Shown: one piece after another, positions 1 to 64,000 of the stretch
Numbering within the stretch: the first letter of the stretch is position 1
Layout: the number at the start of each line of letters is the position of its first letter
Virus record (IMG/VR): IMGVR_UViG_3300032245_001746
Location: 124,001 to 188,000 of that record
Length of the DNA: 64,000 nucleotides
Strand: one strand, 5' to 3'
Made by a program: the position numbers and the translations under genes
Notes under the pieces: generated by a model
What the model saw: only the letters and a program-made list of their open reading frames with translations
Databases searched by the model: none
What the model was told of the DNA's origin: nothing

Positions 1-2284
1 CAAGAGCAGTAGGTTTTCTTTGCAATGTCTTTTGACCAAACGCTATAAATCCTGTGTCTACGAATTGAATAATTGGATTGATAGCATTTCTGTTTCCATA
101 CATTGAATCTCTTTCTTCTAATGTAGGTCTGCTATAAACACCTGTTACTCCTGGCAATTGTCCTCTTGACATACCTGCTGGGGCAAACCAAGGTTCAGAT
201 AAAGCATCACTTCTTGCAATCATAGCCATTACAGATCCTGATGGTGGAACCCACACATCAATTCTGTTGAAATTATCACGAATCTTGACCCAGGGCCAAT
301 ACAATGCAGCAAAGTCACTATCAATCTTAGTCGAATTTAAAGGATGTGCTCCATTTTGCCATTTAATTATTTCATTTACGCCTAATCCAAATGGAGGATC
401 AATAATTGCCAAACAATCCATTCTATAGTTTTGACAAACATCAATTAATCCCAAAACAACACCTGTGCTAGAACGACCAGGAGCAGCAAGTAAGTCGATA
501 TCAATTTGTTCTGGATCGCTTAATGCGAACAAACCAGTTGAACCAACCACACTTCCGATAACTAAACTATCTTGAAGATCAGGATCAGATGGAATACCAT
601 CTGTTCCACCACTTAAAGAATAAGTTCCGTTTTTAGGTGGTGCAACTGCTAATGTATTATCAATTGCTGTTATGAAATCTGAATTTCTTATCAAATAAGT
701 TTCTACATAATATGTACTTGTTTGATCTTTAGTTAAATTACCATGACTTTCAACTTGAATACCATTGTTGTAGACTTCAATTTGAAAAGTTCCTTCTCTA
801 ACATCATTTTTTACTACAACTTGAGTTGTATTACCATCAATACCAGGACTATCAGCAGTAATTGTTAAACTATTGCTATCTGACACAGCAGAACCAGTTA
901 CAATTCCTAATTCTTGAATGTTTACATCACCAGTCACGCCTGAAGTTGTAGCTCCAGTAGATGTAGTTCCGTCAAAATCAAATATTTCAAATGCTGTAGA
1001 TTCTGATTTAACCAATATTTTAGCATCTTTTCCACTATGTAATGTGACTAAAGTTACATTATTTGCAGCATAAAGAGCGTGTGTTGTAAGGTTTACTGTT
1101 ACACCATTAATTACAGGTCCATTTGCAACTGATCCACCAACTGCGTAAAATCCGCCCATTATGGTTCCATCAGTGATTTGACTGTTAATTTCATTAACTA
1201 TGTCTGCAGTTGAGTTACTTAATCCTTCTAATGCTTCTAAATCAATTACTTGAACAGTATTATCAATTGCTGCATTTTCGCTACCATCTACTACAACTAA
1301 AAGTTGTAAATTTGAAGCACCAGTAAAATCCCAAGTTCCATCTACAGCATAACCAGTGCTGTATCCAGCAGCACCACTTGTTGTTTCTGCTTGAGTCATT
1401 TCTGTTCCTAAACTTATCATTCCAGAAAGTTTAGAATCTTTTTTAACTACGTGTGAATTACTCCAAGTTCTAGCTGCACCTAAAGTAATCGTATTTGTTG
1501 TGTAATTTACTGAAGTAATACTTGATGAAACGTTGTTTACAGTGATAGAATCGCCAGCGTAAAACATTGAAGCATCTGTAACTATCAAAGTTGTAGAGCT
1601 TGATCCTGAACCAACTGCAGTTGTACTAACTGTACCAGGAACTGCTTTTCCATATAATGAATTTTGAACACTGACTAATTCCAAAGAACTATCTGGTCCA
1701 TAAGAAAAAGTTGTTGAAACTTTTAATTTATTATCAGTTGAGCATGAAAATTCAATTCCGTCTACAGAAGATGATAATTGATCATTTAATTCTTCTACAA
1801 GTTCTGAACAAGTATATTTTCCAGCAGGAACTAACAATGTTTTAACAGATTCAATTCCGTTAAGTTTCCATTTAAAAAATGCATCAACATCAAAAACATA
1901 ACTTCCAGCAACGTTTGATTGTAAAACAATCGAAGCTCCAGCAACTGGAACATTCACAGATGCTGTTTTTGCAGCTTCATCATTTACAGAATTTGTTTCT
2001 GCAACTCTAACAATATAGAGTTCATTAGCAACAAGAAGATATTGTTCTGCAGCATATATCATGTATGGATCACCATTATCTGGGTGACCATAACCAAATA
2101 TTGTATGTAATTGTCTTGAAGATGCGATTGCAGTAGCTTTATTGATAGGTCCTTTGCTTGCAAATCCAACAAGTCCAGCACGATGAAAACTTTGTTGTGG
2201 ATTAACAAAACTTTCATCTTTTTCAATTATTCTAACTTGTGGTGATAATGTATTTGAAGGTGGAAAACCTTTTAGTATAGCCAT
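1..2284 (-). CDS. Contractile tail sheath protein (runs off window start; absent from ORF track)
   Basis: Manual translation from ATG at 2284: MAILKGFPPSNTLSPQVRIIEKDES...VGFASKGPINKA...FG...; downstream AALYWPWVKIRD..VWVPPSG..PWFAPAGMSRG..INPIIQF sheath motifs; GGGAGA RBS. Confidence 0.93.
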   Translation of the reverse strand, partial: MAILKGFPPSNTLSPQVRIIEKDESFVNPQQSFHRAGLVGFASKGPINKATAIASSRQLHTIFGYGHPDNGDPYMIYAAEQYLLVANELYIVRVAETNSVNDEAAKTASVNVPVAGASIVLQSNVAGSYVFDVDAFFKWKLNGIESVKTLLVPAGKYTCSELVEELNDQLSSSVDGIEFSCSTDNKLKVSTTFSYGPDSSLELVSVQNSLYGKAVPGTVSTTAVGSGSSSTTLIVTDASMFYAGDSITVNNVSSSITSVNYTTNTITLGAARTWSNSHVVKKDSKLSGMISLGTEMTQAETTSGAAGYSTGYAVDGTWDFTGASNLQLLVVVDGSENAAIDNTVQVIDLEALEGLSNSTADIVNEINSQITDGTIMGGFYAVGGSVANGPVINGVTVNLTTHALYAANNVTLVTLHSGKDAKILVKSESTAFEIFDFDGTTSTGATTSGVTGDVNIQELGIVTGSAVSDSNSLTITADSPGIDGNTTQVVVKNDVREGTFQIEVYNNGIQVESHGNLTKDQTSTYYVETYLIRNSDFITAIDNTLAVAPPKNGTYSLSGGTDGIPSDPDLQDSLVIGSVVGSTGLFALSDPEQIDIDLLAAPGRSSTGVVLGLIDVCQNYRMDCLAIIDPPFGLGVNEIIKWQNGAHPLNSTKIDSDFAALYWPWVKIRDNFNRIDVWVPPSGSVMAMIARSDALSEPWFAPAGMSRGQLPGVTGVYSRPTLEERDSMYGNRNAINPIIQFVDTGFIAFGQKTLQRKPTAL

Positions 2285-2296
2285 ATTTATTCTCCC

Positions 2297-2503
2297 TTAT
2301 TTGCCTTTAATAATTCTTTTTTGTTTAATAAAACCTGCTTTTTCAGCATTATCTACATGTTCTGTATGTCTTTCATCTTCAAGAAGATAAACATTTTTTC
2401 CAGCACCAATTCCTGGTATATTTAAAACAGTAAATTCTTTTCCAACTTTTTTTCTTATCAAAAGTTGAACTGGAGTTCTTGTTTTATTTGTTATTTCTAT
2501 CAT
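2297..2503 (-). CDS. Small hypothetical protein in tail operon
   Basis: 68-aa ORF tightly packed between gp15-like and sheath genes. Confidence 0.7.
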   Translation of the reverse strand: MIEITNKTRTPVQLLIRKKVGKEFTVLNIPGIGAGKNVYLLEDERHTEHVDNAEKAGFIKQKRIIKGK

Positions 2504-2504
2504 T

Positions 2505-3428
2505 TTATGTTTCTTGTCTATCGTAAGTTTGATTTATATCTAGTTCATTGGTACTGTTATGTATATCAGTTTTGATTTTCAAAACAGTTTTATTTCTTAT
2601 GATTGGTTGTGGTATATATGTTTTTGTTGTAAAATTAATTTGATATTTTACAACTCTTACTTCTTTATCACCAGGTTCATAATTAATATTGTTTGCAAAT
2701 GAATCTAAACTAACTGTTACTTCCCAAGGAACATTTTGTACTTTTATATATGCTTGAGGACTAAATTTTAAAATAATTTGTTCTAATATTTGGTTCATAT
2801 CTTCTACATACAAACTCCAAATATACATTGTATAAGATATATCTATTGGTATTCCGCGAGTAACTCCAAATATAGTGTCTTTATCTTTTAATTCACTTCT
2901 CATAGAATCTTTTACATAAAATTTTGCTTTATGATAAGTAAATCTTGACATATCAGGAGCCAAACCTGATGAATGTATTGCCATTAATGGTAATACAGGT
3001 CTATCTACAACCAAACTATTATCTTTTCTAACATTATTTGCTAATATATACGCAACTGCTTTTTCTTGATTTGCACCTATTATCGGAACAGGATGTGCTT
3101 TTCCATCTTCATCTAAAACTATTATGTCTTTAAATAAATCCTTCATGCCTTGATCACAACCTCTTAAAGCATTACTATAACGATTTATAACATTATTATT
3201 GACTGGTTTTGATATGTCGTTAATTATAGATCCAGATTGCATTGGATCTGTAGTTGCACTAATGCCTATTTTTTTCAATTTACCAAAATCTTTAAATAAT
3301 TTATTGTTGTCATTACCACAATGTAATGAAGCTTTTTCTTCATTTAAAGAATTTGTAACAAGATTTATTTCGCTACATTCTTTTGATGTATTACCATTAT
3401 GGTTGTTAATATTAAATATCTTAGGCAT
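2505..3428 (-). CDS. Tail terminator / sheath stabiliser (T4 gp15-like)
   Basis: VPII..QEK, LPLMAI, PIDISYTMYIW..EDMNQILEQIILKFSP pattern; position upstream of sheath. Confidence 0.8.
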   Translation of the reverse strand: MPKIFNINNHNGNTSKECSEINLVTNSLNEEKASLHCGNDNNKLFKDFGKLKKIGISATTDPMQSGSIINDISKPVNNNVINRYSNALRGCDQGMKDLFKDIIVLDEDGKAHPVPIIGANQEKAVAYILANNVRKDNSLVVDRPVLPLMAIHSSGLAPDMSRFTYHKAKFYVKDSMRSELKDKDTIFGVTRGIPIDISYTMYIWSLYVEDMNQILEQIILKFSPQAYIKVQNVPWEVTVSLDSFANNINYEPGDKEVRVVKYQINFTTKTYIPQPIIRNKTVLKIKTDIHNSTNELDINQTYDRQET

Positions 3429-3441
3429 TTATTCCTCAAAT

Positions 3442-3449
3442 TATTTATA
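3442..3449 (-). promoter_or_regulatory. T4-type late promoter TATAAATA
   Basis: Exact TATAAATA on minus strand just upstream of the GAGG RBS of the gp15-like gene. Confidence 0.5.
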
Positions 3450-3491
3450 ATAGTAAACTTTAATTTATTTACTAATTACTATTTATCTATT

Positions 3492-3647
3492 ATGAAACAT
3501 TTTAAAATTAGAAAAAAAGAAGAAAGAAAAAAATATAAAATTATTGAAAATATACAAAGTCTTTCTAAGCCCAGAATACCTTTTTATTTTTTCAAAAAAG
3601 TAAGAAAAATACAAAGATATGTTGAGGAAAATTTTAATATTAATTAA
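3492..3647 (+). CDS. Small basic hypothetical protein
   Basis: ATG at 3492 gives a 51-aa Lys-rich ORF filling the intergenic gap. Confidence 0.4.
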   Translation: MKHFKIRKKEERKKYKIIENIQSLSKPRIPFYFFKKVRKIQRYVEENFNIN

Positions 3648-4177
3648 AAAGGTTTAATGACTGGAGGACTTTTTTCTGTAACTTTGCCACTACTTGTTGT
3701 AATAGATTCTTGAAATTGTTTGCATATTAATATGGTTCTCATGTTTCCCCATAATTTAAATTCAGCATAATTTCTTTGAACAATTTCCCAATTTTCACCC
3801 AAATGTGGTGTATGAATTCTAGATCCTATTTTTGGCATGTGTCCAATTCTTTTAATTAAGTCATTAGTGTTGCACTCAATTGCAATTTCATTCATAGAAT
3901 CAAGACCAAATTGATTTAAAAAATTTTGCGATGCAACTGGATCATATAATCCCCAAAATTCAACAGGAAAATTAGAAAATATTTTTCCTCTAGCTTCATT
4001 ATAATCTGGATCTATTTCGCTATTAGCTATGAAAACTTCATAATAATAAATTGGACTACCAGATGACATTATAGTTTCTTGATCCCATAGATCAAACAAT
4101 TTTAATTGATTGTTTTTAGGATCAAATTGTCTTATACCCCCGCCAGCTTTGTATTCAGTTCCATCTGAATTTTTCAT
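3644..4177 (-). CDS. Neck / head-closure protein (T4 gp14-like)
   Basis: G.PIYYY, DPDYNE, QFGLDS.NE, PKIG.RI, WEIV pattern typical of gp14-like proteins; gene context. Confidence 0.65.
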   Translation of the reverse strand: MKNSDGTEYKAGGGIRQFDPKNNQLKLFDLWDQETIMSSGSPIYYYEVFIANSEIDPDYNEARGKIFSNFPVEFWGLYDPVASQNFLNQFGLDSMNEIAIECNTNDLIKRIGHMPKIGSRIHTPHLGENWEIVQRNYAEFKLWGNMRTILICKQFQESITTSSGKVTEKSPPVIKPF

Positions 4178-4698
4178 TTTTTAGGTCCTCGTTTTAGAGA
4201 AACTCCTTTTAATTTAGCAGAATGTCTGTCCGGTTCGTCTTTTAGAGAGAACATTAATTTTCTTGCTTCTGCTGTAATTTCTGCTGCCGAGTCACCAGAA
4301 CATTTTTTCTTATCTTGTAAAGATATTGTTTTTACATCTTTATTATAATATCCTTTTCCAATTATAAATGATCCACCACTATAATCAGGATGAAAATAAA
4401 TGATTCCAACCCATGTTCCATCTATCCAATTGTTTTTTGATACAATTATTCTTACAGGATCTTGTTCGTACACATGTTTAATGTGATATCCATTTTGTTT
4501 TAATGCTGCACCAACATAACCTAAAGAAATTTTAGCATATGCTTTTAAAATTTCTTTTAATTTACTTCTAAAATTCACTTCAATACTATAACGACCAGTT
4601 GTTTGTTCATTTAATATGTTGTTGTTAACACACCATTCATTTAAGGATGTGCTTTCATTAATTTTATTGAACATTGACCAATCTTTGTATGATTTCAT
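4174..4698 (-). CDS. Hypothetical protein with capsid-targeting-like leader
   Basis: N-terminus MKSYKDW...INE. Confidence 0.7.
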   Translation of the reverse strand: MKSYKDWSMFNKINESTSLNEWCVNNNILNEQTTGRYSIEVNFRSKLKEILKAYAKISLGYVGAALKQNGYHIKHVYEQDPVRIIVSKNNWIDGTWVGIIYFHPDYSGGSFIIGKGYYNKDVKTISLQDKKKCSGDSAAEITAEARKLMFSLKDEPDRHSAKLKGVSLKRGPKK

Positions 4699-4711
4699 TA
4701 TTTGTTATATA

Positions 4712-5236
4712 TTATCTTAATTCAATTTTTTTAGATTCACCAGCACTTGGAGAAAACACTAATTCTTTAATTTTTATTTTTTTACCAAAAAATTCTTTGT
4801 TGCCCACTAATTCTTGGCATTTTCCTTTTTTTACGTATGCTAGAGTACAATGAGGCTTATATCCATTATAAGTTGATGTATATTTTAAAGATTTTAATTT
4901 ATCATTTAATTTTCTTAATTTGTCGCTTTCAACTTCTATTTTTACAACATCATAATCATCATTTTCAAATTTACTTATTTTTCCTAATTTTATTTCAAAT
5001 TCTTTTTCGTCTTTAATTATTTCTTTAATTTCATCAAATTCTGTTGTGTGTAATCCGTATAATACAGTAACATGAGGTTCTGTTTCATATCCTGATTTAT
5101 TTTCTTTATAATATAAATCATCTTTAGAAATATTTTTTTTAGCCCAACTTAATATTTTATCATATTCTACTGTTGCCATTACACATGAATAAGTGTATGA
5201 TTCGTTTAAAACAACCCAATTTTTAAAATCTAACAT
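4712..5236 (-). CDS. 2H phosphoesterase, Acb1/T4 gp57B-like
   Basis: Two HxT motifs: EPHVTVLYG and YKPHCTLAY; leader MLDFKNW...LNE. Confidence 0.8.
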   Translation of the reverse strand: MLDFKNWVVLNESYTYSCVMATVEYDKILSWAKKNISKDDLYYKENKSGYETEPHVTVLYGLHTTEFDEIKEIIKDEKEFEIKLGKISKFENDDYDVVKIEVESDKLRKLNDKLKSLKYTSTYNGYKPHCTLAYVKKGKCQELVGNKEFFGKKIKIKELVFSPSAGESKKIELR

Positions 5237-5266
5237 GTTTTTATTTATTATTTAACAAGACAAAAT

Positions 5267-5506
5267 ATGCAAAAATTATCTGAAGAAAATAAAAAAATTA
5301 TTTTTCAATCAATTGTTGAATTGAAAAAAGTTTTAAATCAAAATCATTCTAAAATAAATAAAAAATCAAGAGGTGGAGCACAAGTTGGTTGTATTTGTGG
5401 AAATTCACAAACTTGTGTACCTTGTAGTGGTTTAGCATTTATTAAATCTGCTATCGTTTATAACGATAAAGAAATGCTTGAATTTATTGGAAAAACTTGT
5501 TTATGA
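5267..5506 (+). CDS. Small Cys-rich hypothetical protein
   Basis: CICG..CVPC cluster. Confidence 0.55.
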   Translation: MQKLSEENKKIIFQSIVELKKVLNQNHSKINKKSRGGAQVGCICGNSQTCVPCSGLAFIKSAIVYNDKEMLEFIGKTCL

Positions 5507-7137
5507 TTGATTTAGAAAAATTAGAAAAACCATATGAAAAATATACAATTAGATCAATAATTCCATTAATTTGTGATTATTGTGGTTGTTCATTTAGTAG
5601 AGTTAAAAAATCTATTGAAAGATTAAATGTTAATTGTAAAAAAGATAGTTGTGGCTCTAAAGAATGCACAAAATTAAAGAAAAATGATGTAAATGTTAAT
5701 TTATTTGGATCTGAAAATTACTTCACATCAGAGGTTTTTAAAGAAAAACAAAAAGAAACAAATTTAGAAAAATTTGGCACTGAAGAATATTTTGATTCTA
5801 ATGATTTTAAAAACAAGAGAAAAGAAACTTTAATCGAAAGATATGGAGTTGATTCCCCTCTTAAAGATGAATCAATTAAAGAAAAACAGAAAAATACAGT
5901 TTTAAGTTTGTATGGAAAAACAAATTATGCTCAAACTGATGAATATAAAGAAAAATTAAAATTAGTTGATATTAATTATGATGAACTCATAAAGAAAAGA
6001 GATCAAACATCTTTAAATAAATATGGTGTTACAAGTTATTGTAAAACTGACGAACATAAAAAAAGAAAAAAAGAAACATGTTTAAAAAAATATAGATTTG
6101 ATCACAGTTCTAAATCAGAATTAAATAGACAATTAGCAAAAGATACGTGTGTTAAAAAATATGATGAAATTAGTTATTCTAAAACAAATGAATTTAAAGA
6201 AAGATACAAAAACACATGTATGGAACGATATGGAGTGCCAACAGTTTTAATGTTGGCAAAAAATAGAATTTATGGCAAAACAGAAAATGAATTAAAAAAT
6301 TTTATTAACTCATTTGGTTTTGATTTTAAAAAAGATTTTTCTGTATTAAATGGAAAAGAATTAGATTTATATGATGAAACTAAAAAAATAGCAATTGAAT
6401 ATTGTGGATTATATTGGCACAATGAATTTTCTTCTCTTAAAAAAGATAAAAATTATCATTATAATAAATACAAAACATGTAAAGATCAAGGAATTCACTT
6501 AATTACCATATTTTCTGATGAATGGGATTATAAAAAAACTCAATGTAAAAATTTCATAAAATCTATTCTTGGAGTTTATGAAACAAAAATTTTCGCAAGA
6601 AAATGTGAAATTAAAGAAATTGATAAAAAAAACTGTTGCAATTTTTGTGATCTATATCATATACAAGGATCTGTTAAAAAACATAAAGTTAGTTATGGAA
6701 TTTTTTATCAAAATGAATTATTAGGAGTAATTTCACTTGGACAACACCATAGAAACACACGTGCAAATAACATTGTTTTAAATCGACTTTGTTTTAAAGA
6801 TGGTTTTCAAATTGTTGGTGGAGCAAGTAAATTATTTAAACATTGTATTAATTGGGCAAAATTAAATGGTTATGAAAGCATAATCTCTTGGAGCGATAAT
6901 AGATGGTCGGTTGGAAGTGTTTATAAAGCTTTAAATTTTCAATTAGATGAAGAGTTAAAACCAGATTATAGCTATGTAAATTTAAGAAATTGTAAAAAAA
7001 GATTATCAAAACAATCTCAAAAAAAATCATCATCAAACTGTCCTAAAAATAAAACAGAATATCAATGGGCAATAGAAAGAGGATTAGCAAGGATATGGGA
7101 TTGCGGAAAAATAAGATGGAAATATACTATCCCATAG
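5503..7137 (+). mobile_element. Free-standing homing endonuclease (Hef-like PD-(D/E)xK with T.L.KYG repeats)
   Basis: Repeated TxLxKYG units; ELDLY..KKIAIEYCGLYWH, LITIFSDEW, IFARKC, RIWDCG; opposite strand within neck gene cluster. Confidence 0.8.
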
Positions 7138-8005
7138 TAATTATACCTGGGTCTCCAAATTTATAAATTAAATCTTCCATCCATTGTTTTCTTTCTTCTT
7201 TTGCTTCTTGAATTAATTGATCTCCATCAAGTTGTATTCCACCATTAGGTCCAGGTAAATTTTTAATTCTTCCTCGAATACGTCCCAAAATTTCTTTGGC
7301 ATAGGATAACGCGCCTTCTGTCATTGCTTGTGTTACATTTTCCCAGTCTTTACATTTTTGTATATAATGAATAGCAACTTTGTTCATATTATATGGAACT
7401 GGATATAATTTAATGTGTTTATATCCACCTATAAATTCCCATCCACCTAAATTAGATGAAACTCTACTATACATAGTTTCATACGTTTTATATAATGTCC
7501 ACTCTCCCATTCGACCCCAAATTGGTTGTATTGGATCAATTAATCCGCCTTGTATAGAAGCATAATTTCCACCTGGGTAAAAATATTCAATAGGAATTGT
7601 TCCACCTAAATCTGTTGCTTGAAATGCAAAAGTTCCCATATTTTTATATTCTACACTTCTTACATAACCAATATCATCTGGCATTTCATAAATACTTTGT
7701 CCAGGTTTTGTGGTAAATGTATAATAAGAATAAAAATCTCTTGGAGCATAATCTTCTACTATTTTTAAAGCTTGATTGATACAAAAATCAATATTTTGTT
7801 CATCTAATTCTAATTGAATATTAGGAGCACCTAACATATTCAAGATATAATCTCTTATTTCTTCTCTAACTTTTTCTCTTTTAGGTCTAGGACCAACATT
7901 TTTACAACCACCAGATGGTCCAGAACATGATGTTGAACACATCACTGAATTAACACCTTGTGAGGTTGGTCTTCCTAAAGCTATAGTATTATTTCCGCAT
8001 GACAT
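7127..8005 (-). CDS. Neck protein (T4 gp13-like)
   Basis: DYIL.MLGAP.I.LELDEQ.ID.CI..AL and LPGPNGGIQLDG..L..EA.EE motifs. Confidence 0.85.
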   Translation of the reverse strand: MSCGNNTIALGRPTSQGVNSVMCSTSCSGPSGGCKNVGPRPKREKVREEIRDYILNMLGAPNIQLELDEQNIDFCINQALKIVEDYAPRDFYSYYTFTTKPGQSIYEMPDDIGYVRSVEYKNMGTFAFQATDLGGTIPIEYFYPGGNYASIQGGLIDPIQPIWGRMGEWTLYKTYETMYSRVSSNLGGWEFIGGYKHIKLYPVPYNMNKVAIHYIQKCKDWENVTQAMTEGALSYAKEILGRIRGRIKNLPGPNGGIQLDGDQLIQEAKEERKQWMEDLIYKFGDPGIITMG

Positions 8006-8051
8006 AATCCTATATAGTTTTTAATTTTTATTTTAAATAAGAAAGTTTTTT

Positions 8052-8339
8052 ATGAGTAATTGGATGCAACATTTAAGTAATTTATACTATAGACCAATAA
8101 GAAAAATTGTTTTTGATTTAGTTAAAAATAATTATAATTATGATAAAATTTTAGAATCTGTATCTAAAAGCATACAGAATAATGAAGATTATGAAAATTT
8201 TGGAAAAATGTTGTTAGCAATATATGAAGCTGGATATTTTAGAGCGATTGATGATCATAAAAGTGAATTGGCAAAATTAGGTTTAAAAATCAATTTAAAA
8301 CAAGTAGAAGAACCAAAAAAAGATAGTCCAATTTTTTAA
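8052..8339 (+). CDS. Hypothetical protein
   Basis: 95-aa ORF. Confidence 0.65.
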   Translation: MSNWMQHLSNLYYRPIRKIVFDLVKNNYNYDKILESVSKSIQNNEDYENFGKMLLAIYEAGYFRAIDDHKSELAKLGLKINLKQVEEPKKDSPIF

Positions 8340-8980
8340 AAACTTCTTTGTTCATTCGTTATTTCTGCATAAATCAAATATTCATCATCTTGTTGTTTTA
8401 TGTTTTTAATTTTCCACCATCTAAGCATTTCAAGTTTTTGTCCATTTTTATATTTACTTGGAAATATAATTGATTTTAAAGTTAAATTTTGTTGTTTAGT
8501 ATAAATGCATATTTCAATATCGCTTGAATCTACAATAAATCCTTCAAACATGTGTTTTTTACCATAAAGAACATTTTCATTGCTATTTATTGCTGGATGG
8601 CAATGTATCAATACAATTTGATCTTTTGGTATATCATTATCATTTAACTCTGAAGTTAATTCAATGCGTTCTTCAAAATGTTGTTCAACTACAATTTTTT
8701 CTTCAATTTCAACTTTTGGAATTTCTTTATTTTCGATTTTTACTTCTTCAATTTTAGTTTTTGGAATAATTTCTTCAAATTGTTCTTCTATTTCTGCATT
8801 TATTTCTTTAATATCTTCAACAGATATATTATTAAATTCTTCTAAATCAAATAAAACTGATTTCCATTTAAAATTATGAAATTCAAGTTGTTTTTTTGGT
8901 AACACAACTTGATCTTTAACTAAAGGATTAGGTTCACTAAATAATTTATATGGTTTACCGTCTTTATTTAATAGTGGCAT
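8336..8980 (-). CDS. Hypothetical protein
   Basis: 214-aa ORF; N-terminal N.DG..YK resembles the start of the gp14-like gene. Confidence 0.7.
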   Translation of the reverse strand: MPLLNKDGKPYKLFSEPNPLVKDQVVLPKKQLEFHNFKWKSVLFDLEEFNNISVEDIKEINAEIEEQFEEIIPKTKIEEVKIENKEIPKVEIEEKIVVEQHFEERIELTSELNDNDIPKDQIVLIHCHPAINSNENVLYGKKHMFEGFIVDSSDIEICIYTKQQNLTLKSIIFPSKYKNGQKLEMLRWWKIKNIKQQDDEYLIYAEITNEQRSF

Positions 8981-9107
8981 AGTGATATTTTAAACATGTA
9001 AAGAGTTTGTTATTAAATAAATCATAAAAAAATTAATTTCATTAACAAAAAATGGCTTATTGTTTTGTTCAATTAATGTTAATAATAAAAAATCAATTAA
9101 ATAATTT

Positions 9108-9428
9108 TTAATTTGTTGAAAATTTTGCATTAGCACTTCCTTTTAAAAATATGCATTTATTATATGTTTTTTTATTAACTATATTGGCTATACTTGCCTG
9201 AGAAACACTAAAAATTTTTGAAATTTCTTCTTGTGTTTTTCCATTATTATATAGATTTCTTATAATTTCTGCTTTTTTATGATTTAATTTGTTTGGTTGT
9301 TTTTTTATATTTGGTTGATACAATTCATATTTAATCAACCATCTTCTTATTGTTCTTTCACTTTTTTTAAAAAACAAAGATGCTTCTTTAATGTTATTCT
9401 TAAATTGTTCTAAATCTTTTTTTTCCAT
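9108..9428 (-). CDS. HTH DNA-binding protein
   Basis: SERTIRRW and TQEEISKIFSVSQASIANIV helix-turn-helix patterns. Confidence 0.65.
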   Translation of the reverse strand: MEKKDLEQFKNNIKEASLFFKKSERTIRRWLIKYELYQPNIKKQPNKLNHKKAEIIRNLYNNGKTQEEISKIFSVSQASIANIVNKKTYNKCIFLKGSANAKFSTN

Positions 9429-9503
9429 GTCAACATTATAAAATAGTTAATTTTTTTAAAAAAACCAATATATAATTTCAATTATTCTTAAAAGGAGATA
9501 AAA

Positions 9504-9905
9504 ATGGCATTACAAGCACCTACAGTTGGCGAAGTTGCATTATTGCAATATATTACAAATACAGTTGCACCAACACAATTAGTATTACATTTATATAATA
9601 ACGATCCTACAATTTCAGCATCAACAGTTATTACAAACATTACAGAAGTACCATCAGGTATTGGTTATGTTCCAATTACATTAGCTGGAACGAATTGGAC
9701 AACAACAACTCCTGGTGGGTTAGGTACAGCAGTACATTCTGAATGTACATTCTCATTTACAACAGCACACAGTGTTTACGGTTATTATATAACATCAACA
9801 TCTTCAACAAAATTGTTGTGGATGGAAAAATTCTCAGGAGCACCTTTCGTATTGCCAGCAGGCGGCGGAACAATTACAATTTCACCACGTGTTTCATTGC
9901 AGTAA
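9504..9905 (+). CDS. Probable virion structural protein
   Basis: Thr/Gly-rich beta protein (LHLYNND, VYGYYI, LLWMEKF); strong AAGGAG RBS; own terminator. Confidence 0.65.
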   Translation: MALQAPTVGEVALLQYITNTVAPTQLVLHLYNNDPTISASTVITNITEVPSGIGYVPITLAGTNWTTTTPGGLGTAVHSECTFSFTTAHSVYGYYITSTSSTKLLWMEKFSGAPFVLPAGGGTITISPRVSLQ

Positions 9906-9930
9906 TGATTTGTACACTATTTTAAATTTC

Positions 9931-9964
9931 AAAAAACCCATAATTTTAAAATTATGGGTTTTTT
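9931..9964. terminator. Intrinsic terminator (perfect 34-bp palindrome)
   Basis: AAAAAACCCATAATTTT/AAAATTATGGGTTTTTT. Confidence 0.8.
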
Positions 9965-10011
9965 ACTTTGTAGTTTTGCATAAGATAACTTTAATCAGAA
10001 AGAGTTTATTT

Positions 10012-10266
10012 ATGACAAAAGAAGAATTAGAAACATTGTATAAAAATTGTGACAGTGAAGATGATTTTGATTATGATAAATATGAAGAAACAATCAATGA
10101 TCGCAATGGAGCATGCTTTACATATAATAAAGAGGAAAGAAATGACACTTACGATCAAGCAATGATTGATTACATGGAAGAACAAGGATTTGTTATTTAT
10201 GATGATCCTTATTCTCAAAATATGTGTTGTAATGTTGGATGGGTAGTGTTTCCACCAATTAAATAA
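10012..10266 (+). CDS. Small acidic hypothetical protein
   Basis: ATG at 10012 preferred over the track start, which overlaps the terminator; ends GWVVFPPIK. Confidence 0.65.
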   Translation: MTKEELETLYKNCDSEDDFDYDKYEETINDRNGACFTYNKEERNDTYDQAMIDYMEEQGFVIYDDPYSQNMCCNVGWVVFPPIK

Positions 10267-11148
10267 TTAAAATGGTGGGTCATCTGGATCATTCTTAAAA
10301 GGCTTACTAATTTGTGGTTTAATTTTCTTTTTTCTTTTGTTTTTTAATAGTTGTCCACCTAGCAAATCCCATTTAATTTCTTTTGGATCTTCTTCATAAT
10401 CTTCATAACCATAATAATCCATTTCTGATTTTCGCAATCTATCTGCATCTGCGTATGGATTTGATCCTGCCCATAATGGATCTATTAAGACTAAAGATCC
10501 ATCTTTTCTTTGCATATAATTATTTTTGTTAAGATCAATATTTCCATTGAGTCCTGCTGTGGATATTATATAAAAAGCTTCAAATAATGGATATAATTTA
10601 GGATATTTTTCAAATAGTTCTATTTCTCTTTTATATACTTTTTCTTTTACTATTTCCCATTTATAATCTTTTCCTCTTCCTATTCTAGTTTGCTTTTCGA
10701 TTTCTTTATTTTCTTGACCATATTGTTTTGCTTCGAAATAAGAAATTGAATAGTCTATATTGTTAACAATTTGTTTCATTAATTCTTGATCATCAATTGG
10801 GTATAACAATTCAATTCTAGCAAGATAAATCATTGACGATGATTTCATTCTTTTGTAGAATGGCACAATTCTTTGTGGTGGACCATAAATTTTAGGAAAT
10901 GCAGGATGTGGATTTTTATATGCAAATCTAGCAAATCTTAAATAATATGGATCATCTTTAAAAGTTTTTACAACATAATTCCATTTTGGATGATAAAACA
11001 CTTCTCCACAACTTCCATTTCCAATATATTTTCCGCCTTCTGCATAGAATTCTTCCAATATTTCTTCTAATGATTTGTTTTTATTTAATGGATTTAAAAA
11101 CAAATCGGTTGGAGTGTCAAATGATTCATAAAAAAGTTTAAAATTCAT
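10267..11148 (-). CDS. Protein kinase-like protein with capsid-targeting-like leader
   Basis: IGNGSCGEVF Gly loop, YVVK lysine, DLNKNN catalytic loop, LIDP. Confidence 0.75.
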   Translation of the reverse strand: MNFKLFYESFDTPTDLFLNPLNKNKSLEEILEEFYAEGGKYIGNGSCGEVFYHPKWNYVVKTFKDDPYYLRFARFAYKNPHPAFPKIYGPPQRIVPFYKRMKSSSMIYLARIELLYPIDDQELMKQIVNNIDYSISYFEAKQYGQENKEIEKQTRIGRGKDYKWEIVKEKVYKREIELFEKYPKLYPLFEAFYIISTAGLNGNIDLNKNNYMQRKDGSLVLIDPLWAGSNPYADADRLRKSEMDYYGYEDYEEDPKEIKWDLLGGQLLKNKRKKKIKPQISKPFKNDPDDPPF

Positions 11149-11156
11149 GATATTTC

Positions 11157-11759
11157 CTAATAATAATGCACATTTGTGTTTTGATCTATATCATATGGAG
11201 TGTTCTTCAATATATTTATTGCCGTTCTAGTTTCAATTACTTTTGGGCTTATTAATGAAATAGGATTATCCCAATATACTTCTTCTACCGTTCCATGTTG
11301 TGGCATGTCAGTTGTTGTAAACATAATTGCAGAAATAGCTTCTGTCATATTTGCTTTTGTAAATCCTTTTGTTGTTAAATTTTTAAATTTTGGTTTTTCG
11401 AAATCTTTTGGATGAATTAGTTTATTAATATTTGATGCTTTATATATGCTAATGATATGATCAAATTGAACTTGAGGAACCCATTTTCCATACGTGCAAC
11501 TTATAGCAAAAACTCCTGCATTTCCGTAACCAAGTTTGTTTTCGTTAATAATTTTTTCAATATTTTCTTTTAAGGTAAAATGAATAAATTTATCTTTTTT
11601 TAATTCTAATTTGAAAAATTTTCTAGTATTATGTCTTTTCCAAAAATCTATTTGTTGAGAGTTATTTGGTTGTTTAGCCCAAATATTTTTACTAAATTCA
11701 CTTCCATGAAATTCTTCTTTGTCAAATTCTAAATTTTCAAACCACTTTTTAAAATTCAT
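11157..11759 (-). CDS. Putative ADP-ribosyltransferase-fold protein with leader
   Basis: FIHFT..NI.KI....L, GVFA, EEVYW spacing resembles H-class ARTs; leader MNFKKWFE. Confidence 0.4.
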   Translation of the reverse strand: MNFKKWFENLEFDKEEFHGSEFSKNIWAKQPNNSQQIDFWKRHNTRKFFKLELKKDKFIHFTLKENIEKIINENKLGYGNAGVFAISCTYGKWVPQVQFDHIISIYKASNINKLIHPKDFEKPKFKNLTTKGFTKANMTEAISAIMFTTTDMPQHGTVEEVYWDNPISLISPKVIETRTAINILKNTPYDIDQNTNVHYY

Positions 11760-12495
11760 TTGTTTTCCTTGTTATTTCAAAATTATTTCCATTCATTTTT
11801 AAATCCCAATCTTTATTGAAAAATCTATTAAATAATTTTTCATATACTGATGATCTTCTGTTTTTAATCATTTCAATTCCATGTTTGTAAGATGTAATTG
11901 CATTTCTTAATTCATTTGTGTTGAAATAAAATTCAAACGAATCTTTTTGAAGTTTATTAAAAATTGTTAAAATTTTGCCAAAATAAATGTTTATTTGATT
12001 TAAAAAATCTAAACAACTTGTGTCAGATTTTAAATTTGAAACTAATTCTTTGAAATAATTTATTATAATCAAATCTTGATTGTCAGTTTCATTTGTAATT
12101 TCTTCAAGTGATGAAAAAACTTTATTTTTTATTGGGTTTAAATTTATATTAGATATAATTTTTGAATCATTTTTATCTTCATAAGATTGAAAATATATTT
12201 TTTTAATATTGATCTCATCAGCTTTTTCTTTTATTAAATACAAAACTCCAGGTAATATTTCTGGATCTCTTCCAAGAATTTCGTTTCGTTCTGTTTTTTC
12301 ATATGATTCATTTACATAAAAAGACACTTCGTAAACTTGATCTTGTTTTTTAAAAAAAGTAACTTTAACTTCATTTTTTAATGAAGTTACAAAACTTAAT
12401 TCAATTATGTTATTACGAAATGATTTTTTTATAGAACCATTTGGCTTTCTTAATTCTACAATTTCATTTAATATCCATTTTTTAAATTCCAACAT
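11749..12495 (-). CDS. Hypothetical protein with leader
   Basis: MLEFKKWILNE start. Confidence 0.7.
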   Translation of the reverse strand: MLEFKKWILNEIVELRKPNGSIKKSFRNNIIELSFVTSLKNEVKVTFFKKQDQVYEVSFYVNESYEKTERNEILGRDPEILPGVLYLIKEKADEINIKKIYFQSYEDKNDSKIISNINLNPIKNKVFSSLEEITNETDNQDLIIINYFKELVSNLKSDTSCLDFLNQINIYFGKILTIFNKLQKDSFEFYFNTNELRNAITSYKHGIEMIKNRRSSVYEKLFNRFFNKDWDLKMNGNNFEITRKTNEF

Positions 12496-12546
12496 GTAAT
12501 ATTTATTTGTTTTAATATATAAATTCTAAAGAAAGGTTATAAAAAT

Positions 12547-12846
12547 ATGTTAACATTTAATAAAGTTTTAGAAAAAATTGATGAATCTCATTCTAATAAT
12601 TCTGAAGAATTTAATGATAAAGCAATTGCTACCATTAAAACTGGATTAAATTTGGATGAAGATTTTTGGGATAATTTTAAAAATATATGTAATTCGCCTG
12701 GTTTGGGAGAGTTATTGGGAGTGAGTAAAAACGTAATTTCAACATGGTATTCCAAAATAGATAAACATCTAAATAAAGTTGAAGAAATGGAATTAAATTC
12801 TTCTAAAAGAAATAAAATGATAAAAACTGGATACGAAGATGAATAA
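12547..12846 (+). CDS. Small protein with leader and possible HTH
   Basis: MLTFNKVLE..IDE; LGELLGVSKNVISTW. Confidence 0.65.
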   Translation: MLTFNKVLEKIDESHSNNSEEFNDKAIATIKTGLNLDEDFWDNFKNICNSPGLGELLGVSKNVISTWYSKIDKHLNKVEEMELNSSKRNKMIKTGYEDE

Positions 12847-13906
12847 AAATATTCAAACTGGACCTAAAATTGTTAAAGGGCTTTCTGTAGAACACATTAA
12901 TAAATTAAAGAATTTTAAAAACATGAAAGTTATAAATCAAAAAAATCAAAAAGTAGTTAAAAAACCATTAAAAACACAAGGGGTCACGCACCAATTTATA
13001 CCAAGACCAGACTCAAAATATCTTGTAAATCTAGCAGATAATGTTAAAAGAATTGAATTTCCAGAAAAAGGATCTTTTAATCCTGGATTGGTCAAGTTAC
13101 CAAACAGTAAAGATTACATTATGGTTTACAGACCAGATGAATATGGTTTTGTGGGATGTAAGTTGGATGAAAACTTAAATCCATATTCTGATTCATATTT
13201 CAAATTCAATGTAACAAATTGTGCAGATCCAAGAATAATATGGACTAATGATAATAAATTATTAATGGTTTATTCATCAACTACTGGAGTTGGATTAAAT
13301 TTAGAGTGCATTAGAGGCTCTATAATAATGGACTTAAATAAATCTGATTCTTTTATTAACACTGAACATTTTAGAATATCTCCTGAAGAATTAAACAGTA
13401 GACAAAAAAATTGGATACCTTTTTTGTTTAATGAAGAAATTTATTTAATCGCTTCAATATGTCCGCATATAATCTATAAATTTGATTTAGCTACTAAAAA
13501 ATGTACTAAAATATCTGAAGAGAAATGGTTTCATCCCTGGATTTATCCAGAACTCTTTTTAAGAGGAAACACGAATCCAGTTTTAATGGAAGATGGAAAT
13601 TTTTTATCAACTTTTCATACAGCAACTTGGTATGGAAAAACATGTTATTATGATAATGGTTGTTATGTCTTTGAAGGAAAGTTTCCTTTTAAGATACTTA
13701 GATGTTCCAATAGAACATATCTTCCTGCAGAAGGTGCTATAGAACCGCATTTTAGAAATTTGGGAAGAATTGCATGTACATTTCCTGTAGGAATGGTCTT
13801 GGAAAATAATGATTTATTAATCTCTTATGGAGATAATGATTCTGTTGTAAAAATAATGAGGGTTGATTTAAATAAGATGTTATCTTTAACTTTGGATATA
13901 TTTTAA
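12839..13906 (+). CDS. Beta-propeller glycosidase/phosphorylase (GH130-like)
   Basis: FNPG, ADPR, QKNWIPF, ISYGDND motifs. Confidence 0.65.
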   Translation: MNKNIQTGPKIVKGLSVEHINKLKNFKNMKVINQKNQKVVKKPLKTQGVTHQFIPRPDSKYLVNLADNVKRIEFPEKGSFNPGLVKLPNSKDYIMVYRPDEYGFVGCKLDENLNPYSDSYFKFNVTNCADPRIIWTNDNKLLMVYSSTTGVGLNLECIRGSIIMDLNKSDSFINTEHFRISPEELNSRQKNWIPFLFNEEIYLIASICPHIIYKFDLATKKCTKISEEKWFHPWIYPELFLRGNTNPVLMEDGNFLSTFHTATWYGKTCYYDNGCYVFEGKFPFKILRCSNRTYLPAEGAIEPHFRNLGRIACTFPVGMVLENNDLLISYGDNDSVVKIMRVDLNKMLSLTLDIF

Positions 13907-13908
13907 AA

Positions 13909-14883
13909 ATGATTACAATTACAATTCACACTGCATCTTTGGATAATTTTTTAATTTCTCAAGGAATACCAAGTTATTTTCAAGCCGTTGTAGATAATTT
14001 ATCACGTCAAACTTTTAAAAATTTTGAACTTGTATATATTGATACTTATTATGATGAAAATAAAGATAATTTTAGTCAAATTAAATCAAATTTTATAATT
14101 AAACATGTTCCAATACACAAAAATCACAGATACTGGTTTGATAAAGGACACGTTTATATTTCTGCTGCTAAAAATACAGGTATCATTTATGCAGACGGAG
14201 AGTTGATAATTTCATTTGATGATGGGGAATTCTTTCCAGAAACACTTTTATCAAATTATTGGGATCATTATAAAAATGGACATTTGATGCACGCATATCA
14301 TCATAGAATGAAATCTATAGATACCATTAATGGATTAGTTAAACATCCTGTTAATGGTGATATTTATATCAATGATAGTAGAAAATTTAATGCAGACTCT
14401 TGTTTTCACAGAAATGGTACATGGACATATGCAGGAACAAGTTTTTCTTTAGAGGATGCTTTAATATTAAATGGTTTTAATGAAAGATTAGATGGATATA
14501 AAAGTTTAGAAGATTGTGATTTTGGTCTAAGATTGGTGATGTTAAATAAAAAGTTTGTTATTGATAAGAAACTTGGATTTATCTACATTGTAGATCATCC
14601 TAGTTATGTTGATCAAAATAAAAAACAAATAAATGAATTTATAGCCATTGAAAATCATGGTTTATTAATGTGTGCAAAAGAATTATTTGAAATTGAAGCA
14701 AATAAATATCCTATTACAGATAAGCATTTAGAAATAATTAAAAGAGAAACGATTAAATACAGAAATTTCGATCCTTTAAGTAAAGGAAATGAAGATAAGT
14801 TAAAAGTTTGGTTAAAAACACCAACTTTTAATCTAAAACAGGAACGAGAAGAAATTAGAAAATCAAAAGATTGGAAATGGTAA
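13909..14883 (+). CDS. Glycosyltransferase (GT2-like)
   Basis: QTFKNFELVYID, SAAKNTG, FDD, NGFNE..G...ED.DFG.RL. Confidence 0.8.
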   Translation: MITITIHTASLDNFLISQGIPSYFQAVVDNLSRQTFKNFELVYIDTYYDENKDNFSQIKSNFIIKHVPIHKNHRYWFDKGHVYISAAKNTGIIYADGELIISFDDGEFFPETLLSNYWDHYKNGHLMHAYHHRMKSIDTINGLVKHPVNGDIYINDSRKFNADSCFHRNGTWTYAGTSFSLEDALILNGFNERLDGYKSLEDCDFGLRLVMLNKKFVIDKKLGFIYIVDHPSYVDQNKKQINEFIAIENHGLLMCAKELFEIEANKYPITDKHLEIIKRETIKYRNFDPLSKGNEDKLKVWLKTPTFNLKQEREEIRKSKDWKW

Positions 14884-14885
14884 TT

Positions 14886-15506
14886 ATGTCAACTTTAAAT
14901 AAAATACAACAAATATTGCCAACTATTCATGGTTGGTGTACTTTTGAAAAAGCATCAAAATTTTACAATTTTATTATAGAAGAAAAGCCAAATATATGTG
15001 TTGAAATAGGAGTTTTTGGTGGCTCATCTTTAATTCCTCAAGCTATAGCTTTAAAGGAAAATGGATCTGGTACAATTTTTGGCATTGATCCTTGGTCAAC
15101 AGATGCTGCTTTAGAATGCATGATTGATGAAGATAATAAAAAATGGTGGGGGCAATTAGATTTAGAAGATATTTATAAACATTGTCAAAATAACGTTAAC
15201 AAATATGAGCTTCAAAATTATTGCACACTGATTAAAGATAAAGCTGAAAATGCAGTTACAAGATTTGCAGACGAATCAATTGATTTGCTTCATATTGATG
15301 GAAACCATTCAGAAGATTTATCATATAAGGATGCTGTTTTATACTTACCTAAAGTAAAATCTGGTGGTTACATATTTTTTGATGATATTTATTGGACTGA
15401 AGGAGATAATCATGCAACCACAAGAAAAGCAATAGGATATTTACTTAAATCTTGTGATAAAGTAGAAGTTGTAAACAATGATTGTTTAATATTAAAAAAG
15501 AATTAA
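14886..15506 (+). CDS. Class I SAM methyltransferase (Methyltransf_24-like)
   Basis: VEIGVFGGSS, GIDPW, DLLHIDGNH, GGYIFFDD. Confidence 0.85.
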   Translation: MSTLNKIQQILPTIHGWCTFEKASKFYNFIIEEKPNICVEIGVFGGSSLIPQAIALKENGSGTIFGIDPWSTDAALECMIDEDNKKWWGQLDLEDIYKHCQNNVNKYELQNYCTLIKDKAENAVTRFADESIDLLHIDGNHSEDLSYKDAVLYLPKVKSGGYIFFDDIYWTEGDNHATTRKAIGYLLKSCDKVEVVNNDCLILKKN

Positions 15507-15510
15507 AAAC

Positions 15511-15870
15511 ATGAAAACATTTAAAGAATGGATGTTTAATGAAAATTTAAGTTTAATTCAAAGTTTTGCTCAACAAAATAATGTAGAATTAGATATTTAT
15601 GAATCATTTGATGACACAATAAAAATTTCAAGAATTTTTGTTCCTAAAGAATTGAGAAAACAAGGCTTGGGCACTAAAGTTCTCGAATTTGTTTGTAATT
15701 TTGCTGATTCTAATAATAAAATTATTTTATTGTCGCCATCAATTGATTTTGGTGCAACCTCGTTAAACAGATTATATTCTTTTTATTCAAAATTTGGATT
15801 TATTAAAAATAAAGGTAGAAAAAAGAATTATAAATACAGTGAAACTATGATTCGTTATCCAAATCGTTAA
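15511..15870 (+). CDS. GNAT acetyltransferase with leader
   Basis: VPKELRKQGLGT acetyl-CoA motif, FYSKFGF; leader MKTFKEWMFNE. Confidence 0.85.
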   Translation: MKTFKEWMFNENLSLIQSFAQQNNVELDIYESFDDTIKISRIFVPKELRKQGLGTKVLEFVCNFADSNNKIILLSPSIDFGATSLNRLYSFYSKFGFIKNKGRKKNYKYSETMIRYPNR

Positions 15871-15952
15871 ATTAAGAAAGTTTAAAGAACTGGATGGGTA
15901 GTTTTTCCTAAACCTAATTAATAAAAATATATTTGAATTAAATATATAAGTA

Positions 15953-16243
15953 ATGGAATATGTTTCACAAGGAATTTTAAATCTTAAATCTAGTGCTTCT
16001 TATTGTTTTTCAATAAAAAGGTTCTTTAAATATTCCATTAATGATTTTGTGTTTATTAAAGAAAAAGCTAAAATTGGCGTTTTAGATAGAGTATGTATTA
16101 AAAAATATTTTACTAATTTAGAATTAAATAAATATAAAGATACATTTAATAGAATTTGGTTTGAAGAAGAGTTAATTCCACATCAAGAAGCTATTAATTT
16201 ATCTATTGCGTTTTATGAAAGAAAAATTTTTGAAATTAATTAA
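15953..16243 (+). CDS. Hypothetical protein
   Basis: 96-aa ORF. Confidence 0.6.
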   Translation: MEYVSQGILNLKSSASYCFSIKRFFKYSINDFVFIKEKAKIGVLDRVCIKKYFTNLELNKYKDTFNRIWFEEELIPHQEAINLSIAFYERKIFEIN

Positions 16244-16247
16244 TAAC

Positions 16248-16619
16248 TTATTTATTAACAGGCATAATTTTCTTTAACTTATTAAGTTTAAAAATCATAT
16301 CACTATAATGTTTATATTTTTTAATTTCTTCATCTGTTAATCCACACTCAGAGTCATCAACAAATTCATTTGTACTTATAAAAGTATTTACATTTTTCAA
16401 TTTGTTTAATGATTGATAATAATCATCAAGAAGTTTTAATTTATCATCTTTAGTGCATTGGCTCGAAACATTAACAAAATGTCCATCTATATTTTTGATA
16501 TAATCGCCAGTTATTATAAAACAACCAGAAGAAATATATGTAAAAATATATTTTTTTATAAAATAATGATTTCCAAAATATTTAGATTTAAAATATGAAG
16601 ATTGAAAATGCATAATCAC
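16248..16619 (-). CDS. Hypothetical protein
   Basis: 123-aa ORF co-oriented with 16623..17069. Confidence 0.55.
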   Translation of the reverse strand: MIMHFQSSYFKSKYFGNHYFIKKYIFTYISSGCFIITGDYIKNIDGHFVNVSSQCTKDDKLKLLDDYYQSLNKLKNVNTFISTNEFVDDSECGLTDEEIKKYKHYSDMIFKLNKLKKIMPVNK

Positions 16620-16622
16620 CTT

Positions 16623-17069
16623 TTATAAATTAATATCAACAGCTATTCTTTCTCCTAAAGGAGTAGTGTCGGATTCAACCCTTGTAATAGATGGATTATT
16701 TATTGCTTTAAATCTTACAATATTGCCATCTATAGCAACCTCGCCTGCTAAAATTGATGCAATGATTTTAAGAGTGTCTTTTATGGATAAATTCCCTTCT
16801 ATTTCAATGTTATCAAGACCATTAGGCGATAATTGAGAAAGATTTACAGAAGTAAATGCTAAAACTTCATCATTTGAAGAATCGATAAATTTTATGCAAC
16901 CTTCAAAATCATTATTTAAATTATAATTCCATATATAAAATCCGCTTCCAATTTCTGTAAATCCTGTTGTAATCACAGAATCAACATTGTTTCCATCAAT
17001 ATCTGTTTTCTGAGCATTTAGGGTAATACCAGTTTTGCCTTTTCCTAAAGATAAAGAAAATACAGACAT
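16623..17069 (-). CDS. Probable virion structural protein
   Basis: C-terminal L..I.S.LAG...F......RV....G.R motif seen in phage structural proteins; AAGG RBS. Confidence 0.5.
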   Translation of the reverse strand: MSVFSLSLGKGKTGITLNAQKTDIDGNNVDSVITTGFTEIGSGFYIWNYNLNNDFEGCIKFIDSSNDEVLAFTSVNLSQLSPNGLDNIEIEGNLSIKDTLKIIASILAGEVAIDGNIVRFKAINNPSITRVESDTTPLGERIAVDINL

Positions 17070-17142
17070 TAAAATATTCCTTAATAAAAATTAATATATA
17101 CTATATAGTTATTTACATTAAATTTTAATTTGAAACTAAAAT

Positions 17143-20100
17143 ATGAATCAAGTATTTAGGGTGGTAACAAGATTACAAGATTTAGATGATTTTTATGGAT
17201 CATTAACTGATGATCAGTATTTATCATTTGATTCTTCGTTAGATAAATTTACATTAAAATCCTTCAATTTTATTCCAATAAGTGGTTATAACAATCCTAT
17301 TTCGCTAGGAAATTTGGGAGATTCTAATTCTGTTGATCCCTTACTCACAATATCCAGAACTATTTCATCTGGATCAACAAATGCTCATGCTTTTTCAGAT
17401 TCTTCAAATTTTATTCGTAATGGTTATGCCTATAATTCTTTTGATGCTAGAATTAATGCTGGATTTAGTGGTCATACATACGATCATTATGCAGCATTTC
17501 AATCTTTGCCAAATATAAATAATGGATCATGGTCTGATGTTTATGGATTTTATTCCTCAGCTACAGTAAATGGCAACATTACAAGATTCAATCATGCTTG
17601 GGTTGATGATTGTATTGGAACTGGAAGTATTACTACACAATATGGTTATTATTGTGCTTCATTAGCAAAAGCTACAAATAATTGGGCTTTTTATTCTGCT
17701 GGCAGTACGCCAAGTAGAATTGGGGAGCTATCTGTTGGTGATAAATTTTGGATTACTCCAACTAATACTTCTGTTGAAATTGGATATAATATACGTTATA
17801 AAAATGGAGATTGGTATCCTACAGAAACAAGTTCTTATTATTGTTTATTAGAACCTCATTATCCAAGCACAAATTCATTTGCTATATTTACTGGTACAAC
17901 ACCATCAGATGCAAACGCTCCAATTTCTGATTGGCATGTTAGTTTAAGATGTGCAAATGATTCTACAGCAATAGGACCATCTGGTCCATTTATATTTGGT
18001 ACTATATCTAATATGGTTCAAATTGGTGGAGTGTCATCATCATTCCCAGCAATTAAACGTAACGGCGCAGCAATTAATTTCAGAGTTGCTAACGACTCAG
18101 CAGATGCAGATATTACATCTAAAGGTCTTACAGCAAGTGGTCCTATATTATCTACTAACACATATACGTCTGCTACAAATTTTGAACAGCTTAGAATACG
18201 CTCTAATAGCACTCAATATGAAGTCAGTTCTATTGTTGGTTCTGCTGGTGGTAGCCCTAGACCTATTCAGATTGGACATACTAATGCTGCAGGAATTTTT
18301 AGTTCTGCTTTGAGTATTGCTATTGATGGTGGAGTTTTGGCTAGTGGCACTGTATCATCTGTCGGTTCCGTAGCGACAAGGTTCACCGCCGAACGAACAG
18401 CAACAGCAAACGCTCTAATCGAATTAAAGACATCTGCCGGTTCGATTTTTGTTGGTCAAGGTGCGTCCGGTATCTTCGGAGTCAGTAATGCACCAGATCT
18501 GACAGCCGCAGCGTTTAAAGTGACAACTTCAACAGGTGATGTGTCTGCCGGAGCTATCACAGCGAGCGGTAAAATAACTACCGGAACCTCAACCACATCC
18601 CAACAGGGACTGTTGACAAATCGAATTGACCCTATCGATCAGGGCGGAGTGCTGATAGGTTTTGGCAGCGGAAGTATCGGGACGATGATCGTTAATCAGT
18701 TCAATGTGGTATACCAGTCCACGACGCGGAAAGTTTTCTCCAGCACCACGAATTTGAATTCAACTGCTGACCTGTCCTACGGTCGGGACTCTGCGGGAGT
18801 GTTCGGGATTTATACGACTGCGGCGGGGTCAACAAAGGCGGCGTTGACTTGCGGGGCGATCACCGCATCATCTTTCAACTGGGTTCAAGCAGACTCTAGC
18901 GGGGGAAGAAACCGACTTATTGCGGGTGCGGCGAGTGGTATCGACATTCAAGCAAACGAAAACACGAATCCTTTATTTCGCATTACGTATGCTGGTACAG
19001 AATATCCTTTATCTATTACGCGAGCAGCAATTACTGCTAATGTGCCGATATTAGTTACAAATGTATATACATCTACGACGAATTTTGAACAACTTAGAAT
19101 TAGATCTAATAGCACGCAATACGAAATTAGCTCTATTATAGGGTCTGCTGGTGGTAGTAATCGCGATATAGTAATTGGTCATGTTGATGCTGCTGGTACA
19201 ATGACTGCCGCATTAACTGGTGTAACTATTTATGCTAGTGGACTTGTTGAATCCAGACGAGTGTATTTGTGGGAATCATTTCAAGGGCATTATTCGTTTG
19301 GGCGAAATGCGATTCTTGGTGCATCAAGTGCCGCAGGAGTTGTAGGTGGTGATTTTGGTATTACTGCAGCTACTAACGCTGCTGGCACAGTTGATACACG
19401 ACTTAGAAGACTTGGTAGCGGATCGCTTGGTCTTATTAGTGGGGATGCGAATTCTACGACATATGGAAGTTTTACTGCTGGAGCGATCACTGCTAATGGC
19501 TTAATAACAACCTCTGGGTCTGCTAACACTTACAGTGTAACATTACCAAACACTGTTGGTATTGCTGCTAGAAATTCAGGAAATACGGCGTGGAATCGCA
19601 TTCTCAACTACACTGCTGCGAATCAATGTGCCGTTGGCGATTTTGACGGCGGTGGCGGCGGCTTAGGGTTGTATGGATCTGGGGCTAATTTATGGACAAT
19701 CTCATCAGCCGGTCATCTAGCAGCAAGTGGCGCATTTAATATAACAACTACTGGCACTGTCACGGCACCAGTAGTTTCGTTCCCAAATACGACGACACCG
19801 GCATTCCCAGCTAGTGGCATTATAGCCTTCTGTCCGGGGTCTTCAGACCTATGGTTTCGATCTGCGTACGGAAGTAGTTACATCCAAATCGGCGGGGGCA
19901 GCACCACCACATTTGCATCTGCCGGAAATATGACGGTCTCTGGTGCTGGTGGGGTACGCCTGCAAAGCAATCCATTGTCGTCTGGACCGACAGTTTTTGC
20001 AAAAGTGCCATCAACAACAGCAATCAACTTCCGCAATAATGCAGATTCAGCGGACATCGATTTAACTGCGGGTGCGATCACAGTGAGTGGTCCTATACTT

Positions 20101-22128
20101 TCTACAAATCTTTATGTATCATCAACTAATTTTGAACGATTAAGTATAAAGTCAAATAGTACACAGTATGAAATAAGCTCTATAGTAGGTTCTGTTGGCG
20201 GAAGTAATAGAGCTATTCATATTGGACACACTAATGCTGCTGGAGCGTTTACTTCGACATTAACAGTTGCAACTAATGGAAATATTAGTGTCAATGTCGA
20301 TTCTGCTTCGTTCACATTTGGAAAAGTTGGTACTAATAGTTTAGTAGGACAAAATGGCGATCTTTCTGTATTGTCTGGAGGAAATAGAATTCTTTTATTA
20401 GGAGATAATGGAAGTGGGTTAGCATTAGCTAGTTCAGTTGGAATTAATTGGTCTTCCTCAACTTCAGATGCTTATTCTCCTATTGATTATAGATTGCGTA
20501 GAAATGCTGCTGGCCAACTTGATGCTAGGGGTGATGGTGGATTACGAATTCGTAATTTGGCAAACTCAGCAGATGCTCCATTAACCGTTGGCGCAATCAC
20601 GGCGAGTGGCGACATTACTTCAACAGGATTCAAAAGTGGAAATGGCGGGTTATTTTTTCCTGCTGGATATACTGTATTAAGAGATTATTCTGGAAATAAT
20701 GTTTTTGGGGTTAACGCTACAGCGAATATACCTGTATGTTCAACAAATGGATATGGGATAGGAGTCAATTATTATACTCCAGATGTTATCTTAACAAGAG
20801 ATAATGCAAATATTCTTGCTTTACGTAATACGACTAATGCACAAACATTAAGACTATATAATACATATACTTCATCTACTAACAATGAATTTTTACAAAT
20901 CAGAGCAGTAGCTGGAGCTAATTTTGAAATAGGACCACAAAATAGATCTATTGGCGGATCGCTTAGAGGATTAACTATTGGAGGATATGTTGCAGGTAGT
21001 AACACAATTACTCCTTGGATGAAATTTGAAGATGGATATAATTACTCTCATCAGCATTTAAATATGCAAGATAAAAGTATCTTCAATGTTTATCGCCTTG
21101 AAAATTCATCTCAAATGCTTATTAATAGCCCAGAAGTATTTTTCGAAACATCAAATATTAGATTCAAAAATAATTGTTTAAGAACAGATGCAACTTCATC
21201 AGATCCATTCATCTTATATATGGTTGGAAAAACTTATGATGAAAGTGATGATGAATTTATTTCAATTAAAACTGCGTCAACTAGTGATTTTGAGTTTGGA
21301 GTTGGTCACAATAGTGTTGGGTCTTCTGTACAAAGAGGGCTTATAATTGGTAGTTATGATTCCACAATTAATGATACAATTAATCCTTGGCTTAAATTTT
21401 CTACTACTGGTTCTGCTGAATTTTTTGATGCATCAGAATCAATAGTTAAAATAAGTTCTGGCGGTTTGTGTATACAATCAAATCAACTTTTAAAAATGTA
21501 TGATAATGTTGAAAATTCTTATATGTACATAACAGCATTAGACAATACGTTTTATATAAGAAATTTTGATAATGATAAAAATATAGATTTAGAAGCTAAA
21601 GAATTACGTGCTGGGTCAATTTGTACTTATAACACACTCACGCCAATGCCTATAGGGAATTTAACCGAAATCACCAGATTTTATGTTGATGGTGGAATAT
21701 CTGAATTTAATGGTGGAACTGCATTAAACGAAATTAAACATGCTAGAATTTGTCCTCCGACATATTCTAACAGCGTTTCATCTACAATAACTTCTGCTTC
21801 TTCTTTATGTATAGATGGACCGCCAATAGCGGGCACTAATGTGTCAATAACTAATAGTTATGCATTAAAAATTGAATCTGGAAATATATGCTTTTTTAAT
21901 GGTGTTAATATAGTTACAGATATAACTGTTGGTACAAAAATTGGAACAAGTTCTACTCAAAAATTAGGATTTTGGAATGCAACTCCAGTTACACAACCAA
22001 CTACATCGGTTGCTGCTGCAACTCGTGTTGGTAATGCTGGAACTACAATTACAACAGCCGATACTTTTGACGGATACACTATAGCCCAAGTAATTAAAGC
22101 TCTTAGATCTGTTGGGGTTTTAGCTTAA
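17143..22128 (+). CDS. Long tail fibre / receptor-binding protein
   Basis: 1661 aa, Gly/Ser/Thr/Ala-rich, internal repeats, C-terminal KLGFWNATPV..QP..AL..G fibre tip motif. Confidence 0.85.
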   Translation: MNQVFRVVTRLQDLDDFYGSLTDDQYLSFDSSLDKFTLKSFNFIPISGYNNPISLGNLGDSNSVDPLLTISRTISSGSTNAHAFSDSSNFIRNGYAYNSFDARINAGFSGHTYDHYAAFQSLPNINNGSWSDVYGFYSSATVNGNITRFNHAWVDDCIGTGSITTQYGYYCASLAKATNNWAFYSAGSTPSRIGELSVGDKFWITPTNTSVEIGYNIRYKNGDWYPTETSSYYCLLEPHYPSTNSFAIFTGTTPSDANAPISDWHVSLRCANDSTAIGPSGPFIFGTISNMVQIGGVSSSFPAIKRNGAAINFRVANDSADADITSKGLTASGPILSTNTYTSATNFEQLRIRSNSTQYEVSSIVGSAGGSPRPIQIGHTNAAGIFSSALSIAIDGGVLASGTVSSVGSVATRFTAERTATANALIELKTSAGSIFVGQGASGIFGVSNAPDLTAAAFKVTTSTGDVSAGAITASGKITTGTSTTSQQGLLTNRIDPIDQGGVLIGFGSGSIGTMIVNQFNVVYQSTTRKVFSSTTNLNSTADLSYGRDSAGVFGIYTTAAGSTKAALTCGAITASSFNWVQADSSGGRNRLIAGAASGIDIQANENTNPLFRITYAGTEYPLSITRAAITANVPILVTNVYTSTTNFEQLRIRSNSTQYEISSIIGSAGGSNRDIVIGHVDAAGTMTAALTGVTIYASGLVESRRVYLWESFQGHYSFGRNAILGASSAAGVVGGDFGITAATNAAGTVDTRLRRLGSGSLGLISGDANSTTYGSFTAGAITANGLITTSGSANTYSVTLPNTVGIAARNSGNTAWNRILNYTAANQCAVGDFDGGGGGLGLYGSGANLWTISSAGHLAASGAFNITTTGTVTAPVVSFPNTTTPAFPASGIIAFCPGSSDLWFRSAYGSSYIQIGGGSTTTFASAGNMTVSGAGGVRLQSNPLSSGPTVFAKVPSTTAINFRNNADSADIDLTAGAITVSGPILSTNLYVSSTNFERLSIKSNSTQYEISSIVGSVGGSNRAIHIGHTNAAGAFTSTLTVATNGNISVNVDSASFTFGKVGTNSLVGQNGDLSVLSGGNRILLLGDNGSGLALASSVGINWSSSTSDAYSPIDYRLRRNAAGQLDARGDGGLRIRNLANSADAPLTVGAITASGDITSTGFKSGNGGLFFPAGYTVLRDYSGNNVFGVNATANIPVCSTNGYGIGVNYYTPDVILTRDNANILALRNTTNAQTLRLYNTYTSSTNNEFLQIRAVAGANFEIGPQNRSIGGSLRGLTIGGYVAGSNTITPWMKFEDGYNYSHQHLNMQDKSIFNVYRLENSSQMLINSPEVFFETSNIRFKNNCLRTDATSSDPFILYMVGKTYDESDDEFISIKTASTSDFEFGVGHNSVGSSVQRGLIIGSYDSTINDTINPWLKFSTTGSAEFFDASESIVKISSGGLCIQSNQLLKMYDNVENSYMYITALDNTFYIRNFDNDKNIDLEAKELRAGSICTYNTLTPMPIGNLTEITRFYVDGGISEFNGGTALNEIKHARICPPTYSNSVSSTITSASSLCIDGPPIAGTNVSITNSYALKIESGNICFFNGVNIVTDITVGTKIGTSSTQKLGFWNATPVTQPTTSVAAATRVGNAGTTITTADTFDGYTIAQVIKALRSVGVLA
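18138..20245 (+). repeat. Three ~52-codon internal repeats in tail fibre (~18138, ~19042, ~20088)
   Basis: PILxTNxYxSxTNFExLxIxSNSTQYExSSIxGSxGGSxRxIxIGH occurs three times. Confidence 0.85.
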
Positions 22129-22131
22129 AAC

Positions 22132-22169
22132 TATTTTTCAAAATTAAAATTATTTTTCAAAATTAAAAT
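22132..22169. repeat. 19-bp tandem duplication
   Basis: TATTTTTCAAAATTAAAAT twice, immediately after the fibre stop codon. Confidence 0.8.
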
Positions 22170-22216
22170 TTAAGCCAAACTATATTAATTACACTCTTTT
22201 ATATAAGGTAAATAAA

Positions 22217-22570
22217 ATGGCATTAAGTTTAAAAGAAAATGAAAAATTAACAATTCCTGCAACTCAAGAGAAAATATTAGATAAATTATGGATTAGACAA
22301 ATAATTATTCAAACACCATCTCCTCTCGTAGAAGGAAGTGTTAAGATGGAATATGGACCTTGGTCTGGAAATATGGCAGAAGATGCTGTCTGGAGAGATG
22401 TAGACGGTAATGATATTACTAAGTTTATCAGCATTAATAATTTATATTCAACTATGATAGAATGTCCAGAATTAAAATTTGCTTTTGATGCAATTTTATC
22501 TGCAATTTTGCCTTTACAGGCATTTTTAGACGCAAAAGAATCAGAAGTTGAAGAATCAGAAGTTGTTTAA
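22217..22570 (+). CDS. Hypothetical protein, possible fibre chaperone
   Basis: Immediately downstream of tail fibre; AAGG RBS. Confidence 0.6.
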   Translation: MALSLKENEKLTIPATQEKILDKLWIRQIIIQTPSPLVEGSVKMEYGPWSGNMAEDAVWRDVDGNDITKFISINNLYSTMIECPELKFAFDAILSAILPLQAFLDAKESEVEESEVV

Positions 22571-22610
22571 TTTGTAAAATTTTAAATATGTTAAAAAAGA
22601 AAGGTAAATT

Positions 22611-22799
22611 ATGGAATTATTAATTAATAAAGAAGAACAACAACAATTGTTGTCATGTCTTGATGTTGCAATTAAGTCTGCTCAAAATAGTCTTCAAACA
22701 GCAAGTGTTTTGTTGCCTTTGGCAAGTAAAATTAGTCTTTTGAAAGATGATGAAGAAGAAGAAAAAAAATCTGATGGTAAAAATCCTAGAAAAAAATAA
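22611..22799 (+). CDS. Small hypothetical protein
   Basis: AAGG RBS; 62 aa. Confidence 0.65.
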   Translation: MELLINKEEQQQLLSCLDVAIKSAQNSLQTASVLLPLASKISLLKDDEEEEKKSDGKNPRKK

Positions 22800-22818
22800 T
22801 CAAATTAATTAAAATATA

Positions 22819-22858
22819 AAAAACCCTAATAAAAACCCTAATTTTTATTAGGGTTTTT
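22819..22858. terminator. Intrinsic terminator
   Basis: AAAAACCCTAATAAAAA-N6-TTTTTATTAGGGTTTTT. Confidence 0.75.
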
Positions 22859-22903
22859 ATTTTTTAAAATGTTCTTAATATATAATTTAAAAGGAGACGA
22901 TAT

Positions 22904-23350
22904 ATGAAAGTAGAAGCATTAGAAGTAAATGAATTTGTTAATTCTTTAAGCTTGGAAGTTCCAGCACCTGTTGGAACCGTTGTAGTTAATAATTTAAGTA
23001 TTAATTCTGTTATGGATAGCTTAAAATTAAAATGGGATGAATTTAAGAAAACAGCAAAAGAAAATGGTACATTTTCATCACAATCTGCAGTTAAATTTCT
23101 ATTTTTATCTCTTGATGCTTTAATTTTAGTTGTTGAAAAATTAATTCCTGGTGAAAAGGGTTCAGATAAAAAAGCTACTGTTTTATTGGCTATAAGTGGT
23201 TTGTATGATTATGTGATTAAACAATTTATGCCAGTATGGTTGAAACCTTTTTCTGGATATATTAAAAACTTTTTCGTTACAGTAGTATGTTCTATAGCTA
23301 TAGATTGGATTGTATCAAAATATAATAAAGGTACATGGTCATTGTCTTAA
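22904..23350 (+). CDS. Putative membrane / holin-like protein
   Basis: Hydrophobic helices, G.DKK motif, strong AAGGAG RBS. Confidence 0.45.
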   Translation: MKVEALEVNEFVNSLSLEVPAPVGTVVVNNLSINSVMDSLKLKWDEFKKTAKENGTFSSQSAVKFLFLSLDALILVVEKLIPGEKGSDKKATVLLAISGLYDYVIKQFMPVWLKPFSGYIKNFFVTVVCSIAIDWIVSKYNKGTWSLS

Positions 23351-23382
23351 TTGAAATTTAATTCATGTTGAAAGGAGTCAAT

Positions 23383-24324
23383 ATGTCAAAAAAAATAAAA
23401 TTTAAATTACCAAAAGTAATAAGAGAAGATATTTTACAATTGTCTTCAACTCAACAAATTGGTTGGAGTATTTCAGCATTTGGGGTCCCAGATGTTTGGA
23501 AACACACACAAGGAGAAGGTGTTAAAATTGCAATTTTAGATTCTGGATGTGATTTAGACCATCCAGATTTGAAAGATAATTTGCTTACTGGTATAAATTT
23601 TATAAATTTAAACAAATCTCCTGAAGATGATAATGGTCATGGTTCTCATACAACTGGCATTATTGTTGCATCTAATAATGAAATTGGCATGATTGGTGTT
23701 GCACCTAGAGCTAAAGTTATTCCAGTAAAAGTTTTAGATTCTAAAGGTTCTGGAGATTTAGAACATGTAGTTAAAGGAATTCGTTGGGCTGTAGACAACG
23801 GAGTAGATATCATTTCAATGTCTTTAGGCTGTCCATTTCCTATACAAAATGTAAGAAAAGCCATTCAATATGCAGATAAAAATGGAATTCCTGTTTTTTG
23901 TGCTGCAGGAAATGCTGGTAAAACAAAAGAACTTTTTTATCCATCAAATTATCCAGAAACTATAGCTGTTGGTTCTATTGATGAAACTTTAAGTAGATCA
24001 TCATTTTCCAACACTGGTGAGAATTTAGATTTCATGGCACCAGGTGGAAAAATATTTTCAACAATACCTGATAATTGGTATGGATATATGTCTGGAACAA
24101 GCATGGCATGTCCTTTTGTCGTCGGTCTGTCTGCACTTTGTTTATCATATCAAAGAATTAAATATCCTGATAAAAAATTATCAGGATCAAAAGATTTTAT
24201 TAACTTATTGAAAAAACATGTTGTTAACACAATAGATGTTGATGCAAACAACAAACAATTTTATCAAGGTTATGGAATAATTGATGTGAAAGCTTTAAAA
24301 GAAGAATTTTTAAAAAATAATTGA
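23383..24324 (+). CDS. Subtilisin-like serine protease (S8)
   Basis: Catalytic triad ILDSG, GHGSH, SGTSMA.P; AAGN oxyanion motif; AAGGAG RBS supports the 23383 start. Confidence 0.95.
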   Translation: MSKKIKFKLPKVIREDILQLSSTQQIGWSISAFGVPDVWKHTQGEGVKIAILDSGCDLDHPDLKDNLLTGINFINLNKSPEDDNGHGSHTTGIIVASNNEIGMIGVAPRAKVIPVKVLDSKGSGDLEHVVKGIRWAVDNGVDIISMSLGCPFPIQNVRKAIQYADKNGIPVFCAAGNAGKTKELFYPSNYPETIAVGSIDETLSRSSFSNTGENLDFMAPGGKIFSTIPDNWYGYMSGTSMACPFVVGLSALCLSYQRIKYPDKKLSGSKDFINLLKKHVVNTIDVDANNKQFYQGYGIIDVKALKEEFLKNN

Positions 24325-24918
24325 TTCATATTCTTTTAAAATTTTAGAAATAACATTGTTTATTTGTTTGATTTCATCAGGGTCAGATGAGTCTTTTAAG
24401 TCTAATTTAAGTTTTCTTAAAGCAATAATATCTTTTTTTAAGTTAAACATTAAAGATTGTTTTTTTTGTATTTCTTTTTCGTTATTTTCTATATAATCAT
24501 TTTTTATATCTGATTTTAATTTATTTAAAAATAACTTCAAATCTCTTAAAGTTATTTTTTTTGTTTTTTTAAATTTAATTTTTGAAAAAATTTTATTAAA
24601 GAATTTTTTCAATTTAAATATCCAATTTTCTTCCTCTTTCAGATCTTCATCTTCTAGAGATAGAACATTTACATTGTCAACGTTGATAGGCTTTATCAAA
24701 ATAGGAATTTGATTGATTAAATTTTGTTTTTTTGCAATTTCTTCATCATTTTTCTTTAACATTTCATGCACTTCATCCTTTGTTTCAGGAGTAACTGCAT
24801 ATTCCAATGCACATAATTTACAACAATAAAATTGTTCTTCTTGTTTATTTATTATTTCTGTAATAGAACAATTTTTTAATTCATTACATGGTTTTTTTGT
24901 AAATGGACAATTTGACAT
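24310..24918 (-). CDS. Zn-finger / coiled-coil protein, possibly McsA-like
   Basis: N-terminal C..C..ITEII....CKLCA and C-terminal coiled coil. Confidence 0.4.
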   Translation of the reverse strand: MSNCPFTKKPCNELKNCSITEIINKQEEQFYCCKLCALEYAVTPETKDEVHEMLKKNDEEIAKKQNLINQIPILIKPINVDNVNVLSLEDEDLKEEENWIFKLKKFFNKIFSKIKFKKTKKITLRDLKLFLNKLKSDIKNDYIENNEKEIQKKQSLMFNLKKDIIALRKLKLDLKDSSDPDEIKQINNVISKILKEYESIIF

Positions 24919-24931
24919 TTTTTTCCTAATT

Positions 24932-25774
24932 TTAAGTGGTTGAAGGATTTGGACTGCCTAAAATTTTTAATTTAAAACCCTCACCAGCAACTGATTCAGA
25001 GCTTGGCGGGACGGTTCTTTTTATCCATAGAGGAAATCCTTCTTCTGGATATAAATTTCCAATTGAAATAGTTGTTAAATTACTAGTTTCAAAGAAATTA
25101 ACATTATATGGTATGGTTGTGTCTACATCTAGTAAAGTTGGAATTGAATTAATTGGAGAACCAATTGAAGATTTTGTTACAGATGCCGTAATTGCTCCAA
25201 TCAAATTTGTTTTATCAATATTAAATAAATCATGACTTCTTTTATCATCTAATCCATCAAAATTAATTTTAAATTGAATATTATTAATTCCTAAATTAAA
25301 ATTAACAGTTACATTTTCAAGACTTTCGATAGATCTTAAAGCAGTTTGTAAATTTTCTGTCCAAATAACAGGATTTAAATCAAAATTTACATTTCTGTAT
25401 TCAATTTCTGTTTTTCCTAAAGGTTTGTAAGATATGGTAAAATAACCATTCGATATAACTCCTGTAATTATTACATCTTGTATTTCTTTTTCTGATCTTA
25501 TTCCTAATTCAATTGTAGAAATTGTATTTGCAATATTTAATGTATATAATTGCAAATTATAAATTGTATCAACAGAGTTATTGTTAAATATATAAATACA
25601 TCTGTAGCTCGTAGAACCTACAGACGCTTCTTCTCTTGCAACATTATCAAATAAGTTATTTAATTGACCTGTCACAGGATATGATGAAGGATCACCACCA
25701 ATGGATAAATTTGGATTAGAATTACTAGAACCTCCAGTTAAAGTAACGACTAAATCTGTTGATTTTGCAGCCAT
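24932..25774 (-). CDS. Probable virion structural protein
   Basis: GG.SN..P..S.GG, NLFDNV..EA..G...YRCIY..N, LWIKRTVP motifs. Confidence 0.6.
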   Translation of the reverse strand: MAAKSTDLVVTLTGGSSNSNPNLSIGGDPSSYPVTGQLNNLFDNVAREEASVGSTSYRCIYIFNNNSVDTIYNLQLYTLNIANTISTIELGIRSEKEIQDVIITGVISNGYFTISYKPLGKTEIEYRNVNFDLNPVIWTENLQTALRSIESLENVTVNFNLGINNIQFKINFDGLDDKRSHDLFNIDKTNLIGAITASVTKSSIGSPINSIPTLLDVDTTIPYNVNFFETSNLTTISIGNLYPEEGFPLWIKRTVPPSSESVAGEGFKLKILGSPNPSTT

Positions 25775-25860
25775 TTATTGTTTTTCCTTTTAAGTAATGA
25801 TTTATTTATTTTTTTTACACTATTTTTGCATAGTCTATTACAATATTAGAGGAATATTTG

Positions 25861-26622
25861 ATGTTATTTGAAGATAAAAAAATAATTTGGATAGAAGATA
25901 AACAAAAATTAAGACAAGCTTTTACAACTGGTGTCGAATATGCTTTTGTAAATTCTAAAAATTACCAAGCATGTCCTTTTGTATTTTGTAAAGATTTTCT
26001 GCAAGACGCACTCCATGCCAGAATTGTAAATGAAAAACGAGGAATACATGGTTTTTATTATGATCCATCTCAAAATAAAACTATAAATCTAAACAAAACA
26101 TTAATTTTAGTTACAAATTCTGAAGATGTATTGCTAGAGCAACGAATGGAAAGTTGTTTAGATTTTATACATCAATTAGAAGATAAATTTTCATTTAATA
26201 CTAAAACTAAAATATTAAAATGTCTGTCTCCTCCATTGAAATATATTAGATCTGGGGTTTTTTGTTTTGAAGCATCTAAAAGATGGATAATTGCTCCACC
26301 AATGATTTCTATGTATACGCTATTAATTAGAGTTGGTTTAGGTCATATAATTGGGCAAAAATTCAATAAAACTCTTGAAAAAATAGAATTGAAAGAGCAA
26401 AAGCCATATCAACATGTTGATGGACACAGAATACAACATGCCATAAAATCTATAAATTATATTATTTCTAAAGGAGATAAAAAAATATTTGGGAGTAAAA
26501 TTAAAGATAATTATCCAAAACATATTAAAACTTCTGTAATGCACAATGATCTTGGAATTATTGGATTTAGTAGAAAATTAACAAAAAATAAAATGCCTCA
26601 ATGGTTTAAGGAAAAAATATGA
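25861..26622 (+). CDS. Hypothetical protein coupled to COOH-NH2 ligase
   Basis: Overlapping ATGA junction with the ligase; GAGG RBS. Confidence 0.7.
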   Translation: MLFEDKKIIWIEDKQKLRQAFTTGVEYAFVNSKNYQACPFVFCKDFLQDALHARIVNEKRGIHGFYYDPSQNKTINLNKTLILVTNSEDVLLEQRMESCLDFIHQLEDKFSFNTKTKILKCLSPPLKYIRSGVFCFEASKRWIIAPPMISMYTLLIRVGLGHIIGQKFNKTLEKIELKEQKPYQHVDGHRIQHAIKSINYIISKGDKKIFGSKIKDNYPKHIKTSVMHNDLGIIGFSRKLTKNKMPQWFKEKI

Positions 26623-27545
26623 CAAAAATAGGCACAGATCCAGAATTTATGTTAGAAAAAGATGGAAAGATTTATTCTGCCATTCCGATTTTAAATAAAA
26701 AGAAAAAAATAAATTATTCTTCTTTTTATCATGATAATGTTTTGGCAGAGTGTACAGTCAAGCCTTCTTCTAATAAAGAAGAATTTTTAAATAATATTAA
26801 AGAATCTTTATGTAACTTTTCAAAACTAGTTCATCCTTATAAGTTAATTTCAAAATCTGCTCATTATTATGATAAATCAGAATTATCTTCAGAAAAATCG
26901 TTTGAAATATCATGCGATGCAGAAAAATGCGTTTATGACTTAAAAGTCATACATCAAGATGAACAGATTTTAAGATCTACTAATTTAAGAACAGCCGGTG
27001 GACACATTCATATTGGAGACAATATCTTAAAAGATAAATATAAATCTTTATCTTGTGTTAAAATGATGGATTTATTTGTTGGATTTACTTCAATTTATTT
27101 AGATAAAAATAAAGATGCTGTAGTCAGAAAAAAACTATTTGGCAAAGCTGGTAGATTCAGAGATAAAAATTATGGTATAGAATATAGAAGTATAAGTAAT
27201 TTTTGGCTTAACAATCCATATTATGCTGCATTTATATTTGATTTAAGTTGTTTTGTAGTTGATTTTATTAAAAGCAACAAAGATGAAGAATTGTGGAGTG
27301 TGAATATTTCAAAAATTGAAAATCCTAATAGTTGGCGTGATTTGTCTTTTAATGAAAAAGATTGTTATCAATGTAAAGGGTATGATCTACCATTATTGAT
27401 TGAATGTATTAATAATCATAAAAAGTGTAAAAAAATATTTAATTTTATTAAAAATATATTGCCTGCTAATCTGTTTGATAGATATCAAAATTTAATAAAC
27501 AACAAATTTTCTGATGATTTAATGTATAATTGGAATATTTATTAA
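26619..27545 (+). CDS. phiEco32-like COOH-NH2 ligase (glutamine synthetase fold)
   Basis: IGTDPEF, DNVLAE, LRTAGGHIHIG, GKAGRFR.K.YGIEYRS.SNFW. Confidence 0.85.
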   Translation: MTKIGTDPEFMLEKDGKIYSAIPILNKKKKINYSSFYHDNVLAECTVKPSSNKEEFLNNIKESLCNFSKLVHPYKLISKSAHYYDKSELSSEKSFEISCDAEKCVYDLKVIHQDEQILRSTNLRTAGGHIHIGDNILKDKYKSLSCVKMMDLFVGFTSIYLDKNKDAVVRKKLFGKAGRFRDKNYGIEYRSISNFWLNNPYYAAFIFDLSCFVVDFIKSNKDEELWSVNISKIENPNSWRDLSFNEKDCYQCKGYDLPLLIECINNHKKCKKIFNFIKNILPANLFDRYQNLINNKFSDDLMYNWNIY

Positions 27546-27602
27546 TAGTAATTCTGTTAAATTACTATTAATAAATAGTATTAAATCATTTTGGATATTA
27601 AC

Positions 27603-28496
27603 ATGAATATATTTGTAACTGGTGGTACTGGATTTATTGGAAATGCAATAGTGCAATGTCTGTCTAAAAATGCAAATAATAAAATATTTGTTTTAGGAAC
27701 TAATAATGAATTAAAATTACCAGTCAATTGTTTTTATTATGATTATAAAAATTTCAATTTAAATAATTTTTTAATTAAAAATAAAATAGATATTTTATAT
27801 CATCAAGCAGCAAATAATAATACTCAAGATAAAAATAAAAAACAAATGTTATTTGATAATTATTATTATTTTTGTGATTTTTTTGATAAATTTTACGAAA
27901 ATGGTTGTAAAAAATATGTTTACGCAAGTTCATGCGCAGTTTATGGAAACTCTAAATCTCCATATATTGAAAATTCAACAGAATTAAATCCTTTAACTTA
28001 TTATGGATTATCTAAAAAATTATTTGATGAATTTGCTATGAACTTCTATTCAGATGCCTCTGTTGTTGGTTTAAGATATTCAAACGTATATGGATTTAAT
28101 GAAAGCCATAAATCTCATAGAGCAAGTATGATTTATCAAATGATAAATAATTTAAGAAAAAATAAAAATCAAAAATTATTTAAAGATGGAAGCCAAAGTA
28201 GAGATTGGATTTTTATAGATGATGTTGTTTTAGCTAATTTATTAGCATTAAATTATAATGGTACTGCAATTTTTAATTGTGGTTCTGGAATTTCTACTTC
28301 ATTTTTAGAAATATTTAATTTTTTAAAAGAAGAATTAAATTCAAATTCTGAAATAGAATTTATATCAAATGATATTGAATCAACATATCAAAATTTTACA
28401 TGTTGTAATATTGATTTAATTAAATCGGCATTAGGATTTCAACCTAAATTTTCAATTTGGAATGGAATGAAAAAAGTCATATCAAATTTGATATGA
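27603..28496 (+). CDS. hldD: NAD-dependent epimerase, ADP-glyceromanno-heptose 6-epimerase-like
   Basis: TGGTGFIG, YASS.AVYG, YGLSK, LRYSNVYG.NESHK..RASM, YQ.FT. Confidence 0.75.
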   Translation: MNIFVTGGTGFIGNAIVQCLSKNANNKIFVLGTNNELKLPVNCFYYDYKNFNLNNFLIKNKIDILYHQAANNNTQDKNKKQMLFDNYYYFCDFFDKFYENGCKKYVYASSCAVYGNSKSPYIENSTELNPLTYYGLSKKLFDEFAMNFYSDASVVGLRYSNVYGFNESHKSHRASMIYQMINNLRKNKNQKLFKDGSQSRDWIFIDDVVLANLLALNYNGTAIFNCGSGISTSFLEIFNFLKEELNSNSEIEFISNDIESTYQNFTCCNIDLIKSALGFQPKFSIWNGMKKVISNLI

Positions 28497-28502
28497 CTTT
28501 TT
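28471..28502. terminator. Bidirectional terminator (perfect 32-bp palindrome)
   Basis: AAAAAGTCATATCAAA/TTTGATATGACTTTTT between convergent genes. Confidence 0.8.
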
Positions 28503-28525
28503 AGAATTTTAAGTTTTTTTATAAT

Positions 28526-29131
28526 TTATTTAATCACGTATCCAGTAATTGGATCGATTTTTGGAAGTTCTTCCAAGTTTTCATAATTGTAACTTTTTGG
28601 CAATTCCATCATTTTGCTTAAAGATTGTAAAAATTCAACATCTTCTTTTTTAACTTTTTTATCGTCACACTTTTCGTCTTTTTTGTCTTTTTCTTCTTTC
28701 TTTTCTTTTTTGTCTTTTTTATCGTCACACTTTTCGTCTTTTTTCATTTTCTTTTTCATGAAAAGTTTTTTATCACTTGATTCATCAGATTCATCTGAAT
28801 CTTCATCATCCATTTTATCTCTTAATTCATCATCTGACGATTCTTCGTCTTCTGGTGATTCTTCATTTCCTTTTTCATCATCTTTTTTAGGTAAATCTTT
28901 TTCAGATTTAGGTTTTACTGTTTCTCCGTCGCCTGTTGAATCTAATGGTTTTTCATCTTCTAATTCTTCACCACCATCTAATTCCATTTTCTTTTTCATT
29001 GCTTTCTTTTTTGCTTCTAAAATATCATAAAAAGCAGAAAGATTTGGATTAACAACGCTTTGGGCACTTTTTACACCTAATGATTGATCATAAGATTCAT
29101 TTATTTTTTGCCATTCTCTAAATGTTATCAT
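28526..29131 (-). CDS. Highly charged low-complexity protein with leader (possible head core protein)
   Basis: MITFREW..INE; D/E/K-rich; internal KKDEKCDDKK duplication with 60-bp period. Confidence 0.75.
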   Translation of the reverse strand: MITFREWQKINESYDQSLGVKSAQSVVNPNLSAFYDILEAKKKAMKKKMELDGGEELEDEKPLDSTGDGETVKPKSEKDLPKKDDEKGNEESPEDEESSDDELRDKMDDEDSDESDESSDKKLFMKKKMKKDEKCDDKKDKKEKKEEKDKKDEKCDDKKVKKEDVEFLQSLSKMMELPKSYNYENLEELPKIDPITGYVIK

Positions 29132-29179
29132 ATATTTTTTACCTTTAAATAAAATGTTTCTTTAACTATATATTTTATC

Positions 29180-30019
29180 ATGATTAAAAATGATTATTTA
29201 ATATTAATATTTTTTTCGTTTTTGATTTGTGCAAGTTTTTTATACAAAAAAAATACACAAATACACAAACCAGAATTGTTGGATATATCAAAACTTAATC
29301 AAAAAATAAGTGATAATATAAACAATATTGATTTTAATAAAGATTTAATTACTTCTTACAATATTAAAAAAAATAATATTAATTCTATTTATTATGAAAA
29401 CATTTCTTCAACAATTAATGGAATCAATATAAACTCAGAACTTATATATGAAAAGCCTTTAAATTTTAGAATGATTTCTAAATCTATTTTTGGAATAGAA
29501 ACAGATGTTGGTTCAAATGACAATTTTTTTTGGTTTTGGTCTAAAAGAATTGAAAACAAACCTCTTTATTATTCTGATCATAAAAACTTAAAAAAAACTT
29601 ATTTAAGAACAATTTTTAATCCATCTTGGATGAGTGAAATTTTAGGTATAAATGAAATAACAAGTGGAAAATTATTGTCATATAACACAAATTATTTAGC
29701 AAATATACAAGAAGATGTTAACAATACAGGAAGAAAAATAATTAAAGTTAAATTAATTGATTTGCATAAAAACGCATTATTTGGAAGTTATATTTATAAT
29801 ATGTATGATGAAATCATGATTTCAGCAGAAATCGTAGAATATCATTTAATTGAAGATAATTATTATCCTAAGAAAATTGTTATTAATTGGTTTGAAGAAA
29901 ACATTCAAATGAATTGGAATATGTCTATTCCTAAAATAAATCAAAAATTTAACAAAAATAATTTTTTAATACCAAATATAAAAAACAAAATTGATTTAAA
30001 AGATTATAAATTAAGATAA
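29180..30019 (+). CDS. Secreted/membrane protein, possibly LolA/DUF4292-like
   Basis: N-terminal hydrophobic segment; DVGSND..FWFW, PKKI.I.W. Confidence 0.45.
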   Translation: MIKNDYLILIFFSFLICASFLYKKNTQIHKPELLDISKLNQKISDNINNIDFNKDLITSYNIKKNNINSIYYENISSTINGININSELIYEKPLNFRMISKSIFGIETDVGSNDNFFWFWSKRIENKPLYYSDHKNLKKTYLRTIFNPSWMSEILGINEITSGKLLSYNTNYLANIQEDVNNTGRKIIKVKLIDLHKNALFGSYIYNMYDEIMISAEIVEYHLIEDNYYPKKIVINWFEENIQMNWNMSIPKINQKFNKNNFLIPNIKNKIDLKDYKLR

Positions 30020-30669
30020 ATTTTTCCATCTATAATTTTTAGGTCTTTAATAACTTGATTTTCTATCATTCTTTTTAAACAAGAAATTGCTGAATTTAAA
30101 GTTTTATAATGATGAGGAACTGTTTTTAATATTTCTTTAAGACTTAAACCTGGATTTAATTTTACATATTCTATAATAGCATATGATGTTTTTTTAAATA
30201 ATGTCCACTGCCTGCCACCAACCTGACCCGCCTCAGCATAATTTTCAGCTTTTGGATCTAATAATTTATCTATTTTATCATAACGTCTTGTTGTAAATTC
30301 TGGATTTGAATAACAACTAACCATATGATGGTTATAATTAAACAATTTGTGTTTAACTAAAAATGTTCCAATATTAAATTTTTGTGCAACTTGTAGTCCG
30401 AAATTCTGATTTTTATTTCTAATATCTGGAATTCCTATATAGATTCCATCTACTAAATAACTTTTTTCATACGCTTGTGATAAAACTGTCAAATTAAATT
30501 GTTTTTTACATTCAATTCCAATAATTTTTAATTTACTTTTTGAAGTTTCTTCTTGTTTAGTGGCTACAATATCTATATCACATATTTCTGGATAAACCTT
30601 CCAGCCATTATTTTTTAAATATTTTACAATTTCTGTAGCTAATTCTTTTTCTGATTGCCATTTATTCAT
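30004..30669 (-). CDS. PD-(D/E)xK nuclease-like protein (MmcB-like)
   Basis: E.EL, VYPEI..DIVA..IGIECK..QA. Confidence 0.55.
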   Translation of the reverse strand: MNKWQSEKELATEIVKYLKNNGWKVYPEICDIDIVATKQEETSKSKLKIIGIECKKQFNLTVLSQAYEKSYLVDGIYIGIPDIRNKNQNFGLQVAQKFNIGTFLVKHKLFNYNHHMVSCYSNPEFTTRRYDKIDKLLDPKAENYAEAGQVGGRQWTLFKKTSYAIIEYVKLNPGLSLKEILKTVPHHYKTLNSAISCLKRMIENQVIKDLKIIDGKIYLNL

Positions 30670-30681
30670 GATTTAAATTAG

Positions 30682-30909
30682 TTAAATTCTACCTAGTTTT
30701 TTGAGCAAAATTTCTCTTCTTTGTTTTTCTCTTGCTCTGTCAGCACTAGACAATCCTGATATATTCTGCGAAGATAAAGATTGAACTGTATTAGAAGAAT
30801 TGTTTGTTCCACTAACATTTGTGCTGCTAATATTGATTCTATTAGAATTTCTAGAAATTCTATTTTGAATTACGTTTTTAACTTTGTTTCCACCACATCC
30901 ACATCCCAT
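30682..30909 (-). CDS. Small basic protein (MGCGCGG start)
   Basis: Strong AGGAGG RBS. Confidence 0.75.
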   Translation of the reverse strand: MGCGCGGNKVKNVIQNRISRNSNRINISSTNVSGTNNSSNTVQSLSSQNISGLSSADRAREKQRREILLKKLGRI

Positions 30910-30993
30910 AAAGCCTCCTGATTATATCTATTTAATCAAGCCGTTTTAGTTTTTTTTAATACAAAATACTATTTTAATTTAAGAAAGGTAATT

Positions 30994-32523
30994 ATGGTAA
31001 AATTAAATGAATTAGCATTACAATCATTAGATGTAAATACAGTTATCAATAACGCAGTAGACAAAGCTGAAGAGTTGATTAGAGGAGGACATATTCCTGA
31101 AACTGAACTTGTTGTTAATCAATTGTTAATAGTTGATCCTAAAAACATTAAAGGATTACAACTTAAAGGATTAATTGAATATAAAAAAGGAAATTATCAA
31201 GATTCAATTAGTTATGTAAATAAAGTAATAAAACTAGATCCTGATAATTCAGAAAACTATAATAATATAGCATTAGCTTATTTACATAGTGGACAACAAT
31301 TAAAAGCTTTTGAATGTTGCTCTAAAGCGTTAGAATTAAATGATAATAACTTTAATTACATTTGTAACTTAGCGTTAATTTTAAGATCACTTAATAAAAA
31401 TGAAGATGCTTTAAAATATTATAATAAAGCTTTATCTTTAGATTCAAATAATCCTATGGTTTGGGAGTCTATTGGATCTATTTATGGTCAGGAAAAAAAA
31501 TATGACTTGGCTATTGAGTGTTTTCTGAAAGCAATTGAGAAAAATTCTTCTTTTTTAGATTCTAGAATTGACTTGGCATATGCATATCATTTAACAGGAC
31601 AGTGGGAAAAAGCCTGGGATGAATACGAATATAGAATTCCTTATTGGAGAGAGCAAGGCAGAGGTCCTGGTGCATTTTTAAATTTTTACAAAGCAGAAAA
31701 AGCGTGGAATGGAAAAGATGATCTAAACAACAAGGTTGTAGTTGTTTTTTGTGAACAAGGTCATGGGGATTTAATTCAGTTTTTACGTTTTATACCTGAA
31801 TTAAAAGCTAAAGGATGCAAAGTAATTGTAGAAACATCAGAAAATACATTTAGTATTGTAAACAAATTTGCAGATGAAGTCAGAACTTATTTCAATACTG
31901 TTGAATATGATTATCATTGTTCTATTTTAAGTTTACCATATTTGTTGAATTTAAAAACGCCAGATAAGTTTAAATCTGATAAACCATATATTTTAGTTGA
32001 TGAAATATATGATATGTCAAATTATAAAGATACATTTAATATTGGAATTTGCTGGGCTGGTAATCCTGGACATCCAAATGATGCTTTAAGATCATGTCAT
32101 TTATCTAATTTTAGAGAATTATCTAAAATTCCAAAAGTTAAATTGTTTTCATTACAAAAAGATCTTTCAAAAAGAATTTATGCAAATATGCCAAATTTAG
32201 AAATAGATCTGGCAGATAATTGTCAGGATTTGAATGTTGTGGATACATCTGAATTGATGTCTGATTTTGAATCCACTGCAAAATTAATTAAATCTCTTGA
32301 TTTAATCATTACTGTAGATACTTCTGTATTGCATTTATCAGGAGCAGTTGGAGCAAAAACATTTGGTTTAATAGCACTTAATCCAGATTGGAGATGGACA
32401 AGTCAAGGTAGTACTAATGTTTGGTATGATTCTGTTGAATTAATCAGACAAAAAGATTTTAATAATTGGGATTCTGTTTTTGAAGAAATTTGTGAAAAAG
32501 TCAGAAAGTTAATTAATGAATAA
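30994..32523 (+). CDS. TPR-containing glycosyltransferase (GT9-like)
   Basis: N-terminal TPRs; EQG.GD.IQF.RF, IGICWAGNP.H.ND..RS, LDLIITVDTSV.HL.GA, DWRW. Confidence 0.9.
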   Translation: MVKLNELALQSLDVNTVINNAVDKAEELIRGGHIPETELVVNQLLIVDPKNIKGLQLKGLIEYKKGNYQDSISYVNKVIKLDPDNSENYNNIALAYLHSGQQLKAFECCSKALELNDNNFNYICNLALILRSLNKNEDALKYYNKALSLDSNNPMVWESIGSIYGQEKKYDLAIECFLKAIEKNSSFLDSRIDLAYAYHLTGQWEKAWDEYEYRIPYWREQGRGPGAFLNFYKAEKAWNGKDDLNNKVVVVFCEQGHGDLIQFLRFIPELKAKGCKVIVETSENTFSIVNKFADEVRTYFNTVEYDYHCSILSLPYLLNLKTPDKFKSDKPYILVDEIYDMSNYKDTFNIGICWAGNPGHPNDALRSCHLSNFRELSKIPKVKLFSLQKDLSKRIYANMPNLEIDLADNCQDLNVVDTSELMSDFESTAKLIKSLDLIITVDTSVLHLSGAVGAKTFGLIALNPDWRWTSQGSTNVWYDSVELIRQKDFNNWDSVFEEICEKVRKLINE

Positions 32524-33331
32524 AGTTTATTACAGAATAAGTGATAATAGTTATAAAAAAATAAAAATTCCTGGTACAAATAAACAGATATGTTTAATAA
32601 ATTTTTTATCTAATTTTCAAAATTTTGAAATTAACATTATTGCCGATAATGTTAATGATAATACTTTTGATTTTATTAAAAATTTATCTTTACAATATCA
32701 AAATGTAAATATTGAAAGAACTAATTACAGTAATGCTGGATCTTTTAATTATTGTTTAGATTTAGCTTTAATGAATGATTTTGAAACTGTTAATTATTTT
32801 GTTGAAGATGATTATATTCATAGAGAAAATTCTGAATTGTGTATTTTAGAGGGTTTAGAAAAATCTGATTATGTCACTTTGTTTGACCATCCAGATAAAT
32901 ATCAATCTGAATATCAATATGGAGAAACTTGTAAAGTTTTTAAAAGTAAAAATTATATTTGGAAAACTACAATTTCTACATGTATGACTTTTGCTGTTAA
33001 AACTAAAACTTTAAAAAAAGATTATGCTATTTTTAAACATTATTTGCATAATCAACAACATCCTAATGATCATTTGATCTTTTGTGATTTAAAATCAAAA
33101 GGAAGAACGCTTTCGCTCCCTTTACCAGGATTTGCATATCATACTGATTTAACTTATTTTAAGGATAAAAAGATATCAGATGATTTAATAGATTCTTGGG
33201 TTTTAAAAGAATCGCAAAATTTTTGTTTAATCTATCTAAATAAATATAAAAATTTAGATTTAGAAATTGAAAAAAATGAAAATTATAAGCAAAATTTATC
33301 AATGTTAGATATTGTTTTGTCTAATTATTAA
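32516..33331 (+). CDS. Glycosyltransferase (GT-A fold)
   Basis: IIADN, YFVEDDYIH, DHPDKY. Confidence 0.65.
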   Translation: MNKVYYRISDNSYKKIKIPGTNKQICLINFLSNFQNFEINIIADNVNDNTFDFIKNLSLQYQNVNIERTNYSNAGSFNYCLDLALMNDFETVNYFVEDDYIHRENSELCILEGLEKSDYVTLFDHPDKYQSEYQYGETCKVFKSKNYIWKTTISTCMTFAVKTKTLKKDYAIFKHYLHNQQHPNDHLIFCDLKSKGRTLSLPLPGFAYHTDLTYFKDKKISDDLIDSWVLKESQNFCLIYLNKYKNLDLEIEKNENYKQNLSMLDIVLSNY

Positions 33332-33403
33332 ATAAATTTGTTCTAAATTTATTTGTTTATTTACTATATATCAATATAGTTTCTTTGTAAAGAGGGAAAA
33401 ATA

Positions 33404-33661
33404 ATGAGAACATTTACTAAATGGTTAGAAGATCACAAATTAGAGTTACCAACATTTTCTGATGTTGAACAAAATTCTGGTAAAGATATAAGTGAAAAAG
33501 CATCTAAAAACTTTGGATTTAACTATCCTGCTGCATACAAACGTGGTCAATATATGGATGACGAAAATTCTCCATCACCTTACTTTATGTCAAAAACAGC
33601 AGACGCACTTTATAAAATGACAGCAAAACCAAGAAAAGAAAAAGATACTGCTGCAAACTGA
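33404..33661 (+). CDS. Small protein with leader
   Basis: MRTFTKWLE; GAGG RBS; own terminator. Confidence 0.75.
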   Translation: MRTFTKWLEDHKLELPTFSDVEQNSGKDISEKASKNFGFNYPAAYKRGQYMDDENSPSPYFMSKTADALYKMTAKPRKEKDTAAN

Positions 33662-33681
33662 TTAAAAATAAATTTTTATTA

Positions 33682-33721
33682 AAAAAATAAAAGCGATTAA
33701 TTATAATCGCTTTTATTTTTT
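33682..33721. terminator. Bidirectional terminator
   Basis: 18-bp arms AAAAAATAAAAGCGATTA/TAATCGCTTTTATTTTTT between convergent genes. Confidence 0.8.
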
Positions 33722-33722
33722 A

Positions 33723-34052
33723 CTAATTTTTCTTATCTATTCTTTTGTTTTGATCTATTTTTGATATAGATTTTGGTTTTTTTGGCACTAATTCTGGAAC
33801 TCTTTCCCAATATGCAAATTGATCTTCTACTTTAGGATTTTGAAAAATCATTCCTTTATTATAATATTTTTGAATTATTTGCTCTGTTCTTACAATTGAT
33901 AAATTTGATTCTTTAGATAAAGCTGAAACGGATCTCCAAATATATTTGGGATGTCTAGCCAATGCAATAAAGAATCTTTGTTCTTCATCACCTTCTGTGG
34001 TTCCTTGAAGATAAACATCTATCCATTTCTTTGGAGAATAGTTATTATTCAT
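33723..34052 (-). CDS. Hypothetical protein (possible winged helix)
   Basis: WRSVSALSKESNLS. Confidence 0.65.
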   Translation of the reverse strand: MNNNYSPKKWIDVYLQGTTEGDEEQRFFIALARHPKYIWRSVSALSKESNLSIVRTEQIIQKYYNKGMIFQNPKVEDQFAYWERVPELVPKKPKSISKIDQNKRIDKKN

Positions 34053-34121
34053 ATTTGTCCTTTATAAAAGTTTTCTCTTTACTATGATATTTATATTTAT
34101 CATTTTAGTCAAGGAAAAAAC

Positions 34122-34589
34122 ATGAAACCTGTTATAAAAAGAAAACAAAATAAATCAGTAAGAGATAAATCTTCTACTTTTAAAGAAAATTCATTTAAAG
34201 GAAGTGGTTTGTATTTATTTAAAAATCACAAAAAATCAGAATTAATATTGCCAAAGCCAACTAAAGATGGCATAAATAATATACAAAGTGGACAAACTTG
34301 GGAAGGAGATGATTATTACTTTTGTTTAGTAAGATCAAATTTAGCTCAATTGGTAAGACAAGTTAAATCGCCCGAAGAACTCGAAAAAATTAAAGAGGAA
34401 AATATTATGGAAGAAAAATTAATTTTAGAACAAGATCCTTTTGTTACCGAAGAAGGTACAATTGAACACGTAGTCGTAAATCAAGAAACACAACTTCAAG
34501 AAACAAATGTGAAAAAAGGTGGAAGACCAAAGAAAGATAAAAAAGTTTTAATTACAGATAAAATTGATTCTGGAATTGAAATTTTCTAA
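34122..34589 (+). CDS. Hypothetical protein
   Basis: AAGGA RBS; 155 aa. Confidence 0.7.
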   Translation: MKPVIKRKQNKSVRDKSSTFKENSFKGSGLYLFKNHKKSELILPKPTKDGINNIQSGQTWEGDDYYFCLVRSNLAQLVRQVKSPEELEKIKEENIMEEKLILEQDPFVTEEGTIEHVVVNQETQLQETNVKKGGRPKKDKKVLITDKIDSGIEIF

Positions 34590-34599
34590 AAAAAATCAA

Positions 34600-34629
34600 G
34601 TTTACAAAAAAATAGATTGAGAATACAAT
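34600..34629 (+). promoter_or_regulatory. T4-early-like sigma70 promoter
   Basis: G-TTTACA-N17-TACAAT; the -10 lies in the loop of an AGATTGAGAA/TTCTCAATCT hairpin. Confidence 0.6.
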
Positions 34630-34663
34630 TTGAGGTTCTCAATCTTTTTTTTTGGACTTACCA

Positions 34664-35980
34664 ATGAGCAAATTAGTAGTTGAAGTTTGTCAAATTTCAA
34701 AAGTTTCTTCTCACCCTAATGCAGATAAACTTGATGTAATTCAAGTTAAAGGCTGGGATACAATTGTTTCAAAGGGTACGTTTAAAGAAGGTGATAAATG
34801 CATATTTTTCCCTCCAGATTCTGTACTTCAACCAGAACTTTATAATTCCCCAAATGATCCTATCACACCTGGAAGATTAAATAATTCAAATTATTTAAAA
34901 ACATTACCAACTGATTTTGAGGGAAATAAACCTAGTGGCAAAAGAGTTACTGCTTGTCGTCTAAGAGGCTCTGTGTCTTATGGATTGGCAATTCCTCTAG
35001 ATTTAAATTATGGCGATTTAGATTGGGATGTAGGCACTGATGTTTCTGAATTTTTTAAAGTAACTAAATACGAGCCACCAGTTGAATCTGTAATGGGCGA
35101 ATGTGAAAAGTTTAATTCAAGATTTTATCCATATAAAAGCATCGAACATTATGCTAATTTTACAGATCTATTTCAAGATGAAGAAGAAGTAATTTTTACC
35201 GAAAAGGTGCATGGAACCAATTCTAGAGTTGGATTAATTTTAGAACCAGACTCAACAGGAAATTCACAATGGACCTATGCCGCAGGTTCTCATTCTGTTA
35301 GAAGAAAAGAGTTTTCCAACATTGAAACCAGAGTTTTAGCTTCAAAACTTGAAGAAAAAAACATTAAAATTCTTAAAAAAGATGACGTTTCTTATTTTAA
35401 AGATGAAAATGGTATTTTTTGGATGATAAATCAAGAGATAATATCAGATATTGGTATGAAATATCAAGTCGTTCAAGTCAATTCAGATTTTGAATTGATT
35501 AAACGTAAATCTGATTATTGGTTACCATTAACAGAAAATATGAAAAATTTATTGAATTATTTAAAAGATAATTTTAAAACTGAAGAAACAATGCACTCTA
35601 TAATGATTTATGGAGAAATATACGGATTTGGAGTTCAAGATATGTGTTATGGTTTAAATCGTAAATCATACAAAGCTTTTGATATTGCTATTAATAATAT
35701 TTATCTTGATTATGATTATCAAATTGAATTATTTAATAAGTTTAACATTGAAGTTGTTCCTGTATTATATAGAGGACCATTTAGTCAAGAAAAAGTTAAA
35801 GAGTTTACTACTGGACCTACAACCATTTGTGATACAAAAAATGCTGGAAAATTTAAAGGAAGAGAAGGAATTGTGATTAAATCTGTTATTGAAAATAAAA
35901 TGTTTAACAAACCTAGAAAAATAGCAAAATCTGTTTCTGCTGATTATTTGTCAAGAGAAAATGGAACAGAGTTTCACTAA
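34664..35980 (+). CDS. RNA ligase (DRB0094/Rnl2-like with N-terminal OB domain)
   Basis: HPNADKL, RLRG..S.GL, TEKVHGTN (motif I), YGEIYG, AFDI, REGIVIK. Confidence 0.9.
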   Translation: MSKLVVEVCQISKVSSHPNADKLDVIQVKGWDTIVSKGTFKEGDKCIFFPPDSVLQPELYNSPNDPITPGRLNNSNYLKTLPTDFEGNKPSGKRVTACRLRGSVSYGLAIPLDLNYGDLDWDVGTDVSEFFKVTKYEPPVESVMGECEKFNSRFYPYKSIEHYANFTDLFQDEEEVIFTEKVHGTNSRVGLILEPDSTGNSQWTYAAGSHSVRRKEFSNIETRVLASKLEEKNIKILKKDDVSYFKDENGIFWMINQEIISDIGMKYQVVQVNSDFELIKRKSDYWLPLTENMKNLLNYLKDNFKTEETMHSIMIYGEIYGFGVQDMCYGLNRKSYKAFDIAINNIYLDYDYQIELFNKFNIEVVPVLYRGPFSQEKVKEFTTGPTTICDTKNAGKFKGREGIVIKSVIENKMFNKPRKIAKSVSADYLSRENGTEFH

Positions 35981-35989
35981 AGGAAAAAT

Positions 35990-36391
35990 ATGAAATTAGA
36001 ATCTTTTGGAACTTTACTTTATAGAAAAATTAATTCAAAAATAGAAGTTTTACTTGTACACCCATCAGGAAAGTCAGATCAAGCATGGTCTATTCCAAAA
36101 GGAAATAAAAATGATGGTGAAAAAGGAATCGAAGCAGCAGTAAGAGAAACTTTGGAAGAAACTGGAGTTTCAATCAACATTGAAGATTTACATTCATTTG
36201 GTTATGTTGTATATAAATCAAAGAAAGTCGTTCATTGTTATGCGGCTGAAGTGGGTCCAGAAATAAAACCAATTTGTAATTCTTGGGAAGTTGATAAAGC
36301 AGAATTTGTTGAAATAAATAAAACTTTAACAATTATTCATAAAAAACAAGCAGAATTTATTTCTAAATTAATACAACAATTGAAAGTTTAA
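35990..36391 (+). CDS. NUDIX hydrolase
   Basis: PKG.....E....AAVRETLEETG Nudix box; VLLVHP, EVDKAEF. Confidence 0.92.
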   Translation: MKLESFGTLLYRKINSKIEVLLVHPSGKSDQAWSIPKGNKNDGEKGIEAAVRETLEETGVSINIEDLHSFGYVVYKSKKVVHCYAAEVGPEIKPICNSWEVDKAEFVEINKTLTIIHKKQAEFISKLIQQLKV

Positions 36392-36395
36392 AATC

Positions 36396-37400
36396 ATGAA
36401 AATCAAAAAAGATTCTCTCGGAGACAGAATCAAATATTATGAGTCGTTTTGTACAAACACAAGATTATATCATACTATTCCAATTATTATAAGACTTGAT
36501 GGGTGCTCGTTTCATGTCTTTACGAAAGGTTTAAATAGACCATTTGATGAAAGACTTTCTCATTGTATGTTAGAAACAACAAAATTTCTTTGCAAAGAAG
36601 TTAATGCAACTATTGGATATACTCAATCTGACGAAATAACTCTTGTTTTAGGTACTCAAAATTTTGATAGTAAAGTATACTTTGATGCTAAACTTTTTAA
36701 ATTAACTTCTGTTTTAGCTTCTAAGGCAACAGTTAAATTTAACGAGTTGATACGTCAAAATTTACCAGAAAAAGCAAGTAAAAATCCAGTATTTGATTGC
36801 AGGATTTTTAACGTTCCTTCAGAAGAAGAGGCTATTAATTGTTTAATTTGGCGTCAAAATGATGCTAAAAGAAATGCTATTTCAATGGCAGCACAAGCAA
36901 AATTTTCTCACAAAGAATTGCATGGTAAATCTTCTAAGCAAATGTTGGAGATGTTAGAAGCTAAAAATGTTGATTTTAAAAAGTATCCAGGATTTTTCAA
37001 AAATGGAGTTTTTGTTAAAAAGAAAACTTTAACATTCTTAAAAGAATGTTTTGTTAAAATAAATCCAGACAACCTTGTTGTATCCAATAATAGTTTAACT
37101 TCTATTAAAGATTATAGATGGTATATTGAGGAAATTAATTCTAAAAAGTCTATAATTAGATACTCAGATGGATCAATTAATTTAAGTTCTGTAGCTGTAA
37201 CTTATTTAAAATCAGAACAAGAAGCTGAAGATTTAAAAAACTTTATATCTAATGTTTGTGCTAAATTTAGTTTAGAGGATTCTCCAGAATCTTTTACAAG
37301 AAATAATTGGGAAAATGTTTTTGAAGATTTAGAATTATCAAATCTTGAAAACAGAGTTGATTTTGTTTACCGAAACACTGATCCAATTTTTAAAAAGTGA
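36396..37400 (+). CDS. tRNA(His) guanylyltransferase Thg1-like
   Basis: IRLDGCSFH.FT, YTQSDEITL, FDCR, WRQ.DA.RN.I. Confidence 0.92.
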   Translation: MKIKKDSLGDRIKYYESFCTNTRLYHTIPIIIRLDGCSFHVFTKGLNRPFDERLSHCMLETTKFLCKEVNATIGYTQSDEITLVLGTQNFDSKVYFDAKLFKLTSVLASKATVKFNELIRQNLPEKASKNPVFDCRIFNVPSEEEAINCLIWRQNDAKRNAISMAAQAKFSHKELHGKSSKQMLEMLEAKNVDFKKYPGFFKNGVFVKKKTLTFLKECFVKINPDNLVVSNNSLTSIKDYRWYIEEINSKKSIIRYSDGSINLSSVAVTYLKSEQEAEDLKNFISNVCAKFSLEDSPESFTRNNWENVFEDLELSNLENRVDFVYRNTDPIFKK

Positions 37401-37446
37401 TTTACAATTGACACTGATTGCAAATAGAGTAGTTTGCAATCAGTGT
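37401..37446 (+). promoter_or_regulatory. Hairpin overlapping sigma70-like promoter upstream of nicotinamidase
   Basis: 14-bp arms ACACTGATTGCAAA/TTTGCAATCAGTGT; TTGACA at 37408 and TTTACA at 37401. Confidence 0.55.
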
Positions 37447-37470
37447 TTTGTTTTTATTAAAGGGTTTAAA

Positions 37471-38346
37471 ATGAGAAAAATAGATTTGGTAATTATTGAT
37501 CCGCAAAATTCATTTTGCAAAGTTGTTCCACAAGCAGATCAACAAGTTATCCATGATGGAGAACTCTGTGTTCCTGGTGCGTGGGAAAGTATGGCAGTTA
37601 GATTGCCAAAAATGATTGAAAAATCAAAAAAAATGTTTAAGTCAATTAGTGTTACTTTGGATAGCCATAATCCATTCCATATTGCACACCCTTGCTTATA
37701 TAAAGATTCAAAGGGAAATCAACCATCACCATTTACCATCATGCGACAAGAAAATGGTTCAATTATTGGTAGCGTGTTTAATGCATCAACCAATCAATTT
37801 GTTGATGTGGGAGAATATTTTGGTATTAAACCAAGTCTTCACAAAATAATTGTTGAATATTTGATTAAGCTTAAAGCTTTAAACAAATTTCCACATTGTA
37901 TTTGGCCACCACACTGTTTAATTGGAACTTCTGGTCATAATGTTGTACAACCTCTTGCACAAGCTTTGTTTGACTGGACCCAAAGAACAATTGCAAATGT
38001 TGATTATGTTACAAAAGGATCAAATCCTTTCGTTGAACATTTTTCTGCTGTTAAAGCAGAAGTAGAAGATCCGGGAGATCTATCAACACAATTGAATACA
38101 GATTTCATTAAGAAACTCGATGAATCTGACGAGATTGTGTTTGCTGGTGAGGCAAGAAGTCACTGTTTAAATAACACGGTTCGAGATATTGTAGATTCGT
38201 TTTCTGATGATTCTTTCGTTAAGAAATGCGTGTTGCTTCTTGACGCTTGTGATGACGTGCCTGGATTTGAATCATACGGAGAATCTTTTGTTAAAGATAT
38301 GACGGCACGTGGTATGAGAGTTGCTCAAACTACTGATTATGTATAA
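37471..38346 (+). CDS. pncA: Nicotinamidase (long isochorismatase family)
   Basis: IIDPQNSF, LDSH, WPPHC, TKG, AGEA.SHC; start moved to ATG 37471. Confidence 0.8.
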   Translation: MRKIDLVIIDPQNSFCKVVPQADQQVIHDGELCVPGAWESMAVRLPKMIEKSKKMFKSISVTLDSHNPFHIAHPCLYKDSKGNQPSPFTIMRQENGSIIGSVFNASTNQFVDVGEYFGIKPSLHKIIVEYLIKLKALNKFPHCIWPPHCLIGTSGHNVVQPLAQALFDWTQRTIANVDYVTKGSNPFVEHFSAVKAEVEDPGDLSTQLNTDFIKKLDESDEIVFAGEARSHCLNNTVRDIVDSFSDDSFVKKCVLLLDACDDVPGFESYGESFVKDMTARGMRVAQTTDYV

Positions 38347-38365
38347 TTTATAGAAAGGCATAGAA

Positions 38366-39091
38366 ATGTCTAGTGAAAATTTAAGTTCAGGTTTAGATTT
38401 AAATAAAGGTAAAACTTTTAATTTTTCTTCCACAAATATTAATGATCTAGGAGCAGACAGTTATACGCTTGTAACAATAGCTGTCGATACAAGCGGAAGC
38501 ACTTCTTGTTTCATTGATAAAATGGAAAAATTACTTAAAGAAATTGTAAGAGCATGCTCTTTAGATCCAAGAGCAGACAATTTAATGATAAGAATTGTCA
38601 CATTTGATTCACAAGTTTCTGAATTGCATGGCTTTAAACTTTTATCCTCTATCAATCAAGACGATTATCAAGGATCTTTAAGATCAGGCGGAATGACAGC
38701 ATTAAATGATGCTTCTGTCAATTCGATTGAAGGTATCAATAAATATGGAAGAGATTTGCTCGAAAAAGAATTTGGAGTAAACGGATTTTTTATCTGTATA
38801 ACAGATGGTCAAGATAATCAATCGGCTTTACCAGCCTCACGAGTTGCATCTTCTTTAAAAGAATCTGTCAATGGAGAAAACTTGGAATCAATGCTTTCAA
38901 TTTTAATTGAACTTGGTGATTCGACTGAATTGGACAGATTCTACAACGAAGTAGGATTTGATCAACATGTTAAAATTGAAGATGTAACCGAGTCTTCTTT
39001 TGCAAAACTTGCTGGATTTATTAGTAAATCAATCAGTAGTCAAAGCCAAGCCTTAAACAGTGGAGGACCAAGTAAGCCTCTTACATTTTAA
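38366..39091 (+). CDS. VWA domain protein (TerY-like)
   Basis: MIDAS DTSGS, T.L.DA, ITDG.DN.S. Confidence 0.85.
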   Translation: MSSENLSSGLDLNKGKTFNFSSTNINDLGADSYTLVTIAVDTSGSTSCFIDKMEKLLKEIVRACSLDPRADNLMIRIVTFDSQVSELHGFKLLSSINQDDYQGSLRSGGMTALNDASVNSIEGINKYGRDLLEKEFGVNGFFICITDGQDNQSALPASRVASSLKESVNGENLESMLSILIELGDSTELDRFYNEVGFDQHVKIEDVTESSFAKLAGFISKSISSQSQALNSGGPSKPLTF

Positions 39092-39175
39092 TTTTTGTAA
39101 ATAATAAATGTTATTACTCAGATATCTTATCAGATTCAACTATATAAAATTATATAATTTGATAAGGAGTTTAAT

Positions 39176-39923
39176 TTGATTAATTATAGATTTGGTGATT
39201 GGACGGTAATAAAAAAAGTAACAAATATTGAAAAAACAAAAAATTGTAAAACTTATTGGATTTGTCGTTGTAAGTGTGGTTTTGAAAGAAATTTCACTAC
39301 TTCTTACATTAATACAAATCAAGCAACATGTTGTGATCAATGTAAATTTGAAATTAAATTGTCTAAAGATAAAGAAATTCGCGAAAAATATTTAAATACC
39401 AAACATGGAACTTGGGAAGTAATTTCATATTGTGGTAAAAATAAGCATGGTAGTCGCATTTGGATGTGCAGATGCGAGTGTGGAAAAGAAAGAACTTTTT
39501 TAACATCTTATCTTTCTGGAAACGGAAAAAGATCTGCACAAATATGCAAAAATTGTGAATTGAAAAATTTAGAATTAGAAAATAGAATTTTTTTATATAC
39601 CTGATAGATTTTGGTATAAATTTACAAATTCATCACAACGCAGGAACAAATCTGTAGAGATAACAAAAGAACAAGCTAATGATATTTATTTGAAACAAAA
39701 TAAAAAATGTGCATATACGAATATAGATTTATATTTTACTAAATTTAATACTAATTTTAACAGATATACAAATGCATCAATTGATAGAATTGATTCTAGT
39801 AAACCATATACGCTGGAAAATATTCAGTGGGTTGATAAAAAAATTAATATTATGAAAAGTTCTTATAAATCAGAAGAATTTATTAAACTGTGCTGTTTGG
39901 TATCGAAAAAATTTACATTTTGA
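39176..39923 (+). pseudogene. HNH-type (His-Me finger) homing endonuclease split by a frameshift
   Basis: Two W.C.C.CG repeats, then a +1 shift at the T7 run 39588-39594 into IPDRFW...CAYT..SIDRIDSSKPY..NIQWV...N.MK. Confidence 0.75.
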
Positions 39924-39942
39924 TTTTTCAATCAATTGAAAC

Positions 39943-39984
39943 AAAGCCGTTCGAATGAGATTTACTTTTCATTCGAACGGCTTT
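39943..39984. terminator. Strong hairpin upstream of nadE
   Basis: 16-bp arms AAAGCCGTTCGAATGA/TCATTCGAACGGCTTT. Confidence 0.6.
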
Positions 39985-40031
39985 ATCATTTGGTGTCTGC
40001 TTTATTTGTTGAATTTTTAAGGAAATTGAAA

Positions 40032-42068
40032 ATGGAAGATCTTATTAGAGTTGCATGTTGTTCACCCGAAGTTTTTGTTTCTAATCCTGTTAAAAACAGA
40101 ATTGAAATATTGAAGGCAATAAATAAACATGCAAAAAATGCTGATGTTATCGTGTTTCCAGAATTATCTATTACAGGATATACTTGTAAAGATTTATTTC
40201 TTAAAGAAGAATTGTTAAATTCAAGTTTGAAAGAAGTTATAAATTTAGCAAAGGAAATTCCAAGAAACAAATTAGTATTTGTTGGTTGCCCATTACAATT
40301 AAGTAATGGCAAAATAGCTAATTGTGCATTTGGACTTAATGATGGAGTTATTAAAGGCATTGTTCCAAAACAATATTTGCCAAATTATAAAGAATTTGAA
40401 GAAAAAAGATGGTTCACTCAGGATTTAACGGAAGAAATTGATATTGTTTTAGAAAACAATTGTCATGTTCCTTTTGGTTCTAATATTATTTTTCTTTTTG
40501 GAAAAGCAAGAATGGCTGCAGAGGTATGTGAAGATTTATTTGCTCCAATTCCACCATCTACATTTACCGCTATGGCTGGAGCAAATATAATTGTAAATTT
40601 GAGTGCTTCAAATGAACTTATTGGAAAAGCAGAATATAGAAGAAAGTTGGTCGAACAACAAAGTGCCAGAACTCTATCTGCATATATTTATTGTTCTGCT
40701 GGTCCAACTGAATCAACCACCGATTTAGTTTTTGGTGGTCATAATATTATTTCAGAAAATGGTTCTATTTTAAAACAAAGTGAAAGATTTAAAGATTTTT
40801 CATATATCGAATATGATATTGATGTCCAGAAACTTAATCTTGAAAGAAGTGGTAATCCAACTTTTTCTGATTGTCAAAAAAGATTTGTTAAACCTGAAAA
40901 TTTCACATGGGTTCCTATTAATTTGAATCCAAATTTAAAACAAGATATTTTAAGACCAAAAGTTAAAAATCCATTTTTGTCTAATGACCCACAGGTGATG
41001 GAATCAGTATGTGATGAAATTATAAATATTCAAATATGTGCTTTAAAGAAAAGACTAAGTAGACTATCAAGTAGTAAAACTGTAATTGCGGTTTCTGGAG
41101 GATCTGATTCTACTGTAGCTTTATTGTCACTATGTGCAGCATATGATTCAATTGGATTTTCAAGAAAAGACATTTTGGGTATTACCATGCCAGGTTTTGG
41201 AACAAGTAACAGAACCAAAAATAATTCAGATGCTTTAATGGCGAGTCTTGGAATTACTCAAAAAGTAATTGATATTAAGCCAACAGCAACACAAACTTTC
41301 ATTGATATGAATCATATTCCATTCAAAGATTATAATATAACTATAGATGGAATAGAAATGAGCGTTGAAGAATATTTCAGAGGCAAACCTTCTAATTTAA
41401 CAGTTGAAGAAATTAGTAAAGTTCTAAATTATTTGCCTTCAAACGCTAAAGATTTAACGTTTGAAAATGTTCAAGCTAGACTTCGCACATTTTATGCAAT
41501 GAGTAGCGGATTTACTGTTGGAACTGGGGATTTATCAGAAGCAGCACTTGGTTGGTGTACATATAATGGTGATCATATGTCTATGTATAATCCTAATTGT
41601 ACTATTCCAAAAACATTGATTAAGTCATTAATTTTACATTTTGCTAATAATTATTCAAATTATTTCACTCAAGAACTTGGTGGAGATTTAAGTAAAATAT
41701 TAAATTCAATTTATGAAACTGTCATATCTCCAGAACTTTTGCCTTTAAAAGATGGCGAGATTGTTCAGTCTTCTGAAGAAAGTGTTGGATCTTACAACTT
41801 AAATGATTTTTTCTTATATAACTTTATCAGAAACAATTTTTGTTTTTCTAAAATATTAGATTATGCTGTACACTCATATGAAGATGAATATACTAAAGAA
41901 GAAATTGAAAAGTGGTTGAAGTTATTTTTTAAGAGATTTTTTCAGGCACAGTTTAAACGTTCTTGCTGTCCAGATGGACCAAAAGTAGGATCAGTAGGAT
42001 TATCACCAAGAGGTGATTGGAGAATGCCATCAGATGCAGATTTTGATTTATGGTGCAACAATGAATGA
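40032..42068 (+). CDS. nadE: Glutamine-dependent NAD+ synthetase
   Basis: Nitrilase domain (FPELSITGY, PKQYLPNY.EF.EKRWF, CEDL) plus synthetase domain (SGGSDST, ENVQARLR, SPELLP, QFKRS..PDGPK); start at ATG 40032. Confidence 0.96.
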   Translation: MEDLIRVACCSPEVFVSNPVKNRIEILKAINKHAKNADVIVFPELSITGYTCKDLFLKEELLNSSLKEVINLAKEIPRNKLVFVGCPLQLSNGKIANCAFGLNDGVIKGIVPKQYLPNYKEFEEKRWFTQDLTEEIDIVLENNCHVPFGSNIIFLFGKARMAAEVCEDLFAPIPPSTFTAMAGANIIVNLSASNELIGKAEYRRKLVEQQSARTLSAYIYCSAGPTESTTDLVFGGHNIISENGSILKQSERFKDFSYIEYDIDVQKLNLERSGNPTFSDCQKRFVKPENFTWVPINLNPNLKQDILRPKVKNPFLSNDPQVMESVCDEIINIQICALKKRLSRLSSSKTVIAVSGGSDSTVALLSLCAAYDSIGFSRKDILGITMPGFGTSNRTKNNSDALMASLGITQKVIDIKPTATQTFIDMNHIPFKDYNITIDGIEMSVEEYFRGKPSNLTVEEISKVLNYLPSNAKDLTFENVQARLRTFYAMSSGFTVGTGDLSEAALGWCTYNGDHMSMYNPNCTIPKTLIKSLILHFANNYSNYFTQELGGDLSKILNSIYETVISPELLPLKDGEIVQSSEESVGSYNLNDFFLYNFIRNNFCFSKILDYAVHSYEDEYTKEEIEKWLKLFFKRFFQAQFKRSCCPDGPKVGSVGLSPRGDWRMPSDADFDLWCNNE

Positions 42069-42312
42069 ATATGAAGACGAATCTTATTATCAAACTTATA
42101 TTGGATTGATAGAATATTTAAAACTTCATGATTATAAAAGAATCTATTTAGCTAACATGATGTCTCTCCACAAAGATGATATTAAAAAAATGAATTTGTT
42201 TATGTCATTTGATGAAATTCTTGTATCATCAAATGACCAAATAAATTTAACTATAGAAAAAATACAAAAAGCTTTTAATATTAATTTGAAAAAAGGAAAT
42301 GTTCAAATATGA
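42061..42312 (+). CDS. Small hypothetical protein
   Basis: Overlaps the nadE stop and the PP2C start. Confidence 0.6.
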   Translation: MNEYEDESYYQTYIGLIEYLKLHDYKRIYLANMMSLHKDDIKKMNLFMSFDEILVSSNDQINLTIEKIQKAFNINLKKGNVQI

Positions 42313-43109
42313 TTTTTAATCAAGATAATTTTTTATCAATTGGAAGTACGCATGAAATATGTCAAGATTATTCATTGCTTAATGATAAATTTATTGCCGT
42401 ATCAGATGGTTGTTCCGGAAGTAATTTAAGTGATTATGGATCTAGAATTATAACAAAATCTTCTTTAAATAATCAAAACAATTTTGAAGATAAAGAAGCT
42501 TTTGTTAAAACAACAATTAATTCTTCAAAAGAAATTATAAATCATCTTGAACTTCAAGAAGATTGTCTTTGTGCAACATTATTGGCTTGTAAGGCAAATG
42601 AAGATTTTTTTGATGTTTTAATTTGTGGTGATGGAACCATAGTTTGTGAAGATAAATCAAATAATTTGCATGTTTATGAATATTCATATGAATCAGGTGC
42701 TCCTTTTTACCCATTATATCTTCAAAATAAAGATTTAATAAAATTATATTTAGAAAAATTTGGATCATATCACACTTTGAATTATTATAAATATAATTTA
42801 ATAAATTTTGATTTGATTGAGTTTACAACTAGTAAAATTCCCATTAATGAAAATTTAAATACACATAAGTTTCCAACATCTGAATTTATTAGTGTTGCTT
42901 TATTTTCTGATGGTTTGAATTCATTTCAAGTGAAATCAAATAAAACGATTTATTCAAGCAAAAAAGTTCTACAGGATTTGTATGATTTTAAAGGATACAC
43001 TGGTAGATTCTTACTGAGAAGATGCAGAAAGCAGTTCTCTATTTTTGAACAAAATGGTATATCTCATTACGATGATTTTTCTATGGCTATGATAAGGACA
43101 TTAAATTGA
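42309..43109 (+). CDS. PP2C-like phosphatase (TerY-P type)
   Basis: G..H..CQD, AVSDGCS, ATLL, GDG, LFSDG, DD.S. Confidence 0.88.
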   Translation: MIFNQDNFLSIGSTHEICQDYSLLNDKFIAVSDGCSGSNLSDYGSRIITKSSLNNQNNFEDKEAFVKTTINSSKEIINHLELQEDCLCATLLACKANEDFFDVLICGDGTIVCEDKSNNLHVYEYSYESGAPFYPLYLQNKDLIKLYLEKFGSYHTLNYYKYNLINFDLIEFTTSKIPINENLNTHKFPTSEFISVALFSDGLNSFQVKSNKTIYSSKKVLQDLYDFKGYTGRFLLRRCRKQFSIFEQNGISHYDDFSMAMIRTLN

Positions 43110-43666
43110 AAAAAGTTGTTATCTTTGGAACATCTGGAAACCCAATCCATATTGGACATGAATTAATAATTAAAGAAATTTCTAAACATTTTGATGAAGT
43201 GTGGGTTTGTCCTTCTTATAAATCATCAATTAAAAATTTAATTGATTCAAAACACAGATTGAAAATGACTGAAATTTCGGTTAATTCGTTAAATAACGAT
43301 AAAGTTAAAATTTTTGACCATGAAATAAAAAATAAAATTTCCGTAAACACATATGATTTTTTAAAATATTTAAAATCCACTTTCTCAGATAAACAATTTT
43401 ACTTTGGTATAGGTGCAGATAACACTAAAGATATATTAAATTGGAAAAATTCAAATGATCTTATAAATGAAAACAACTTTTTAATCTTTAAAAGAAAAGG
43501 TTATGATTTAAATGTAAATATTTTTAAATCATATGAGACAATTGATGTTGAATTTATTGATGTGAGTTCTACTTATATAAGAAATAATATTAGAAATGAA
43601 AATGTTAAAAGTCTTCTGAATCCAGAAGTTTACAATTACATTGTTGAAAACAATCTCTATTTTTAG
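43106..43666 (+). CDS. nadD: Nicotinate-nucleotide adenylyltransferase
   Basis: NPIHIGH, HRL.M, IGADN...W, VSSTYIR, VYNYI..NLY. Confidence 0.9.
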   Translation: MKKVVIFGTSGNPIHIGHELIIKEISKHFDEVWVCPSYKSSIKNLIDSKHRLKMTEISVNSLNNDKVKIFDHEIKNKISVNTYDFLKYLKSTFSDKQFYFGIGADNTKDILNWKNSNDLINENNFLIFKRKGYDLNVNIFKSYETIDVEFIDVSSTYIRNNIRNENVKSLLNPEVYNYIVENNLYF

Positions 43667-43673
43667 GTGAATC

Positions 43674-45392
43674 ATGAAGTATTTTATAAAAGGTGGCGAC
43701 TCAGTAGATCTTTCTCAAAAAGATTTTATTGCATCTGGTGGTTTTGGCAAAGTTTATAAAAAAAATAATTTTGCATACAAAATATATGATAATCCATCCA
43801 ATATGCTTCCAATTGAAAAAATATCAGAATTAGCAGTATTAAAAGATCAAGATATAATAAAGCCAGAGAGAATAATTACAAATTCATCTAAAGAATTTGT
43901 AGGTTACACAATGCGTTACGTAAAAGGTTCTCCTATATGCAAAATGTTTACACACACTTTCAAAAAGAACAATAAAATAACAGACAAAATTTGTTTATCG
44001 CTTTTGAGCAAATTTTATACAAAAATAGAACATGTACATTCTAACAATATTTTGTTGGTAGACGTAAACGAACTTAATTTTTTAGTAAATGATTCGTTTA
44101 ACGAAATTTATTTTATAGATACAGATGGCTATCAAACTAAATCATTTAAAGCCACTGGCATAATGGATAGTATTAGAGATCGACATTGTCAAAATAATGA
44201 CTTTAATGAAAATACTGATTGGTTTTCTTGGGGAATACTTGCTTGTCAATTAATTACTGGACTCCACCCTTATCGTGGAGGGCATCCTGATTTTGACAAT
44301 ATTGATCTTGCTAAAAGAATGGATGCAAGAATGATTAAAAATATTTCTATTTTTAATTCAAAAACCAAACTTCCTCCTTTTATTAAAAATTTTGATAATA
44401 TTCCATCTGCACTTAAACAATGGTTTATTTCAGTTTTTGAAAATGGCAAAAGGATTAAACCTCCAAAAGACTTTGACTCAGTAATTATATTGACTCCAAT
44501 TAATGTAAAGGAAATAACAGGAACAAACTTATTTGATATATCTTTACTTTATTCTTTCAAACAAGAATTAATTAAATATAAAGAAATAAATGGAGATAAA
44601 TTTGCATTGTTGAATGATAAATTAATTTTTAACGATAAGTCTTACAATATTCCAAATGTAAAATCTGAATTGTTTTTTAATGTTCCATCTTCTTTAAATA
44701 AACCATTTGTTTATTACATAGAAAATGAAACATTAAAATGTTTTGATTGCATTTATCAAACAGAAATTGAATGTTCTTTAAAATCTACTGATATTTTTCA
44801 AGTTGATGATAGAATTTATTATGTAAATAAAGATAAATTTTATGAAATTGAAATTATTAAATTATCAAATAAAGTAATTGTTGAATCTAATTCTGTAGGA
44901 AATGCATTAGATATTCCTAATGCAACCAAATCATTTGATGGAACATTAATGCAAAACATGTTGGGAAGACATTATTTTTCAATTAATCCTAAATCTAGAT
45001 TCAGCTATCAAATAGGAATTAAAGAATTAGATTCTTATACAGTTATTGATGCGAAATATGAAAAAAATGTTTTAATAGTTTCTGCAATTACCAGAAAAGG
45101 TATTAATGAAAAATTTGTAATTAGATTTAATTCTAATTATACTTCTTATTCTTTAAGAAAGATATCTAATGTTCAAAATTCTGATGTTAATTTTACAGTA
45201 AATCAATCTGGAATTTGCATATTCCTAGTTGATGACTCAAATATAGAAATATTTTCTAATAATTCTGAGACAACTTCTGTTAAATCATTTAATGATCAAA
45301 GTATAGATACTAGTATGATCCTAACATCCAATGCATCAAAAGTAATGTTTGTAAAAGATAAATCAGTTTATTCTATATCTGTTAAAAACTAA
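43674..45392 (+). CDS. Ser/Thr kinase (TerY-P type) with C-terminal extension
   Basis: GGFGKVY, AYKIY, DVNELNFLV, IDTD.YQ, TDWFS...HPY.G. Confidence 0.88.
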   Translation: MKYFIKGGDSVDLSQKDFIASGGFGKVYKKNNFAYKIYDNPSNMLPIEKISELAVLKDQDIIKPERIITNSSKEFVGYTMRYVKGSPICKMFTHTFKKNNKITDKICLSLLSKFYTKIEHVHSNNILLVDVNELNFLVNDSFNEIYFIDTDGYQTKSFKATGIMDSIRDRHCQNNDFNENTDWFSWGILACQLITGLHPYRGGHPDFDNIDLAKRMDARMIKNISIFNSKTKLPPFIKNFDNIPSALKQWFISVFENGKRIKPPKDFDSVIILTPINVKEITGTNLFDISLLYSFKQELIKYKEINGDKFALLNDKLIFNDKSYNIPNVKSELFFNVPSSLNKPFVYYIENETLKCFDCIYQTEIECSLKSTDIFQVDDRIYYVNKDKFYEIEIIKLSNKVIVESNSVGNALDIPNATKSFDGTLMQNMLGRHYFSINPKSRFSYQIGIKELDSYTVIDAKYEKNVLIVSAITRKGINEKFVIRFNSNYTSYSLRKISNVQNSDVNFTVNQSGICIFLVDDSNIEIFSNNSETTSVKSFNDQSIDTSMILTSNASKVMFVKDKSVYSISVKN

Positions 45393-45393
45393 T

Positions 45394-45777
45394 TTATTTT
45401 AAGTTTTTCAATTTATAAACTGTTTTATAACTTAAAGCTATCATTTCGTCAAGAATATTTTGCAAATGACTATCTTCTAGAGATTTACTGTAATTCTTTG
45501 TTGTTTCAATAAATTTTTGTAAGTATGATACTACATCAGTAGCTTCTACATCTTTTATTTTATATGTTTTAATAATTCCATATTGACCTTGGTAGGTTTC
45601 AATAAAGTCATCTGTTAAATCTAAAATCTTTTCATAAAATTCATTTAGAGCCTTGTGTTCTGAATATGAATTTGTTTGCAAATGTTTAATGTGAATTTGA
45701 TTTCTTGCACTAAAAAGTAACGAAGCAAATTCTGTTATGTTAATTTTTTCTGATTTAAATTCATTAATTGTTTTCAT
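45394..45777 (-). CDS. Ferritin/Dps-like protein (DUF5856-like) with leader
   Basis: H..H.QT.SY.EHKAL..FY....D.F.E.YQG; N-terminus MKTINEFKSE. Confidence 0.75.
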   Translation of the reverse strand: MKTINEFKSEKINITEFASLLFSARNQIHIKHLQTNSYSEHKALNEFYEKILDLTDDFIETYQGQYGIIKTYKIKDVEATDVVSYLQKFIETTKNYSKSLEDSHLQNILDEMIALSYKTVYKLKNLK

Positions 45778-45785
45778 ATTTTTTC

Positions 45786-46592
45786 CTAGTAGTTAATCCA
45801 TAAGCATTCAACTTTTTGTTGCTTAACTTTACTTTGAGACGCATGGTTTGGTACAGTTTTCTTTACGCACTTCCATCCCTTATATAATCGTTTATATAAT
45901 GCAGATTGATAACCACTTAAAACAACTTTTCCTTTAAAGTTGTTTAAAACATGTGCAAGTTTAATATGTTGGTCAGTATCTAGCTCAAATTCATAGCATT
46001 CTTTTGCAACACGTGTATCTGGAAGATATGGTGGGTCTACATAGCAAAGTGTTTCTTTTTCATCAAATGCTTTAATTGCATCAAATGCATTTTTATTTAA
46101 TAAAAATGTTTCTTTTAATCTCTTTGAAATAATTGGTAGTTCTTCTAAAATTGTAATCCAAGCATTAACTTCTCCAGGATTGCCTCCTCTTGTGCGATCT
46201 GACCAAGAAAATGCTTTTTTTAATCCGCCTCTTGACATTCTTCTAATTACAAATTCATTTATTGCATAATCCAGATCGGAATTTTTAGAAGTTTTTTCAT
46301 ACAATGATTTTTCAAATGATTCTTTGCAATATTCTATTTTTTTTAATTTCTTTATAAAAACATTGTTTTCATCTCTCAAGGCTCTAAGTATTTGCACTAC
46401 GCCTGGATCTAAATCATTTAAGATTTCTGTTTTTGATGGCTTTTTATTCAAAAAAACACTTGCAGCACCACAAAATGGCTCTAAATAATTTAATTGTTCA
46501 TAATTTTCTGGGAAATTATCAATTATCCAACCGTGGAGATAATTTTTACCACCATGAATTTTAAAAGGTGGTCTAATTTTTTCTTTTGTCAT
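45786..46592 (-). CDS. DNA adenine methyltransferase (D12/Dam family)
   Basis: GGK, YLEPFCGAASV, LNDLD, DPPY; start likely ATG 46592. Confidence 0.9.
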   Translation of the reverse strand: MTKEKIRPPFKIHGGKNYLHGWIIDNFPENYEQLNYLEPFCGAASVFLNKKPSKTEILNDLDPGVVQILRALRDENNVFIKKLKKIEYCKESFEKSLYEKTSKNSDLDYAINEFVIRRMSRGGLKKAFSWSDRTRGGNPGEVNAWITILEELPIISKRLKETFLLNKNAFDAIKAFDEKETLCYVDPPYLPDTRVAKECYEFELDTDQHIKLAHVLNNFKGKVVLSGYQSALYKRLYKGWKCVKKTVPNHASQSKVKQQKVECLWINY

Positions 46593-46791
46593 TGCGTGCT
46601 TTCTGATCAAAATTGTGAATTGCACAATTGCAAATATGGCAATTTATATCAAAATTGCCATATTTATCTTGCCAGAACCAAGCGTTTTTTAATTGTTTAG
46701 AATTTTGACAACTTTCGCATATCGCAACTACAACTTGCTCTTCAAAAGGCACAGAATTGTCTATCCAAAAATAACATGGTTTATTGTGCAT
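46573..46791 (-). CDS. Small Zn-ribbon protein
   Basis: CESC and CHIC pairs. Confidence 0.55.
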   Translation of the reverse strand: MHNKPCYFWIDNSVPFEEQVVVAICESCQNSKQLKNAWFWQDKYGNFDINCHICNCAIHNFDQKARNDKRKN

Positions 46792-46807
46792 AAACAAATA
46801 ATAGTAA

Positions 46808-47335
46808 TTACTTTGCAGAAATCCACTTTAAAAATTCAGATTCTGATCTATTTCCTACTATAGTTTTTCCAATTTGAGTTCCATCACTTTTCAAATGAAT
46901 GAAAGTTGGTATAGCTTGAATTTTAAATTGAGTAGTTAATTCACGATTATTATCAGTGTTAATAACAACATAGTGATAATTCTTCAATTCTTTTTTTACA
47001 TTTTCTTTTGAAAGAGTATTGGATTTCATTTGTTTACAAGAAGAACACCATTCAGCAGTAAAAAATAAAATTATTTCTTTTTGATCTTTTTTTGCTTTTT
47101 CCAATACTTGTGAATACTCCTCGCCAGAATATTCTCTCCATTCTTCACTTTCTTCAGGTTTAATTGGATCTGTTTCTTTAGGTGGTTGTGATTCTTGCTC
47201 TTGATGATGCTGCGGCTCTTGTATCGGCAAATTATTCTTTAAATCATCCATTTGCATCTTGGTATTATAAGAAATCATAGTACCAATGACTAATATTGCA
47301 AGCGACATGTTGTGTGTACTCCTTTTCACGATCAA
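46808..47335 (-). CDS. Membrane-anchored thioredoxin-like protein
   Basis: N-terminal hydrophobic segment; FTAEWCSSC, IPT; AGGAGG RBS. Confidence 0.85.
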   Translation of the reverse strand: MIVKRSTHNMSLAILVIGTMISYNTKMQMDDLKNNLPIQEPQHHQEQESQPPKETDPIKPEESEEWREYSGEEYSQVLEKAKKDQKEIILFFTAEWCSSCKQMKSNTLSKENVKKELKNYHYVVINTDNNRELTTQFKIQAIPTFIHLKSDGTQIGKTIVGNRSESEFLKWISAK

Positions 47336-47433
47336 ATCCTCCTGTCAAACCGATTCTACAACAATATTTATGATTTTGAAGTAAAAAAAACTCTTTTTAT
47401 AATAAATAAAATAAGTTTTAAAGCGGAGCAACA

Positions 47434-48309
47434 ATGAAAACATTTAGTAAATATATAGAAAATCAAAATATTGAAGGTAAAATTGTACAAATAGCTACAA
47501 TATTGTCAGAATCTAATTTAGAGCCAAATATCTTTTTAAAAACATGGTTTGACAAAAATGATCCTGATTTATCCTTAGTATTAACTGAAGCTGGAATGTG
47601 GGATGGTATAAAACAAGGAATAGGCGCAGTTGGTGCTGGTCTCAAACAAGGATTTCAAAATTTTAAAAATAATGCTTTCGGACCAGAAACACATTATACA
47701 AATGCGGTCACATCATTAAATAAACTTCTTAATTTCATTGAAGCAGATCCAAATTTAAAACAAAATTATTCAAGATTTACAAATAACATTAGCGGAATAT
47801 TAAATGATTTAAAAGCAAATCAAGGTGATGTTCCAATGAGCAATAATGGTCAATGGACATCAAGAAATCAAAATTCTTTCAATAATGTTAATCCTCAACA
47901 ACCAGTTCAGCCACAGCCTAATGTTCAACAACAATCACAACCTCAACAACCTGCTCCTGTGCAACAACAATCTAATTCGATGTATGATGTGAACGCAAGA
48001 GCAAAAGCTAAAAGAGCAGGACAAAATCAACCTCAGTTTCAATCACAATCACAACAAGTGAATCAACAACTTCCACAGTCTCACCAACAACAAAATCAAT
48101 TGCCACCTGGACTACAACCAGTTAGTGGCTTAACAAGTGGATCGCATCCAGATAATTATGCTTGGAACCCAAATTCTAATACTTATATGTTTAAAAAATG
48201 GAATCCAAAAACAAAAAGTTATTCTTGGGAACGCACCAATAGAATAATGGGTAATAATCATAATAACAACAAAGTTCAGAGCGATATTGAATGGCTTAGA
48301 AATCAATAA
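47434..48309 (+). CDS. Gln/Asn-rich protein with leader
   Basis: MKTFSKYIE; internal LTE-AG; QP-rich tail. Confidence 0.75.
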   Translation: MKTFSKYIENQNIEGKIVQIATILSESNLEPNIFLKTWFDKNDPDLSLVLTEAGMWDGIKQGIGAVGAGLKQGFQNFKNNAFGPETHYTNAVTSLNKLLNFIEADPNLKQNYSRFTNNISGILNDLKANQGDVPMSNNGQWTSRNQNSFNNVNPQQPVQPQPNVQQQSQPQQPAPVQQQSNSMYDVNARAKAKRAGQNQPQFQSQSQQVNQQLPQSHQQQNQLPPGLQPVSGLTSGSHPDNYAWNPNSNTYMFKKWNPKTKSYSWERTNRIMGNNHNNNKVQSDIEWLRNQ

Positions 48310-48317
48310 AGGAAAAC

Positions 48318-48491
48318 ATGTTATTAACATATAAACAATGGTGCGAAAATATGTGGGGAAACACTCCATCTAACATGAGAAAACCTTCTGATGGTTGGGC
48401 ATGTAAACAGAGTTATTCTTCGAATAGTTCTTCAGCAGGTAGTGGTAGTCAACCAATGCAAAAAAGTATGAAAAAGAAAATGAAGAAATAA
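48318..48491 (+). CDS. 57-aa protein with leader (below ORF-track cutoff)
   Basis: AAGGA RBS; MLLTYKQWCE...SMKKKMKK; stop abuts terminator. Confidence 0.7.
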   Translation: MLLTYKQWCENMWGNTPSNMRKPSDGWACKQSYSSNSSSAGSGSQPMQKSMKKKMKK

Positions 48492-48520
48492 AAAAAGCCA
48501 CAGTTAACTGTGGCTTTTTT
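48491..48520. terminator. Bidirectional terminator (perfect 30-bp palindrome)
   Basis: AAAAAAGCCACAGTT/AACTGTGGCTTTTTT. Confidence 0.85.
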
Positions 48521-48543
48521 GTTTAGTTTGATTTCAAATAAAA

Positions 48544-48882
48544 TTATTCAACAAAAGGTACACCTGTTGAAACAACGATATAGTTGTGAACAACATTACC
48601 ACCAGTAATTGTGAAAGAAACGAAATTTGAATCAGAATTGTTTGTTTTAGCAACAACAGGAAGTGTTGAGCCAGAAGCAGCAGTTACAACAACTGCATAC
48701 TTAGTATGATCGCCAGTCAAAGGTGCTGGAAATGTTACAGTTGCTGTTCCACCGCTAAGTGTAACAACGCCTGCTGTAATAACACGTGGACTCAAAAGAG
48801 GTACGAAATTGTTTCTTCCATTTTTTGGACCTTTGTGTTTAGCTGCTCCTAAACCTTTTCCTGTTACAGATGTAGCACTCAT
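48544..48882 (-). CDS. Probable virion structural / decoration protein
   Basis: Small V/T/G-rich beta protein, strong AGGAG RBS. Confidence 0.6.
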   Translation of the reverse strand: MSATSVTGKGLGAAKHKGPKNGRNNFVPLLSPRVITAGVVTLSGGTATVTFPAPLTGDHTKYAVVVTAASGSTLPVVAKTNNSDSNFVSFTITGGNVVHNYIVVSTGVPFVE

Positions 48883-48976
48883 ATTATAAATCTCCTATAA
48901 AAAGTTAAATTATATATCATTATCTTTTTTATTTTTATTGTTTTTGGAAAAAATTTTTTCCAATCTATATAAATAT

Positions 48977-49525
48977 ATGCATTTAATAAATCCCCAAATA
49001 AATACAAGAATTTGTCAGATAATAAAAGGTACAATATTAGGCGGCTCATCTTTGATTTATTCTAAAAATTCAAATTGTCCTTACTTATCAATGAGATCAA
49101 AAAATTATTCATGGCTTTATTACAAAGCTTCAGAATTATCTATATTATCATCTAATAAGTGTATAATTGAAGATAAAACAAATAGATGGCATTCAATGTG
49201 CTACCCAATTTTTAAAGAAATTCATAATATATTTTATTCAAATAAATTAAAATTACTTAAAAATAATGCGTTAGATGATTTGCATGATATAGCTTATATG
49301 ATTTGGTTTGGAGATTCTGGATCATTAAAAAATAACATTTTAAATTTAAATATTATGAATTGGAAACAGTCTTCTGATATTATTTGTAAATATTTCAAAG
49401 AAAGTGGATTTAATTTCACTTTAAATAAAAATTATAAATTAACTTTTGATGAAAAATCTTCTTTAAAAATAATGAACATAATTTCACCTCATTTTCCTTC
49501 ATTTTTTAAGTTGAAAAAAATTTGA
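48977..49525 (+). CDS. Degenerate LAGLIDADG-like protein
   Basis: QIIKGTILGGSS and IWFGDSGS resemble the two LAGLIDADG helices with acidic residues lost. Confidence 0.55.
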   Translation: MHLINPQINTRICQIIKGTILGGSSLIYSKNSNCPYLSMRSKNYSWLYYKASELSILSSNKCIIEDKTNRWHSMCYPIFKEIHNIFYSNKLKLLKNNALDDLHDIAYMIWFGDSGSLKNNILNLNIMNWKQSSDIICKYFKESGFNFTLNKNYKLTFDEKSSLKIMNIISPHFPSFFKLKKI

Positions 49526-49629
49526 AAAACTTCTTTACTTTATTGAAGTAATTACTAATATAAAATCGAACTTGAATCACAGTGATCTAGTTCAAAACTA
49601 TATTTTTTCAAAATAGTAAAGGAGATTTT

Positions 49630-50145
49630 ATGAGTAATGAATTAAAGCCGTTTTCTGCAAATCCGCTATTTTCAAATAGCGACATTTCTTTATTTAGAAA
49701 TGACATGTTTGATGTGTTCACAAATCATTTTAACAGTTATTTTGATAATTTGAGAACGCAGCTATCTTCTTCTGATTCTTTTGGAAAACTTTTATCCAAA
49801 TCATCTTATCCTAAAATGGATATTTTCAAAAGTGATGGTAAATTAACTATGAAAGCTGCTGTACCAGGAGTTAAGCCTGAAGATGTAAAGGTAGAAATTT
49901 CTTCTGATGGTATAGTTAAAGTTAGTGGATCTTCTTCTGAAGAAAATCATAAACAAGAAGGTGCATCTTATATTTCAAAAGAATTAAAAATGTCTCAATT
50001 TTCAAGATCTTTTCAGTTGCCTTCAAACTTAAAAGATCAAAATCCAGTTGCTGAAATTAAAGATGGAATTTTAACTTTAACTTGGGATCAAGTTGATGTT
50101 AAATCTAAAGAAAATGTTCGTGTTATTGAAGTTAAAAAAACTTAA
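49630..50145 (+). CDS. Small heat-shock protein (Hsp20)
   Basis: YPKMDI, VPGVKPEDV.V, FSRSFQLP, A.IKDGILTL. Confidence 0.93.
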   Translation: MSNELKPFSANPLFSNSDISLFRNDMFDVFTNHFNSYFDNLRTQLSSSDSFGKLLSKSSYPKMDIFKSDGKLTMKAAVPGVKPEDVKVEISSDGIVKVSGSSSEENHKQEGASYISKELKMSQFSRSFQLPSNLKDQNPVAEIKDGILTLTWDQVDVKSKENVRVIEVKKT

Positions 50146-50166
50146 ATAGATTAATGTTTGAATTTT

Positions 50167-50203
50167 GAAAATGCATGATGAAAATTTTTCATCATGCATT
50201 TTC
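50167..50203. terminator. Bidirectional terminator
   Basis: 18-bp arms GAAAATGCATGATGAAAA/TTTTCATCATGCATTTTC. Confidence 0.75.
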
Positions 50204-50548
50204 GTTATAATGAAATAAAATTTGATTAGCTATTTTTTTACTAGAATTGTTTTTTATTTTTAGCAACAAATTGTATAATTCTTTATAATTCTTTTTATCT
50301 AAGTATCTTAAACAAGCTGCTGTTAAAGATCCAATTGGAGACTTTTCTGTTATTCTACTACCAGTCATTACTTTAATTTTTTCAATTGATAATGGAAATT
50401 TAAATAAAAATAACTCCCCAGACAGATCTTGCATGTGCTGTGCAGAAATAGGATTTCGCAATATTTTTTGCATTAAACTTTCATCAGGAGAATCATACCA
50501 ATCTTCTGATTCCTCTTTGTAAAACCAAGATTTAAATGAAACAATCAT
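50192..50548 (-). CDS. Hypothetical protein with leader
   Basis: MIVSFKSWFYKEE. Confidence 0.7.
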   Translation of the reverse strand: MIVSFKSWFYKEESEDWYDSPDESLMQKILRNPISAQHMQDLSGELFLFKFPLSIEKIKVMTGSRITEKSPIGSLTAACLRYLDKKNYKELYNLLLKIKNNSSKKIANQILFHYNENA

Positions 50549-50592
50549 AGTTTTTTATATATTGTTTTAATATATAAAAAACTATGATTGTT
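50540..50592. repeat. Perfect 24-bp inverted repeat covering both start codons of a divergent gene pair
   Basis: AACAATCATAGTTTTTTATATATT-GTTTT-AATATATAAAAAACTATGATTGTT. Confidence 0.9.
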
Positions 50593-51600
50593 CTTGATTT
50601 TAAATTATTTATAGAAAACGAAAAAATGGAAAATATACCTAAAGGAAAACTTTTTGGTTTAGACGCGAAACGTGTATCTACTCAAGAATTAGAATTGGTG
50701 GTACAAGAATTAAGAAAATTAATTGGAAGTAATTTTTCTTATTTTGAAAGAGTTGATTCGTTAAAAGAAAAACATGATCATGGAGATATAGATATTTTGG
50801 TAATTCCTCCATTGAATATTAAACAATTATTAAATGATTCAATTCCCGAAAAAGTTTTAAAATTTTCTAAAAATGATTGCGTAAATTCATTTTTGTTTCA
50901 ATCTGAATATGTGAACAAAAATGTTCATGTTGATTTAATAACTTGTGAAAATAAAGAAAAATTACAATCTAAGAAATATTATTATGGATTAAACGATTTT
51001 TCAGCTTTGGTTGGAGTTTTATCTAAAAAATTAAACTTTAAATATGGAACTGAAGGGTTTTTCAAAAGGTTTAAAGATAAAAAAGGAAATTGGCATGATG
51101 TTTTTATTACTTTTAATTTATTAAAAGGACTAGAAATATTGGGATTTGATATATCTTTATATAATAAAATTAAAAATTATAATGATATAGCAGAATTTGT
51201 GCTTACAAGTCCATTGTTTGATTATAGATTTTTTACACAAGATGCTTTATTAGCTAGAGATAGAGTCTCACTTGGAAGGCGTCCTAATTTAGAACAAATG
51301 ATTAATTTTGTAATTAAATCAAATAAAACCGCAACTATTACTGATGAAGATCATTTCTTTAAGAAATTAATGCCAGAACAATATAAAAAATGTCAAGAAG
51401 AAATGAAAGAAATAAATAATAAAACTTATGAAATTGCAAATAAATACAATGGATCTTGGTTAATGTTAAATTTTGGCTTAAAGCCAGGTCCAGATGTCGG
51501 CAAAATCTTGAAATTAATGAATGATAAATTTAAAGAAAATTTACCAAATGCTGATGAGCAAGAAGTAGTTAATTTCGTAAAATTAAATTTAAACAAATAA
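50584..51600 (+). CDS. Pol-beta-family nucleotidyltransferase with leader
   Basis: HGDIDIL and VHVDLI catalytic Asp residues; C-terminal NG..LM..GLKPGPDVGKIL as in CCA/poly(A) polymerase tails. Confidence 0.75.
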   Translation: MIVLDFKLFIENEKMENIPKGKLFGLDAKRVSTQELELVVQELRKLIGSNFSYFERVDSLKEKHDHGDIDILVIPPLNIKQLLNDSIPEKVLKFSKNDCVNSFLFQSEYVNKNVHVDLITCENKEKLQSKKYYYGLNDFSALVGVLSKKLNFKYGTEGFFKRFKDKKGNWHDVFITFNLLKGLEILGFDISLYNKIKNYNDIAEFVLTSPLFDYRFFTQDALLARDRVSLGRRPNLEQMINFVIKSNKTATITDEDHFFKKLMPEQYKKCQEEMKEINNKTYEIANKYNGSWLMLNFGLKPGPDVGKILKLMNDKFKENLPNADEQEVVNFVKLNLNK

Positions 51601-51627
51601 TTATTTTAATAAAGGATATAATTATAC

Positions 51628-51984
51628 ATGAAAAGTTTTTCAAAATGGGTTAAAGACAATTTTAATGAATCTATAAATGATTTATCTTATTCTGATGATA
51701 AGAGAGTGAACCAAAGAAGTGTTGATTTCACAAATGATGATAATTCGGATCATTATGCTAAAGATATTAATTTAGCAAAAGAAATTATAAAAGATTTAAA
51801 ATATCAAATAATTGATGTTAATGAAGCTACTTCTAAATTAATTAATGCAGTTAAAAATTCTATTAACCCATCAGTGGTTTATTCAAACATAGTAGATGAT
51901 TTGAGGTTTGAATATAAAGAAATTTTAAGAACTATAGCACTTAATGTTCCTTCTGTAAGAAACATTTGGGCAAATGTTTCTTAA
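51628..51984 (+). CDS. Hypothetical protein with leader
   Basis: MKSFSKW....FNE. Confidence 0.7.
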   Translation: MKSFSKWVKDNFNESINDLSYSDDKRVNQRSVDFTNDDNSDHYAKDINLAKEIIKDLKYQIIDVNEATSKLINAVKNSINPSVVYSNIVDDLRFEYKEILRTIALNVPSVRNIWANVS

Positions 51985-52017
51985 TATTTTATTCCACTAT
52001 CAATTTATGGTACATAA

Positions 52018-54153
52018 ATGAAATTGCTTTTTTTCAAAGAATGGTTTAATTTATATGAAGGTAAATTCGAAGATCAATCTTTATCAATATTGAATAAAGA
52101 TGAAGAGTTGTTTAATTTATTAGCTTCAAAAGCACCAGAACCTAAATATTTACCAATTATTTCTTATTTTTATAAACAATCAGGCAATTTAAATGTTTTG
52201 AAAGATTTAATAAATAAATATAAAGAATTTGTTGATAAGAAAAAGCTGTCAATGATTCAAATAACAAACAAAGGAGCTTTTTTAAATAATCAAGAAATTA
52301 ATTATGTTAAATTTGCTGAAATTATACACGCCGCAGAATCAAATAATCGAATTGTTAAAACAAACATAGATACAAACGCATCTGGATTGAAACCTATTTT
52401 TACTATTAAAGATAAAATAGAAATTTATAAAGCTAAAGATTCTAGAGAATGTGTCCTTTTAGGAAAAGGATATACCTTCTGTATAAGTAATCCTAATGCC
52501 GGTCTAAATATGTGGAATACATATAGAAATTCATATGAATCAACTTTTTACTTTGTTTTTGAAAAAACAAGAAGACAAGATGATCCATTAAGAATTGTTG
52601 TTGTAGATGCTCGAAGAGATGGCGATTTTGCACTTACTGATGCTAATAATAAAACTGGAACAATTAGTGAATTTAACCATTTTGATGAGTATTTTGGATA
52701 TCTTAATTCTGTTTATAAAATAAATTCTGATTCTTTATTTATCAATGAGCCACTAACACAGCAAGAAAGAAAAGATAATGCAATAGTAGATCAAAAAATA
52801 ATGACATTAGATAATTTTAAAAAATTGACATTATCACAAAAAGAAAAATATATTGGGAATGGACACGAACTCACCAATGAACAATTTAATTACATTTTTG
52901 ATAACAATATGGTTAATTTTATTATTCAATATATAAACACTGGAATTAAATTGGATAATGATCAATTAAAAAAAATATTTAAAAATCCATCTTATAAAAA
53001 AACTTATTTAAGACAAAGACTTGAAGTTCAAAGACATCTCCATAGACCAGATATTGGAAGATTTGAATATTTAAATTTGGATGATAATTCTAAAAGACAA
53101 ATTGATTTAAACAAAGTTGATAAAAAACAATGGTTTTTAGAAGCTGCGTATTTGGGAGATGAAGAGTATGTTTCGAATACAATTCAAAACTTAAAAGGAA
53201 ATCCTGATGACGATGGCACATTAACATCAGCATATTTGGAAGCTGTAAAATCTAAAAATTTAAATATTGTTAAAATGATAGATGAAAAATTTGATAAATC
53301 TCATGCATTAAGTAAAACTGCCATTGGATGGATATTTGATGATATTACAAAATATAGTACAATTGAAATTTTAGATTATTTTGTTAAAAAATATCATAAA
53401 CATTATAATATTGGATTTGGATTTCAAAACGTTGCAAAAAGAAATGAAGTTGCAATGGTTAAATATTTTATTGATAATTTTGAAATGAAAGATTATGAAT
53501 ATAGTTTAGCATTATATTCATCTGTTAAAAATAATGCTATTGATTCTTTAAATATTATTTTAGACAGCCCAGAATTAGAAAACGAACATACTGTATTAAA
53601 CACCGCTATGAGTATAGCTGCAGAACATGGAAATCTTAAAGTTGCAAAATTAATTTTAGACAAACATAAAATTAATTTTTATGATGCAACTTTAAATGCA
53701 ATAGAACATAAACAATATCAATTTTTAGAATTTATCTTTAAAGCCAGAAAAGATTTTCCTGAAAAATGGCTAGTGGATTTTTTGAAAACTGCAATTAAAG
53801 CTAAAAGCTTACCAATTTTCAAATTGATATTAAGCCAATCATCTGATTCTGAAAAACTACTTAGAAATAATTTGTTAGATTATATTGAAAATTATAAAGA
53901 AGATAATGATGAATTATATAACTTCATTAAAAAGAAAGATTTTGAATTTTATTTTAATTCAGGAATTAATTTAGCAAAATCTTCTGACATAAATTCAAAA
54001 TCAAAAAATGAAATTAAATATTTTTTTAATATGATTAGAGATAATGGAATTAAAGATTTTTCAGAAATTAAAAAGGCTGCAAAAGAAGCTGGAAATATCC
54101 ATACATATAATGTTTTAAATGATATTCCATTTTTGAGAAGTAATTATGAATAA
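52018..54153 (+). CDS. Large protein with leader, possible PcfJ/GNAT-like domain and ankyrin-like repeats
   Basis: MKLLFFKEW..LYE; LG.G..FCIS..W..Y..FYF; repeats such as AAEHGNLKVAKLIL and AVKSKNLNIVK. Confidence 0.6.
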   Translation: MKLLFFKEWFNLYEGKFEDQSLSILNKDEELFNLLASKAPEPKYLPIISYFYKQSGNLNVLKDLINKYKEFVDKKKLSMIQITNKGAFLNNQEINYVKFAEIIHAAESNNRIVKTNIDTNASGLKPIFTIKDKIEIYKAKDSRECVLLGKGYTFCISNPNAGLNMWNTYRNSYESTFYFVFEKTRRQDDPLRIVVVDARRDGDFALTDANNKTGTISEFNHFDEYFGYLNSVYKINSDSLFINEPLTQQERKDNAIVDQKIMTLDNFKKLTLSQKEKYIGNGHELTNEQFNYIFDNNMVNFIIQYINTGIKLDNDQLKKIFKNPSYKKTYLRQRLEVQRHLHRPDIGRFEYLNLDDNSKRQIDLNKVDKKQWFLEAAYLGDEEYVSNTIQNLKGNPDDDGTLTSAYLEAVKSKNLNIVKMIDEKFDKSHALSKTAIGWIFDDITKYSTIEILDYFVKKYHKHYNIGFGFQNVAKRNEVAMVKYFIDNFEMKDYEYSLALYSSVKNNAIDSLNIILDSPELENEHTVLNTAMSIAAEHGNLKVAKLILDKHKINFYDATLNAIEHKQYQFLEFIFKARKDFPEKWLVDFLKTAIKAKSLPIFKLILSQSSDSEKLLRNNLLDYIENYKEDNDELYNFIKKKDFEFYFNSGINLAKSSDINSKSKNEIKYFFNMIRDNGIKDFSEIKKAAKEAGNIHTYNVLNDIPFLRSNYE

Positions 54154-54672
54154 TTAGCAAACAGATTTACAAAAATCATACATTACTATTCCACTAGCAG
54201 TGCCAACATTAAGTGAACGAACAGATCCATATTGTTTTATGTAAAGAAATTCATGACATATTGCTTTCAATTCATCTGTTAATCCAACATTTTCTTCTCC
54301 AAACACAAACAAAATATGTTTGTCACTTGGATAAACATATTTTTCTATTGGTTTTGATTCTTGAATGTTATCAATTCCTATTATATAATAATTTTCTGGA
54401 AAAATAAGTTGTTCAACTTCTTTTACATGCTTTATGTTTTCGTAATTATACGTTCCAACAGTTCCTCTTTTATCATATTGCCTGTGCCCATAGATTATCA
54501 CTTCTTTTGCTAAGAATGCATTAGAATTTCTTATGACGACACCTAAATTAAAATCCCTTATTACGTTTTGAACTAATACCGAGAAGTTATTTCTTTTTTG
54601 ATCTAAATTGGTTTTTATTGCTTCTATATCCCAGTATTTGTAATAATCTATTACATTTCTATTGTCAGTCAT
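54154..54672 (-). CDS. SpoU/TrmH RNA methyltransferase
   Basis: NLG..IR...AF, VFGEE..GL, I.QYG...SLNV..A. Confidence 0.9.
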   Translation of the reverse strand: MTDNRNVIDYYKYWDIEAIKTNLDQKRNNFSVLVQNVIRDFNLGVVIRNSNAFLAKEVIIYGHRQYDKRGTVGTYNYENIKHVKEVEQLIFPENYYIIGIDNIQESKPIEKYVYPSDKHILFVFGEENVGLTDELKAICHEFLYIKQYGSVRSLNVGTASGIVMYDFCKSVC

Positions 54673-55423
54673 TGACTAAACTTTCATTTTTTGGAAATAT
54701 CAATTTTAATTCACCACTATAATCTTCAATTATTGCAGAACAGGATTCAACCCAATCTCCACAATTGTAATAATTTATTTCATCTATTTTTTTAATTACT
54801 GGTGTGTGTATATGACCACATATTATTCCAGAACACTCTTTGTTTAAAGTATATTGGACAACAGATTGTTCAAAGTCATTCACAAAATTTACTGCTTTTT
54901 TTACACTTTGTTTTAATTTTGAACTTAATGAATAATATTCATATCCAAACAATTTTCTTATTTTGTTGAAAAGTAAATTTGTCCACATTGCAAATGAATA
55001 TGCTTTGTCTCCTAGATAATACAACCACTTGGATTTAACAGTGATATTATCAAATATATCTCCATGAATAATAAGTAATTTTTCTTTATTTAAAGTCTCA
55101 TAAACATATTCATTTAATATTTCTACATTTCCAAAGTTAACTCCAGAATATTTTCTCATAAATTCATCATGGTTTCCAGTTATGTAATAAACCTTGGTTC
55201 CATGTTTAATCATTCCTAATATTCTTTTGAATATCATTGTATATTCATCAGTCCAATATATTTTGTTTTTCATTTTCCAACCATCAATTATATCTCCAAC
55301 TAAAAATAAATTTTCTGGTTCAACAGATTTGAGAAAATTTAAAAGATGATCTGATTTTGCATGACTACATCCTAAATGGGAATCTGATATAAATAAAGAT
55401 TTAACTTTTAATCGGTTTTTCAT
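54665..55423 (-). CDS. LpxH-like metallophosphoesterase
   Basis: ISDSHLG, LVGDIIDGW, GNHD, HGD.FD, CGHIH, NCGDWVE. Confidence 0.88.
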   Translation of the reverse strand: MKNRLKVKSLFISDSHLGCSHAKSDHLLNFLKSVEPENLFLVGDIIDGWKMKNKIYWTDEYTMIFKRILGMIKHGTKVYYITGNHDEFMRKYSGVNFGNVEILNEYVYETLNKEKLLIIHGDIFDNITVKSKWLYYLGDKAYSFAMWTNLLFNKIRKLFGYEYYSLSSKLKQSVKKAVNFVNDFEQSVVQYTLNKECSGIICGHIHTPVIKKIDEINYYNCGDWVESCSAIIEDYSGELKLIFPKNESLVND

Positions 55424-56487
55424 TAATTCTCCAATAAATAACTATTTATTAAAGTAACAGCTTGATCTGCCCCGTTAATTTTTGATGAATTTTTAGTTTT
55501 AAATTCATTTAAAAAATCTTGAATTAATTCAAAATTTAGATCTTTTAAATAACAAAAAGTGCCAGCATTCATTTTTTGAATAAAAAATGCATTAATATAT
55601 TGCTCTGCTTGATTGTGTTCTGGAATTGTAAATATTGGTTTTCCACAATAAATTCCTTCTCCTATAAGCTGATTGCCAGATGCACAAAATAAATAAGAAC
55701 AATTAGCCAAATCATTTAAGAAATTATAATTTGATATATCATTATATTCAATATTTGAATACATTCTTTTTTCTTTTGGACATCCATATACTTTGATTTT
55801 ATATTTTGATGATATCTTATTTAATTGTTCTAAAATCTGATCACCACTAGATTTTTTATAATACACTAAAATAAAATTATTATCTTTAATTTCCATCTTT
55901 TCTAAAGAAGATCTTATAAAACAATTTGCTAAAAAAGTTGATTTTGATTTCTTTTTTATTTTAGAATGATAAAAAGTTGAAATAAGAATTCCACTTGGAT
56001 TTGGAACTAATAATTCTGTATACAATCCCATTATCCAAGAATAAAATTTTAATTTTAAACTCAAATCTTCTGTATAACATCTACTAAATTTATGTTGATT
56101 ATCAATACTTAAATATTTAATATTTAGTTTTTTTGCAATCCTTGGAAGAATCGGTTCAAAATCAGAAATTATTAAATCCGGATTTAGATCTATAATAATA
56201 TTTTTAATATCATTAAAGCTTTTTTTATATTTTTTTATAAAGTGAAAAAAATTATTAATAGTTTTAGGAATACTGATGGTTCCAGATTTACTTCTTCCAA
56301 ATGGTAATTCTGCTTCTATTTTATAAAGATGAGGATAATTTTGTTCTTTAAAAAAATTGTAAGCCTCACCCCAAGTGAATATATGAACTTTAATTGAAGG
56401 ATCTAGTTTTTCCAAAACAGAATAAGTTCTTGTCGCGTGACCTAAACCCTCGCCAGGTAAACTATAACATATTGTTTTTTCAATCAT
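55423..56487 (-). CDS. Glycosyltransferase (MJ1255-like, GT-B)
   Basis: GEGLGHATR, ISDFEP, IDNQH, G.QL..E....KP...P...EQ..NA. Confidence 0.85.
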   Translation of the reverse strand: MIEKTICYSLPGEGLGHATRTYSVLEKLDPSIKVHIFTWGEAYNFFKEQNYPHLYKIEAELPFGRSKSGTISIPKTINNFFHFIKKYKKSFNDIKNIIIDLNPDLIISDFEPILPRIAKKLNIKYLSIDNQHKFSRCYTEDLSLKLKFYSWIMGLYTELLVPNPSGILISTFYHSKIKKKSKSTFLANCFIRSSLEKMEIKDNNFILVYYKKSSGDQILEQLNKISSKYKIKVYGCPKEKRMYSNIEYNDISNYNFLNDLANCSYLFCASGNQLIGEGIYCGKPIFTIPEHNQAEQYINAFFIQKMNAGTFCYLKDLNFELIQDFLNEFKTKNSSKINGADQAVTLINSYLLEN

Positions 56488-56489
56488 TT

Positions 56490-56801
56490 TTAAACTTTCT
56501 TAACAGTAAATACAAATTGTGCTGGATAATCTGAATGTGACTCATAATATGCTGGCTTTTGATAAGTGACTTTCCATCCACTTTCTTCATAAAATGGTTC
56601 TATATCAAGATATTTGTTTTTATACACATCATCTTCACTTATGTTCATAACTTTTTTTATCTCGCAAACAACTTTATCTTGATAAACAATAGATTTATTA
56701 TTGTTAAAATTTTTAGCAATTTCTTTATTGAAAATTTCAATTATTCTTTCATCAATAAATTTATTTTCAATAACTTCTTTTGGAGTAATTGGTTTAATCA
56801 T
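56490..56801 (-). CDS. Hypothetical phage protein
   Basis: KPITP, LDIE..Y...GWKV.Y.KP.Y.E pattern. Confidence 0.7.
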   Translation of the reverse strand: MIKPITPKEVIENKFIDERIIEIFNKEIAKNFNNNKSIVYQDKVVCEIKKVMNISEDDVYKNKYLDIEPFYEESGWKVTYQKPAYYESHSDYPAQFVFTVKKV

Positions 56802-57804
56802 GACTAATCAATTCTAACTTTTCAAAAGGACAATTTTTTGTTGTTTGATAATATTTAATTCTACCGTCTAAAGTTTGAACTAAATACTTGCTATTTATTC
56901 GAACTTTCCAAATATCTCTTTTTTCAGATGAAGAAAGATCTGATGCCAACCCTTCAACATGATTGAAATCGTTTGCTAAAAATATATTTGCTGGTAATTC
57001 TTTAGTGTTTAAATAAAAATTTCTATCTTGTTTAGGTCTAGCTGTATAAAGAGTAAGTGTTTTTGATTTCGATGCCGTTGGATTTCTAAGCTTTTCAATT
57101 AAACTAAAATAATCAGATTGAATTTTTGCATCTTTGAAAAAATCTTCATCGCCACCTTCCAATATATCATCTATTTCTATTTCGTTATTTTTAATAAAAA
57201 TTGTAAAACTTGTATTCCTAGAACGATCTAAAATAATTTCTGCTGTAGTTGATGCATCTAAACTTAAAGAATTAAATTCATTTTTCCCAAGATATGGTCT
57301 TATAATTATCTCAGACAAATTCCAATTTTCTATTAAATTTATAGCATTTATTATTTTTGTCTTTAATGCTTCCATTATTAATTTTGTTTCATTCATTGCT
57401 AATGCAGCTTTATTTTTTGCTTCTGTAAGCTCATTTTCTAATCCAGAACTTGTAGATAAAGTATCCATGTAAACAAATATTTGGTTGCTTATTTCACGCA
57501 ATTTGCTTGATATTTTATAATCTTGAGATAAGATCCAATCTCTCAATTGTTTTTGTTGATCAAAAATATAATTTATATTTTTAGATTTTATACTATTTAA
57601 TAAATTGTTTAATTTTGGATAATTAAACAATTTAGAATTTATTGTATTAATGAAATTTTCAAAATTAAAATTTTTAATTTTTTCATAATAATCTTCTATG
57701 CGATTTAAATATTCTTCTAAAGCTTGATTGATAGAAGTCTCATATTGTTTGTAATCAATGATTATTTTATTATCAAACGATTCTATCCAAATTTTAAAAT
57801 TCAT
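56794..57804 (-). CDS. Protein with leader and putative C-terminal ADP-ribosyltransferase-like domain
   Basis: MNFKIWIE; TLYTAR...IFLAND....A...IWKVRI spacing. Confidence 0.4.
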   Translation of the reverse strand: MNFKIWIESFDNKIIIDYKQYETSINQALEEYLNRIEDYYEKIKNFNFENFINTINSKLFNYPKLNNLLNSIKSKNINYIFDQQKQLRDWILSQDYKISSKLREISNQIFVYMDTLSTSSGLENELTEAKNKAALAMNETKLIMEALKTKIINAINLIENWNLSEIIIRPYLGKNEFNSLSLDASTTAEIILDRSRNTSFTIFIKNNEIEIDDILEGGDEDFFKDAKIQSDYFSLIEKLRNPTASKSKTLTLYTARPKQDRNFYLNTKELPANIFLANDFNHVEGLASDLSSSEKRDIWKVRINSKYLVQTLDGRIKYYQTTKNCPFEKLELISHD

Positions 57805-57805
57805 T

Positions 57806-57952
57806 TTAATCTCTACATGTTAAATTAATTAAAACATAAGGACCTGTTAATAAACATTTCATAACATGAAACGGTGTTATCTCAATTTTATTGAAAATAC
57901 TATATAATATTGAAAAAAGTCCAATTATTATCCATAAAATAAAAATTTCCAT
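57806..57952 (-). CDS. 48-aa membrane protein (below ORF-track cutoff)
   Basis: AAGGAGG RBS; MEIFILWIIIGLFSILYSIF. Confidence 0.65.
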   Translation of the reverse strand: MEIFILWIIIGLFSILYSIFNKIEITPFHVMKCLLTGPYVLINLTCRD

Positions 57953-57980
57953 AAAAACCTCCTTGGTTTTATTTTTACTT

Positions 57981-59547
57981 TATTTATTAATCTAATGATG
58001 GAATTTTTATTGTTTAAAATTTAATTAAGACTTATTTTTTATTCCAATTTTAATGTTATTTATTTCTGTTTCTGTCCATGTACTAGATGTATTTGGATTT
58101 ACATTAAATATTTCTGTATGATATGGAGTAGTTGATTGCAAAGTCCCATTCACAGTTTTATTTGATCCAACTTCGTTGTTATTAATTACAAATTTTGTAA
58201 TTCCATCAACAGCAGCTTGAGACTCAGCAAATAATGAATTTAATTGAATTCCTTTAATATTATTAATTGTTGATAAATTTTTTATATTAAATTGAGATAC
58301 ATCGCCGTTAACACTTGATGTAATAAATTTAGTTATATTACTATGTACTTGTGACATTTCTCTAGCATTTAAAGAATTAGTGTAATCAAGTGACCAATCA
58401 TCCATGTAAATTGCTGCTGTATGTGGTCCAAATTTAATCGTACTTGGAGAAGTTAAATTAAAAGTAAATTGCTGATATGTAGTTGTAACATTAATCGTTG
58501 ATTGAACATTATTTATTGTGATTGGATATGAAGTTGATGGCTGTCCAACACCAACTCTAGCCCAAAATGAAAAAATACTTGCATTTGTATCAAATTGAAA
58601 CCAACAAGAAGTATTTATAATAGACAATCCTGCCGGAGTAGTTCTGACAACCGAACCAGAAGTTTCTCTTATAATACCTCTATTACCAGAAGTAATTTCA
58701 TTTAAATAACTAATATTTGTACATCCAAGTGGAATTAAAAATTCATGCGGGTCAGTAAATGATGTAGTAAACGATGTTGATAATACGGTTCCATTAGCGT
58801 TACCAAAATTTGAAGTATCATCAGTTATTGGTATTAATGTTTCTATTCTTGGAATATACAATTCAGTTCCAATTTTAACGTTATTTGCTGCACCAGTGTC
58901 ATCAAGAATATAAAAATCATCAATTAAATATGTTGAATATAAACCAACAGCCAAAGTAAAAGTTCCATCATAACTCATTGATGTGGCACTTGTTGCTCGC
59001 TCCGTGCCATTAATGTAAAGACGAATTGGATTTCCAACCGAAGGAGTAATTGGAATTAACATTTCAATATGTGCCCAATTATTGAACATGACTGAACTTG
59101 GTTGTGTATACAAAAGAACATTATTTAAATAAATTATATGATTTCCACTCGAATTATTATAAAGTATTTTAAGTCCTTTGGTATTATCGTTAGCACCATT
59201 TGATAATCTAATTTCAAAATTTAAAGCTGATGTAACTTTAATGTTAAATCCCAATATAAAATGAGAAATACCTGTTGCAGATATTGCTTTTTTTAAAAAA
59301 CCAGCATTTTTAGGACTTGTTATTTGAACAGCACTACCACTAAATCTTCCAGGTTTAGCAATCCACGATCCAGATACAGTTGTCCAATTCCTAGCCAATC
59401 CTGTTGTGACATTATCCGTTGGATCATTTGATGATGTGTTTAATTGAAAATTTCCATAATTATCAAATCCCTCTAAAAATCTAATTGCCATTTATACTCC
59501 AATTAATTTGTATAATAAATATATTTATTAATCTAATGATGGAATTT
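57981..59547. repeat. Exact 26-bp direct repeats (57981-58006 and 59522-59547) flanking one gene
   Basis: TATTTATTAATCTAATGATGGAATTT at both sites. Confidence 0.9.
58025..59491 (-). CDS. Probable virion appendage / tail protein (lectin-like beta sandwich)
   Basis: F.EGFD.Y start, W.HIE..., LYING, IDDFYILD.TG..NN, NP.T...WT. Confidence 0.6.
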   Translation of the reverse strand: MAIRFLEGFDNYGNFQLNTSSNDPTDNVTTGLARNWTTVSGSWIAKPGRFSGSAVQITSPKNAGFLKKAISATGISHFILGFNIKVTSALNFEIRLSNGANDNTKGLKILYNNSSGNHIIYLNNVLLYTQPSSVMFNNWAHIEMLIPITPSVGNPIRLYINGTERATSATSMSYDGTFTLAVGLYSTYLIDDFYILDDTGAANNVKIGTELYIPRIETLIPITDDTSNFGNANGTVLSTSFTTSFTDPHEFLIPLGCTNISYLNEITSGNRGIIRETSGSVVRTTPAGLSIINTSCWFQFDTNASIFSFWARVGVGQPSTSYPITINNVQSTINVTTTYQQFTFNLTSPSTIKFGPHTAAIYMDDWSLDYTNSLNAREMSQVHSNITKFITSSVNGDVSQFNIKNLSTINNIKGIQLNSLFAESQAAVDGITKFVINNNEVGSNKTVNGTLQSTTPYHTEIFNVNPNTSSTWTETEINNIKIGIKNKS

Positions 59548-60292
59548 CTGATTGTTTTACATCTCTTCCATACTTTCTTGAGTGTCCAAAATCAAAAGAT
59601 TGTAATTTATTTTTATTATTTAATCCCAAATTGTCAGGAGACCAATCATGTCCTATGGAATATCCAGTTTTTTTAAACACCTTTTCCATTAATTTTATAA
59701 TTTGATTTGCAAAATCCAAAACCATTGGATCTTCTGGGCGTCCAGCCATCCAATAATTAAATTCTTTTATGTTAAATTTGGTTGGAACTTTAGTTTTATC
59801 TTTGTTTTCATCTTCTAAATCAGAAATAAATTGATAAACTAAATAAGTTGCATCATGTATTTCAATATCTATTTTTTTAAAATCAGTATTTAACTCTTTC
59901 ATTGCAATTAAATACATTCCCTGATATGTAATAACATCAACAACCGGAAAGCTTGCATCTCCTTTCATTAAATAAGCTATATTTGCCTCATCTACTCCTT
60001 TTGTAAATTTAACTACATATTTATTTCCTAAAAACAATACGCATCCTTCCATTCCACACTTGGTTTTATTATGTGATCCAGGAATAAATTTTGAATTAAA
60101 TTTTCTAATCCAATTACATAAGGTTCCACAAGAATTTCCATCCATTAATTCTTGTGGAACCTTAGATATTACATTATCTTCATTAAAAACATCTGAAGAA
60201 TAGAGTTTTTTCAAACCAAACACCACCCTCTCAGCAGTTTGCATTAAAAAACTTGTTTGTCTTTCTGTTATTAACCATTCTTTGAAATTCAT
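59528..60292 (-). CDS. Kinase-like protein with leader (paralog of 62319..63101)
   Basis: G.EG.V, VVKF..EA, HDWSPDNLG, FDFG. Confidence 0.7.
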   Translation of the reverse strand: MNFKEWLITERQTSFLMQTAERVVFGLKKLYSSDVFNEDNVISKVPQELMDGNSCGTLCNWIRKFNSKFIPGSHNKTKCGMEGCVLFLGNKYVVKFTKGVDEANIAYLMKGDASFPVVDVITYQGMYLIAMKELNTDFKKIDIEIHDATYLVYQFISDLEDENKDKTKVPTKFNIKEFNYWMAGRPEDPMVLDFANQIIKLMEKVFKKTGYSIGHDWSPDNLGLNNKNKLQSFDFGHSRKYGRDVKQSEIPSLD

Positions 60293-60302
60293 AATTTATA
60301 TA

Positions 60303-61583
60303 TTAAACAAGTATATTTTTTATTATTTTTCCACCATCAACAATTTCAATTGGTCGTCCACCTGGTGCCATTAATTCCTTGTCTGCATTAATTCCAATTC
60401 TATCATAAATAGTTGCAGCCCAATCTTCAATTTCAACCGGATTATCTTGAGGTTCTGATGCTGTAGAATTTGAAGATCCATATACCATCCCTCGTTTAAT
60501 ACCACCACCAGCAAGTATTGTACTAAATACTTTTGGCCAATGATCACGACCCGAAGTGTTATTTATTTTCGGAGTTCTTCCGAATTCACTAGAAACACAA
60601 ACTAATGTTTCATTTAAAATTCCCCGTTCTTCTAAATCATTAATTAATTTAGCAAACGCTTGATCAAATGCTGGAACTTGATTATTCATTCCAACCGCTA
60701 TGTTATCATGCATATCCCAACCGCCATAAGTTAATGTAACAAAACGTACACCAGATTCTATTAATCTACGTGCCATTAACATTCTGCTTCCTGCTGTGTT
60801 CCTTCCATATTCATCTTTTGTTTTATCAGTTTCTTTACTTAAATCAAAAGCTTCTTTGGCTTGAGGAGAATCTAATAAATTATATGCTTTTTCATAAAAA
60901 GTATTCATTGCAACAAAATTGTCAGATTCTGATTTAAATCCTGAATTTACTATTTCTAATGCTTTTTTTCTTTTATTAAATCTGATTTCATCAATTCCTT
61001 GAGGAAGACTTAAATCTCTAACTGCAAAGTTTGGATCTGCTGGATCAGAACCTAAACTAAATGGTGCAAAAGATGAACTTAAATAACCTGTTCCAGCAAA
61101 TTCATTTGGTTGATTTGGTATACAAACATATTGTGGTAAATTATTTCTGACTGCATATTCATGAGAAATTACACTTCCAATACTTGGATAATTTAAAGCT
61201 GGACTTGGCTTGTAACCAGTAAATAAATTGTGTGTTCCACGCTCATGTGCTGCTTCTCCATGAGTCATAGAATTAATAATTGTTATTTTATCCATAACAG
61301 TTGCTGTATTTTTCCAATTTTCACTCAAATAAATTCCACCTACATTTGTTTGAATTGAAGAAAATGGTCCTCTATATTCAATTGGAGCATTTGGTTTTGG
61401 ATCAAAACTTTCTTGATGTGCCATTCCTCCTGGAAGAAATATAAATATTACAGATTTAGCTGGTCCATCTTTTGATTCATGATTTTTAATGTCTCCAAAT
61501 GACTTTAATGCAAAAAAATTAGATAATGATAATCCAATTCCTCCACAAAAACCCGCTTGTATAAAATTTCTTCTTTTTATCAT
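60303..61583 (-). CDS. DUF1501 family protein with Tat-like signal
   Basis: RRNFI signal; AKSVIFIFL.GG.AH.ESFDPKP, LMARRL.E.GVRFV, GWDMH, EFGRTP, GRDHW. Confidence 0.9.
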   Translation of the reverse strand: MIKRRNFIQAGFCGGIGLSLSNFFALKSFGDIKNHESKDGPAKSVIFIFLPGGMAHQESFDPKPNAPIEYRGPFSSIQTNVGGIYLSENWKNTATVMDKITIINSMTHGEAAHERGTHNLFTGYKPSPALNYPSIGSVISHEYAVRNNLPQYVCIPNQPNEFAGTGYLSSSFAPFSLGSDPADPNFAVRDLSLPQGIDEIRFNKRKKALEIVNSGFKSESDNFVAMNTFYEKAYNLLDSPQAKEAFDLSKETDKTKDEYGRNTAGSRMLMARRLIESGVRFVTLTYGGWDMHDNIAVGMNNQVPAFDQAFAKLINDLEERGILNETLVCVSSEFGRTPKINNTSGRDHWPKVFSTILAGGGIKRGMVYGSSNSTASEPQDNPVEIEDWAATIYDRIGINADKELMAPGGRPIEIVDGGKIIKNILV

Positions 61584-62248
61584 TTTTGATCCTTTAATTT
61601 TTCTTTTAATTCTTTTAAATCTGAATCATAAACCGTTTTTTTCAAACCTTTTAATTTATTGGCTATTGGCTCTTTGAATAATCCATGATCATGTAAATAT
61701 TTTAACCTGACCATACCTCTTATCCATACCTTTTCATTTTCAAATAATAAATCATCTTCTAAAGTAATAAAAATTACAAATTTATTATTTAATATTTTAT
61801 CATCACTTGTGAAAATATGTTCATCCAAACCTCCAGGACCAAATTTGTTTTTATATTGAAAAGTCCAAGATTCATTAGCTAAATCATTAGTACCTCTTCT
61901 TACGAATGAACAATTTCTTTGTGTAGTTGATTTTACTGCAAATTTTTCTCCAACATCTTCTTGCCAGCTTTTTTCTAAAGGTTTATATACTTTTGTATCA
62001 ATTTCAATATTATTTATTATTTTCAACTCTTCTTTTAACCATTTATATGCTATAAATTCTGCTGCCTTTGAATATGCGTCTTGTTTTGACAGTTTTCTTG
62101 GATCTGCATTACGTTTTATGCACAAATAATTGTTAAATGCAGATTTTTCTTGAGTATAATTGTTACAACAATCAATTAAATTTTGACTTAAAAAGTAACA
62201 ACATTTATCTTCTAAATAAATTAAATTTCGTTCTGTTTCTGTCATCAT
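61580..62248 (-). CDS. Hypothetical protein, possibly restriction-endonuclease fold
   Basis: K.AE...D......VKS spacing. Confidence 0.45.
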   Translation of the reverse strand: MMTETERNLIYLEDKCCYFLSQNLIDCCNNYTQEKSAFNNYLCIKRNADPRKLSKQDAYSKAAEFIAYKWLKEELKIINNIEIDTKVYKPLEKSWQEDVGEKFAVKSTTQRNCSFVRRGTNDLANESWTFQYKNKFGPGGLDEHIFTSDDKILNNKFVIFITLEDDLLFENEKVWIRGMVRLKYLHDHGLFKEPIANKLKGLKKTVYDSDLKELKEKLKDQK

Positions 62249-62318
62249 ATAGAATCATTTCTTTAAAAATACAAAATTATTGTACGAATACATCAAGGCT
62301 TTTCAATAAATATTCAGT

Positions 62319-63101
62319 ATGAATTTTAAAGAATGGTTAATAAATGAAAGAAATAACGATGCATTTGAAATAAGAATGAAAAAAATAACTTCATTTTTAT
62401 TAAAACTTTATTATGGAATTCAATTTAACGAAATTGCTGAAGTCCCACGTGAATTGTTTTCAGATAATAAATCTAGTAAATTATTTAATTGGATTAAAAG
62501 ATTTGATCCAAATTTTAAATCTGCTGATGGACTAAAAATAAAATCTGGAACGGAAAGTTCCGTGTTGTTTTTAGGAAATGGTATTGTAATTAAATTCAAT
62601 GATAATCCAAGTGAAGCCAATATCGCCTTTTTAATAAAGGGAGACCCAGATTTTCCAGTTTTAGATGTTGGCTCTTTTAATGATAACAATAATTTAATTT
62701 ATGTAATAGCAATGAAAGAATTAAAAGTGTCTTTTAATGAATTGAAACAAGATGTTGAGTCAGCTTTGAATTTGGTCCATATGTTTCAATATAAATTAAA
62801 AGAAATAAATAAATTAAATTCTAAAAAAGTTGTATCTGAATTTAATGAATATAATTTTTTTAGATGGCTATCTTCATATAAAGGAAGAGAAAATCGTTCG
62901 TATCAAATATTGGTTTATTGTATACAACTAATAAAATTATATAATAAATTACATGATAAAACAGGATATTATTCTGCAAACGATATTCATGATGGAAATT
63001 TCGGTCTTACAGATAAAAACACATTGTCTACATTTGATTATGGTTATTCTGATTTAGTTGATCCAAAAAAATCCAAAAACATTGAAATCGATGGTGTTTA
63101 A
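62319..63101 (+). CDS. Kinase-like protein with leader (paralog of 59528..60292)
   Basis: GTES.V, VIKF..EA, DIHDGNFG, FDYG. Confidence 0.75.
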   Translation: MNFKEWLINERNNDAFEIRMKKITSFLLKLYYGIQFNEIAEVPRELFSDNKSSKLFNWIKRFDPNFKSADGLKIKSGTESSVLFLGNGIVIKFNDNPSEANIAFLIKGDPDFPVLDVGSFNDNNNLIYVIAMKELKVSFNELKQDVESALNLVHMFQYKLKEINKLNSKKVVSEFNEYNFFRWLSSYKGRENRSYQILVYCIQLIKLYNKLHDKTGYYSANDIHDGNFGLTDKNTLSTFDYGYSDLVDPKKSKNIEIDGV

Positions 63102-63352
63102 TTGAGTTTTTGTCGACAAACTCCACAAAACTTACGGTTTTTCATGTTTTCAATAGAGCAATTTATTGTTAAACCACAATATAAACAATAAGGTTCTCCT
63201 TTTGAAGAAACAGACCAACCTTTTCGTTCAACCATTTCAATATCTTCATCTGAAACTTCGTCTGGATCACATCCGAATAAAACGTGTAAGTTTTCAGTTT
63301 CGTCATAATAAGATTTCATAAAGTTTTCCTTAAAAAAGGAATCATACTTCAT
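63098..63352 (-). CDS. Small Zn-ribbon protein
   Basis: CLYC and CGVC pairs. Confidence 0.55.
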   Translation of the reverse strand: MKYDSFFKENFMKSYYDETENLHVLFGCDPDEVSDEDIEMVERKGWSVSSKGEPYCLYCGLTINCSIENMKNRKFCGVCRQKLN

Positions 63353-63368
63353 TTTGAATTAAAGTGAA

Positions 63369-64000
63369 CTAAATAATTAGCTCCCACTTGTCATTTCCAC
63401 AATCAAACACTCTTTCGTAATGATTTAAACTCATTATTTCATGTTCAGATAGTTTTTCATCATAGTATGGCATATTTTTAATTGATTTTTTTGTAAAATT
63501 CATTCTATTAAATACTTTTTTGTTCTTTAAGTTGAAATAAAAGTAGCCGGGTTGAGATGAACCGATATATGAAAATCCTAGTTTTTTATAAAGATTTCCA
63601 TTTGACCATCTTTTATCTGAATAAGATATCAATTTTCCATGATATTTTTTCTTAAATTCTTTTAACAATTTTCCTGCTGCTCCTATAACATTTGTATTTA
63701 ATTTAGAACAATATCTTATTAATTCATAATCATATTGTTTGTTAAATCTGGGTAGTCCAAAAGTCATGCAAGCAACTAATTCATTTTCATATACCAATCC
63801 GAAATAAATTGTTGAATTATCAATTCCTTGTATGTGATTTTTATTTAAAAATAAATTTTTTTCTTCTTTTGTTAAAGTTATAATTTTACATTTTCTGGCA
63901 AAGATTTTATTGTTGTTGCCAATTAAACTTTTAATTCTCGATTTAACTATTTCTTGTTTTTCATTCCATTCATGTTCAAATATTTGAATCAACTTTATTT
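63369..64000 (-). mobile_element. Hef-like homing endonuclease, C-terminal part (starts beyond window)
   Basis: IQIFEHEW, IFARKC, NHIQG, ELIRYC, SYSDKRWS, RVFDCG; paralog of 5503..7137. Confidence 0.8.

Follow-up and report, generated by a model that had tools for sequence, protein, structure and literature searches.

Genes bearing the leader

The window (the whole stretch of 64,000 nucleotides analysed here) belongs to a huge T4-related phage (at least 530 kb, 26% GC). About a quarter of the genes of the window (19 of 81, 23%) have in common the same N-terminal tag of about 10 residues. This leader consists of Met, 1–4 residues, Phe/Tyr, usually Lys, any residue (x), Trp/Phe/Tyr, 0–6 residues and a terminal hydrophobic-x-Glu. 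All 19 N-termini quoted in the preliminary description were reproduced by translation, every one at the earliest ATG/GTG/TTG available in its open reading frame (ORF), and the lengths of six tagged genes lying in the fetched scaffold stretch agree with independent gene calls. The scores given below come from a profile derived from the 19 leaders of the window.

Two genes of 174 aa each are located on the minus strand at 4174–4698 (score 15.1; leader core, codons 1–15, 4654–4698) and 4712–5236 (score 20.0; leader codons 1–12, 5201–5236). In the AlphaFold model of the former, residues 1–45 are of low confidence (a predicted N-terminal extension) and a globular domain is predicted at about 47–155; comparison of this fold with PDB gave no significant match. 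The latter encodes an Acb1-like 2H phosphoesterase, which exceeds the Pfam cut-offs for both 2_5_RNA_ligase2 (1e-11) and Acb1 (1.8e-8) and keeps both H-x-T motifs (H55 and H129).

The minus strand also carries tagged genes at 10267–11148 (293 aa; score 15.1; leader codons 1–8, 11125–11148), 11157–11759 (200 aa; 17.8; codons 1–8, 11736–11759), 11749–12495 (248 aa; 22.9; codons 1–11, 12463–12495) and 28526–29131 (201 aa; 20.4; codons 1–12, 29096–29131). The first of these matches a protein-kinase PHROG of phages below threshold only (E 0.005) and has no match among PDB sequences; Pfam and PHROG searches gave no significant family for the third, and no family for the second and fourth. The plus-strand gene 12547–12846 (99 aa; 17.0; codons 1–9, 12547–12573) has a looser leader, in which Val replaces the second aromatic residue; the N-terminus of its homolog in the related phage LR756511 is atypical. 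A GNAT acetyltransferase (119 aa; Pfam Acetyltransf_7 3.9e-7, over the cut-off; phrog_10691 9e-21) is encoded on the plus strand at 15511–15870 (22.4; codons 1–11, 15511–15543). The 85-aa product of 33404–33661 (plus strand; 21.4; codons 1–9, 33404–33430) belongs to no Pfam or PHROG family.

The gene at 45394–45777 (minus strand, 127 aa) is a doubtful member with the lowest score, 10.4. It encodes a ferritin-like protein of the DUF5856/T4 rI.-1 type (Pfam DUF5856 4.6e-25), residues 6–126 of which match positions 5–128 of the 129 in phrog_858, the T4 rI.-1 family. Since its N-terminus lies inside its own family profile, it is probably not a true tagged gene.

Further along the plus strand, 47434–48309 (291 aa; 20.9; leader codons 1–9, 47434–47460) belongs to no Pfam or PHROG family. 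The small ORF at 48318–48491 (57 aa; 24.1; codons 1–10, 48318–48347) encodes a basic product (pI 10.3 without the leader) and is counted as a putative gene from its reading frame plus leader alone. Two divergent tagged genes have a common mirror-image 5' cassette, 50192–50548 on the minus strand (118 aa; 17.3; codons 1–12, 50513–50548) and 50584–51600 on the plus strand (338 aa; 18.8; codons 1–11, 50584–50616). Their starts, 50548 and 50584, lie within an inverted repeat (50540–50592) whose 24-nt arms match perfectly around a 5-nt centre and which takes in the first three codons of both genes as well as an AT-rich box like that of a promoter. The gene at 50584–51600 encodes a Pol-beta-like nucleotidyltransferase (phrog_24943 6.9e-16; Pol X sequences in PDB match weakly, E 0.005).

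The plus-strand gene 51628–51984 (118 aa; 18.4; codons 1–14, 51628–51669) has no Pfam or PHROG family. The longest tagged product, of 711 aa (52018–54153, plus strand; 14.6; codons 1–14, 52018–52059), has a possible ankyrin region (Ank_2, 26.3 bits, just under the Pfam cut-off of 27.3), and a leader likewise heads its 1076-aa distant homolog in LR756511. For the 336-aa product of 56794–57804 (minus strand; 19.7; codons 1–8, 57781–57804) no family was found in Pfam or PHROG and no match in PDB. The genes 59528–60292 (minus strand, 254 aa; 19.1; codons 1–10, 60263–60292) and 62319–63101 (plus strand, 260 aa; 24.8; codons 1–10, 62319–62348) are paralogs, 41% identical with the leader removed. The latter is an ORFan, for which a set of 5.8 billion proteins contained a single homolog; its match to ABC1 kinase is under the cut-off.

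This pair was the only homologous one among the 19 proteins when the first 15 residues were removed and the remainders compared at BLAST level; therefore the earlier statement that the proteins are unrelated holds for 18 families at that level. The functions proposed earlier fared unevenly. The Acb1-like 2H phosphoesterase, GNAT, Pol-beta-like nucleotidyltransferase and DUF5856 ferritin-like assignments pass the family test, and the ankyrin-like one stays just short of it. The "three kinases" are not upheld (matches of E about 0.005, under the cut-off), and family searches found no ART-like protein among the tagged products.

Occurrence of the leader

The strict pattern of the preliminary description matches 12 of the 81 gene starts against 0.06 expected from internal positions, an enrichment of about 200-fold; none of the 224 internal Met residues of the same proteins fits it. 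Shuffling residues 2–20 of each N-terminus yielded a mean of 0.23 matches (maximum 4). A looser aromatic-x-x-aromatic core is found at 17 of 81 starts (about 1.1 expected), and Trp (TGG) is strongly enriched at positions 6–7. All 19 leaders have a hydrophobic residue two positions ahead of the terminal Glu, including all 11 in which this residue is not the second aromatic (about 9e-6 at a background of 0.35). Profile scores separate the 19 leaders (at least 10.4) cleanly from all other window ORFs (at most 6.3), a separation that is partly circular; independent genomes provide the non-circular test. The window's neck, sheath-stabiliser, RNA-ligase, Thg1 and NAD-synthetase proteins lack the leader. 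These counts confirm the leader as a real feature, beyond chance.

The phage belongs to a clade of 500–600 kb relatives of T4. In two relatives of 34–36% GC, the tag occurs on 4 of 31 called genes (L162) and, among 32 called genes (L161), on three scoring at least 10 plus five weaker look-alikes. LR756511 (595 kb, 41–46% GC) has 27 strong and 15 borderline ORFs with a bimodal score distribution; scores of at least 10 are reached by 27 of 1083 first-ATG starts versus 9 of 3983 other ATGs, about half of those nine being alternative starts of the same genes. Because the tag is kept in related huge phages of higher GC, it is no artefact of AT bias. Across 120 T4-like capsid-gene loci, the score was at least 10 in 3 of 1068 ORFs.

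Leader density is very uneven: two 10-kb stretches of this genome, sampled without bias, contained no strong leaders. Tagged genes outside the window include one for a protein of the poly(A)-polymerase family (PolyA_pol, in L163). A UvrD-type helicase and a Toprim primase, likewise encoded outside it, bear a borderline tag; these would be odd cargo, which counts against packaging.

Modularity of the leader

Comparison of homologs shows the leader as a detachable N-terminal add-on in two families, that of the Acb1-like protein and that of 4174–4698; as a module, it precedes domains that are unrelated to one another. About half of 101 Acb1-like homologs bear the leader directly ahead of the first conserved strand; others begin at the domain or bear a Trp/Tyr-x-x-Phe/Tyr variant nearer that of T4. 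In some Acb1 relatives, what comes after the leader copies the post-cleavage N-arm of the capsid protein, with 62% identity across 26 residues, and the junction falls exactly at the inferred capsid cleavage site. In the 52 homologs of 4174–4698, a spacer of variable length separates leader and domain, so that the domain starts anywhere from residue 15 to 75; the ortholog in LR756511 bears a leader too. Hydrophobic-x-Glu stands 3–6 residues ahead of the RYS[IV]E anchor in 45 of 51 anchor-bearing homologs. The full propeptide of 4174–4698 probably extends to Glu30 (4609–4698).

Head module and protease

A head module is located on the same scaffold, 1–9 kb past the right end of the window. It comprises a major capsid protein (Pfam Gp23 1.7e-88), a Glu-rich scaffold-like protein and a gp21-type protease, all within 1–4 kb, as well as a portal. 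The protease, a search for which had been suggested, is encoded about 3.5 kb past the window (L003:15227–15946, minus strand; Pfam Peptidase_S77 3.5e-26). With T4 gp21 it shares 29% identity (E 8e-19), and the conserved His and Ser-Ser-Arg-Gly blocks are present in it.

The capsid propeptide apparently ends at L-N-E/S (the stroke marking the presumed cut), 8 residues ahead of the Pfam domain, alignment with T4 gp23 being ambiguous around the cleavage site. The leader ends I-N-E/S, L-N-E/S and F-N-E/S have the same form as this putative maturation site. The capsid protein, the scaffold-like protein, the protease and a 600-aa neighbour each have a short initial peptide with hydrophobic-x-Glu at its end, like T4 gp21, gp22, gp67 and gp68; such a peptide also occurs in 27% of untagged window ORFs.

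Likeness to the T4 capsid-targeting sequence

The likeness to the T4 capsid-targeting sequence (CTS), asserted earlier, proved objective both by profile ranking and by the positions conserved. When 1550 ATG-initiated open frames of T4 were ranked with the window-leader profile, ipI came 2nd, ipIII 9th and ipII 11th (chance about 3e-7, a hypergeometric estimate). Genes not known as packaged also ranked high, namely 61.1 (1st), arn.2 (3rd), a C-terminal uvsW ORF (4th), 57B (8th) and ndd.1 (10th). Alt, a packaged protein of T4, was outside the top 25. The motif is therefore proven neither sufficient nor necessary.

In T4 IPIII, targeting depends on residues 4 and 7, and processing on residues 8 and 10 (review, PMC9026906). 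The T4 leader has Tyr4, Phe7, Ile8 and Glu10 at these positions, and the window leaders keep all four features: two aromatics three apart, followed by hydrophobic-x-Glu.

Proposed role of the leader

On balance, the leader appears to be a T4-type capsid-targeting propeptide, a reading for which the comparisons give good support. The two aromatics three apart could make up, on a short N-terminal helix, the face that binds the scaffolding core of the assembling prohead, and any protein bearing the tag would thereby be enclosed in the head. The gp21-type serine protease could cut after Glu at head maturation, freeing inside the capsid the mature protein, which at the next infection would exit together with the DNA. 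The label could be used on many fast-evolving accessory proteins, such as the Acb1-like cyclic-nucleotide phosphoesterase, the GNAT acetyltransferase, the Pol-beta-like nucleotidyltransferase and the poly(A)-polymerase-family enzyme. Since the tag closely matches the T4 head-loading signal, the phage probably pre-packs dozens of unrelated proteins for host entry with its DNA. Core binding, cleavage, packaging, ejection and anti-defence roles of the tagged proteins are inferred. No enrichment of a T4-type late promoter was found upstream of the tagged genes, which leaves their expression at the time of head assembly a presumption and counts against packaging.

Alternatively, though this is unlikely, T4-related phages could use the leader as a general N-terminal module for some purpose unconnected with head loading: a folding or stability helix, a recognition element for a phage or host factor, or another intracellular address. 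In that case the resemblance to the T4 CTS would stem from a common N-terminal style and not from common packaging, as the level scores of the five T4 genes named above and of the internal proteins suggest, together with the weaker tags on a helicase and a primase. The share of tagged window genes is very large for cargo, and an actin-like protein encoded in the genome makes a part in intracellular organisation conceivable. However, such a module leaves unexplained the invariable hydrophobic-x-Glu end, the Glu site conserved before the mature domain despite variable spacers in one family, and the leader at the exact place of the capsid propeptide in some relatives; moreover, the conserved positions are those shown by T4 mutation to mediate capsid targeting and processing.

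It is still less likely that the tag loads the prohead and is cut but serves mostly core- or inner-body-like proteins, which pack the head or condense DNA and are not delivered enzymes. Tagged proteins are on average more basic (median pI 8.5 versus 7.65 for the rest), most have no recognisable enzyme domain, and the giant phages phiKZ and SPN3US pack the head with many processed proteins. Against this stand at least four enzyme domains (Acb1-like, GNAT, Pol-beta-like and PolyA_pol-family), the intact catalytic motifs of the Acb1-like enzyme, and a quick turnover of cargo between relatives, which fits an arms race better than structural proteins.

It is highly improbable that the conserved feature is a nucleotide-level one with the peptide as by-product, whether a signal for translation initiation or leaderless mRNA or a mobile cassette of promoter plus start that recombination has spread. 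The inverted repeat, an AT-rich box resembling TAATATATAA immediately ahead of several tagged starts and the lack of a Shine-Dalgarno-like sequence in about half of the tagged genes would suit it, but Shine-Dalgarno frequency is 47% in tagged and untagged genes alike, leader codon choice is that of gene bodies, and upstream k-mer enrichment is weak (4–6 of 19 genes, without multiple-test correction). Substitutions (Phe/Tyr; Trp/Phe/Tyr) are conservative at the level of the amino acid and not of the base, the spacing from Met varies by 1–4 residues, and the same peptide pattern occurs at 26%, 34–36% and 42% GC. An artefact of chance or of 26% GC composition, despite the commonness of Lys, Asn, Phe, Ile and Glu in AT-rich coding sequence, is refuted by the enrichment over expected and shuffled counts, the profile separation, the enriched Trp, the pattern at 42% GC and the first-ATG versus other-ATG scores of LR756511.

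Comparison with T-even internal proteins

As a T4-type capsid-targeting propeptide, the leader would label proteins resembling the internal proteins of T4, which are likewise accessory and fast-evolving; only 4 of the 19 tagged proteins have any homolog in LR756511. As claimed earlier, the number of tagged genes is far above the few internal proteins of T4. That T-even internal proteins are diverse and have only a CTS in common is already stated in reviews. The idea of diverse proteins under one CTS is thus not new, and the case described here is probably a large-scale variant of a known mechanism.

Occurrence of the leader in the window

The 19 N-termini quoted in the preliminary description all translate exactly so, and in 19/19 cases the leader (a peptide of about 10 residues: Met, 1–4 residues, Phe/Tyr, usually Lys, any residue, Trp/Phe/Tyr, then hydrophobic-x-Glu) stands at the first possible start codon of the ORF. 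The gene calls of the source assembly are concordant for the six tagged genes located within the fetched stretch. Enrichment was assessed in a set of 81 non-overlapping ORFs of the window. The consensus proposed originally, M-x(1-4)-[FY]-K-x-[WFY]-x(1-5)-E, matches at 12 of the 81 ORF starts vs 0.06 predicted from internal positions. None of 224 internal Met matches this strict pattern, and residue shuffles give 0.23 matches on average (maximum 4). The aromatic-x-x-aromatic core is present at 17 ORF starts, about 1.1 being expected.

Trp makes up only 1.2% of residues overall, yet it is concentrated at leader positions 6–7. Phe/Tyr at position i is combined with Trp/Phe/Tyr at i+3 in 17/19 leaders, and all 19 have a hydrophobic residue at the second position before the closing Glu. 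Where this residue is distinct from the second aromatic (11 leaders), it is hydrophobic in 11/11, against a background of 0.35. A profile HMM built from the 19 leaders splits the ORFs cleanly: 19 score at least 10.4 and the remaining 62 at most 6.3. When the first 15 residues are removed, the sole homologous pair among the tagged proteins is 59528-60292 and 62319-63101, so that at BLAST level they can be called unrelated, as had been claimed. The membership itself requires one reservation: although the profile separates all 19, ORF 45394-45777 is doubtful, since its N-terminus lies inside its own family profile (DUF5856/phrog_858, the T4 rI.-1 family) and its score is the lowest. As an observation, the shared leader is confirmed.

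Sec, Tat and lipoprotein signal peptides, defined by an uncharged hydrophobic core of about 7–15 residues after a basic N-region, were considered and rejected by direct reading of the 19 N-termini, in which Lys, Glu and Asn are interspersed and no hydrophobic run is present. When the DNA encoding one leader variant was searched for by exact matching, 31 stretches were found, mostly ORF starts in AT-rich viral contigs, which says little on phage type.

Source genome

The window (26% GC) is contained, at about 207.1–271.1 kb, in an ENA metagenome scaffold of 530,789 bp; the IMG/VR contig carrying it is 319,857 bp long, and the genome size is at least 530 kb. A 12-kb part of the window was compared by Megablast with 50,697 phage records, with zero matches. 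Among deposited genomes the closest is that of an uncultured huge phage, LR756511.1 (595,163 bp), with which the major capsid protein shares 66.7% identity; its identity to all isolates is at most 33%, and to T4 it is 29%. Judging by these values, the source phage is one of a clade of huge, very distant T4 relatives. T4-type virion genes of the window include those of the gp13 neck protein (7127-8005) and the gp15-type sheath stabiliser (2505-3428), and RNA ligase, a Thg1-like enzyme and NAD synthetase are also encoded.

Several other genes deserve mention. An ORF of 1661 aa (17143-22128, +) has no Pfam match and a local GC of 36% vs 26%; a subtilase (Peptidase_S8, 1.7e-57) is encoded 3' of it (23365-24324, +). 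The N-terminus of a DUF1501 protein of 426 aa (60303-61583, −) resembles a twin-arginine export signal (Arg-Arg-Asn-Phe followed by a hydrophobic segment), which is unusual in a phage gene. An actin-like gene (Pfam Volactin) occurs at about 298 kb of the same scaffold (L165:526-1554, in another sample of the genome), and a cytoskeletal part in infection is conceivable for its product. A homing-endonuclease-like gene with DUF7487 plus a Mom domain (5503-7137, +) has a partial paralog at the opposite end of the window (63369-63767, −; 34% identity). Clusters of tagged genes are flanked by mobile elements.

Anatomy of the leader in two protein families

The product of 4712-5236 matches Pfam PF23474 (34.7 bits vs a cut-off of 27) and PF13563 (45.6 vs 27) and keeps the two H-x-T motifs (H55-x-T and H129-x-T), as in T4 57B. 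Its assignment as an Acb1-like 2H phosphoesterase is supported by these sequence features. Among 101 homologs of this family, the leader directly precedes the first conserved strand in about half; others start at the domain, and some bear a Trp/Tyr...Phe/Tyr variant nearer to that of T4. Five relatives from other contigs (P0019, P0028, P0030, P0031 and P0036) are composed of the leader, a copy of the capsid N-arm, a Lys-rich linker and the Acb1 domain. The N-arm copy comprises 26 residues and is 62% identical to the post-cleavage N-arm of the capsid protein (L003:12819-14264, on the fetched locus with the head module). The leader/N-arm junction in these five proteins coincides with the inferred capsid cleavage site; hence, the leader would occupy the place of the capsid propeptide. 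The enzyme with the N-arm copy may be tethered to the capsid shell or mimic it.

In the second family, that of 4174-4698, the leader starts all 52 homologs and is followed by a spacer that varies in length and sequence and often has additional hydrophobic-x-Glu sites, the domain starting at residue 15 to 75. A conserved hydrophobic-x-Glu site is located 3–6 residues before the conserved domain in 45/51 homologs. The Glu predicted to be the cleavage site is residue 30 in 4174-4698 and residue 12 in the Acb1-like protein. The AlphaFold model of 4174-4698 (mean pLDDT 79) is of low confidence over residues 1–45 and becomes confident with the domain that starts near residue 47; its comparison with PDB folds gave no significant match (best E 0.012, TM 0.24). 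As far as the alignment and the model go, the N-terminal part is built like a removable propeptide.

Head module and prohead protease

The head module lies on the same scaffold, 1–9 kb past the right end of the window. It includes the major capsid protein (L003:12819-14264; Pfam Gp23, 1.7e-88), a Glu-rich scaffold-like protein of 308 aa, a 600-aa protein with no assigned family, an extra tagged ORF beyond the window and a T4-type portal (L003:18225-20735, about 6.5–9 kb past the window end; Portal_T4, 3.9e-70). The gp21-like protease that the preliminary description proposed to look for is encoded here as well (L003:15227-15946, −; Peptidase_S77, 3.5e-26). It is 29% identical to T4 gp21 (E 8e-19) and retains the conserved His-Pro and Ser-Ser-Arg-Gly blocks. 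The portal gene contains an intein (Pfam Intein_splicing, 1.7e-11, within Portal_T4), and a DUF723 protein (L003:11051-12676) is inserted between the window end and the capsid gene.

In the capsid protein, L-N-E|S precedes the Pfam domain start by eight residues and has the form of several leader ends. This is the putative capsid maturation site, at which the alignment with T4 gp23 is ambiguous. The capsid protein, the scaffold-like protein, the protease and the 600-aa protein each begin with a short peptide whose last residues are hydrophobic-x-Glu, as do T4 gp21, gp22, gp67 and gp68; the rate of such opening peptides in untagged ORFs of the window is 27%.

Distribution of the leader in related phages

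In syntenic regions of a 546-kb contig (36% GC), about 8/32 genes are tagged, weaker look-alikes counted, and in those of a 136-kb contig (34% GC) 4/31. In LR756511 (41–46% GC), 27/1083 ORFs score at least 10 and 15 score 8–10, the distribution being bimodal; among its non-start ATGs, 9/3983 score at least 10, and about half of these are alternative starts of the same genes. In a background of 120 T4-like capsid-gene loci, taken from the matches listed for a degenerate DNA pattern of a conserved capsid-protein motif, only 3/1068 ORFs reach this score. AT-rich background, which the preliminary description had named as a possible trivial source of the motif, does not account for it: the same peptide pattern is found across a 16-point difference in GC.

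Elsewhere in the source genome, the sampled region at 319–340 kb contains three or four further tagged genes, including a PolyA_pol family member. No leader scores above 10 in two unbiased 10-kb samples, where a UvrD-type helicase and a Toprim primase carry borderline versions. Only 4/19 tagged genes of the window have a homolog in LR756511, and the leader is kept in two of these, absent in one and atypical in one. Tagged genes turn over fast.

Scores of T4 proteins and the role of the leader

All 1550 ATG-initiated open frames of T4 with at least 40 codons were scored with the window-derived HMM. The internal-protein genes ipI, ipIII and ipII ranked 2nd, 9th and 11th, respectively; for three specified frames, the probability that all rank 11th or better is about 3e-7. 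In the T4 IPIII leader, targeting is realized mainly via residues 4 and 7 and processing via residues 8 and 10 (PMC9026906). These residues of the T4 leader are Tyr, Phe, Ile and Glu.

The leader is probably a T4-type capsid-targeting propeptide in large-scale use, to which the T4-like form of the tag, the presence of the protease and the modular anatomy of the tagged proteins point. As a serious rival reading, the tag would be an N-terminal module of general use, with a role other than capsid targeting. This reading is favoured by the high ranks, level with the internal proteins, of T4 61.1 (NC_000866, 19130, −), the uvsW C-terminal ORF (114210, +), arn.2 (162172, −), ndd.1 (166316, −) and 57B (74410, −), none of them known as head cargo, and by the packaged protein Alt, which the HMM misses. 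These high scorers may have been overlooked as head cargo; otherwise, the motif by itself would not suffice for packaging.

DNA-level features

A nucleotide-level signal is a weak explanation of the conservation: an inverted repeat over the starts at 50548 and 50584 speaks for it as a single case, whereas the Shine-Dalgarno frequency is 47% in tagged and untagged genes alike, leader codon choice is the same as in gene bodies, substitutions keep the residue type and not the bases, and the peptide pattern outlasts the 16-point GC shift. This repeat (50540-50592) is perfect, with arms of 24 nt and a 5-nt centre. It spans the starts of the two divergent tagged genes and takes in codons 1–3 (ATG ATT GTT) of each as well as an AT-rich box resembling a promoter, and it looks like a mirrored promoter-plus-start cassette. 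The single case suggests that such cassettes can be copied.

The T4 late promoter TATAAATA is present within 80 nt upstream of 1/19 tagged vs 3/62 untagged genes, i.e., without enrichment, and only 15 times in the window in total; this phage's own structural genes yielded no late-promoter consensus. Two other boxes are candidate phage promoters: a ACTATATA(G)-like box, recurring in divergent intergenic regions (e.g., upstream of 8005/8052, 17069/17143, 29131/29180, 33404 and 49630), and a TAATATATAA-like box directly ahead of several tagged starts.

Possible cargo

The preliminary interpretation is supported in part, by the T4-like tag, the protease and the modular anatomy; most of the cargo functions proposed with it are not supported. 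Support was obtained for the Acb1-like phosphoesterase, GNAT, a Pol-beta-like nucleotidyltransferase and a DUF5856 ferritin-like protein, the last being the doubtful member of the tagged set. Ankyrin repeats are borderline only. The three kinases proposed found no support in family and PDB searches. T4 Alt, ModA/B, IPI-III and gp2 were compared with the window by BLAST and have no homologs there, so the claimed ART-like cargo falls away. Most tagged proteins are without a recognisable family: PDB sequence searches with four of them gave only one weak Pol X match, and the homolog search with 62319-63101 gave a single match, i.e., this protein is an ORFan.

A wider proposal is tentative and rather doubtful: the clade of 500–600 kb T4 relatives could use the leader as a general address label, and the virion could be preloaded with an 'infection kit' of dozens of proteins, including the Acb1-like anti-CBASS enzyme, acetyl- and nucleotidyl-transferases, an enzyme of the PolyA_pol (poly(A) polymerase) family and, perhaps, replication enzymes.

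If this wider proposal is true, the leader alone would allow the injected arsenal of uncultured phages to be read from sequence. With such a packaging label, metagenomes by themselves would reveal proteins that travel with the DNA and act before phage gene expression, which bears on how huge phages use their extra genes and oversized capsids. Proteins accompanying the DNA are prime counter-defence candidates; T4 IPI* counters GmrSD. Arriving ready-made, an Acb1-like enzyme would weaken immune signalling by cyclic nucleotides as soon as infection begins. The T4 capsid-targeting sequence (CTS) would change from a T-even curiosity into a mechanism conserved in very distant relatives (capsid protein 29% identical), and the new natural leader variants could serve the T4 protein-delivery platform. 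The idea that T4 61.1, the uvsW C-terminal ORF and ndd.1 may also be head cargo is testable.

Comparison with known systems

In phages phiKZ, 201phi2-1 and SPN3US, many head-internal proteins are cut after Glu by a diverged gp21-like protease, and their propeptides have redundant cleavage sites with the motif Ser/Ala-x-Glu (PMC9026906). The likeness lies in the huge size of the phage and in the several candidate Glu sites in the N-terminal extension of the 4174-4698 family. No short shared N-terminal address is described there, in contrast to the common 10-residue leader here, and no homology to phiKZ-type proteins was seen. Cleavage of the phiKZ gp175 type was rejected: the residue two before Glu is hydrophobic in 19/19 leaders, as in T4, and the protease fits the T4 family model.

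The Dar anti-restriction proteins of P1 share the concept of anti-defence proteins preloaded in the capsid and delivered with the DNA. Their incorporation is reportedly ordered by protein–protein dependencies (DarA, Hdf) and is not known to involve a short shared cleavable leader. In the open-access literature searched, including the paper describing huge-phage clades, no such leader is reported in cyanophages, KVP40-type or huge phages.

The closest parallel is T4. T-even internal proteins are diverse defence proteins with only the CTS in common, and the CTS is possibly an evolutionary device for loading varied proteins (PMC3012670; PMC9026906). Both the CTS and the window leaders are N-terminal tags of about 10 residues on otherwise unrelated proteins, with an aromatic pair three apart near positions 4 and 7 and then hydrophobic-x-Glu. 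In both cases the tagged genes are variable accessory genes, and a gp21-type (Peptidase S77) protease and a gp23-type capsid protein share the genome with the tag. The gene neighbourhood is similar as well: T4 ipI adjoins 57B (Acb1) near tail-completion genes (73591-74410), and two tagged genes at 4174-5236 of the window, one being the Acb1 homolog itself, adjoin gp15 and gp13, in an order kept in the 546-kb and 136-kb relatives.

One difference is scale, with 18–19 tagged genes in 64 kb plus more elsewhere vs the three internal proteins of T4. Trp is favoured here at the second aromatic and Lys after the first, the spacing from the second aromatic to Glu varies, and the putative cargo reaches 711 aa and includes recognisable enzymes. 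The phage itself is only a distant relative of T4 (capsid protein 29% identical, genome of at least 530 kb). What is new relative to T4 is the scale, the putative enzyme cargo, the comparative evidence on propeptide anatomy and the occurrence in huge uncultured phages so distant from T4.

What the first reader, a model, noticed from the sequence alone, without database searches (positions are those of the whole stretch)
4712..5236. Acb1-like phosphoesterase carrying the packaging leader, inside the neck/tail operon
Seen: HVT and HCT 2H motifs in the Acb1/gp57B-like context PHVTVLYG...YKPHCTLAY, plus the leader. Known: Acb1 degrades CBASS cyclic oligonucleotides. Inference: a virion-delivered signal-degrading enzyme that could act before any phage gene is expressed.
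Basis: partly seen in the sequence, partly recalled or inferred. Interest (0 to 1): 0.6.

Follow-up and report, generated by a model that had tools for sequence, protein, structure and literature searches.

The report
Capsid-tagged Acb1-like phosphoesterase in huge phage
A huge T4-like phage encodes, among its neck genes, a small RNA/nucleotide-cutting enzyme related to the anti-CBASS enzyme Acb1 that carries the same kind of N-terminal tag T4 uses to load proteins into its head, so it is probably injected with the DNA, though neither the packaging nor the substrate has been shown.

Summary
The ORF at 4712-5236 (-) encodes a 174-aa 2H phosphoesterase with H55-V-T57 and H129-C-T131. Its fold is confident (pLDDT 90.8), and only the 12-residue N-terminal leader is disordered.

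By profile comparison its family is much closer to phage Acb1 (hhalign 97%, E 6.5e-11) than to ThpR/LigT (47%, E 2e-4). It passes Pfam's Acb1 cut-off and matches only PHROG 755, T4 Acb1's family. It is a separate subfamily, though. The generic 2H model scores higher, structure searches tie all 2H families, and Acb1's C-terminal Trp lid is missing.

The leader matches the T4 capsid targeting sequence, and a pattern derived from it finds all three T4 internal proteins. It heads about 37-44 of 452 ORFs in this 320-kb record (p 3e-25). It ends in a hydrophobic-x-Glu|Ser/Asn site identical to the predicted major-capsid cleavage site. A gp21-type prohead protease lies 3.5 kb beyond the window.

The gene sits between gp13 and gp14/gp15 in three diverged relatives. 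Some homologues add a copy of the capsid protein's N-arm.

Verdict: a probably head-packaged, Acb1-like enzyme. Packaging and substrate are inferred. It is a new variant of known kinds.

The parts
4712..5236 (-). Gene for the 174-aa 2H phosphoesterase (P0001), Acb1-like subfamily
   Evidence: ORF and translation. Pfam PF13563 45.6 bits and PF23474 34.7 bits. PHROG 755 E 1.2e-12. AF2 model pLDDT 90.8. 2H fold matches at Z 12-15.
5201..5236 (-). Codons 1-12: N-terminal leader MLDFKNWVVLNE, T4 CTS-like, ending in a predicted prohead-protease site (LNE|S)
   Evidence: Residues 1-12 have pLDDT below 50 and the fold starts at about residue 14. The leader is conserved in at least 43 of 102 homologues. 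The same pattern finds T4 IPI, IPII and IPIII. P3 is hydrophobic in 36 of 37 leaders and P1' is S or N in 26 of 37.
5066..5074 (-). First catalytic HxT motif (H55-V-T57)
   Evidence: Read directly from the sequence. Invariant in alignment A1. Aligns with Acb1 H44/T46.
4844..4852 (-). Second catalytic HxT motif (H129-C-T131), followed by L-A-Y134
   Evidence: It aligns with Acb1 H113/T115/Y118. ThpR and PH0099 have Arg where Y134 stands.
4174..4698 (-). Downstream gene X (174 aa), also leader-bearing (MKSYKDW...INE|S), function unknown
   Evidence: It starts 13 nt after the 2H stop. It is 55-57% identical and in the same position in L003 and L005. No Pfam or PHROG hit. Its model has no clear PDB match.
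3644..4177 (-). gp14-like neck protein gene (lead only)
   Evidence: It overlaps X by 4 nt. Atlas feature hits at 0.94 fall in clusters carrying T4_neck-protein or head-tail joining families. It is conserved in L003 and L005.
2505..3428 (-). gp15-type tail sheath stabiliser gene
   Evidence: Pfam PF16724 E 2.3e-25 and PHROG 227.
2..2284 (-). Tail sheath gene (runs off the window start)
   Evidence: ORF. The orthologous position in L003/L004 carries Phage_sheath_1.
7127..8005 (-). gp13-type head-tail adaptor gene, upstream end of the neck module
   Evidence: PHROG 211 'head-tail adaptor Ad2' E 7e-15. Orthologues in L003 and L005 carry PF26809 Phage_T4_gp13.
5267..7137 (+). Opposite-strand insert between gp13 and the 2H gene: a small ORF plus a homing-endonuclease-like ORF (DUF7487 plus a Mom/GNAT-like domain)
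   Evidence: Pfam and PHROG 3339/559 hits. It is present at the same site in L005/L006 and absent in L003/L004.

Best explanation
The gene encodes an active, metal-independent 2H phosphoesterase of a subfamily allied to phage Acb1. It is made with the neck and tail proteins. I infer that its 12-residue N-terminal leader works like the T4 capsid targeting sequence. On that reading the leader takes the protein into the scaffolding core of the prohead, and the phage's gp21-type protease cuts it off after Glu12 (LNE|S). The roughly 162-residue enzyme then stays in the filled head and enters the cell with the DNA. Once inside, it would use its two HxT motifs to cut a phosphodiester or open a 2',3'-cyclic phosphate in a nucleotide substrate. 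The likeliest substrates are cyclic oligonucleotide defence signals, as for Acb1. RNA ends carrying 2',3'-cyclic phosphate are the main alternative. What is shown: the fold, the catalytic tetrad, the family affinity, the leader's non-random occurrence and its likeness to the T4 CTS, the protease gene, and the conserved position. What is inferred: packaging, cleavage, ejection and substrate.
For: - **Enzyme:** Both HxT motifs are invariant across 42 homologues. The 2H fold is confident (pLDDT 90.8; Z 12-15 to many 2H structures).
- **Acb1 affinity, family models:** PF23474 scores 34.7 bits against a cut-off of 27. The only PHROG hit for this protein and seven relatives is 755, which is T4 57B/Acb1's family (E 5e-68); E. 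coli ThpR hits no PHROG at all.
- **Acb1 affinity, profiles:** A profile of the family finds 'Anti-CBASS protein Acb1' 9q2g (E 1.4e-7) and 7t26 as its best PDB sequences. hhalign to the Acb1 family gives 97.1%, E 6.5e-11, against 46.6%, E 2e-4 for the ThpR family.
- **Acb1 affinity, residues:** F90, Y123, Y126 and Y134 align with Acb1 W74, F107, Y110 and Y118. ThpR and PH0099 have Arg at the Y134 position.
- **Leader frequency:** It is disordered in the model and heads 44 of 452 ORFs (p 3e-25). The anchor residue is Trp in 19 of 37 leaders, against 1.2% Trp in the proteome. P3 is hydrophobic in 36 of 37 and P1' is S or N in 26 of 37.
- **Likeness to the T4 CTS:** The same pattern picks all three T4 internal proteins. 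T4 IPI starts MKTFKEF and window ORF 15511 starts MKTFKEW.
- **Protease and capsid site:** A Peptidase_S77 (T4 gp21) gene scores 92 bits at G000:C1:191704-192171. The major capsid protein has LNE|S at residues 50-53.
- **Capsid N-arm copy:** Five homologues carry the leader plus a copy of the capsid N-arm (16 of 26 identical, E 1e-7), followed by a second hydrophobic-x-E site before the 2H domain.
- **Conserved position:** The order gp13 - 2H - X - gp14-like - gp15 - sheath is kept in relatives at 47-51% identity.
- **Precedent:** T4 internal proteins are diverse anti-defence proteins that share only the CTS (PMC3012670). 2H domains fused to MuF or portal proteins have been predicted to be injected (PMC5512222). 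BFVD shows 2H domains inside 'capsid morphogenesis' and 'structural' proteins.
Against: - No proteomic, cleavage or activity data exist for this protein or any close relative.
- The generic PF13563 model outscores the Acb1 model (45.6 against 34.7 bits), and the ThpR equivalog TIGR02258 also matches weakly (32 bits).
- Against single sequences, the family profile is about equally far from T4 Acb1 and E. coli ThpR. The ThpR alignment used for the profile comparison is also of low diversity.
- The Acb1 models align only to residues 51-140.
- The last 40 residues contain no Trp, so Acb1's lid residue W147 is absent, and E141 has no clear counterpart.
- Structure searches tie Usb1, LigT, the plant CPDase and Acb1.
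- The gene is a conserved core gene of the neck module, unlike the variable anti-defence islands in which Acb1 usually lies.
- CBASS is generally triggered late in infection, so pre-loading the enzyme is not obviously needed.
- The leader could serve some other purpose.
Confidence: 0.45

Rival explanations
1. It is an RNA end-healing enzyme of the ThpR/LigT kind, whether packaged or not. It would open the 2',3'-cyclic phosphates left by host anticodon nucleases or other metal-independent RNases, and work with the phage's RNA ligase and Thg1-like enzyme.
For: PF13563 is the best Pfam hit, and TIGR02258 (RNA 2',3'-cyclic phosphodiesterase) matches at E 8e-8. Top structural Z-scores go to Usb1, TT0787, PH0099 and LigT. 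The window encodes an RNA ligase (34652-35980) and a Thg1-like protein (36396-37400). A comparative study assigned jumbo-phage 2H proteins to 2',3'-cyclic phosphate processing and RNA repair (PMC7824862).
Against: TIGR02258 scores 32 bits against a cut-off of 65.7. The phosphate-binding Arg of the HxTLxR motif is replaced by the Acb1-type Tyr. hhalign to the ThpR family gives only 47%, against 97% to Acb1. The gene lies about 30 kb from the RNA ligase and sits among neck genes. A 2017 survey found that 2H domains of injected proteins never associate with RNA ligases (PMC5512222).
Confidence: 0.25
2. The leader is not a packaging signal. It could be a lineage-specific N-terminal tag for timing, turnover, localisation or translation initiation. 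The enzyme would then be an ordinary cytoplasmic late protein that merely happens to be encoded among neck genes.
For: There is no direct evidence of packaging. About 10% of ORFs carry the tag, which is many more than T4's handful. In T4 the pattern also hits proteins not known to be packaged, such as 57B, rI.-1 and mrh.1.
Against: The tag reproduces the T4 CTS almost residue for residue. It ends in a Glu site with a hydrophobic P3 and a small or polar P1', identical to the predicted capsid-protein site. A gp21-type protease is present. Relatives with 35% GC keep the tag at protein level. Some homologues add a capsid N-arm copy right after it.
Confidence: 0.25
3. It is an RNase of the Usb1 type or a 2'-5' oligoadenylate-type phosphodiesterase. 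It would be injected to attack host RNA or a 2'-5'-linked signal rather than 3'-5' cyclic oligonucleotides.
For: The best structural Z-score is to human Usb1 (14.7). Viral 2',5'-phosphodiesterases and the penguinpox cGAMP phosphodiesterase are also matched. These two roles were proposed for 2H domains of injected polyvalent proteins (PMC5512222).
Against: No sequence-level match to Usb1, AKAP7-type or viral 2',5'-PDE chains appears in the profile search of PDB sequences. PF10469 falls just below its cut-off. The Z-scores are tied within about 1.5 across families.
Confidence: 0.1

Closest known systems
Acb1 (T4 gene 57B; Erwinia phage FBB1, PDB 7T26/7T27; Burkholderia phage BCSR5, PDB 9Q2G/9Q2Y)
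   Same: Both are small stand-alone phage 2H phosphoesterases with an HxT/HxT tetrad. The HxTL[AS]Y second motif is shared, and aromatic residues stand at the W74 and F107 positions. They share a PHROG (755), and the Pfam Acb1 score is above its cut-off. hhalign gives 97%.
   Different: Identity is 20% or less, and only the core (residues 51-140) aligns. There is no C-terminal Trp lid and no clear E141 equivalent. The protein is longer and has a cleavable-looking leader. It sits in the conserved neck module rather than an anti-defence island. The generic 2H model scores higher, and activity is untested.
T4 internal proteins IPI, IPII, IPIII with the capsid targeting sequence (CTS)
   Same: The N-terminal tag follows the same pattern (T4 MKTFKEF and MKTYQEF; here M-x-x-F-K-x-W). 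It is followed within 8-15 residues by a Glu cleavage site, and a gp21-type protease is present. The cargo proteins are otherwise unrelated to one another (PMC3012670).
   Different: T4 has three or four such genes, whereas this record has about 37-44. The cargo here includes enzymes (2H, GNAT) and an ankyrin-repeat protein. Nothing has been shown experimentally.
2H domains of phage polyvalent proteins fused to MuF or portal domains (Iyer et al. 2017, PMC5512222)
   Same: These are 2H phosphoesterases predicted to travel in the virion and act at the start of infection, possibly on nucleotide signals. BFVD matches include 2H domains inside 'capsid morphogenesis' and 'structural' proteins.
   Different: Delivery there is by covalent fusion to a large head protein. 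Here the enzyme is a free small protein with a short removable tag.
ThpR/LigT (E. coli RNA 2',3'-cyclic phosphodiesterase) and archaeal PH0099-type 2'-5' ligase-like proteins
   Same: The fold and catalytic tetrad are shared. Size and C-terminal beta-strand are comparable, and the structural Z-scores are similar. Profile matches are weak.
   Different: The score is below the TIGR02258 cut-off. The motif Arg is replaced by Tyr. hhalign to the ThpR family gives 47%. ThpR does not hit PHROG 755.

Membership tests
2H phosphoesterase superfamily | Two HxT/S motifs on a two-lobed alpha+beta fold | tested here: met
   H55-V-T57 and H129-C-T131 are invariant in 42 sequences. The model has pLDDT 90.8. 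Z is 12-15 to many 2H structures.
Acb1 (Pfam PF23474 / PHROG 755) | Scores above the curated family cut-off | tested here: met
   PF23474 scores 34.7 bits against a cut-off of 27, but only profile positions 32-114 of 144 match, and PF13563 outscores it at 45.6 bits. PHROG 755 matches at E 1.2e-12. T4 Acb1 is in that PHROG and ThpR is not.
Acb1 | Base-stacking aromatic residues W74 and F107 (FBB1/T4 numbering) | tested here: met
   hhalign pairs F90 with W74 and Y123 with F107. F90 is invariant and position 123 is Y, F or H across the family. The W74 position is also aromatic in ThpR, so only F107 discriminates.
Acb1 | Y12 on the first strand | tested here: inconclusive
   No profile alignment reaches the N-terminus. 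Y16 in the conserved Y-x-Y-S-C-V-M strand is a candidate by eye only.
Acb1 | C-terminal lid (residues 145-152) with W147, and E141 contacting adenine N6 | tested here: not met
   The last 40 residues contain no Trp. The C-terminus is predicted as ordered beta-strands 153-172. The Acb1 family's invariant E141 and L143 have no aligned counterpart.
Acb1 | Hydrolysis of 3'3'-cGAMP, cUA, cAAA and cAAG 3' of adenosine | not testable with these tools
   This needs a biochemical assay. The activities were defined in PMC9117128.
T4-type capsid targeting sequence cargo | N-terminal tag of the M-K-T-[FY]-[KQ]-E-F type | tested here: met
   The tag here is MLDFKNW. The same pattern finds T4 IPI, IPII and IPIII among 255 T4 ORFs, and is enriched eightfold at N-termini in this genome.
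T4-type capsid targeting sequence cargo | Tag ends in a gp21-type site (hydrophobic-x-Glu|small residue), and a gp21-type protease is encoded | tested here: met
   The site is L10-N11-E12|S13. Across the leaders P3 is hydrophobic in 36 of 37 and P1' is S or N in 26 of 37. Peptidase_S77 scores 92 bits in the same genome. The capsid protein has the same LNE|S. Actual cleavage was not tested.
T4-type capsid targeting sequence cargo | Protein found, trimmed, inside mature heads and ejected | not testable with these tools
   This needs virion proteomics or reporter fusions. The complex prediction with the protease could not be run.
ThpR/LigT (TIGR02258 equivalog) | Score above the equivalog cut-off, and the HxTLxR motif with phosphate-binding Arg | tested here: not met
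   The score is 32.4 bits against a cut-off of 65.7. Tyr134 stands where R130 is invariant in ThpR.

The most novel reading that the evidence does not exclude
This lineage of huge T4-like phages has expanded the T4 capsid targeting sequence into a general address label carried by about 40 proteins, including enzymes. One of these cargoes is an Acb1-type nuclease that is pre-loaded in the head. Nucleotide-based defence signalling (CBASS or a related system) would then be blunted from the moment the DNA enters, before any phage transcription. The Acb1 family as a whole may have started as head cargo: T4 Acb1 begins MMEFKDF, lies next to ipI, and has distant relatives with leader-like N-termini.
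Probability: 0.25. Interest if true: 0.75.

Novelty: new variant of a known kind. Interest (0 to 1): 0.55.

Why it matters
Known phage enzymes that destroy defence signals (Acb1, Apyc1) are described as proteins made after infection. An Acb1-like enzyme that arrives with the DNA would close that time gap, and would be a new delivery mode for this class of counter-defence. The leader also gives a simple sequence rule for listing the probable injected proteins of an uncultivated huge phage. In this window that list includes a GNAT acetyltransferase, an ankyrin-repeat protein and many unknowns. The rule can be tested directly in T4, whose own targeting sequence is nearly the same. If the substrate proves to be RNA ends rather than cyclic oligonucleotides, the finding still marks a virion-borne RNA-processing enzyme.

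Tried and rejected
- **Fold searches:** Foldseek against PDB and the VIA second look confirm the 2H fold but cannot tell Acb1 from LigT, Usb1 or the plant CPDase, because Z-scores tie within about 1.5. I did not use them to assign a subfamily.
- **Single-sequence hhalign:** It gave near-equal scores for T4 Acb1 and ThpR. Only the family profiles separated them. The ThpR profile is of low diversity, because the search returned only enterobacterial sequences.
- **Protease-leader complex:** There is therefore no result either way.
- **Late-promoter check:** ATAAATA lies upstream of 11 of 37 leader genes against 33 of 415 others (Fisher p 3e-4). In a 28% GC genome, with many genes inside operons, this is weak evidence, and I do not rest timing on it.
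- **Neighbour X (4174-4698):** It has no family hit. Atlas scores were below 0.9. Its model (pLDDT 69.6) has no PDB match at E 0.001 or better. Its function stays unknown.
- **Second 2H copy:** A search of the 320-kb record found none.
- **Literature:** The held library contains no paper linking a capsid targeting sequence to huge phages, or Acb1 to virions. No paper on the BCSR5 structure was found.
- **T4 Acb1's CTS-like N-terminus:** I rejected this as evidence. The pattern gives 7 hits in T4 where about 3 are expected by chance, so that single match may be coincidence.
- The sequencing-run and read-laying tools were skipped because they cannot show protein packaging.

Full report
**The observation.** The ORF at 4712-5236 on the minus strand encodes 174 residues. 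The protein begins MLDFKNWVVLNE. The start codon is not in doubt, because only about four in-frame codons lie upstream of it.

**Genome setting.** The window is bases 124001-188000 of a 319,857-bp IMG/VR virus record. The record has 28% GC and CheckV rates it about 63% complete. Its nearest relatives in the phage collection are uncultivated huge phages of 480-640 kb.

**What the protein is.**
- Pfam gives PF13563 (2_5_RNA_ligase2) at 45.6 bits and PF23474 (Acb1) at 34.7 bits, against a cut-off of 27. AKAP7 and LigT models match more weakly.
- The word search found 101 homologues, almost all metagenomic, several on contigs of 200-546 kb.
- In an alignment of 42 homologues, H55, T57, G61, F90, D96, V97, K99, Y126, H129, T131 and Y134 are invariant.
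- The AlphaFold model built from that alignment has mean pLDDT 90.8. Residues 1-12 are below 50, and the first strand starts at residue 17.
- Foldseek and the VIA second look both return the 2H fold.

It is therefore a genuine, probably active 2H phosphoesterase.

**Acb1 or LigT: what does not decide it.** Structure does not settle it. Usb1 (Z 14.7), TT0787 (14.6), PH0099 (14.2), E. coli LigT (13.7) and FBB1 Acb1 (13.3, with 131 of 137 residues aligned) are effectively tied.

**Acb1 or LigT: what does decide it.** Sequence profiles separate the two.
- The only PHROG matched by this protein and seven relatives is phrog_755, at E 1e-11 to 1e-13. That is the family of T4 57B/Acb1 (E 5e-68). E. 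coli ThpR hits no PHROG at all.
- A profile of the family, searched against all PDB sequences, finds 'Anti-CBASS protein Acb1' of Burkholderia phage BCSR5 first (E 1.4e-7). FBB1 Acb1 (0.0015) and the archaeal PH0099 (0.0021) follow. E. coli LigT is not found.
- hhalign of the family against an Acb1 family alignment gives 97.1%, E 6.5e-11, over 107 columns.
- Against a ThpR family alignment it gives 46.6%, E 2e-4. Acb1 against ThpR gives 2%.
- The alignment pairs F90, Y123, Y126 and Y134 with Acb1 W74, F107, Y110 and Y118. ThpR and PH0099 have the family-typical Arg where Y134 stands.

**Limits on the Acb1 assignment.**
- The generic 2H model outscores the Acb1 model, and TIGR02258 (ThpR) also matches at 32 bits, below its 65.7 cut-off.
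- Against single sequences, T4 Acb1 and ThpR score alike.
- The ThpR alignment is of low diversity.
- The Acb1 models cover only residues 51-140.
- The paper that defined Acb1 lists Y12, W74, F107, W147, E141 and a C-terminal lid at 145-152 as substrate-binding features (PMC9117128). This protein has no Trp in its last 40 residues, and its C-terminus is predicted as ordered strands.

I therefore file it as a separate subfamily on the Acb1 side of the 2H superfamily, not as an Acb1 orthologue.

**The leader in this genome.**
- The pattern M-x(1-5)-[FY]-[KRSQ]-x-[WFY] opens 44 of 452 crude ORFs, against 1.2% of internal positions (p 3e-25).
- 37 of these also have a Glu within nine residues, and 16 of the 37 lie in the window.
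- In those 37, Glu falls at position 8-15.
- The residue two before the Glu is F, I, Y, L or W in 36 cases. The residue after it is Ser or Asn in 26.
- The anchor aromatic is Trp in 19, although Trp makes up 1.2% of the proteome.
- Relatives with 35% GC carry several such ORFs within 12-16 kb. The signal is therefore conserved at protein level, not as a DNA motif.

**Comparison with T4.** As a control I ran the same pattern on the T4 genome. It picks IPI, IPII and IPIII, the three classical carriers of the capsid targeting sequence, plus four other ORFs among 255. T4 IPI begins MKTFKEF, and window ORF 15511-15870, a GNAT acetyltransferase, begins MKTFKEW. According to the T4 head review, the internal proteins are diverse anti-defence proteins that share only this sequence, which is sufficient to load foreign proteins into the head (PMC3012670).

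**Protease and capsid links.** A T4 gp21-type prohead protease (Peptidase_S77, 92 bits) lies 3.5 kb past the window end, within a portal - protease - scaffold - major capsid module. The major capsid protein has LNE|S at residues 50-53, where T4 gp23 is matured. The 2H leader ends in the same LNE|S.

Five homologues from another lineage strengthen the link. They carry the leader, then a copy of the capsid protein's segment directly after that site (16 of 26 identical to this genome's capsid protein, E 1e-7). A basic linker and a second hydrophobic-x-Glu site follow, just before the 2H domain. This is an independent tie between the enzyme family and the head.

**Position.** On the minus strand the order is:
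- gp13-type adaptor (7127-8005);
- an opposite-strand homing-endonuclease-like insert (5267-7137);
- the 2H gene;
- leader-bearing gene X (4174-4698);
- a gp14-like gene (3644-4177);
- gp15 (2505-3428);
- a small ORF;
- the sheath gene.

The order gp13 - 2H - X - gp14-like - gp15 - sheath is kept in contigs whose 2H proteins are 51% and 47% identical, one of them 546 kb long. The gene is thus a conserved core member of the neck module in this lineage. It is single-copy in the 320 kb held.

**Mechanism proposed.** The enzyme is made with the structural proteins. The leader takes it into the prohead core, where the protease removes it after Glu12. The trimmed enzyme is ejected with the DNA. It then acts by the usual 2H acid-base chemistry.

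Family affinity makes cyclic oligonucleotide defence signals the first guess for substrate. 2',3'-cyclic phosphate RNA ends are the main rival. That rival is supported by the generic 2H matches and by the RNA ligase and Thg1-like genes elsewhere in the window. It is also the role suggested for jumbo-phage 2H proteins in PMC7824862.

Packaging, cleavage, ejection and substrate are all inferred. A complex prediction of protease with leader could not be run.

**Novelty.** Acb1 is known. The T4 targeting sequence is known. Iyer and colleagues had already predicted in 2017 that 2H domains fused to MuF or portal proteins are injected and may degrade nucleotide signals (PMC5512222). BFVD shows such 2H domains inside 'capsid morphogenesis' and 'structural' proteins.

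The new element is the combination: a free Acb1-like enzyme with a short removable T4-type tag, in a phage where about one ORF in ten carries that tag. The held literature does not link a capsid targeting sequence to huge phages, or Acb1 to virions. I rate it a new variant of known kinds, with interest 0.55.

Noticed in passing
window 4174-4698(-), 10267-11148(-), 11157-11759(-), 11749-12495(-), 15511-15870(+), 28526-29131(-), 47434-48309(+), 48318-48491(+), 50192-50548(-), 50584-51600(+), 51628-51984(+), 52018-54153(+), 56794-57804(-), 59528-60292(-), 62319-63101(+): Fifteen further ORFs in the window start with the same T4 CTS-like leader. They include a GNAT acetyltransferase (15511), an ankyrin-repeat protein (52018) and a very acidic/basic low-complexity protein (28526). 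Most have no family hit. Across the genome 37-44 of 452 ORFs carry the leader.
   Followed up: partly
L009:8001-8672 (P0029); also P0020, P0031, P0032, P0037: 2H homologues of another phage lineage carry the leader plus a 26-residue copy of the major capsid protein's post-cleavage N-arm (62% identical to this genome's capsid protein). A basic linker and a second hydrophobic-x-Glu site follow, before the enzyme domain. There the gene lies among nucleotide-metabolism genes, not neck genes.
   Followed up: partly
L002:3953-4411(-) (T4 57B/Acb1), L002:3592-3879(-) (T4 ipI), L013:18966-19130(-) (T4 61.1): T4 Acb1 begins MMEFKDF, resembles the IPI targeting sequence MKTFKEF, and lies next to ipI. 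The uncharacterised 54-aa T4 gp61.1 begins MKTFKEFIKE. Distant Acb1 relatives P0171 and P0172 also have leader-like N-termini. This could be chance, since the pattern gives 7 hits in T4 where about 3 are expected.
   Followed up: partly
window 5497-7137(+): A homing-endonuclease-like ORF (DUF7487 repeats plus a Mom/GNAT-like C-terminal domain) sits on the opposite strand between gp13 and the 2H gene. It is present at the same site in a 546-kb relative (L005/L006) and absent in L003/L004, so it looks like a mobile insertion.
   Followed up: partly
window 34652-35980(+), 36396-37400(+): An RNA ligase (PF09414 with a PHA02142 OB domain) and a Thg1-like tRNA-His guanylyltransferase lie close together, which suggests an RNA repair set. 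By eye, neighbouring ORFs look like Nudix, nicotinamidase-like, NAD synthetase and NMN adenylyltransferase genes. Those were not scanned, or scored only weakly.
   Followed up: partly
window 42309-43109(+), 43674-45392(+): A PP2C-type phosphatase and a eukaryotic-type Ser/Thr protein kinase are encoded close together.
   Followed up: no
window 50192-50548(-) and 50584-51600(+): Two divergent leader-bearing genes start 35 nt apart. The intergenic stretch and both start regions form a near-perfect inverted repeat, and both proteins begin M-I-V.
   Followed up: no
L008:7044-9554(-) (G000:C1:194543-197053): The portal-like ORF is 836 aa, long for a T4-type portal. By eye it contains an insert resembling an intein. 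This was not tested.
   Followed up: no
window 23365-24324(+), 26619-27545(+): A subtilisin-family protease (Peptidase_S8, E 2e-57) and a phiEco32-like COOH-NH2 ligase lie near the tail-fibre region.
   Followed up: no
window 59528-60292(-), 60303-61583(-), 62319-63101(+): Two paralogous leader-bearing proteins (starting MNFKEWLITE and MNFKEWLINE; one has a faint ABC1 kinase-like hit) flank a 426-aa ORF. By eye, that ORF's N-terminus looks like a twin-arginine export signal.
   Followed up: no

What the first reader, a model, noticed from the sequence alone, without database searches (positions are those of the whole stretch)
17143..22128. Mosaic tail fibre with GC-rich modules joined at recurring GAITA linkers
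Seen: segments ~18360-18960 and ~19620-20090 are much more GC-rich than the AT-rich background (line 18781-18840 has 37/60 G+C). GAIT[AV] recurs at ~18549, 18853, 19479, 20070 and 20589, often near composition changes. Three ~52-aa repeats and repeated R...DSAD/NSAD motifs provide internal homology. Inference: receptor-binding modules were recently swapped in from higher-GC phages or prophages of the same host, using the linkers as crossover points.
Basis: partly seen in the sequence, partly recalled or inferred. Interest (0 to 1): 0.6.

Follow-up and report, generated by a model that had tools for sequence, protein, structure and literature searches.

The report
Mosaic tail fibre with imported GC-rich modules
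A 1661-residue fibre gene of a very AT-rich giant phage is a patchwork of modules, several of which still carry the GC-rich codons of a foreign source. The modules meet at a short conserved motif, which makes this an unusually clean example of the known module-swapping evolution of phage tail fibres.

Summary
ORF 17143-22128 (+) encodes P0001, 1661 aa, in a 27.6% GC jumbo myovirus. It holds two third-codon-position GC islands: nt 18361-18966 (GC3 0.49) and nt 19585-20085 (GC3 0.43). The rest of the gene is at 0.13-0.19. Against the genome's own codon usage the islands score z = 16.6 and 12.0, so amino-acid composition does not explain them. They are the only long GC3 islands I found in a long ORF of the 320-kb record.

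A second assembler reproduces the gene exactly. GAIT[AV] occurs 5 times, against 0.02 expected by shuffling. Three roughly 100-aa repeats are real but old.

Different pieces of the gene have different best relatives:
- AT-rich sister-phage fibre genes match the low-GC3 parts.
- Phage-like contigs of 48-55% GC match the island-2 core (68-70% aa).
- Island 1 has only weak relatives, and its core has none above about 49% over short stretches.

Six homology breakpoints fall at GAITxSG-type motifs. The composition edges do so clearly only once. A trimer model supports an intertwined fibre.

"Receptor-binding", "same host" and "recent" are not shown. This is a new variant of a known kind, of moderate interest.

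The parts
17143..22128 (+). Whole ORF P0001 (1661 aa): putative modular, homotrimeric tail fibre of a jumbo myovirus
   Evidence: One open frame. No Pfam, PHROG or NCBIfam match. The window carries T4-type tail sheath and gp15 genes. The C-terminal 57 aa match an annotated cyanophage tail fiber. Trimer model ipSAE 0.89 against a best control of 0.00.
17143..18021 (+). N-terminal conserved part (aa 1-293), GC3 0.11; presumed attachment end
   Evidence: aa 54-391 are 83% identical in protein and DNA to P0002 of an AT-rich sister phage. aa 24-217 have 35-45% relatives on contigs of 35-62% GC. The attachment role is inferred.
18022..18348 (+). Repeat A1 (aa 294-402), ending in the degenerate junction motif GVLASG (aa 397-402, nt 18331-18348); GC3 0.17
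   Evidence: Self-comparison. Homology with P0002 ends at about aa 392. A module shared with L002_up starts at about aa 405, where L002_up has GAITSTG.
18349..18570 (+). Module 1a (aa 403-476), GC3 0.35, ending in GAITASG (nt 18550-18570)
   Evidence: 72% aa identity to L002_up aa 1030-1103, whose copy is GC3-poor. Third positions differ 17 GC/AT against 8 AT/GC. The homology stops right after the motif.
18571..18873 (+). Module 1b (aa 477-577), core of island 1, GC3 0.57, ending in GAITASS (nt 18853-18873)
   Evidence: Highest GC3 of the gene. Only weak relatives, 33-49%, on contigs of 43-56% GC. No close relative by word search, the viral-contig scan or the full HMMER search.
18874..19044 (+). 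Module 1c (aa 578-634), GC3 0.33, ending in AAITANV (nt 19024-19044)
   Evidence: Best local matches are P0022 and P0052; P0022 lies on a contig of about 47% GC. Homology to the A repeats of the relatives begins at aa 635.
19045..19254 (+). Repeat A2 core (aa 635-704), GC3 0.17
   Evidence: 74-77% DNA identity to repeats in L002, L003 and L004. Self-comparison.
19255..19500 (+). Module aa 705-786, GC3 0.22, ending in GAITANG (nt 19480-19500); looks like an older, largely AT-shifted import
   Evidence: 80% aa identity to P0009, which lies on a 57.7% GC contig. Third positions differ 22 AT/GC against 7 GC/AT. The homology stops just after the motif.
19501..19740 (+). Module aa 787-866, GC3 0.34, ending in a degenerate motif (aa 863-871)
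   Evidence: The only relative is P0049, at about 44-47%. At the equivalent position the relatives of the next module carry GAITxSG.
19741..20091 (+). Island-2 core module (aa 867-983), GC3 0.43, ending in GAITVSG (nt 20071-20091)
   Evidence: 68-70% aa identity by BLAST to P0011, P0015 and P0016; 74% to P0011 by global alignment. These lie on contigs of 54%, 55% and 48% GC. 71.6% DNA identity to L005. Third positions are symmetric, 17 against 16. GC3 drops to zero for 19 codons right after the motif.
20092..20334 (+). Repeat A3 (aa 984-1064), GC3 0.14
20335..20610 (+). Module aa 1065-1156, GC3 0.17, ending in GAITASG (nt 20590-20610) with the DNA core ATCACGGCGAGTGG
   Evidence: 92% aa and 82% DNA identity to L002_up aa 631-722. 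That homology stops after the motif and P0003 homology begins at aa 1161. DNA core.
20611..21432 (+). Modules aa 1157-1430, including the degenerate repeats A4 and A5; GC3 0.13-0.15
   Evidence: 76% aa identity to P0003 aa 163-310 and 58% to P0003 aa 558-789.
21433..21702 (+). Orphan segment aa 1431-1520, GC3 0.18; candidate distal specificity region (inferred only)
   Evidence: No hit in the 30-aa tile search against the relatives collected. One weak 34% BLAST alignment, to P0021, spans it. It lay outside the aa 400-960 query of the big search.
21703..22125 (+). C-terminal part aa 1521-1661, with a conserved last ~85 aa (nt 21871-22125)
   Evidence: 55-60% identity to the C-termini of P0007 and P0067. 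The last 57 aa are 58.6% identical to the extreme C-terminus of a 271-aa annotated tail fiber protein of Cyanophage KBS-S-2A.

Best explanation
P0001 is a long, intertwined homotrimeric tail-fibre-type protein of an uncultured, very AT-rich (about 28% GC) jumbo or mega myovirus. It is built from about 15 sequence modules.

Many modules end in a conserved stretch of the type ...N-x-A-D-S-A-D-x-x-L-T-x-G-A-I-T-A-S-G. Three are followed by a conserved ~65-100-aa 'A' repeat.

The gene evolves by exchanging whole modules with the fibre genes of other phages, including phages of much higher GC (roughly 43-58%). The exchanges resolve at the GAITxSG motif. There are two likely reasons, and they may act together. 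Only joints in that structural register give a fibre that folds. The motif's DNA also offers a short shared sequence.

Imported modules arrive with GC-rich synonymous sites and are then eroded by the phage's strong AT mutation bias. The module GC3 values would therefore represent imports of different age or donor GC:
- 0.57: aa 477-577.
- 0.43: aa 867-983.
- 0.33-0.35: aa 403-476, 578-634 and 787-866.
- 0.22: aa 705-786.
- 0.11-0.18: the remaining modules.

**Shown:** the compositional islands, the mosaic of best relatives, the breakpoints at the motif, and the absence of an assembly artefact.
**Supported by a model only:** the trimer.
**Inferred:** the virion role, the direction and timing of transfers, the recombination mechanism, and any effect on host range.
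For: - **Composition.** GC3 islands at z 16.6 and 12.0 after correction for amino acids. HMM edges as reported. Unique among long ORFs of the 320-kb record.
- **Not a chimera.** One independent Logan contig of 18,566 bp at depth 32 spans 17000-22300 with 0 differences. The same protein sits on a 530,789-bp contig.
- **Mosaic.** DNA-level matches of 72-83% to three tandem fibre paralogues of an AT-rich sister phage cover aa 41-391, 979-1158 and 1161-1292. aa 873-983 match a 54% GC contig at 71.6%, and aa 668-783 match a 57.7% GC contig at 66%.
- **Direction of bias at identical residues.** Island 2 against P0011: 17 and 16, symmetric. aa 705-786 against P0009: 22 and 7, AT-shifted. Module 1a against L002_up: 8 and 17.
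- **Recurrent replacement.** The sister gene P0002 is 83% identical in DNA up to aa 391. It then drops to 20-50% aa identity yet is also GC3-rich (0.44-0.70) at the same place. The cassette was therefore replaced after the two lineages split.
- **Junctions.** Identity with L002_up, P0009, P0011, P0003 and P0002 starts or stops at aa 397-405, 470-478, 780-788, 977-983 and 1150-1160. Each of these is a GAITxSG-type motif. The island-2 module in P0011, P0015 and P0016 is flanked by the motif on both sides and followed by unrelated sequence.
- **DNA core of the motif.** Conserved beyond what the amino acids require: ATC 15/20 against 4.6 expected, GCG 13 against 3.2, AGY 20/20 against 6.5. It occurs 3 times in the window with none expected.
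- **Fibre identity.** Tail sheath and gp15 genes in the window. C-terminus shared with an annotated tail fiber. Module shared with P0015, which ends in K1-lyase_C. Homotrimer of aa 860-1160: ipSAE 0.89 against a best control of 0.00. The runs agree in at least 93% of contacts, and partner pLDDT is at least 89. In the tool's calibration this mark was reached by 20 of 30 solved pairs and 1 of 23 single chains. The monomer fold reached only pLDDT 62.8.
Against: - No donor is identified. The best relative of any island is 69-74% identical, and the core of island 1 is nearly an orphan.
- Relatives on GC-rich contigs also exist for parts that are GC3-poor here: aa 642-810 and the N-terminal domain. 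Where a homologue lives therefore does not by itself prove the direction of transfer.
- Composition edges and strict GAIT motifs coincide clearly only once in four here, and rarely in the sister genes.
- One sister-phage gene (L004_g5) has GC3 islands and no GAIT motif.
- The motif instances used for the codon statistics are not independent, because many are paralogous repeats.
- No curated tail-fibre family matches, and no fold match is significant.
- The gene lies 13 kb from the sheath genes, with glycosylation genes in between.
Confidence: 0.75

Rival explanations
1. The GC-rich codons are kept by selection at the nucleotide or translation level, for example an mRNA structure or paced translation that helps the trimer fold. 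They would then not be a mark of foreign origin.
For: The sister gene P0002 is also GC3-rich at the equivalent position. Codons of the junction motif are conserved beyond what the amino acids require.
Against: - The same module type exists in a GC3-poor version: L002_up aa 1030-1103 is 72% identical to module 1a, with third positions shifted 17 to 8.
- The P0009-type module is GC3-poor here and GC3-rich in its 57.7% GC phage.
- The P0001 and P0002 islands are only 20-50% identical in protein although the flanks are 83% identical, so they are different cassettes.
- Island GC3 equals that of the GC-rich relatives.
Confidence: 0.07
2. The modules were captured from a bacterial chromosome, such as a host adhesin, a tailocin or a resident prophage, rather than from free phages.
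For: One module relative (42%) lies in a 1906-aa ORF on a 22.7-kb contig binned to a Pirellula MAG of about 50% GC. The contig carrying P0015 has an integrase-type domain, so that relative may be temperate.
Against: - A pattern scan of 185,579 species genomes gave only that one distant hit.
- None of about 400 further Planctomycetota genomes matched.
- Several of the other relatives lie on contigs with phage-type genes (portal, tail-like, BppU_N), though most neighbours have no PHROG match.
Confidence: 0.12
3. The islands are an assembly chimera that joins reads of a GC-rich phage into the AT-rich genome at shared repeats.
For: Metagenomic origin. The repeats and the shared motif could mislead an assembler.
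Against: - A second assembler gives one 18.6-kb contig at uniform depth 32 with 0 differences.
- The protein also sits on a 530,789-bp contig.
- The reading frame stays open through every junction.
- Sister genes from other samples show the same kind of island.
- All of the above come from one sample, and raw reads could not be inspected.
Confidence: 0.02
4. A targeted diversification system, such as a DGR-type retroelement, an invertible cassette or biased gene conversion from another locus, creates the deviant stretches.
For: Fibre genes are the classic targets of such systems.
Against: - No reverse transcriptase in the 320-kb record.
- No second copy of any part of the gene elsewhere in the record.
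- Only weak AT-rich inverted repeats nearby.
- A DGR changes adenines. It does not raise GC3 over 600 nt.
- The record is only 63% complete.
Confidence: 0.03

Closest known systems
T-even long tail fibre tip and adhesin locus (gp37/gp38), where short conserved glycine-rich motifs flank hypervariable segments
   Same: Short conserved motifs separate variable segments. Exchanges between phages resolve at those motifs without extended homology. [quoted passage not shown] 1998. Here six natural homology breakpoints sit on GAITxSG-type motifs.
   Different: - No sequence or profile similarity to gp37 or gp38.
- The exchanged units here are whole 60-170-aa modules along a 1661-aa trimeric protein, not loops of a small monomeric adhesin.
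- The partners differ in GC by 20-30 points, which leaves visible GC3 islands.
- No experiment shows recombination at the motif.
General mosaic tail-fibre and tailspike evolution by horizontal module exchange
   Same: A conserved N-terminal part, variable distal modules, and different relatives for different parts. Examples from the literature search: PMC10579305 (a host-recognition module shared among distant Alteromonas phage families) and PMC10408124 (tailspike modularity); I read their abstracts only. The P2/Mu/lambda side-fibre mosaics are cited from my own knowledge.
   Different: The variable part here is the middle of the protein, and at least five separate imported modules are visible in one gene. 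The family has no curated model.
Tail fiber protein of Cyanophage KBS-S-2A (NC_020854.1, CPKG_00003)
   Same: The last 57 residues are 58.6% identical and lie at the extreme C-terminus of both proteins.
   Different: The cyanophage protein has 271 aa and shares nothing else with P0001. Its function is an annotation, not a tested result.
Bdellovibrio chimeric fibres, T4 gp34, Mu and T5 fibres, Klebsiella phage Kp7 fibre gp51 (solved trimeric fibres)
   Same: They fill the top of the weak structural hit lists for the aa 860-1160 model. The homotrimer model is intertwined along nearly its whole length.
   Different: No match is significant: best Foldseek E-value 0.75, best VIA Z 3.7. These are leads only.

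Membership tests
Phage tail fibre (trimeric fibre of a contractile-tailed phage) | Encoded in a tailed-phage genome that has contractile-tail genes | tested here: met
   The virus record is 319,857 bp. Phage_sheath_1 and T4-gp15_tss lie at window 2-3428, and a head-tail adaptor PHROG at 7127-8005.
Phage tail fibre (trimeric fibre of a contractile-tailed phage) | Match to a curated tail-fibre family (Pfam, PHROGs, NCBIfam) | tested here: not met
   No family for the whole protein or for seven segments.
Phage tail fibre (trimeric fibre of a contractile-tailed phage) | Sequence homology to proteins annotated or known as tail fibres | tested here: met
   The C-terminal 57 aa are 58.6% identical to the KBS-S-2A tail fiber. 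A module is shared with P0015, which carries K1-lyase_C. The matches are local only.
Phage tail fibre (trimeric fibre of a contractile-tailed phage) | Intertwined homotrimer rich in beta structure | tested here: inconclusive
   Three copies of aa 860-1160 give ipSAE 0.89 against a best control of 0.00. The runs agree in at least 93% of contacts, and partner pLDDT is at least 89. In the tool's calibration the mark was reached by 20 of 30 solved pairs and 1 of 23 single chains. This is a model, not a measurement. The monomer models have pLDDT 58-63 and are all-beta.
Phage tail fibre (trimeric fibre of a contractile-tailed phage) | Present in the virion and binds a host surface receptor | not testable with these tools
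   The phage is uncultured and its host is unknown.
Motif-mediated module exchange (T-even gp37/gp38 paradigm) | Short conserved motifs flank variable segments | tested here: met
   Five GAIT[AV] copies plus degenerate copies, against 0.02 expected. The motif is shared by many relatives.
Motif-mediated module exchange (T-even gp37/gp38 paradigm) | Natural homology breakpoints lie at the motifs | tested here: met
   Six junctions. The breakpoints were read from alignments after the fact, not found by a blind breakpoint test.
Motif-mediated module exchange (T-even gp37/gp38 paradigm) | Crossovers at the motif can be produced experimentally and change host range | not testable with these tools
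   This needs a culturable phage-host pair.
Diversity-generating retroelement target | Reverse transcriptase and a template repeat near-identical to the variable region | tested here: not met
   No PF00078 match in the record. No second copy of any gene segment. The record is 63% complete.
Invertible tail-fibre cassette (Gin/Cin/Min type) | Inverted crossover sites that flank alternative fibre ends, plus an invertase | tested here: not met
   Only weak AT-rich inverted repeats at 15500-25000. No fibre-like ORF on the opposite strand.

The most novel reading that the evidence does not exclude
The roughly 14-nt DNA core of the junction motif (ATCAC[G/A]GCGAG[T/C]GG) may itself be maintained as a portable recombination linker. 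It keeps GC-rich codons even in AT-rich phages and is shared by fibre genes of phages from 28% to about 58% GC. As a dedicated crossover site, used by microhomology or by a phage recombinase or nuclease, it would let unrelated phages trade fibre modules in frame across very large compositional, and perhaps host, distances.
Probability: 0.15. Interest if true: 0.7.

Novelty: new variant of a known kind. Interest (0 to 1): 0.45.

Why it matters
Tail-fibre mosaicism is textbook knowledge, but the imported pieces can rarely be seen so directly. In a 28% GC genome the synonymous sites of foreign modules stand out at z 12-17, with one edge sharp to the codon. One gene therefore displays what looks like a series of imports of different age or donor GC.

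The finding has four uses:
- It defines an uncharacterised, widely spread fibre-module family, found on contigs of 28-62% GC and with no curated model. Its junction motif is simple and could guide the annotation of receptor-binding proteins in metagenomic phages.
- It shows that a giant AT-rich phage exchanges fibre parts with much GC-richer phages. Either their hosts overlap despite a 20-30 point GC gap, or fibre modules travel between host ranges. CRISPR-spacer or Hi-C host assignment can test this directly.
- The conserved DNA core at the junction gives a concrete hypothesis for how in-frame module exchange is achieved.
- The junction motif suggests natural splice points for chimeric fibres in ordinary laboratory phage-host work.

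Tried and rejected
- **Amino-acid composition as the cause.** Rejected by GC3 against expectation.
- **Close relatives of island 1.** No close relative in the IMG/VR scan or the word search of aa 400-600. Only 33-49% partial hits in the full HMMER search.
- **GenBank phages.** No DNA match. The only protein match is the C-terminal 57 aa.
- **N-terminal domain in IMG/VR.** Nothing. The metagenome scan gave four distant relatives.
- **Planctomycetota host or donor lead.** It rested on the Pirellula MAG hit and the DUF1501 gene in the window. None of about 400 further genomes matched, so I dropped it.
- **PHROG scan of the neighbours of the GC-rich relatives.** Mostly unknown functions. Only L011 gave tail-like hits.
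- **Structure.**
  - The AF2 monomer of aa 860-1160 reached pLDDT 62.8 and that of aa 395-640 reached 58.2.
  - Foldseek against the PDB gave a best E-value of 0.75.
  - VIA wide gave a best Z of 3.7.
  - The PDB sequence search gave one hit at E 0.07.
  - No fold assignment is possible, so I cannot say whether the islands are shaft or binding domains.
- **ESM Atlas.** Scores of 0.86-0.88, mostly (5 of the 6 rows shown) viral hypothetical clusters, some with Mtd_N or T4_gp9_10_N. These are leads only.
- **DGR.** No reverse transcriptase and no template repeat.
- **Invertible cassette.** No convincing inverted repeats.
- **Reads.** Only one run holds the gene, probably the source. It is kept as contigs, so variants in module number or order could not be examined.
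- **Composition edges against strict GAIT motifs.** A simple test in P0001, P0002 and L002_up found 2 of 10 edges within 13 aa. The motif marks homology breakpoints much better than it marks composition edges.
- **Literature.** A search for the literal string GAITASG found 0 papers.
Full report
**Setting**

The window is bases 124001-188000 of a 319,857-bp IMG/VR virus record that CheckV rates 63% complete. The same protein also occurs on a 530,789-bp contig.

The window is 27.6% G+C. It carries a T4-type tail sheath (2-2284, minus strand), a gp15-type sheath stabiliser (2505-3428) and a head-tail adaptor (7127-8005). The closest cultured phages match only 23-39% over part of the sheath. This is an uncultured jumbo or mega myovirus that reads well under table 11.

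The finding is one ORF, 17143-22128 on the plus strand. It encodes P0001, 1661 aa, rich in Gly, Ala, Ser and Thr. It has no Pfam, PHROG or NCBIfam match, whole or in pieces.

Yes, in nearly every detail.
It does not.
- Third-position GC is 0.06-0.2 over most of the gene. It rises to 0.50-0.66 at aa 476-575 and to 0.36-0.48 at aa 801-950.
- I computed the expected number of GC-ending codons for the actual residues from the codon usage of all other long ORFs of the record. By that measure aa 407-608 scores z 16.6 and aa 815-981 scores z 12.0. The three remaining segments score -0.6, 2.9 and 0.7.
- A two-state HMM puts the islands at nt 18361-18966 and 19585-20085.
- Among 3142 fifty-codon windows of the record (mean 0.152, sd 0.073), no other long ORF has an extended island.
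- GAIT[AV] occurs five times at the stated places, against 0.02 expected.
- The three DSAD/NSAD motifs and three repeats are there. The repeats are about 100 aa long, 65-69% identical in protein and 71-78% in DNA, with two further degenerate copies.

**Is it an artefact?**

Only one public run holds the sequence, and it is probably the source. Logan's independent assembly of that run gives a single 18,566-bp contig at depth 32. It covers 17000-22300 without a single difference.

The frame stays open through every junction. Sister genes from other samples show the same kind of island. A chimera is very unlikely.

**What the pieces are related to**

The word search found seven relatives. Three of them map to one AT-rich sister phage (loci L002, L003, L004). 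That phage has three tandem fibre paralogues: L002_up (at least 1655 aa), P0002 (1330 aa) and P0003 (1020 aa).

Family scans and the word search left the GC-rich parts unexplained. I therefore ran the full HMMER search with aa 400-960, which gave 78 hits. Mapping every hit back onto P0001 gives a clear mosaic:

| Residues | Best relative | Identity | GC3 here | Note |
|---|---|---|---|---|
| 41-391 | P0002 | 83% DNA | 0.11-0.17 | AT-rich sister phage |
| 403-476 | L002_up 1030-1103 | 72% aa | 0.35 | sister copy is GC3-poor |
| 477-577 | none close | 33-49% aa, short stretches | 0.57 | relatives on contigs of 43-56% GC |
| 635-704 | A repeats of the sister phage | 74-77% DNA | 0.17 | repeat A2 |
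| 705-786 | P0009 | 80% aa | 0.22 | P0009 contig is 57.7% GC |
| 867-983 | P0011, P0015, P0016 | 68-70% aa (BLAST), 74% to P0011 (global), 71.6% DNA | 0.43 | contigs of 54%, 55% and 48% GC |
| 979-1158 | L002_up | 79% DNA; aa 1111-1140 identical | 0.14-0.17 | AT-rich sister phage |
| 1161-1292 | P0003 | 80% DNA | 0.13 | AT-rich sister phage |
| 1431-1520 | nothing in the tile search; one weak 34% hit | - | 0.18 | lay outside the aa 400-960 query of the big search |
| last 57-85 | a C-terminal element shared by several fibres | 55-60% aa | 0.11 | includes the annotated tail fiber of Cyanophage KBS-S-2A |

The KBS-S-2A match is.

**Foreign origin of the islands**

Three results bear on this.
1. 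At residues identical between P0001 and its relative, third positions differ symmetrically for the island-2 core against P0011 (17 AT/GC, 16 GC/AT). The island still has the composition of a GC-rich genome. The P0009-like module is strongly AT-shifted (22 against 7). Module 1a is GC-richer than its copy in the AT-rich sister phage (17 against 8).
2. P0002 is 83% identical to P0001 up to aa 391 and then falls to 20-50% protein identity. Yet P0002 is also GC3-rich (0.44-0.70) at the same place. With flanks this similar, the cassettes must have been replaced after the lineages split, and at least one of them came from a GC-rich pool.
3. The same module type exists in GC3-poor and GC3-rich versions. 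That argues against an intrinsic need for GC-rich codons.

Module by module, GC3 reads 0.11, 0.17, 0.35, 0.57, 0.33, 0.17, 0.22, 0.34, 0.43, 0.14, 0.17, 0.13, 0.15, 0.18, 0.11. I read this as imports of different age or donor GC that are being eroded by the phage's AT bias. That is an inference.

One caveat is important. Relatives on GC-rich contigs also exist for parts that are GC3-poor here, including the N-terminal domain (35-45% identity on contigs of 35-62% GC). The module pool as a whole spans phages of all compositions. Where a homologue lives does not by itself give the direction of transfer.

**The GAITA 'linkers'**

Simple proximity of composition edges to strict motifs is weak. Only the right edge of island 2 is exact. 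There GC3 falls from island level to zero for 19 codons immediately after GAITVSG.

Homology breakpoints tell a stronger story. In ungapped displays:
- Identity with L002_up runs up to GAITASG (aa 470-476) and then vanishes.
- Identity with P0009 runs up to GAITANGLI (aa 780-788) and vanishes.
- Identity with P0011 runs up to GAITVSGP (aa 977-984). Identity with P0003 and L002_up begins at SGPIL.
- Identity with L002_up runs up to GAITASG-D-IT (aa 1150-1159). P0003 takes over at aa 1161.
- The P0002-to-L002_up switch at aa 392-405 lies on a degenerate copy (GVLASG) where L002_up has GAITSTG.

In an alignment of the island-2 module from P0001, P0011, P0015 and P0016, the module is bounded by the motif on both sides. 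P0001 has a degenerate copy at the left edge. The sequences after the right-hand motif are unrelated to one another.

These breakpoints were read from alignments after the fact. A blind breakpoint test is listed among the next steps.

**DNA level and mechanism**

I examined twenty G[AS]IT[AST]SG instances in eight genes of phages with GC3 from 0.20 to 0.58. Their codons are far more uniform than the amino acids require:
- Ile ATC 15/20, against 4.6 expected.
- Thr ACG 11, against 4.0.
- Ala GCG 13 of 15, against 3.2.
- Ser AGY 20/20, against 6.5.

The resulting core, ATCAC[G/A]GCGAG[T/C]GG, occurs three times in the window with none expected. The instances are partly paralogous, so the statistics overstate independence.

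A shared core of 14-15 nt could serve as microhomology. The ~200-nt A repeats that follow three of the motifs (71-80% DNA identity between phages) offer longer homology.

In the homotrimer model the motif residues lie inside the contact zone of all three chains. An equally good reason for the pattern is that only joints in this structural register give a fibre that folds. I cannot separate these two causes.

**Is it a tail fibre?**

For this reading:
- The phage context.
- The C-terminal element shared with an annotated tail fiber.
- A module shared with a 380-aa protein that ends in a K1-lyase_C domain on a contig with an integrase-type domain.
- Relatives that lie next to portal, BppU_N-like and tail-like genes.
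- The homotrimer prediction for aa 860-1160. Its ipSAE is 0.89 against a best control of 0.00. The runs agree in at least 93% of contacts, and partner pLDDT is at least 89. In the tool's calibration the mark was reached by 20 of 30 solved pairs and 1 of 23 single chains, and the counts hold only roughly here. The monomer fold reached only pLDDT 62.8. That rise on trimerisation is typical of intertwined fibres.

Against this reading, or still open:
- No curated family matches.
- No structural match is significant.
- The gene lies 13 kb from the sheath genes, behind a small glycosylation cluster.

I call it a tail-fibre-type protein with good but not complete support. Whether the GC-rich modules bind a receptor is unknown. 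They lie in the middle of the protein and could not be folded with confidence.

**Rivals**

- Selection for GC-rich codons is disfavoured for the reasons given above.
- Capture from a bacterial chromosome cannot be excluded. One 42% relative lies in a Pirellula MAG. However, a scan of one genome per species found nothing closer, and about 400 further Planctomycetota genomes had no match.
- DGR or invertible-cassette mechanisms find no support.

**Comparison with what is known**

The nearest paradigm is the T-even distal fibre and adhesin locus. There, crossovers within small conserved glycine-rich motifs swap hypervariable segments and host range (PMC3157838, citing Tetart et al. 1998). The present case works like that in outline, but it is not a member of that protein family.

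It differs in several ways:
- The size of the exchanged units.
- The number of separate imports visible in one gene.
- The very large compositional distance between the exchange partners.
- The conserved DNA core at the joint.

The literal motif string is not found in the searchable literature.

**Verdict**

It is unproven on receptor binding, shared host and recency.

This is a new variant of a well-known kind of system. It is of moderate interest, mainly as an unusually legible example and for the junction motif.

Noticed in passing
window 18556-18569, 20077-20090, 20596-20609; also loci L002, L005, L009, L011, L013: The DNA that encodes the GAITASG junction motif keeps a near-constant core, ATCAC[G/A]GCGAG[T/C]GG, in fibre genes of phages with very different GC. 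It uses ATC, ACG and GCG codons that are rare in the AT-rich phage (Ile ATC is 6% genome-wide).
   Followed up: partly
window 12839-15870: A small glycosylation-type cluster sits just upstream of the fibre gene on the same strand: GH130-like, GT2 glycosyltransferase, Methyltransf_24 and a GNAT acetyltransferase. Whether it modifies the fibre or the host surface is unknown.
   Followed up: no
window 23365-24324: A subtilase (Peptidase_S8, E 1.7e-57; PHROG 'protease') lies 1.2 kb downstream of the fibre gene. Three small ORFs without family matches (22217-23350) lie between them. They are possible fibre maturation or assembly factors, but this was not tested.
   Followed up: no
window 34652-45392: A run of unusual auxiliary genes for a phage: an RNA ligase with a PHA02142 OB domain, a Thg1-type tRNA-His guanylyltransferase, a glutamine-dependent NAD synthase (CN_hydrolase plus NAD_synthase, 710 aa) and a protein kinase domain protein.
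   Followed up: no
window 60303-61583 (minus strand): A full-length DUF1501 protein (E 8e-112) is encoded in the phage. As far as I know this family is expanded in Planctomycetota. It was tried as a host hint, but the fibre-module search in about 400 Planctomycetota genomes found nothing further.
   Followed up: partly
window 5497-7137: One ORF combines DUF7487 with a Mom-like (DNA-modification) GNAT domain. This is a possible sign of modified DNA in this phage.
   Followed up: no
G000 258000-290000 (outside the window): Many small ORFs (100-220 aa) with GC3 of 0.4-0.7 lie among scattered tRNA genes. The record has 20 tRNAs, 13 of them in an array at 82.6-84.8 kb. These may be spurious frames over RNA genes or further foreign DNA.
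   Followed up: no
L002 1-4969 and L004 6916-8897: The fibre paralogues of the AT-rich sister phage also have GC3 islands: L002_up aa 457-548 and 706-805, and L004_g5 with three islands. L004_g5 has no GAIT motif. Islands of this kind are therefore a recurrent feature of the fibre genes in this phage group.
   Followed up: partly
L022 (P0016, ENA ERZ724552) against L002, L003, L004 (ERZ724544, ERZ724528, ERZ724522): A 48% GC contig that carries the island-2 module comes from the same numbered series of ENA assemblies as the AT-rich sister phage. This hints that GC-rich and AT-rich carriers of the module share a habitat. Sample metadata were not available.
   Followed up: no
window 22796-22881: A 40-nt imperfect hairpin with a 6-nt loop lies right after the small ORF 22611-22799. 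It looks like a terminator.
   Followed up: no
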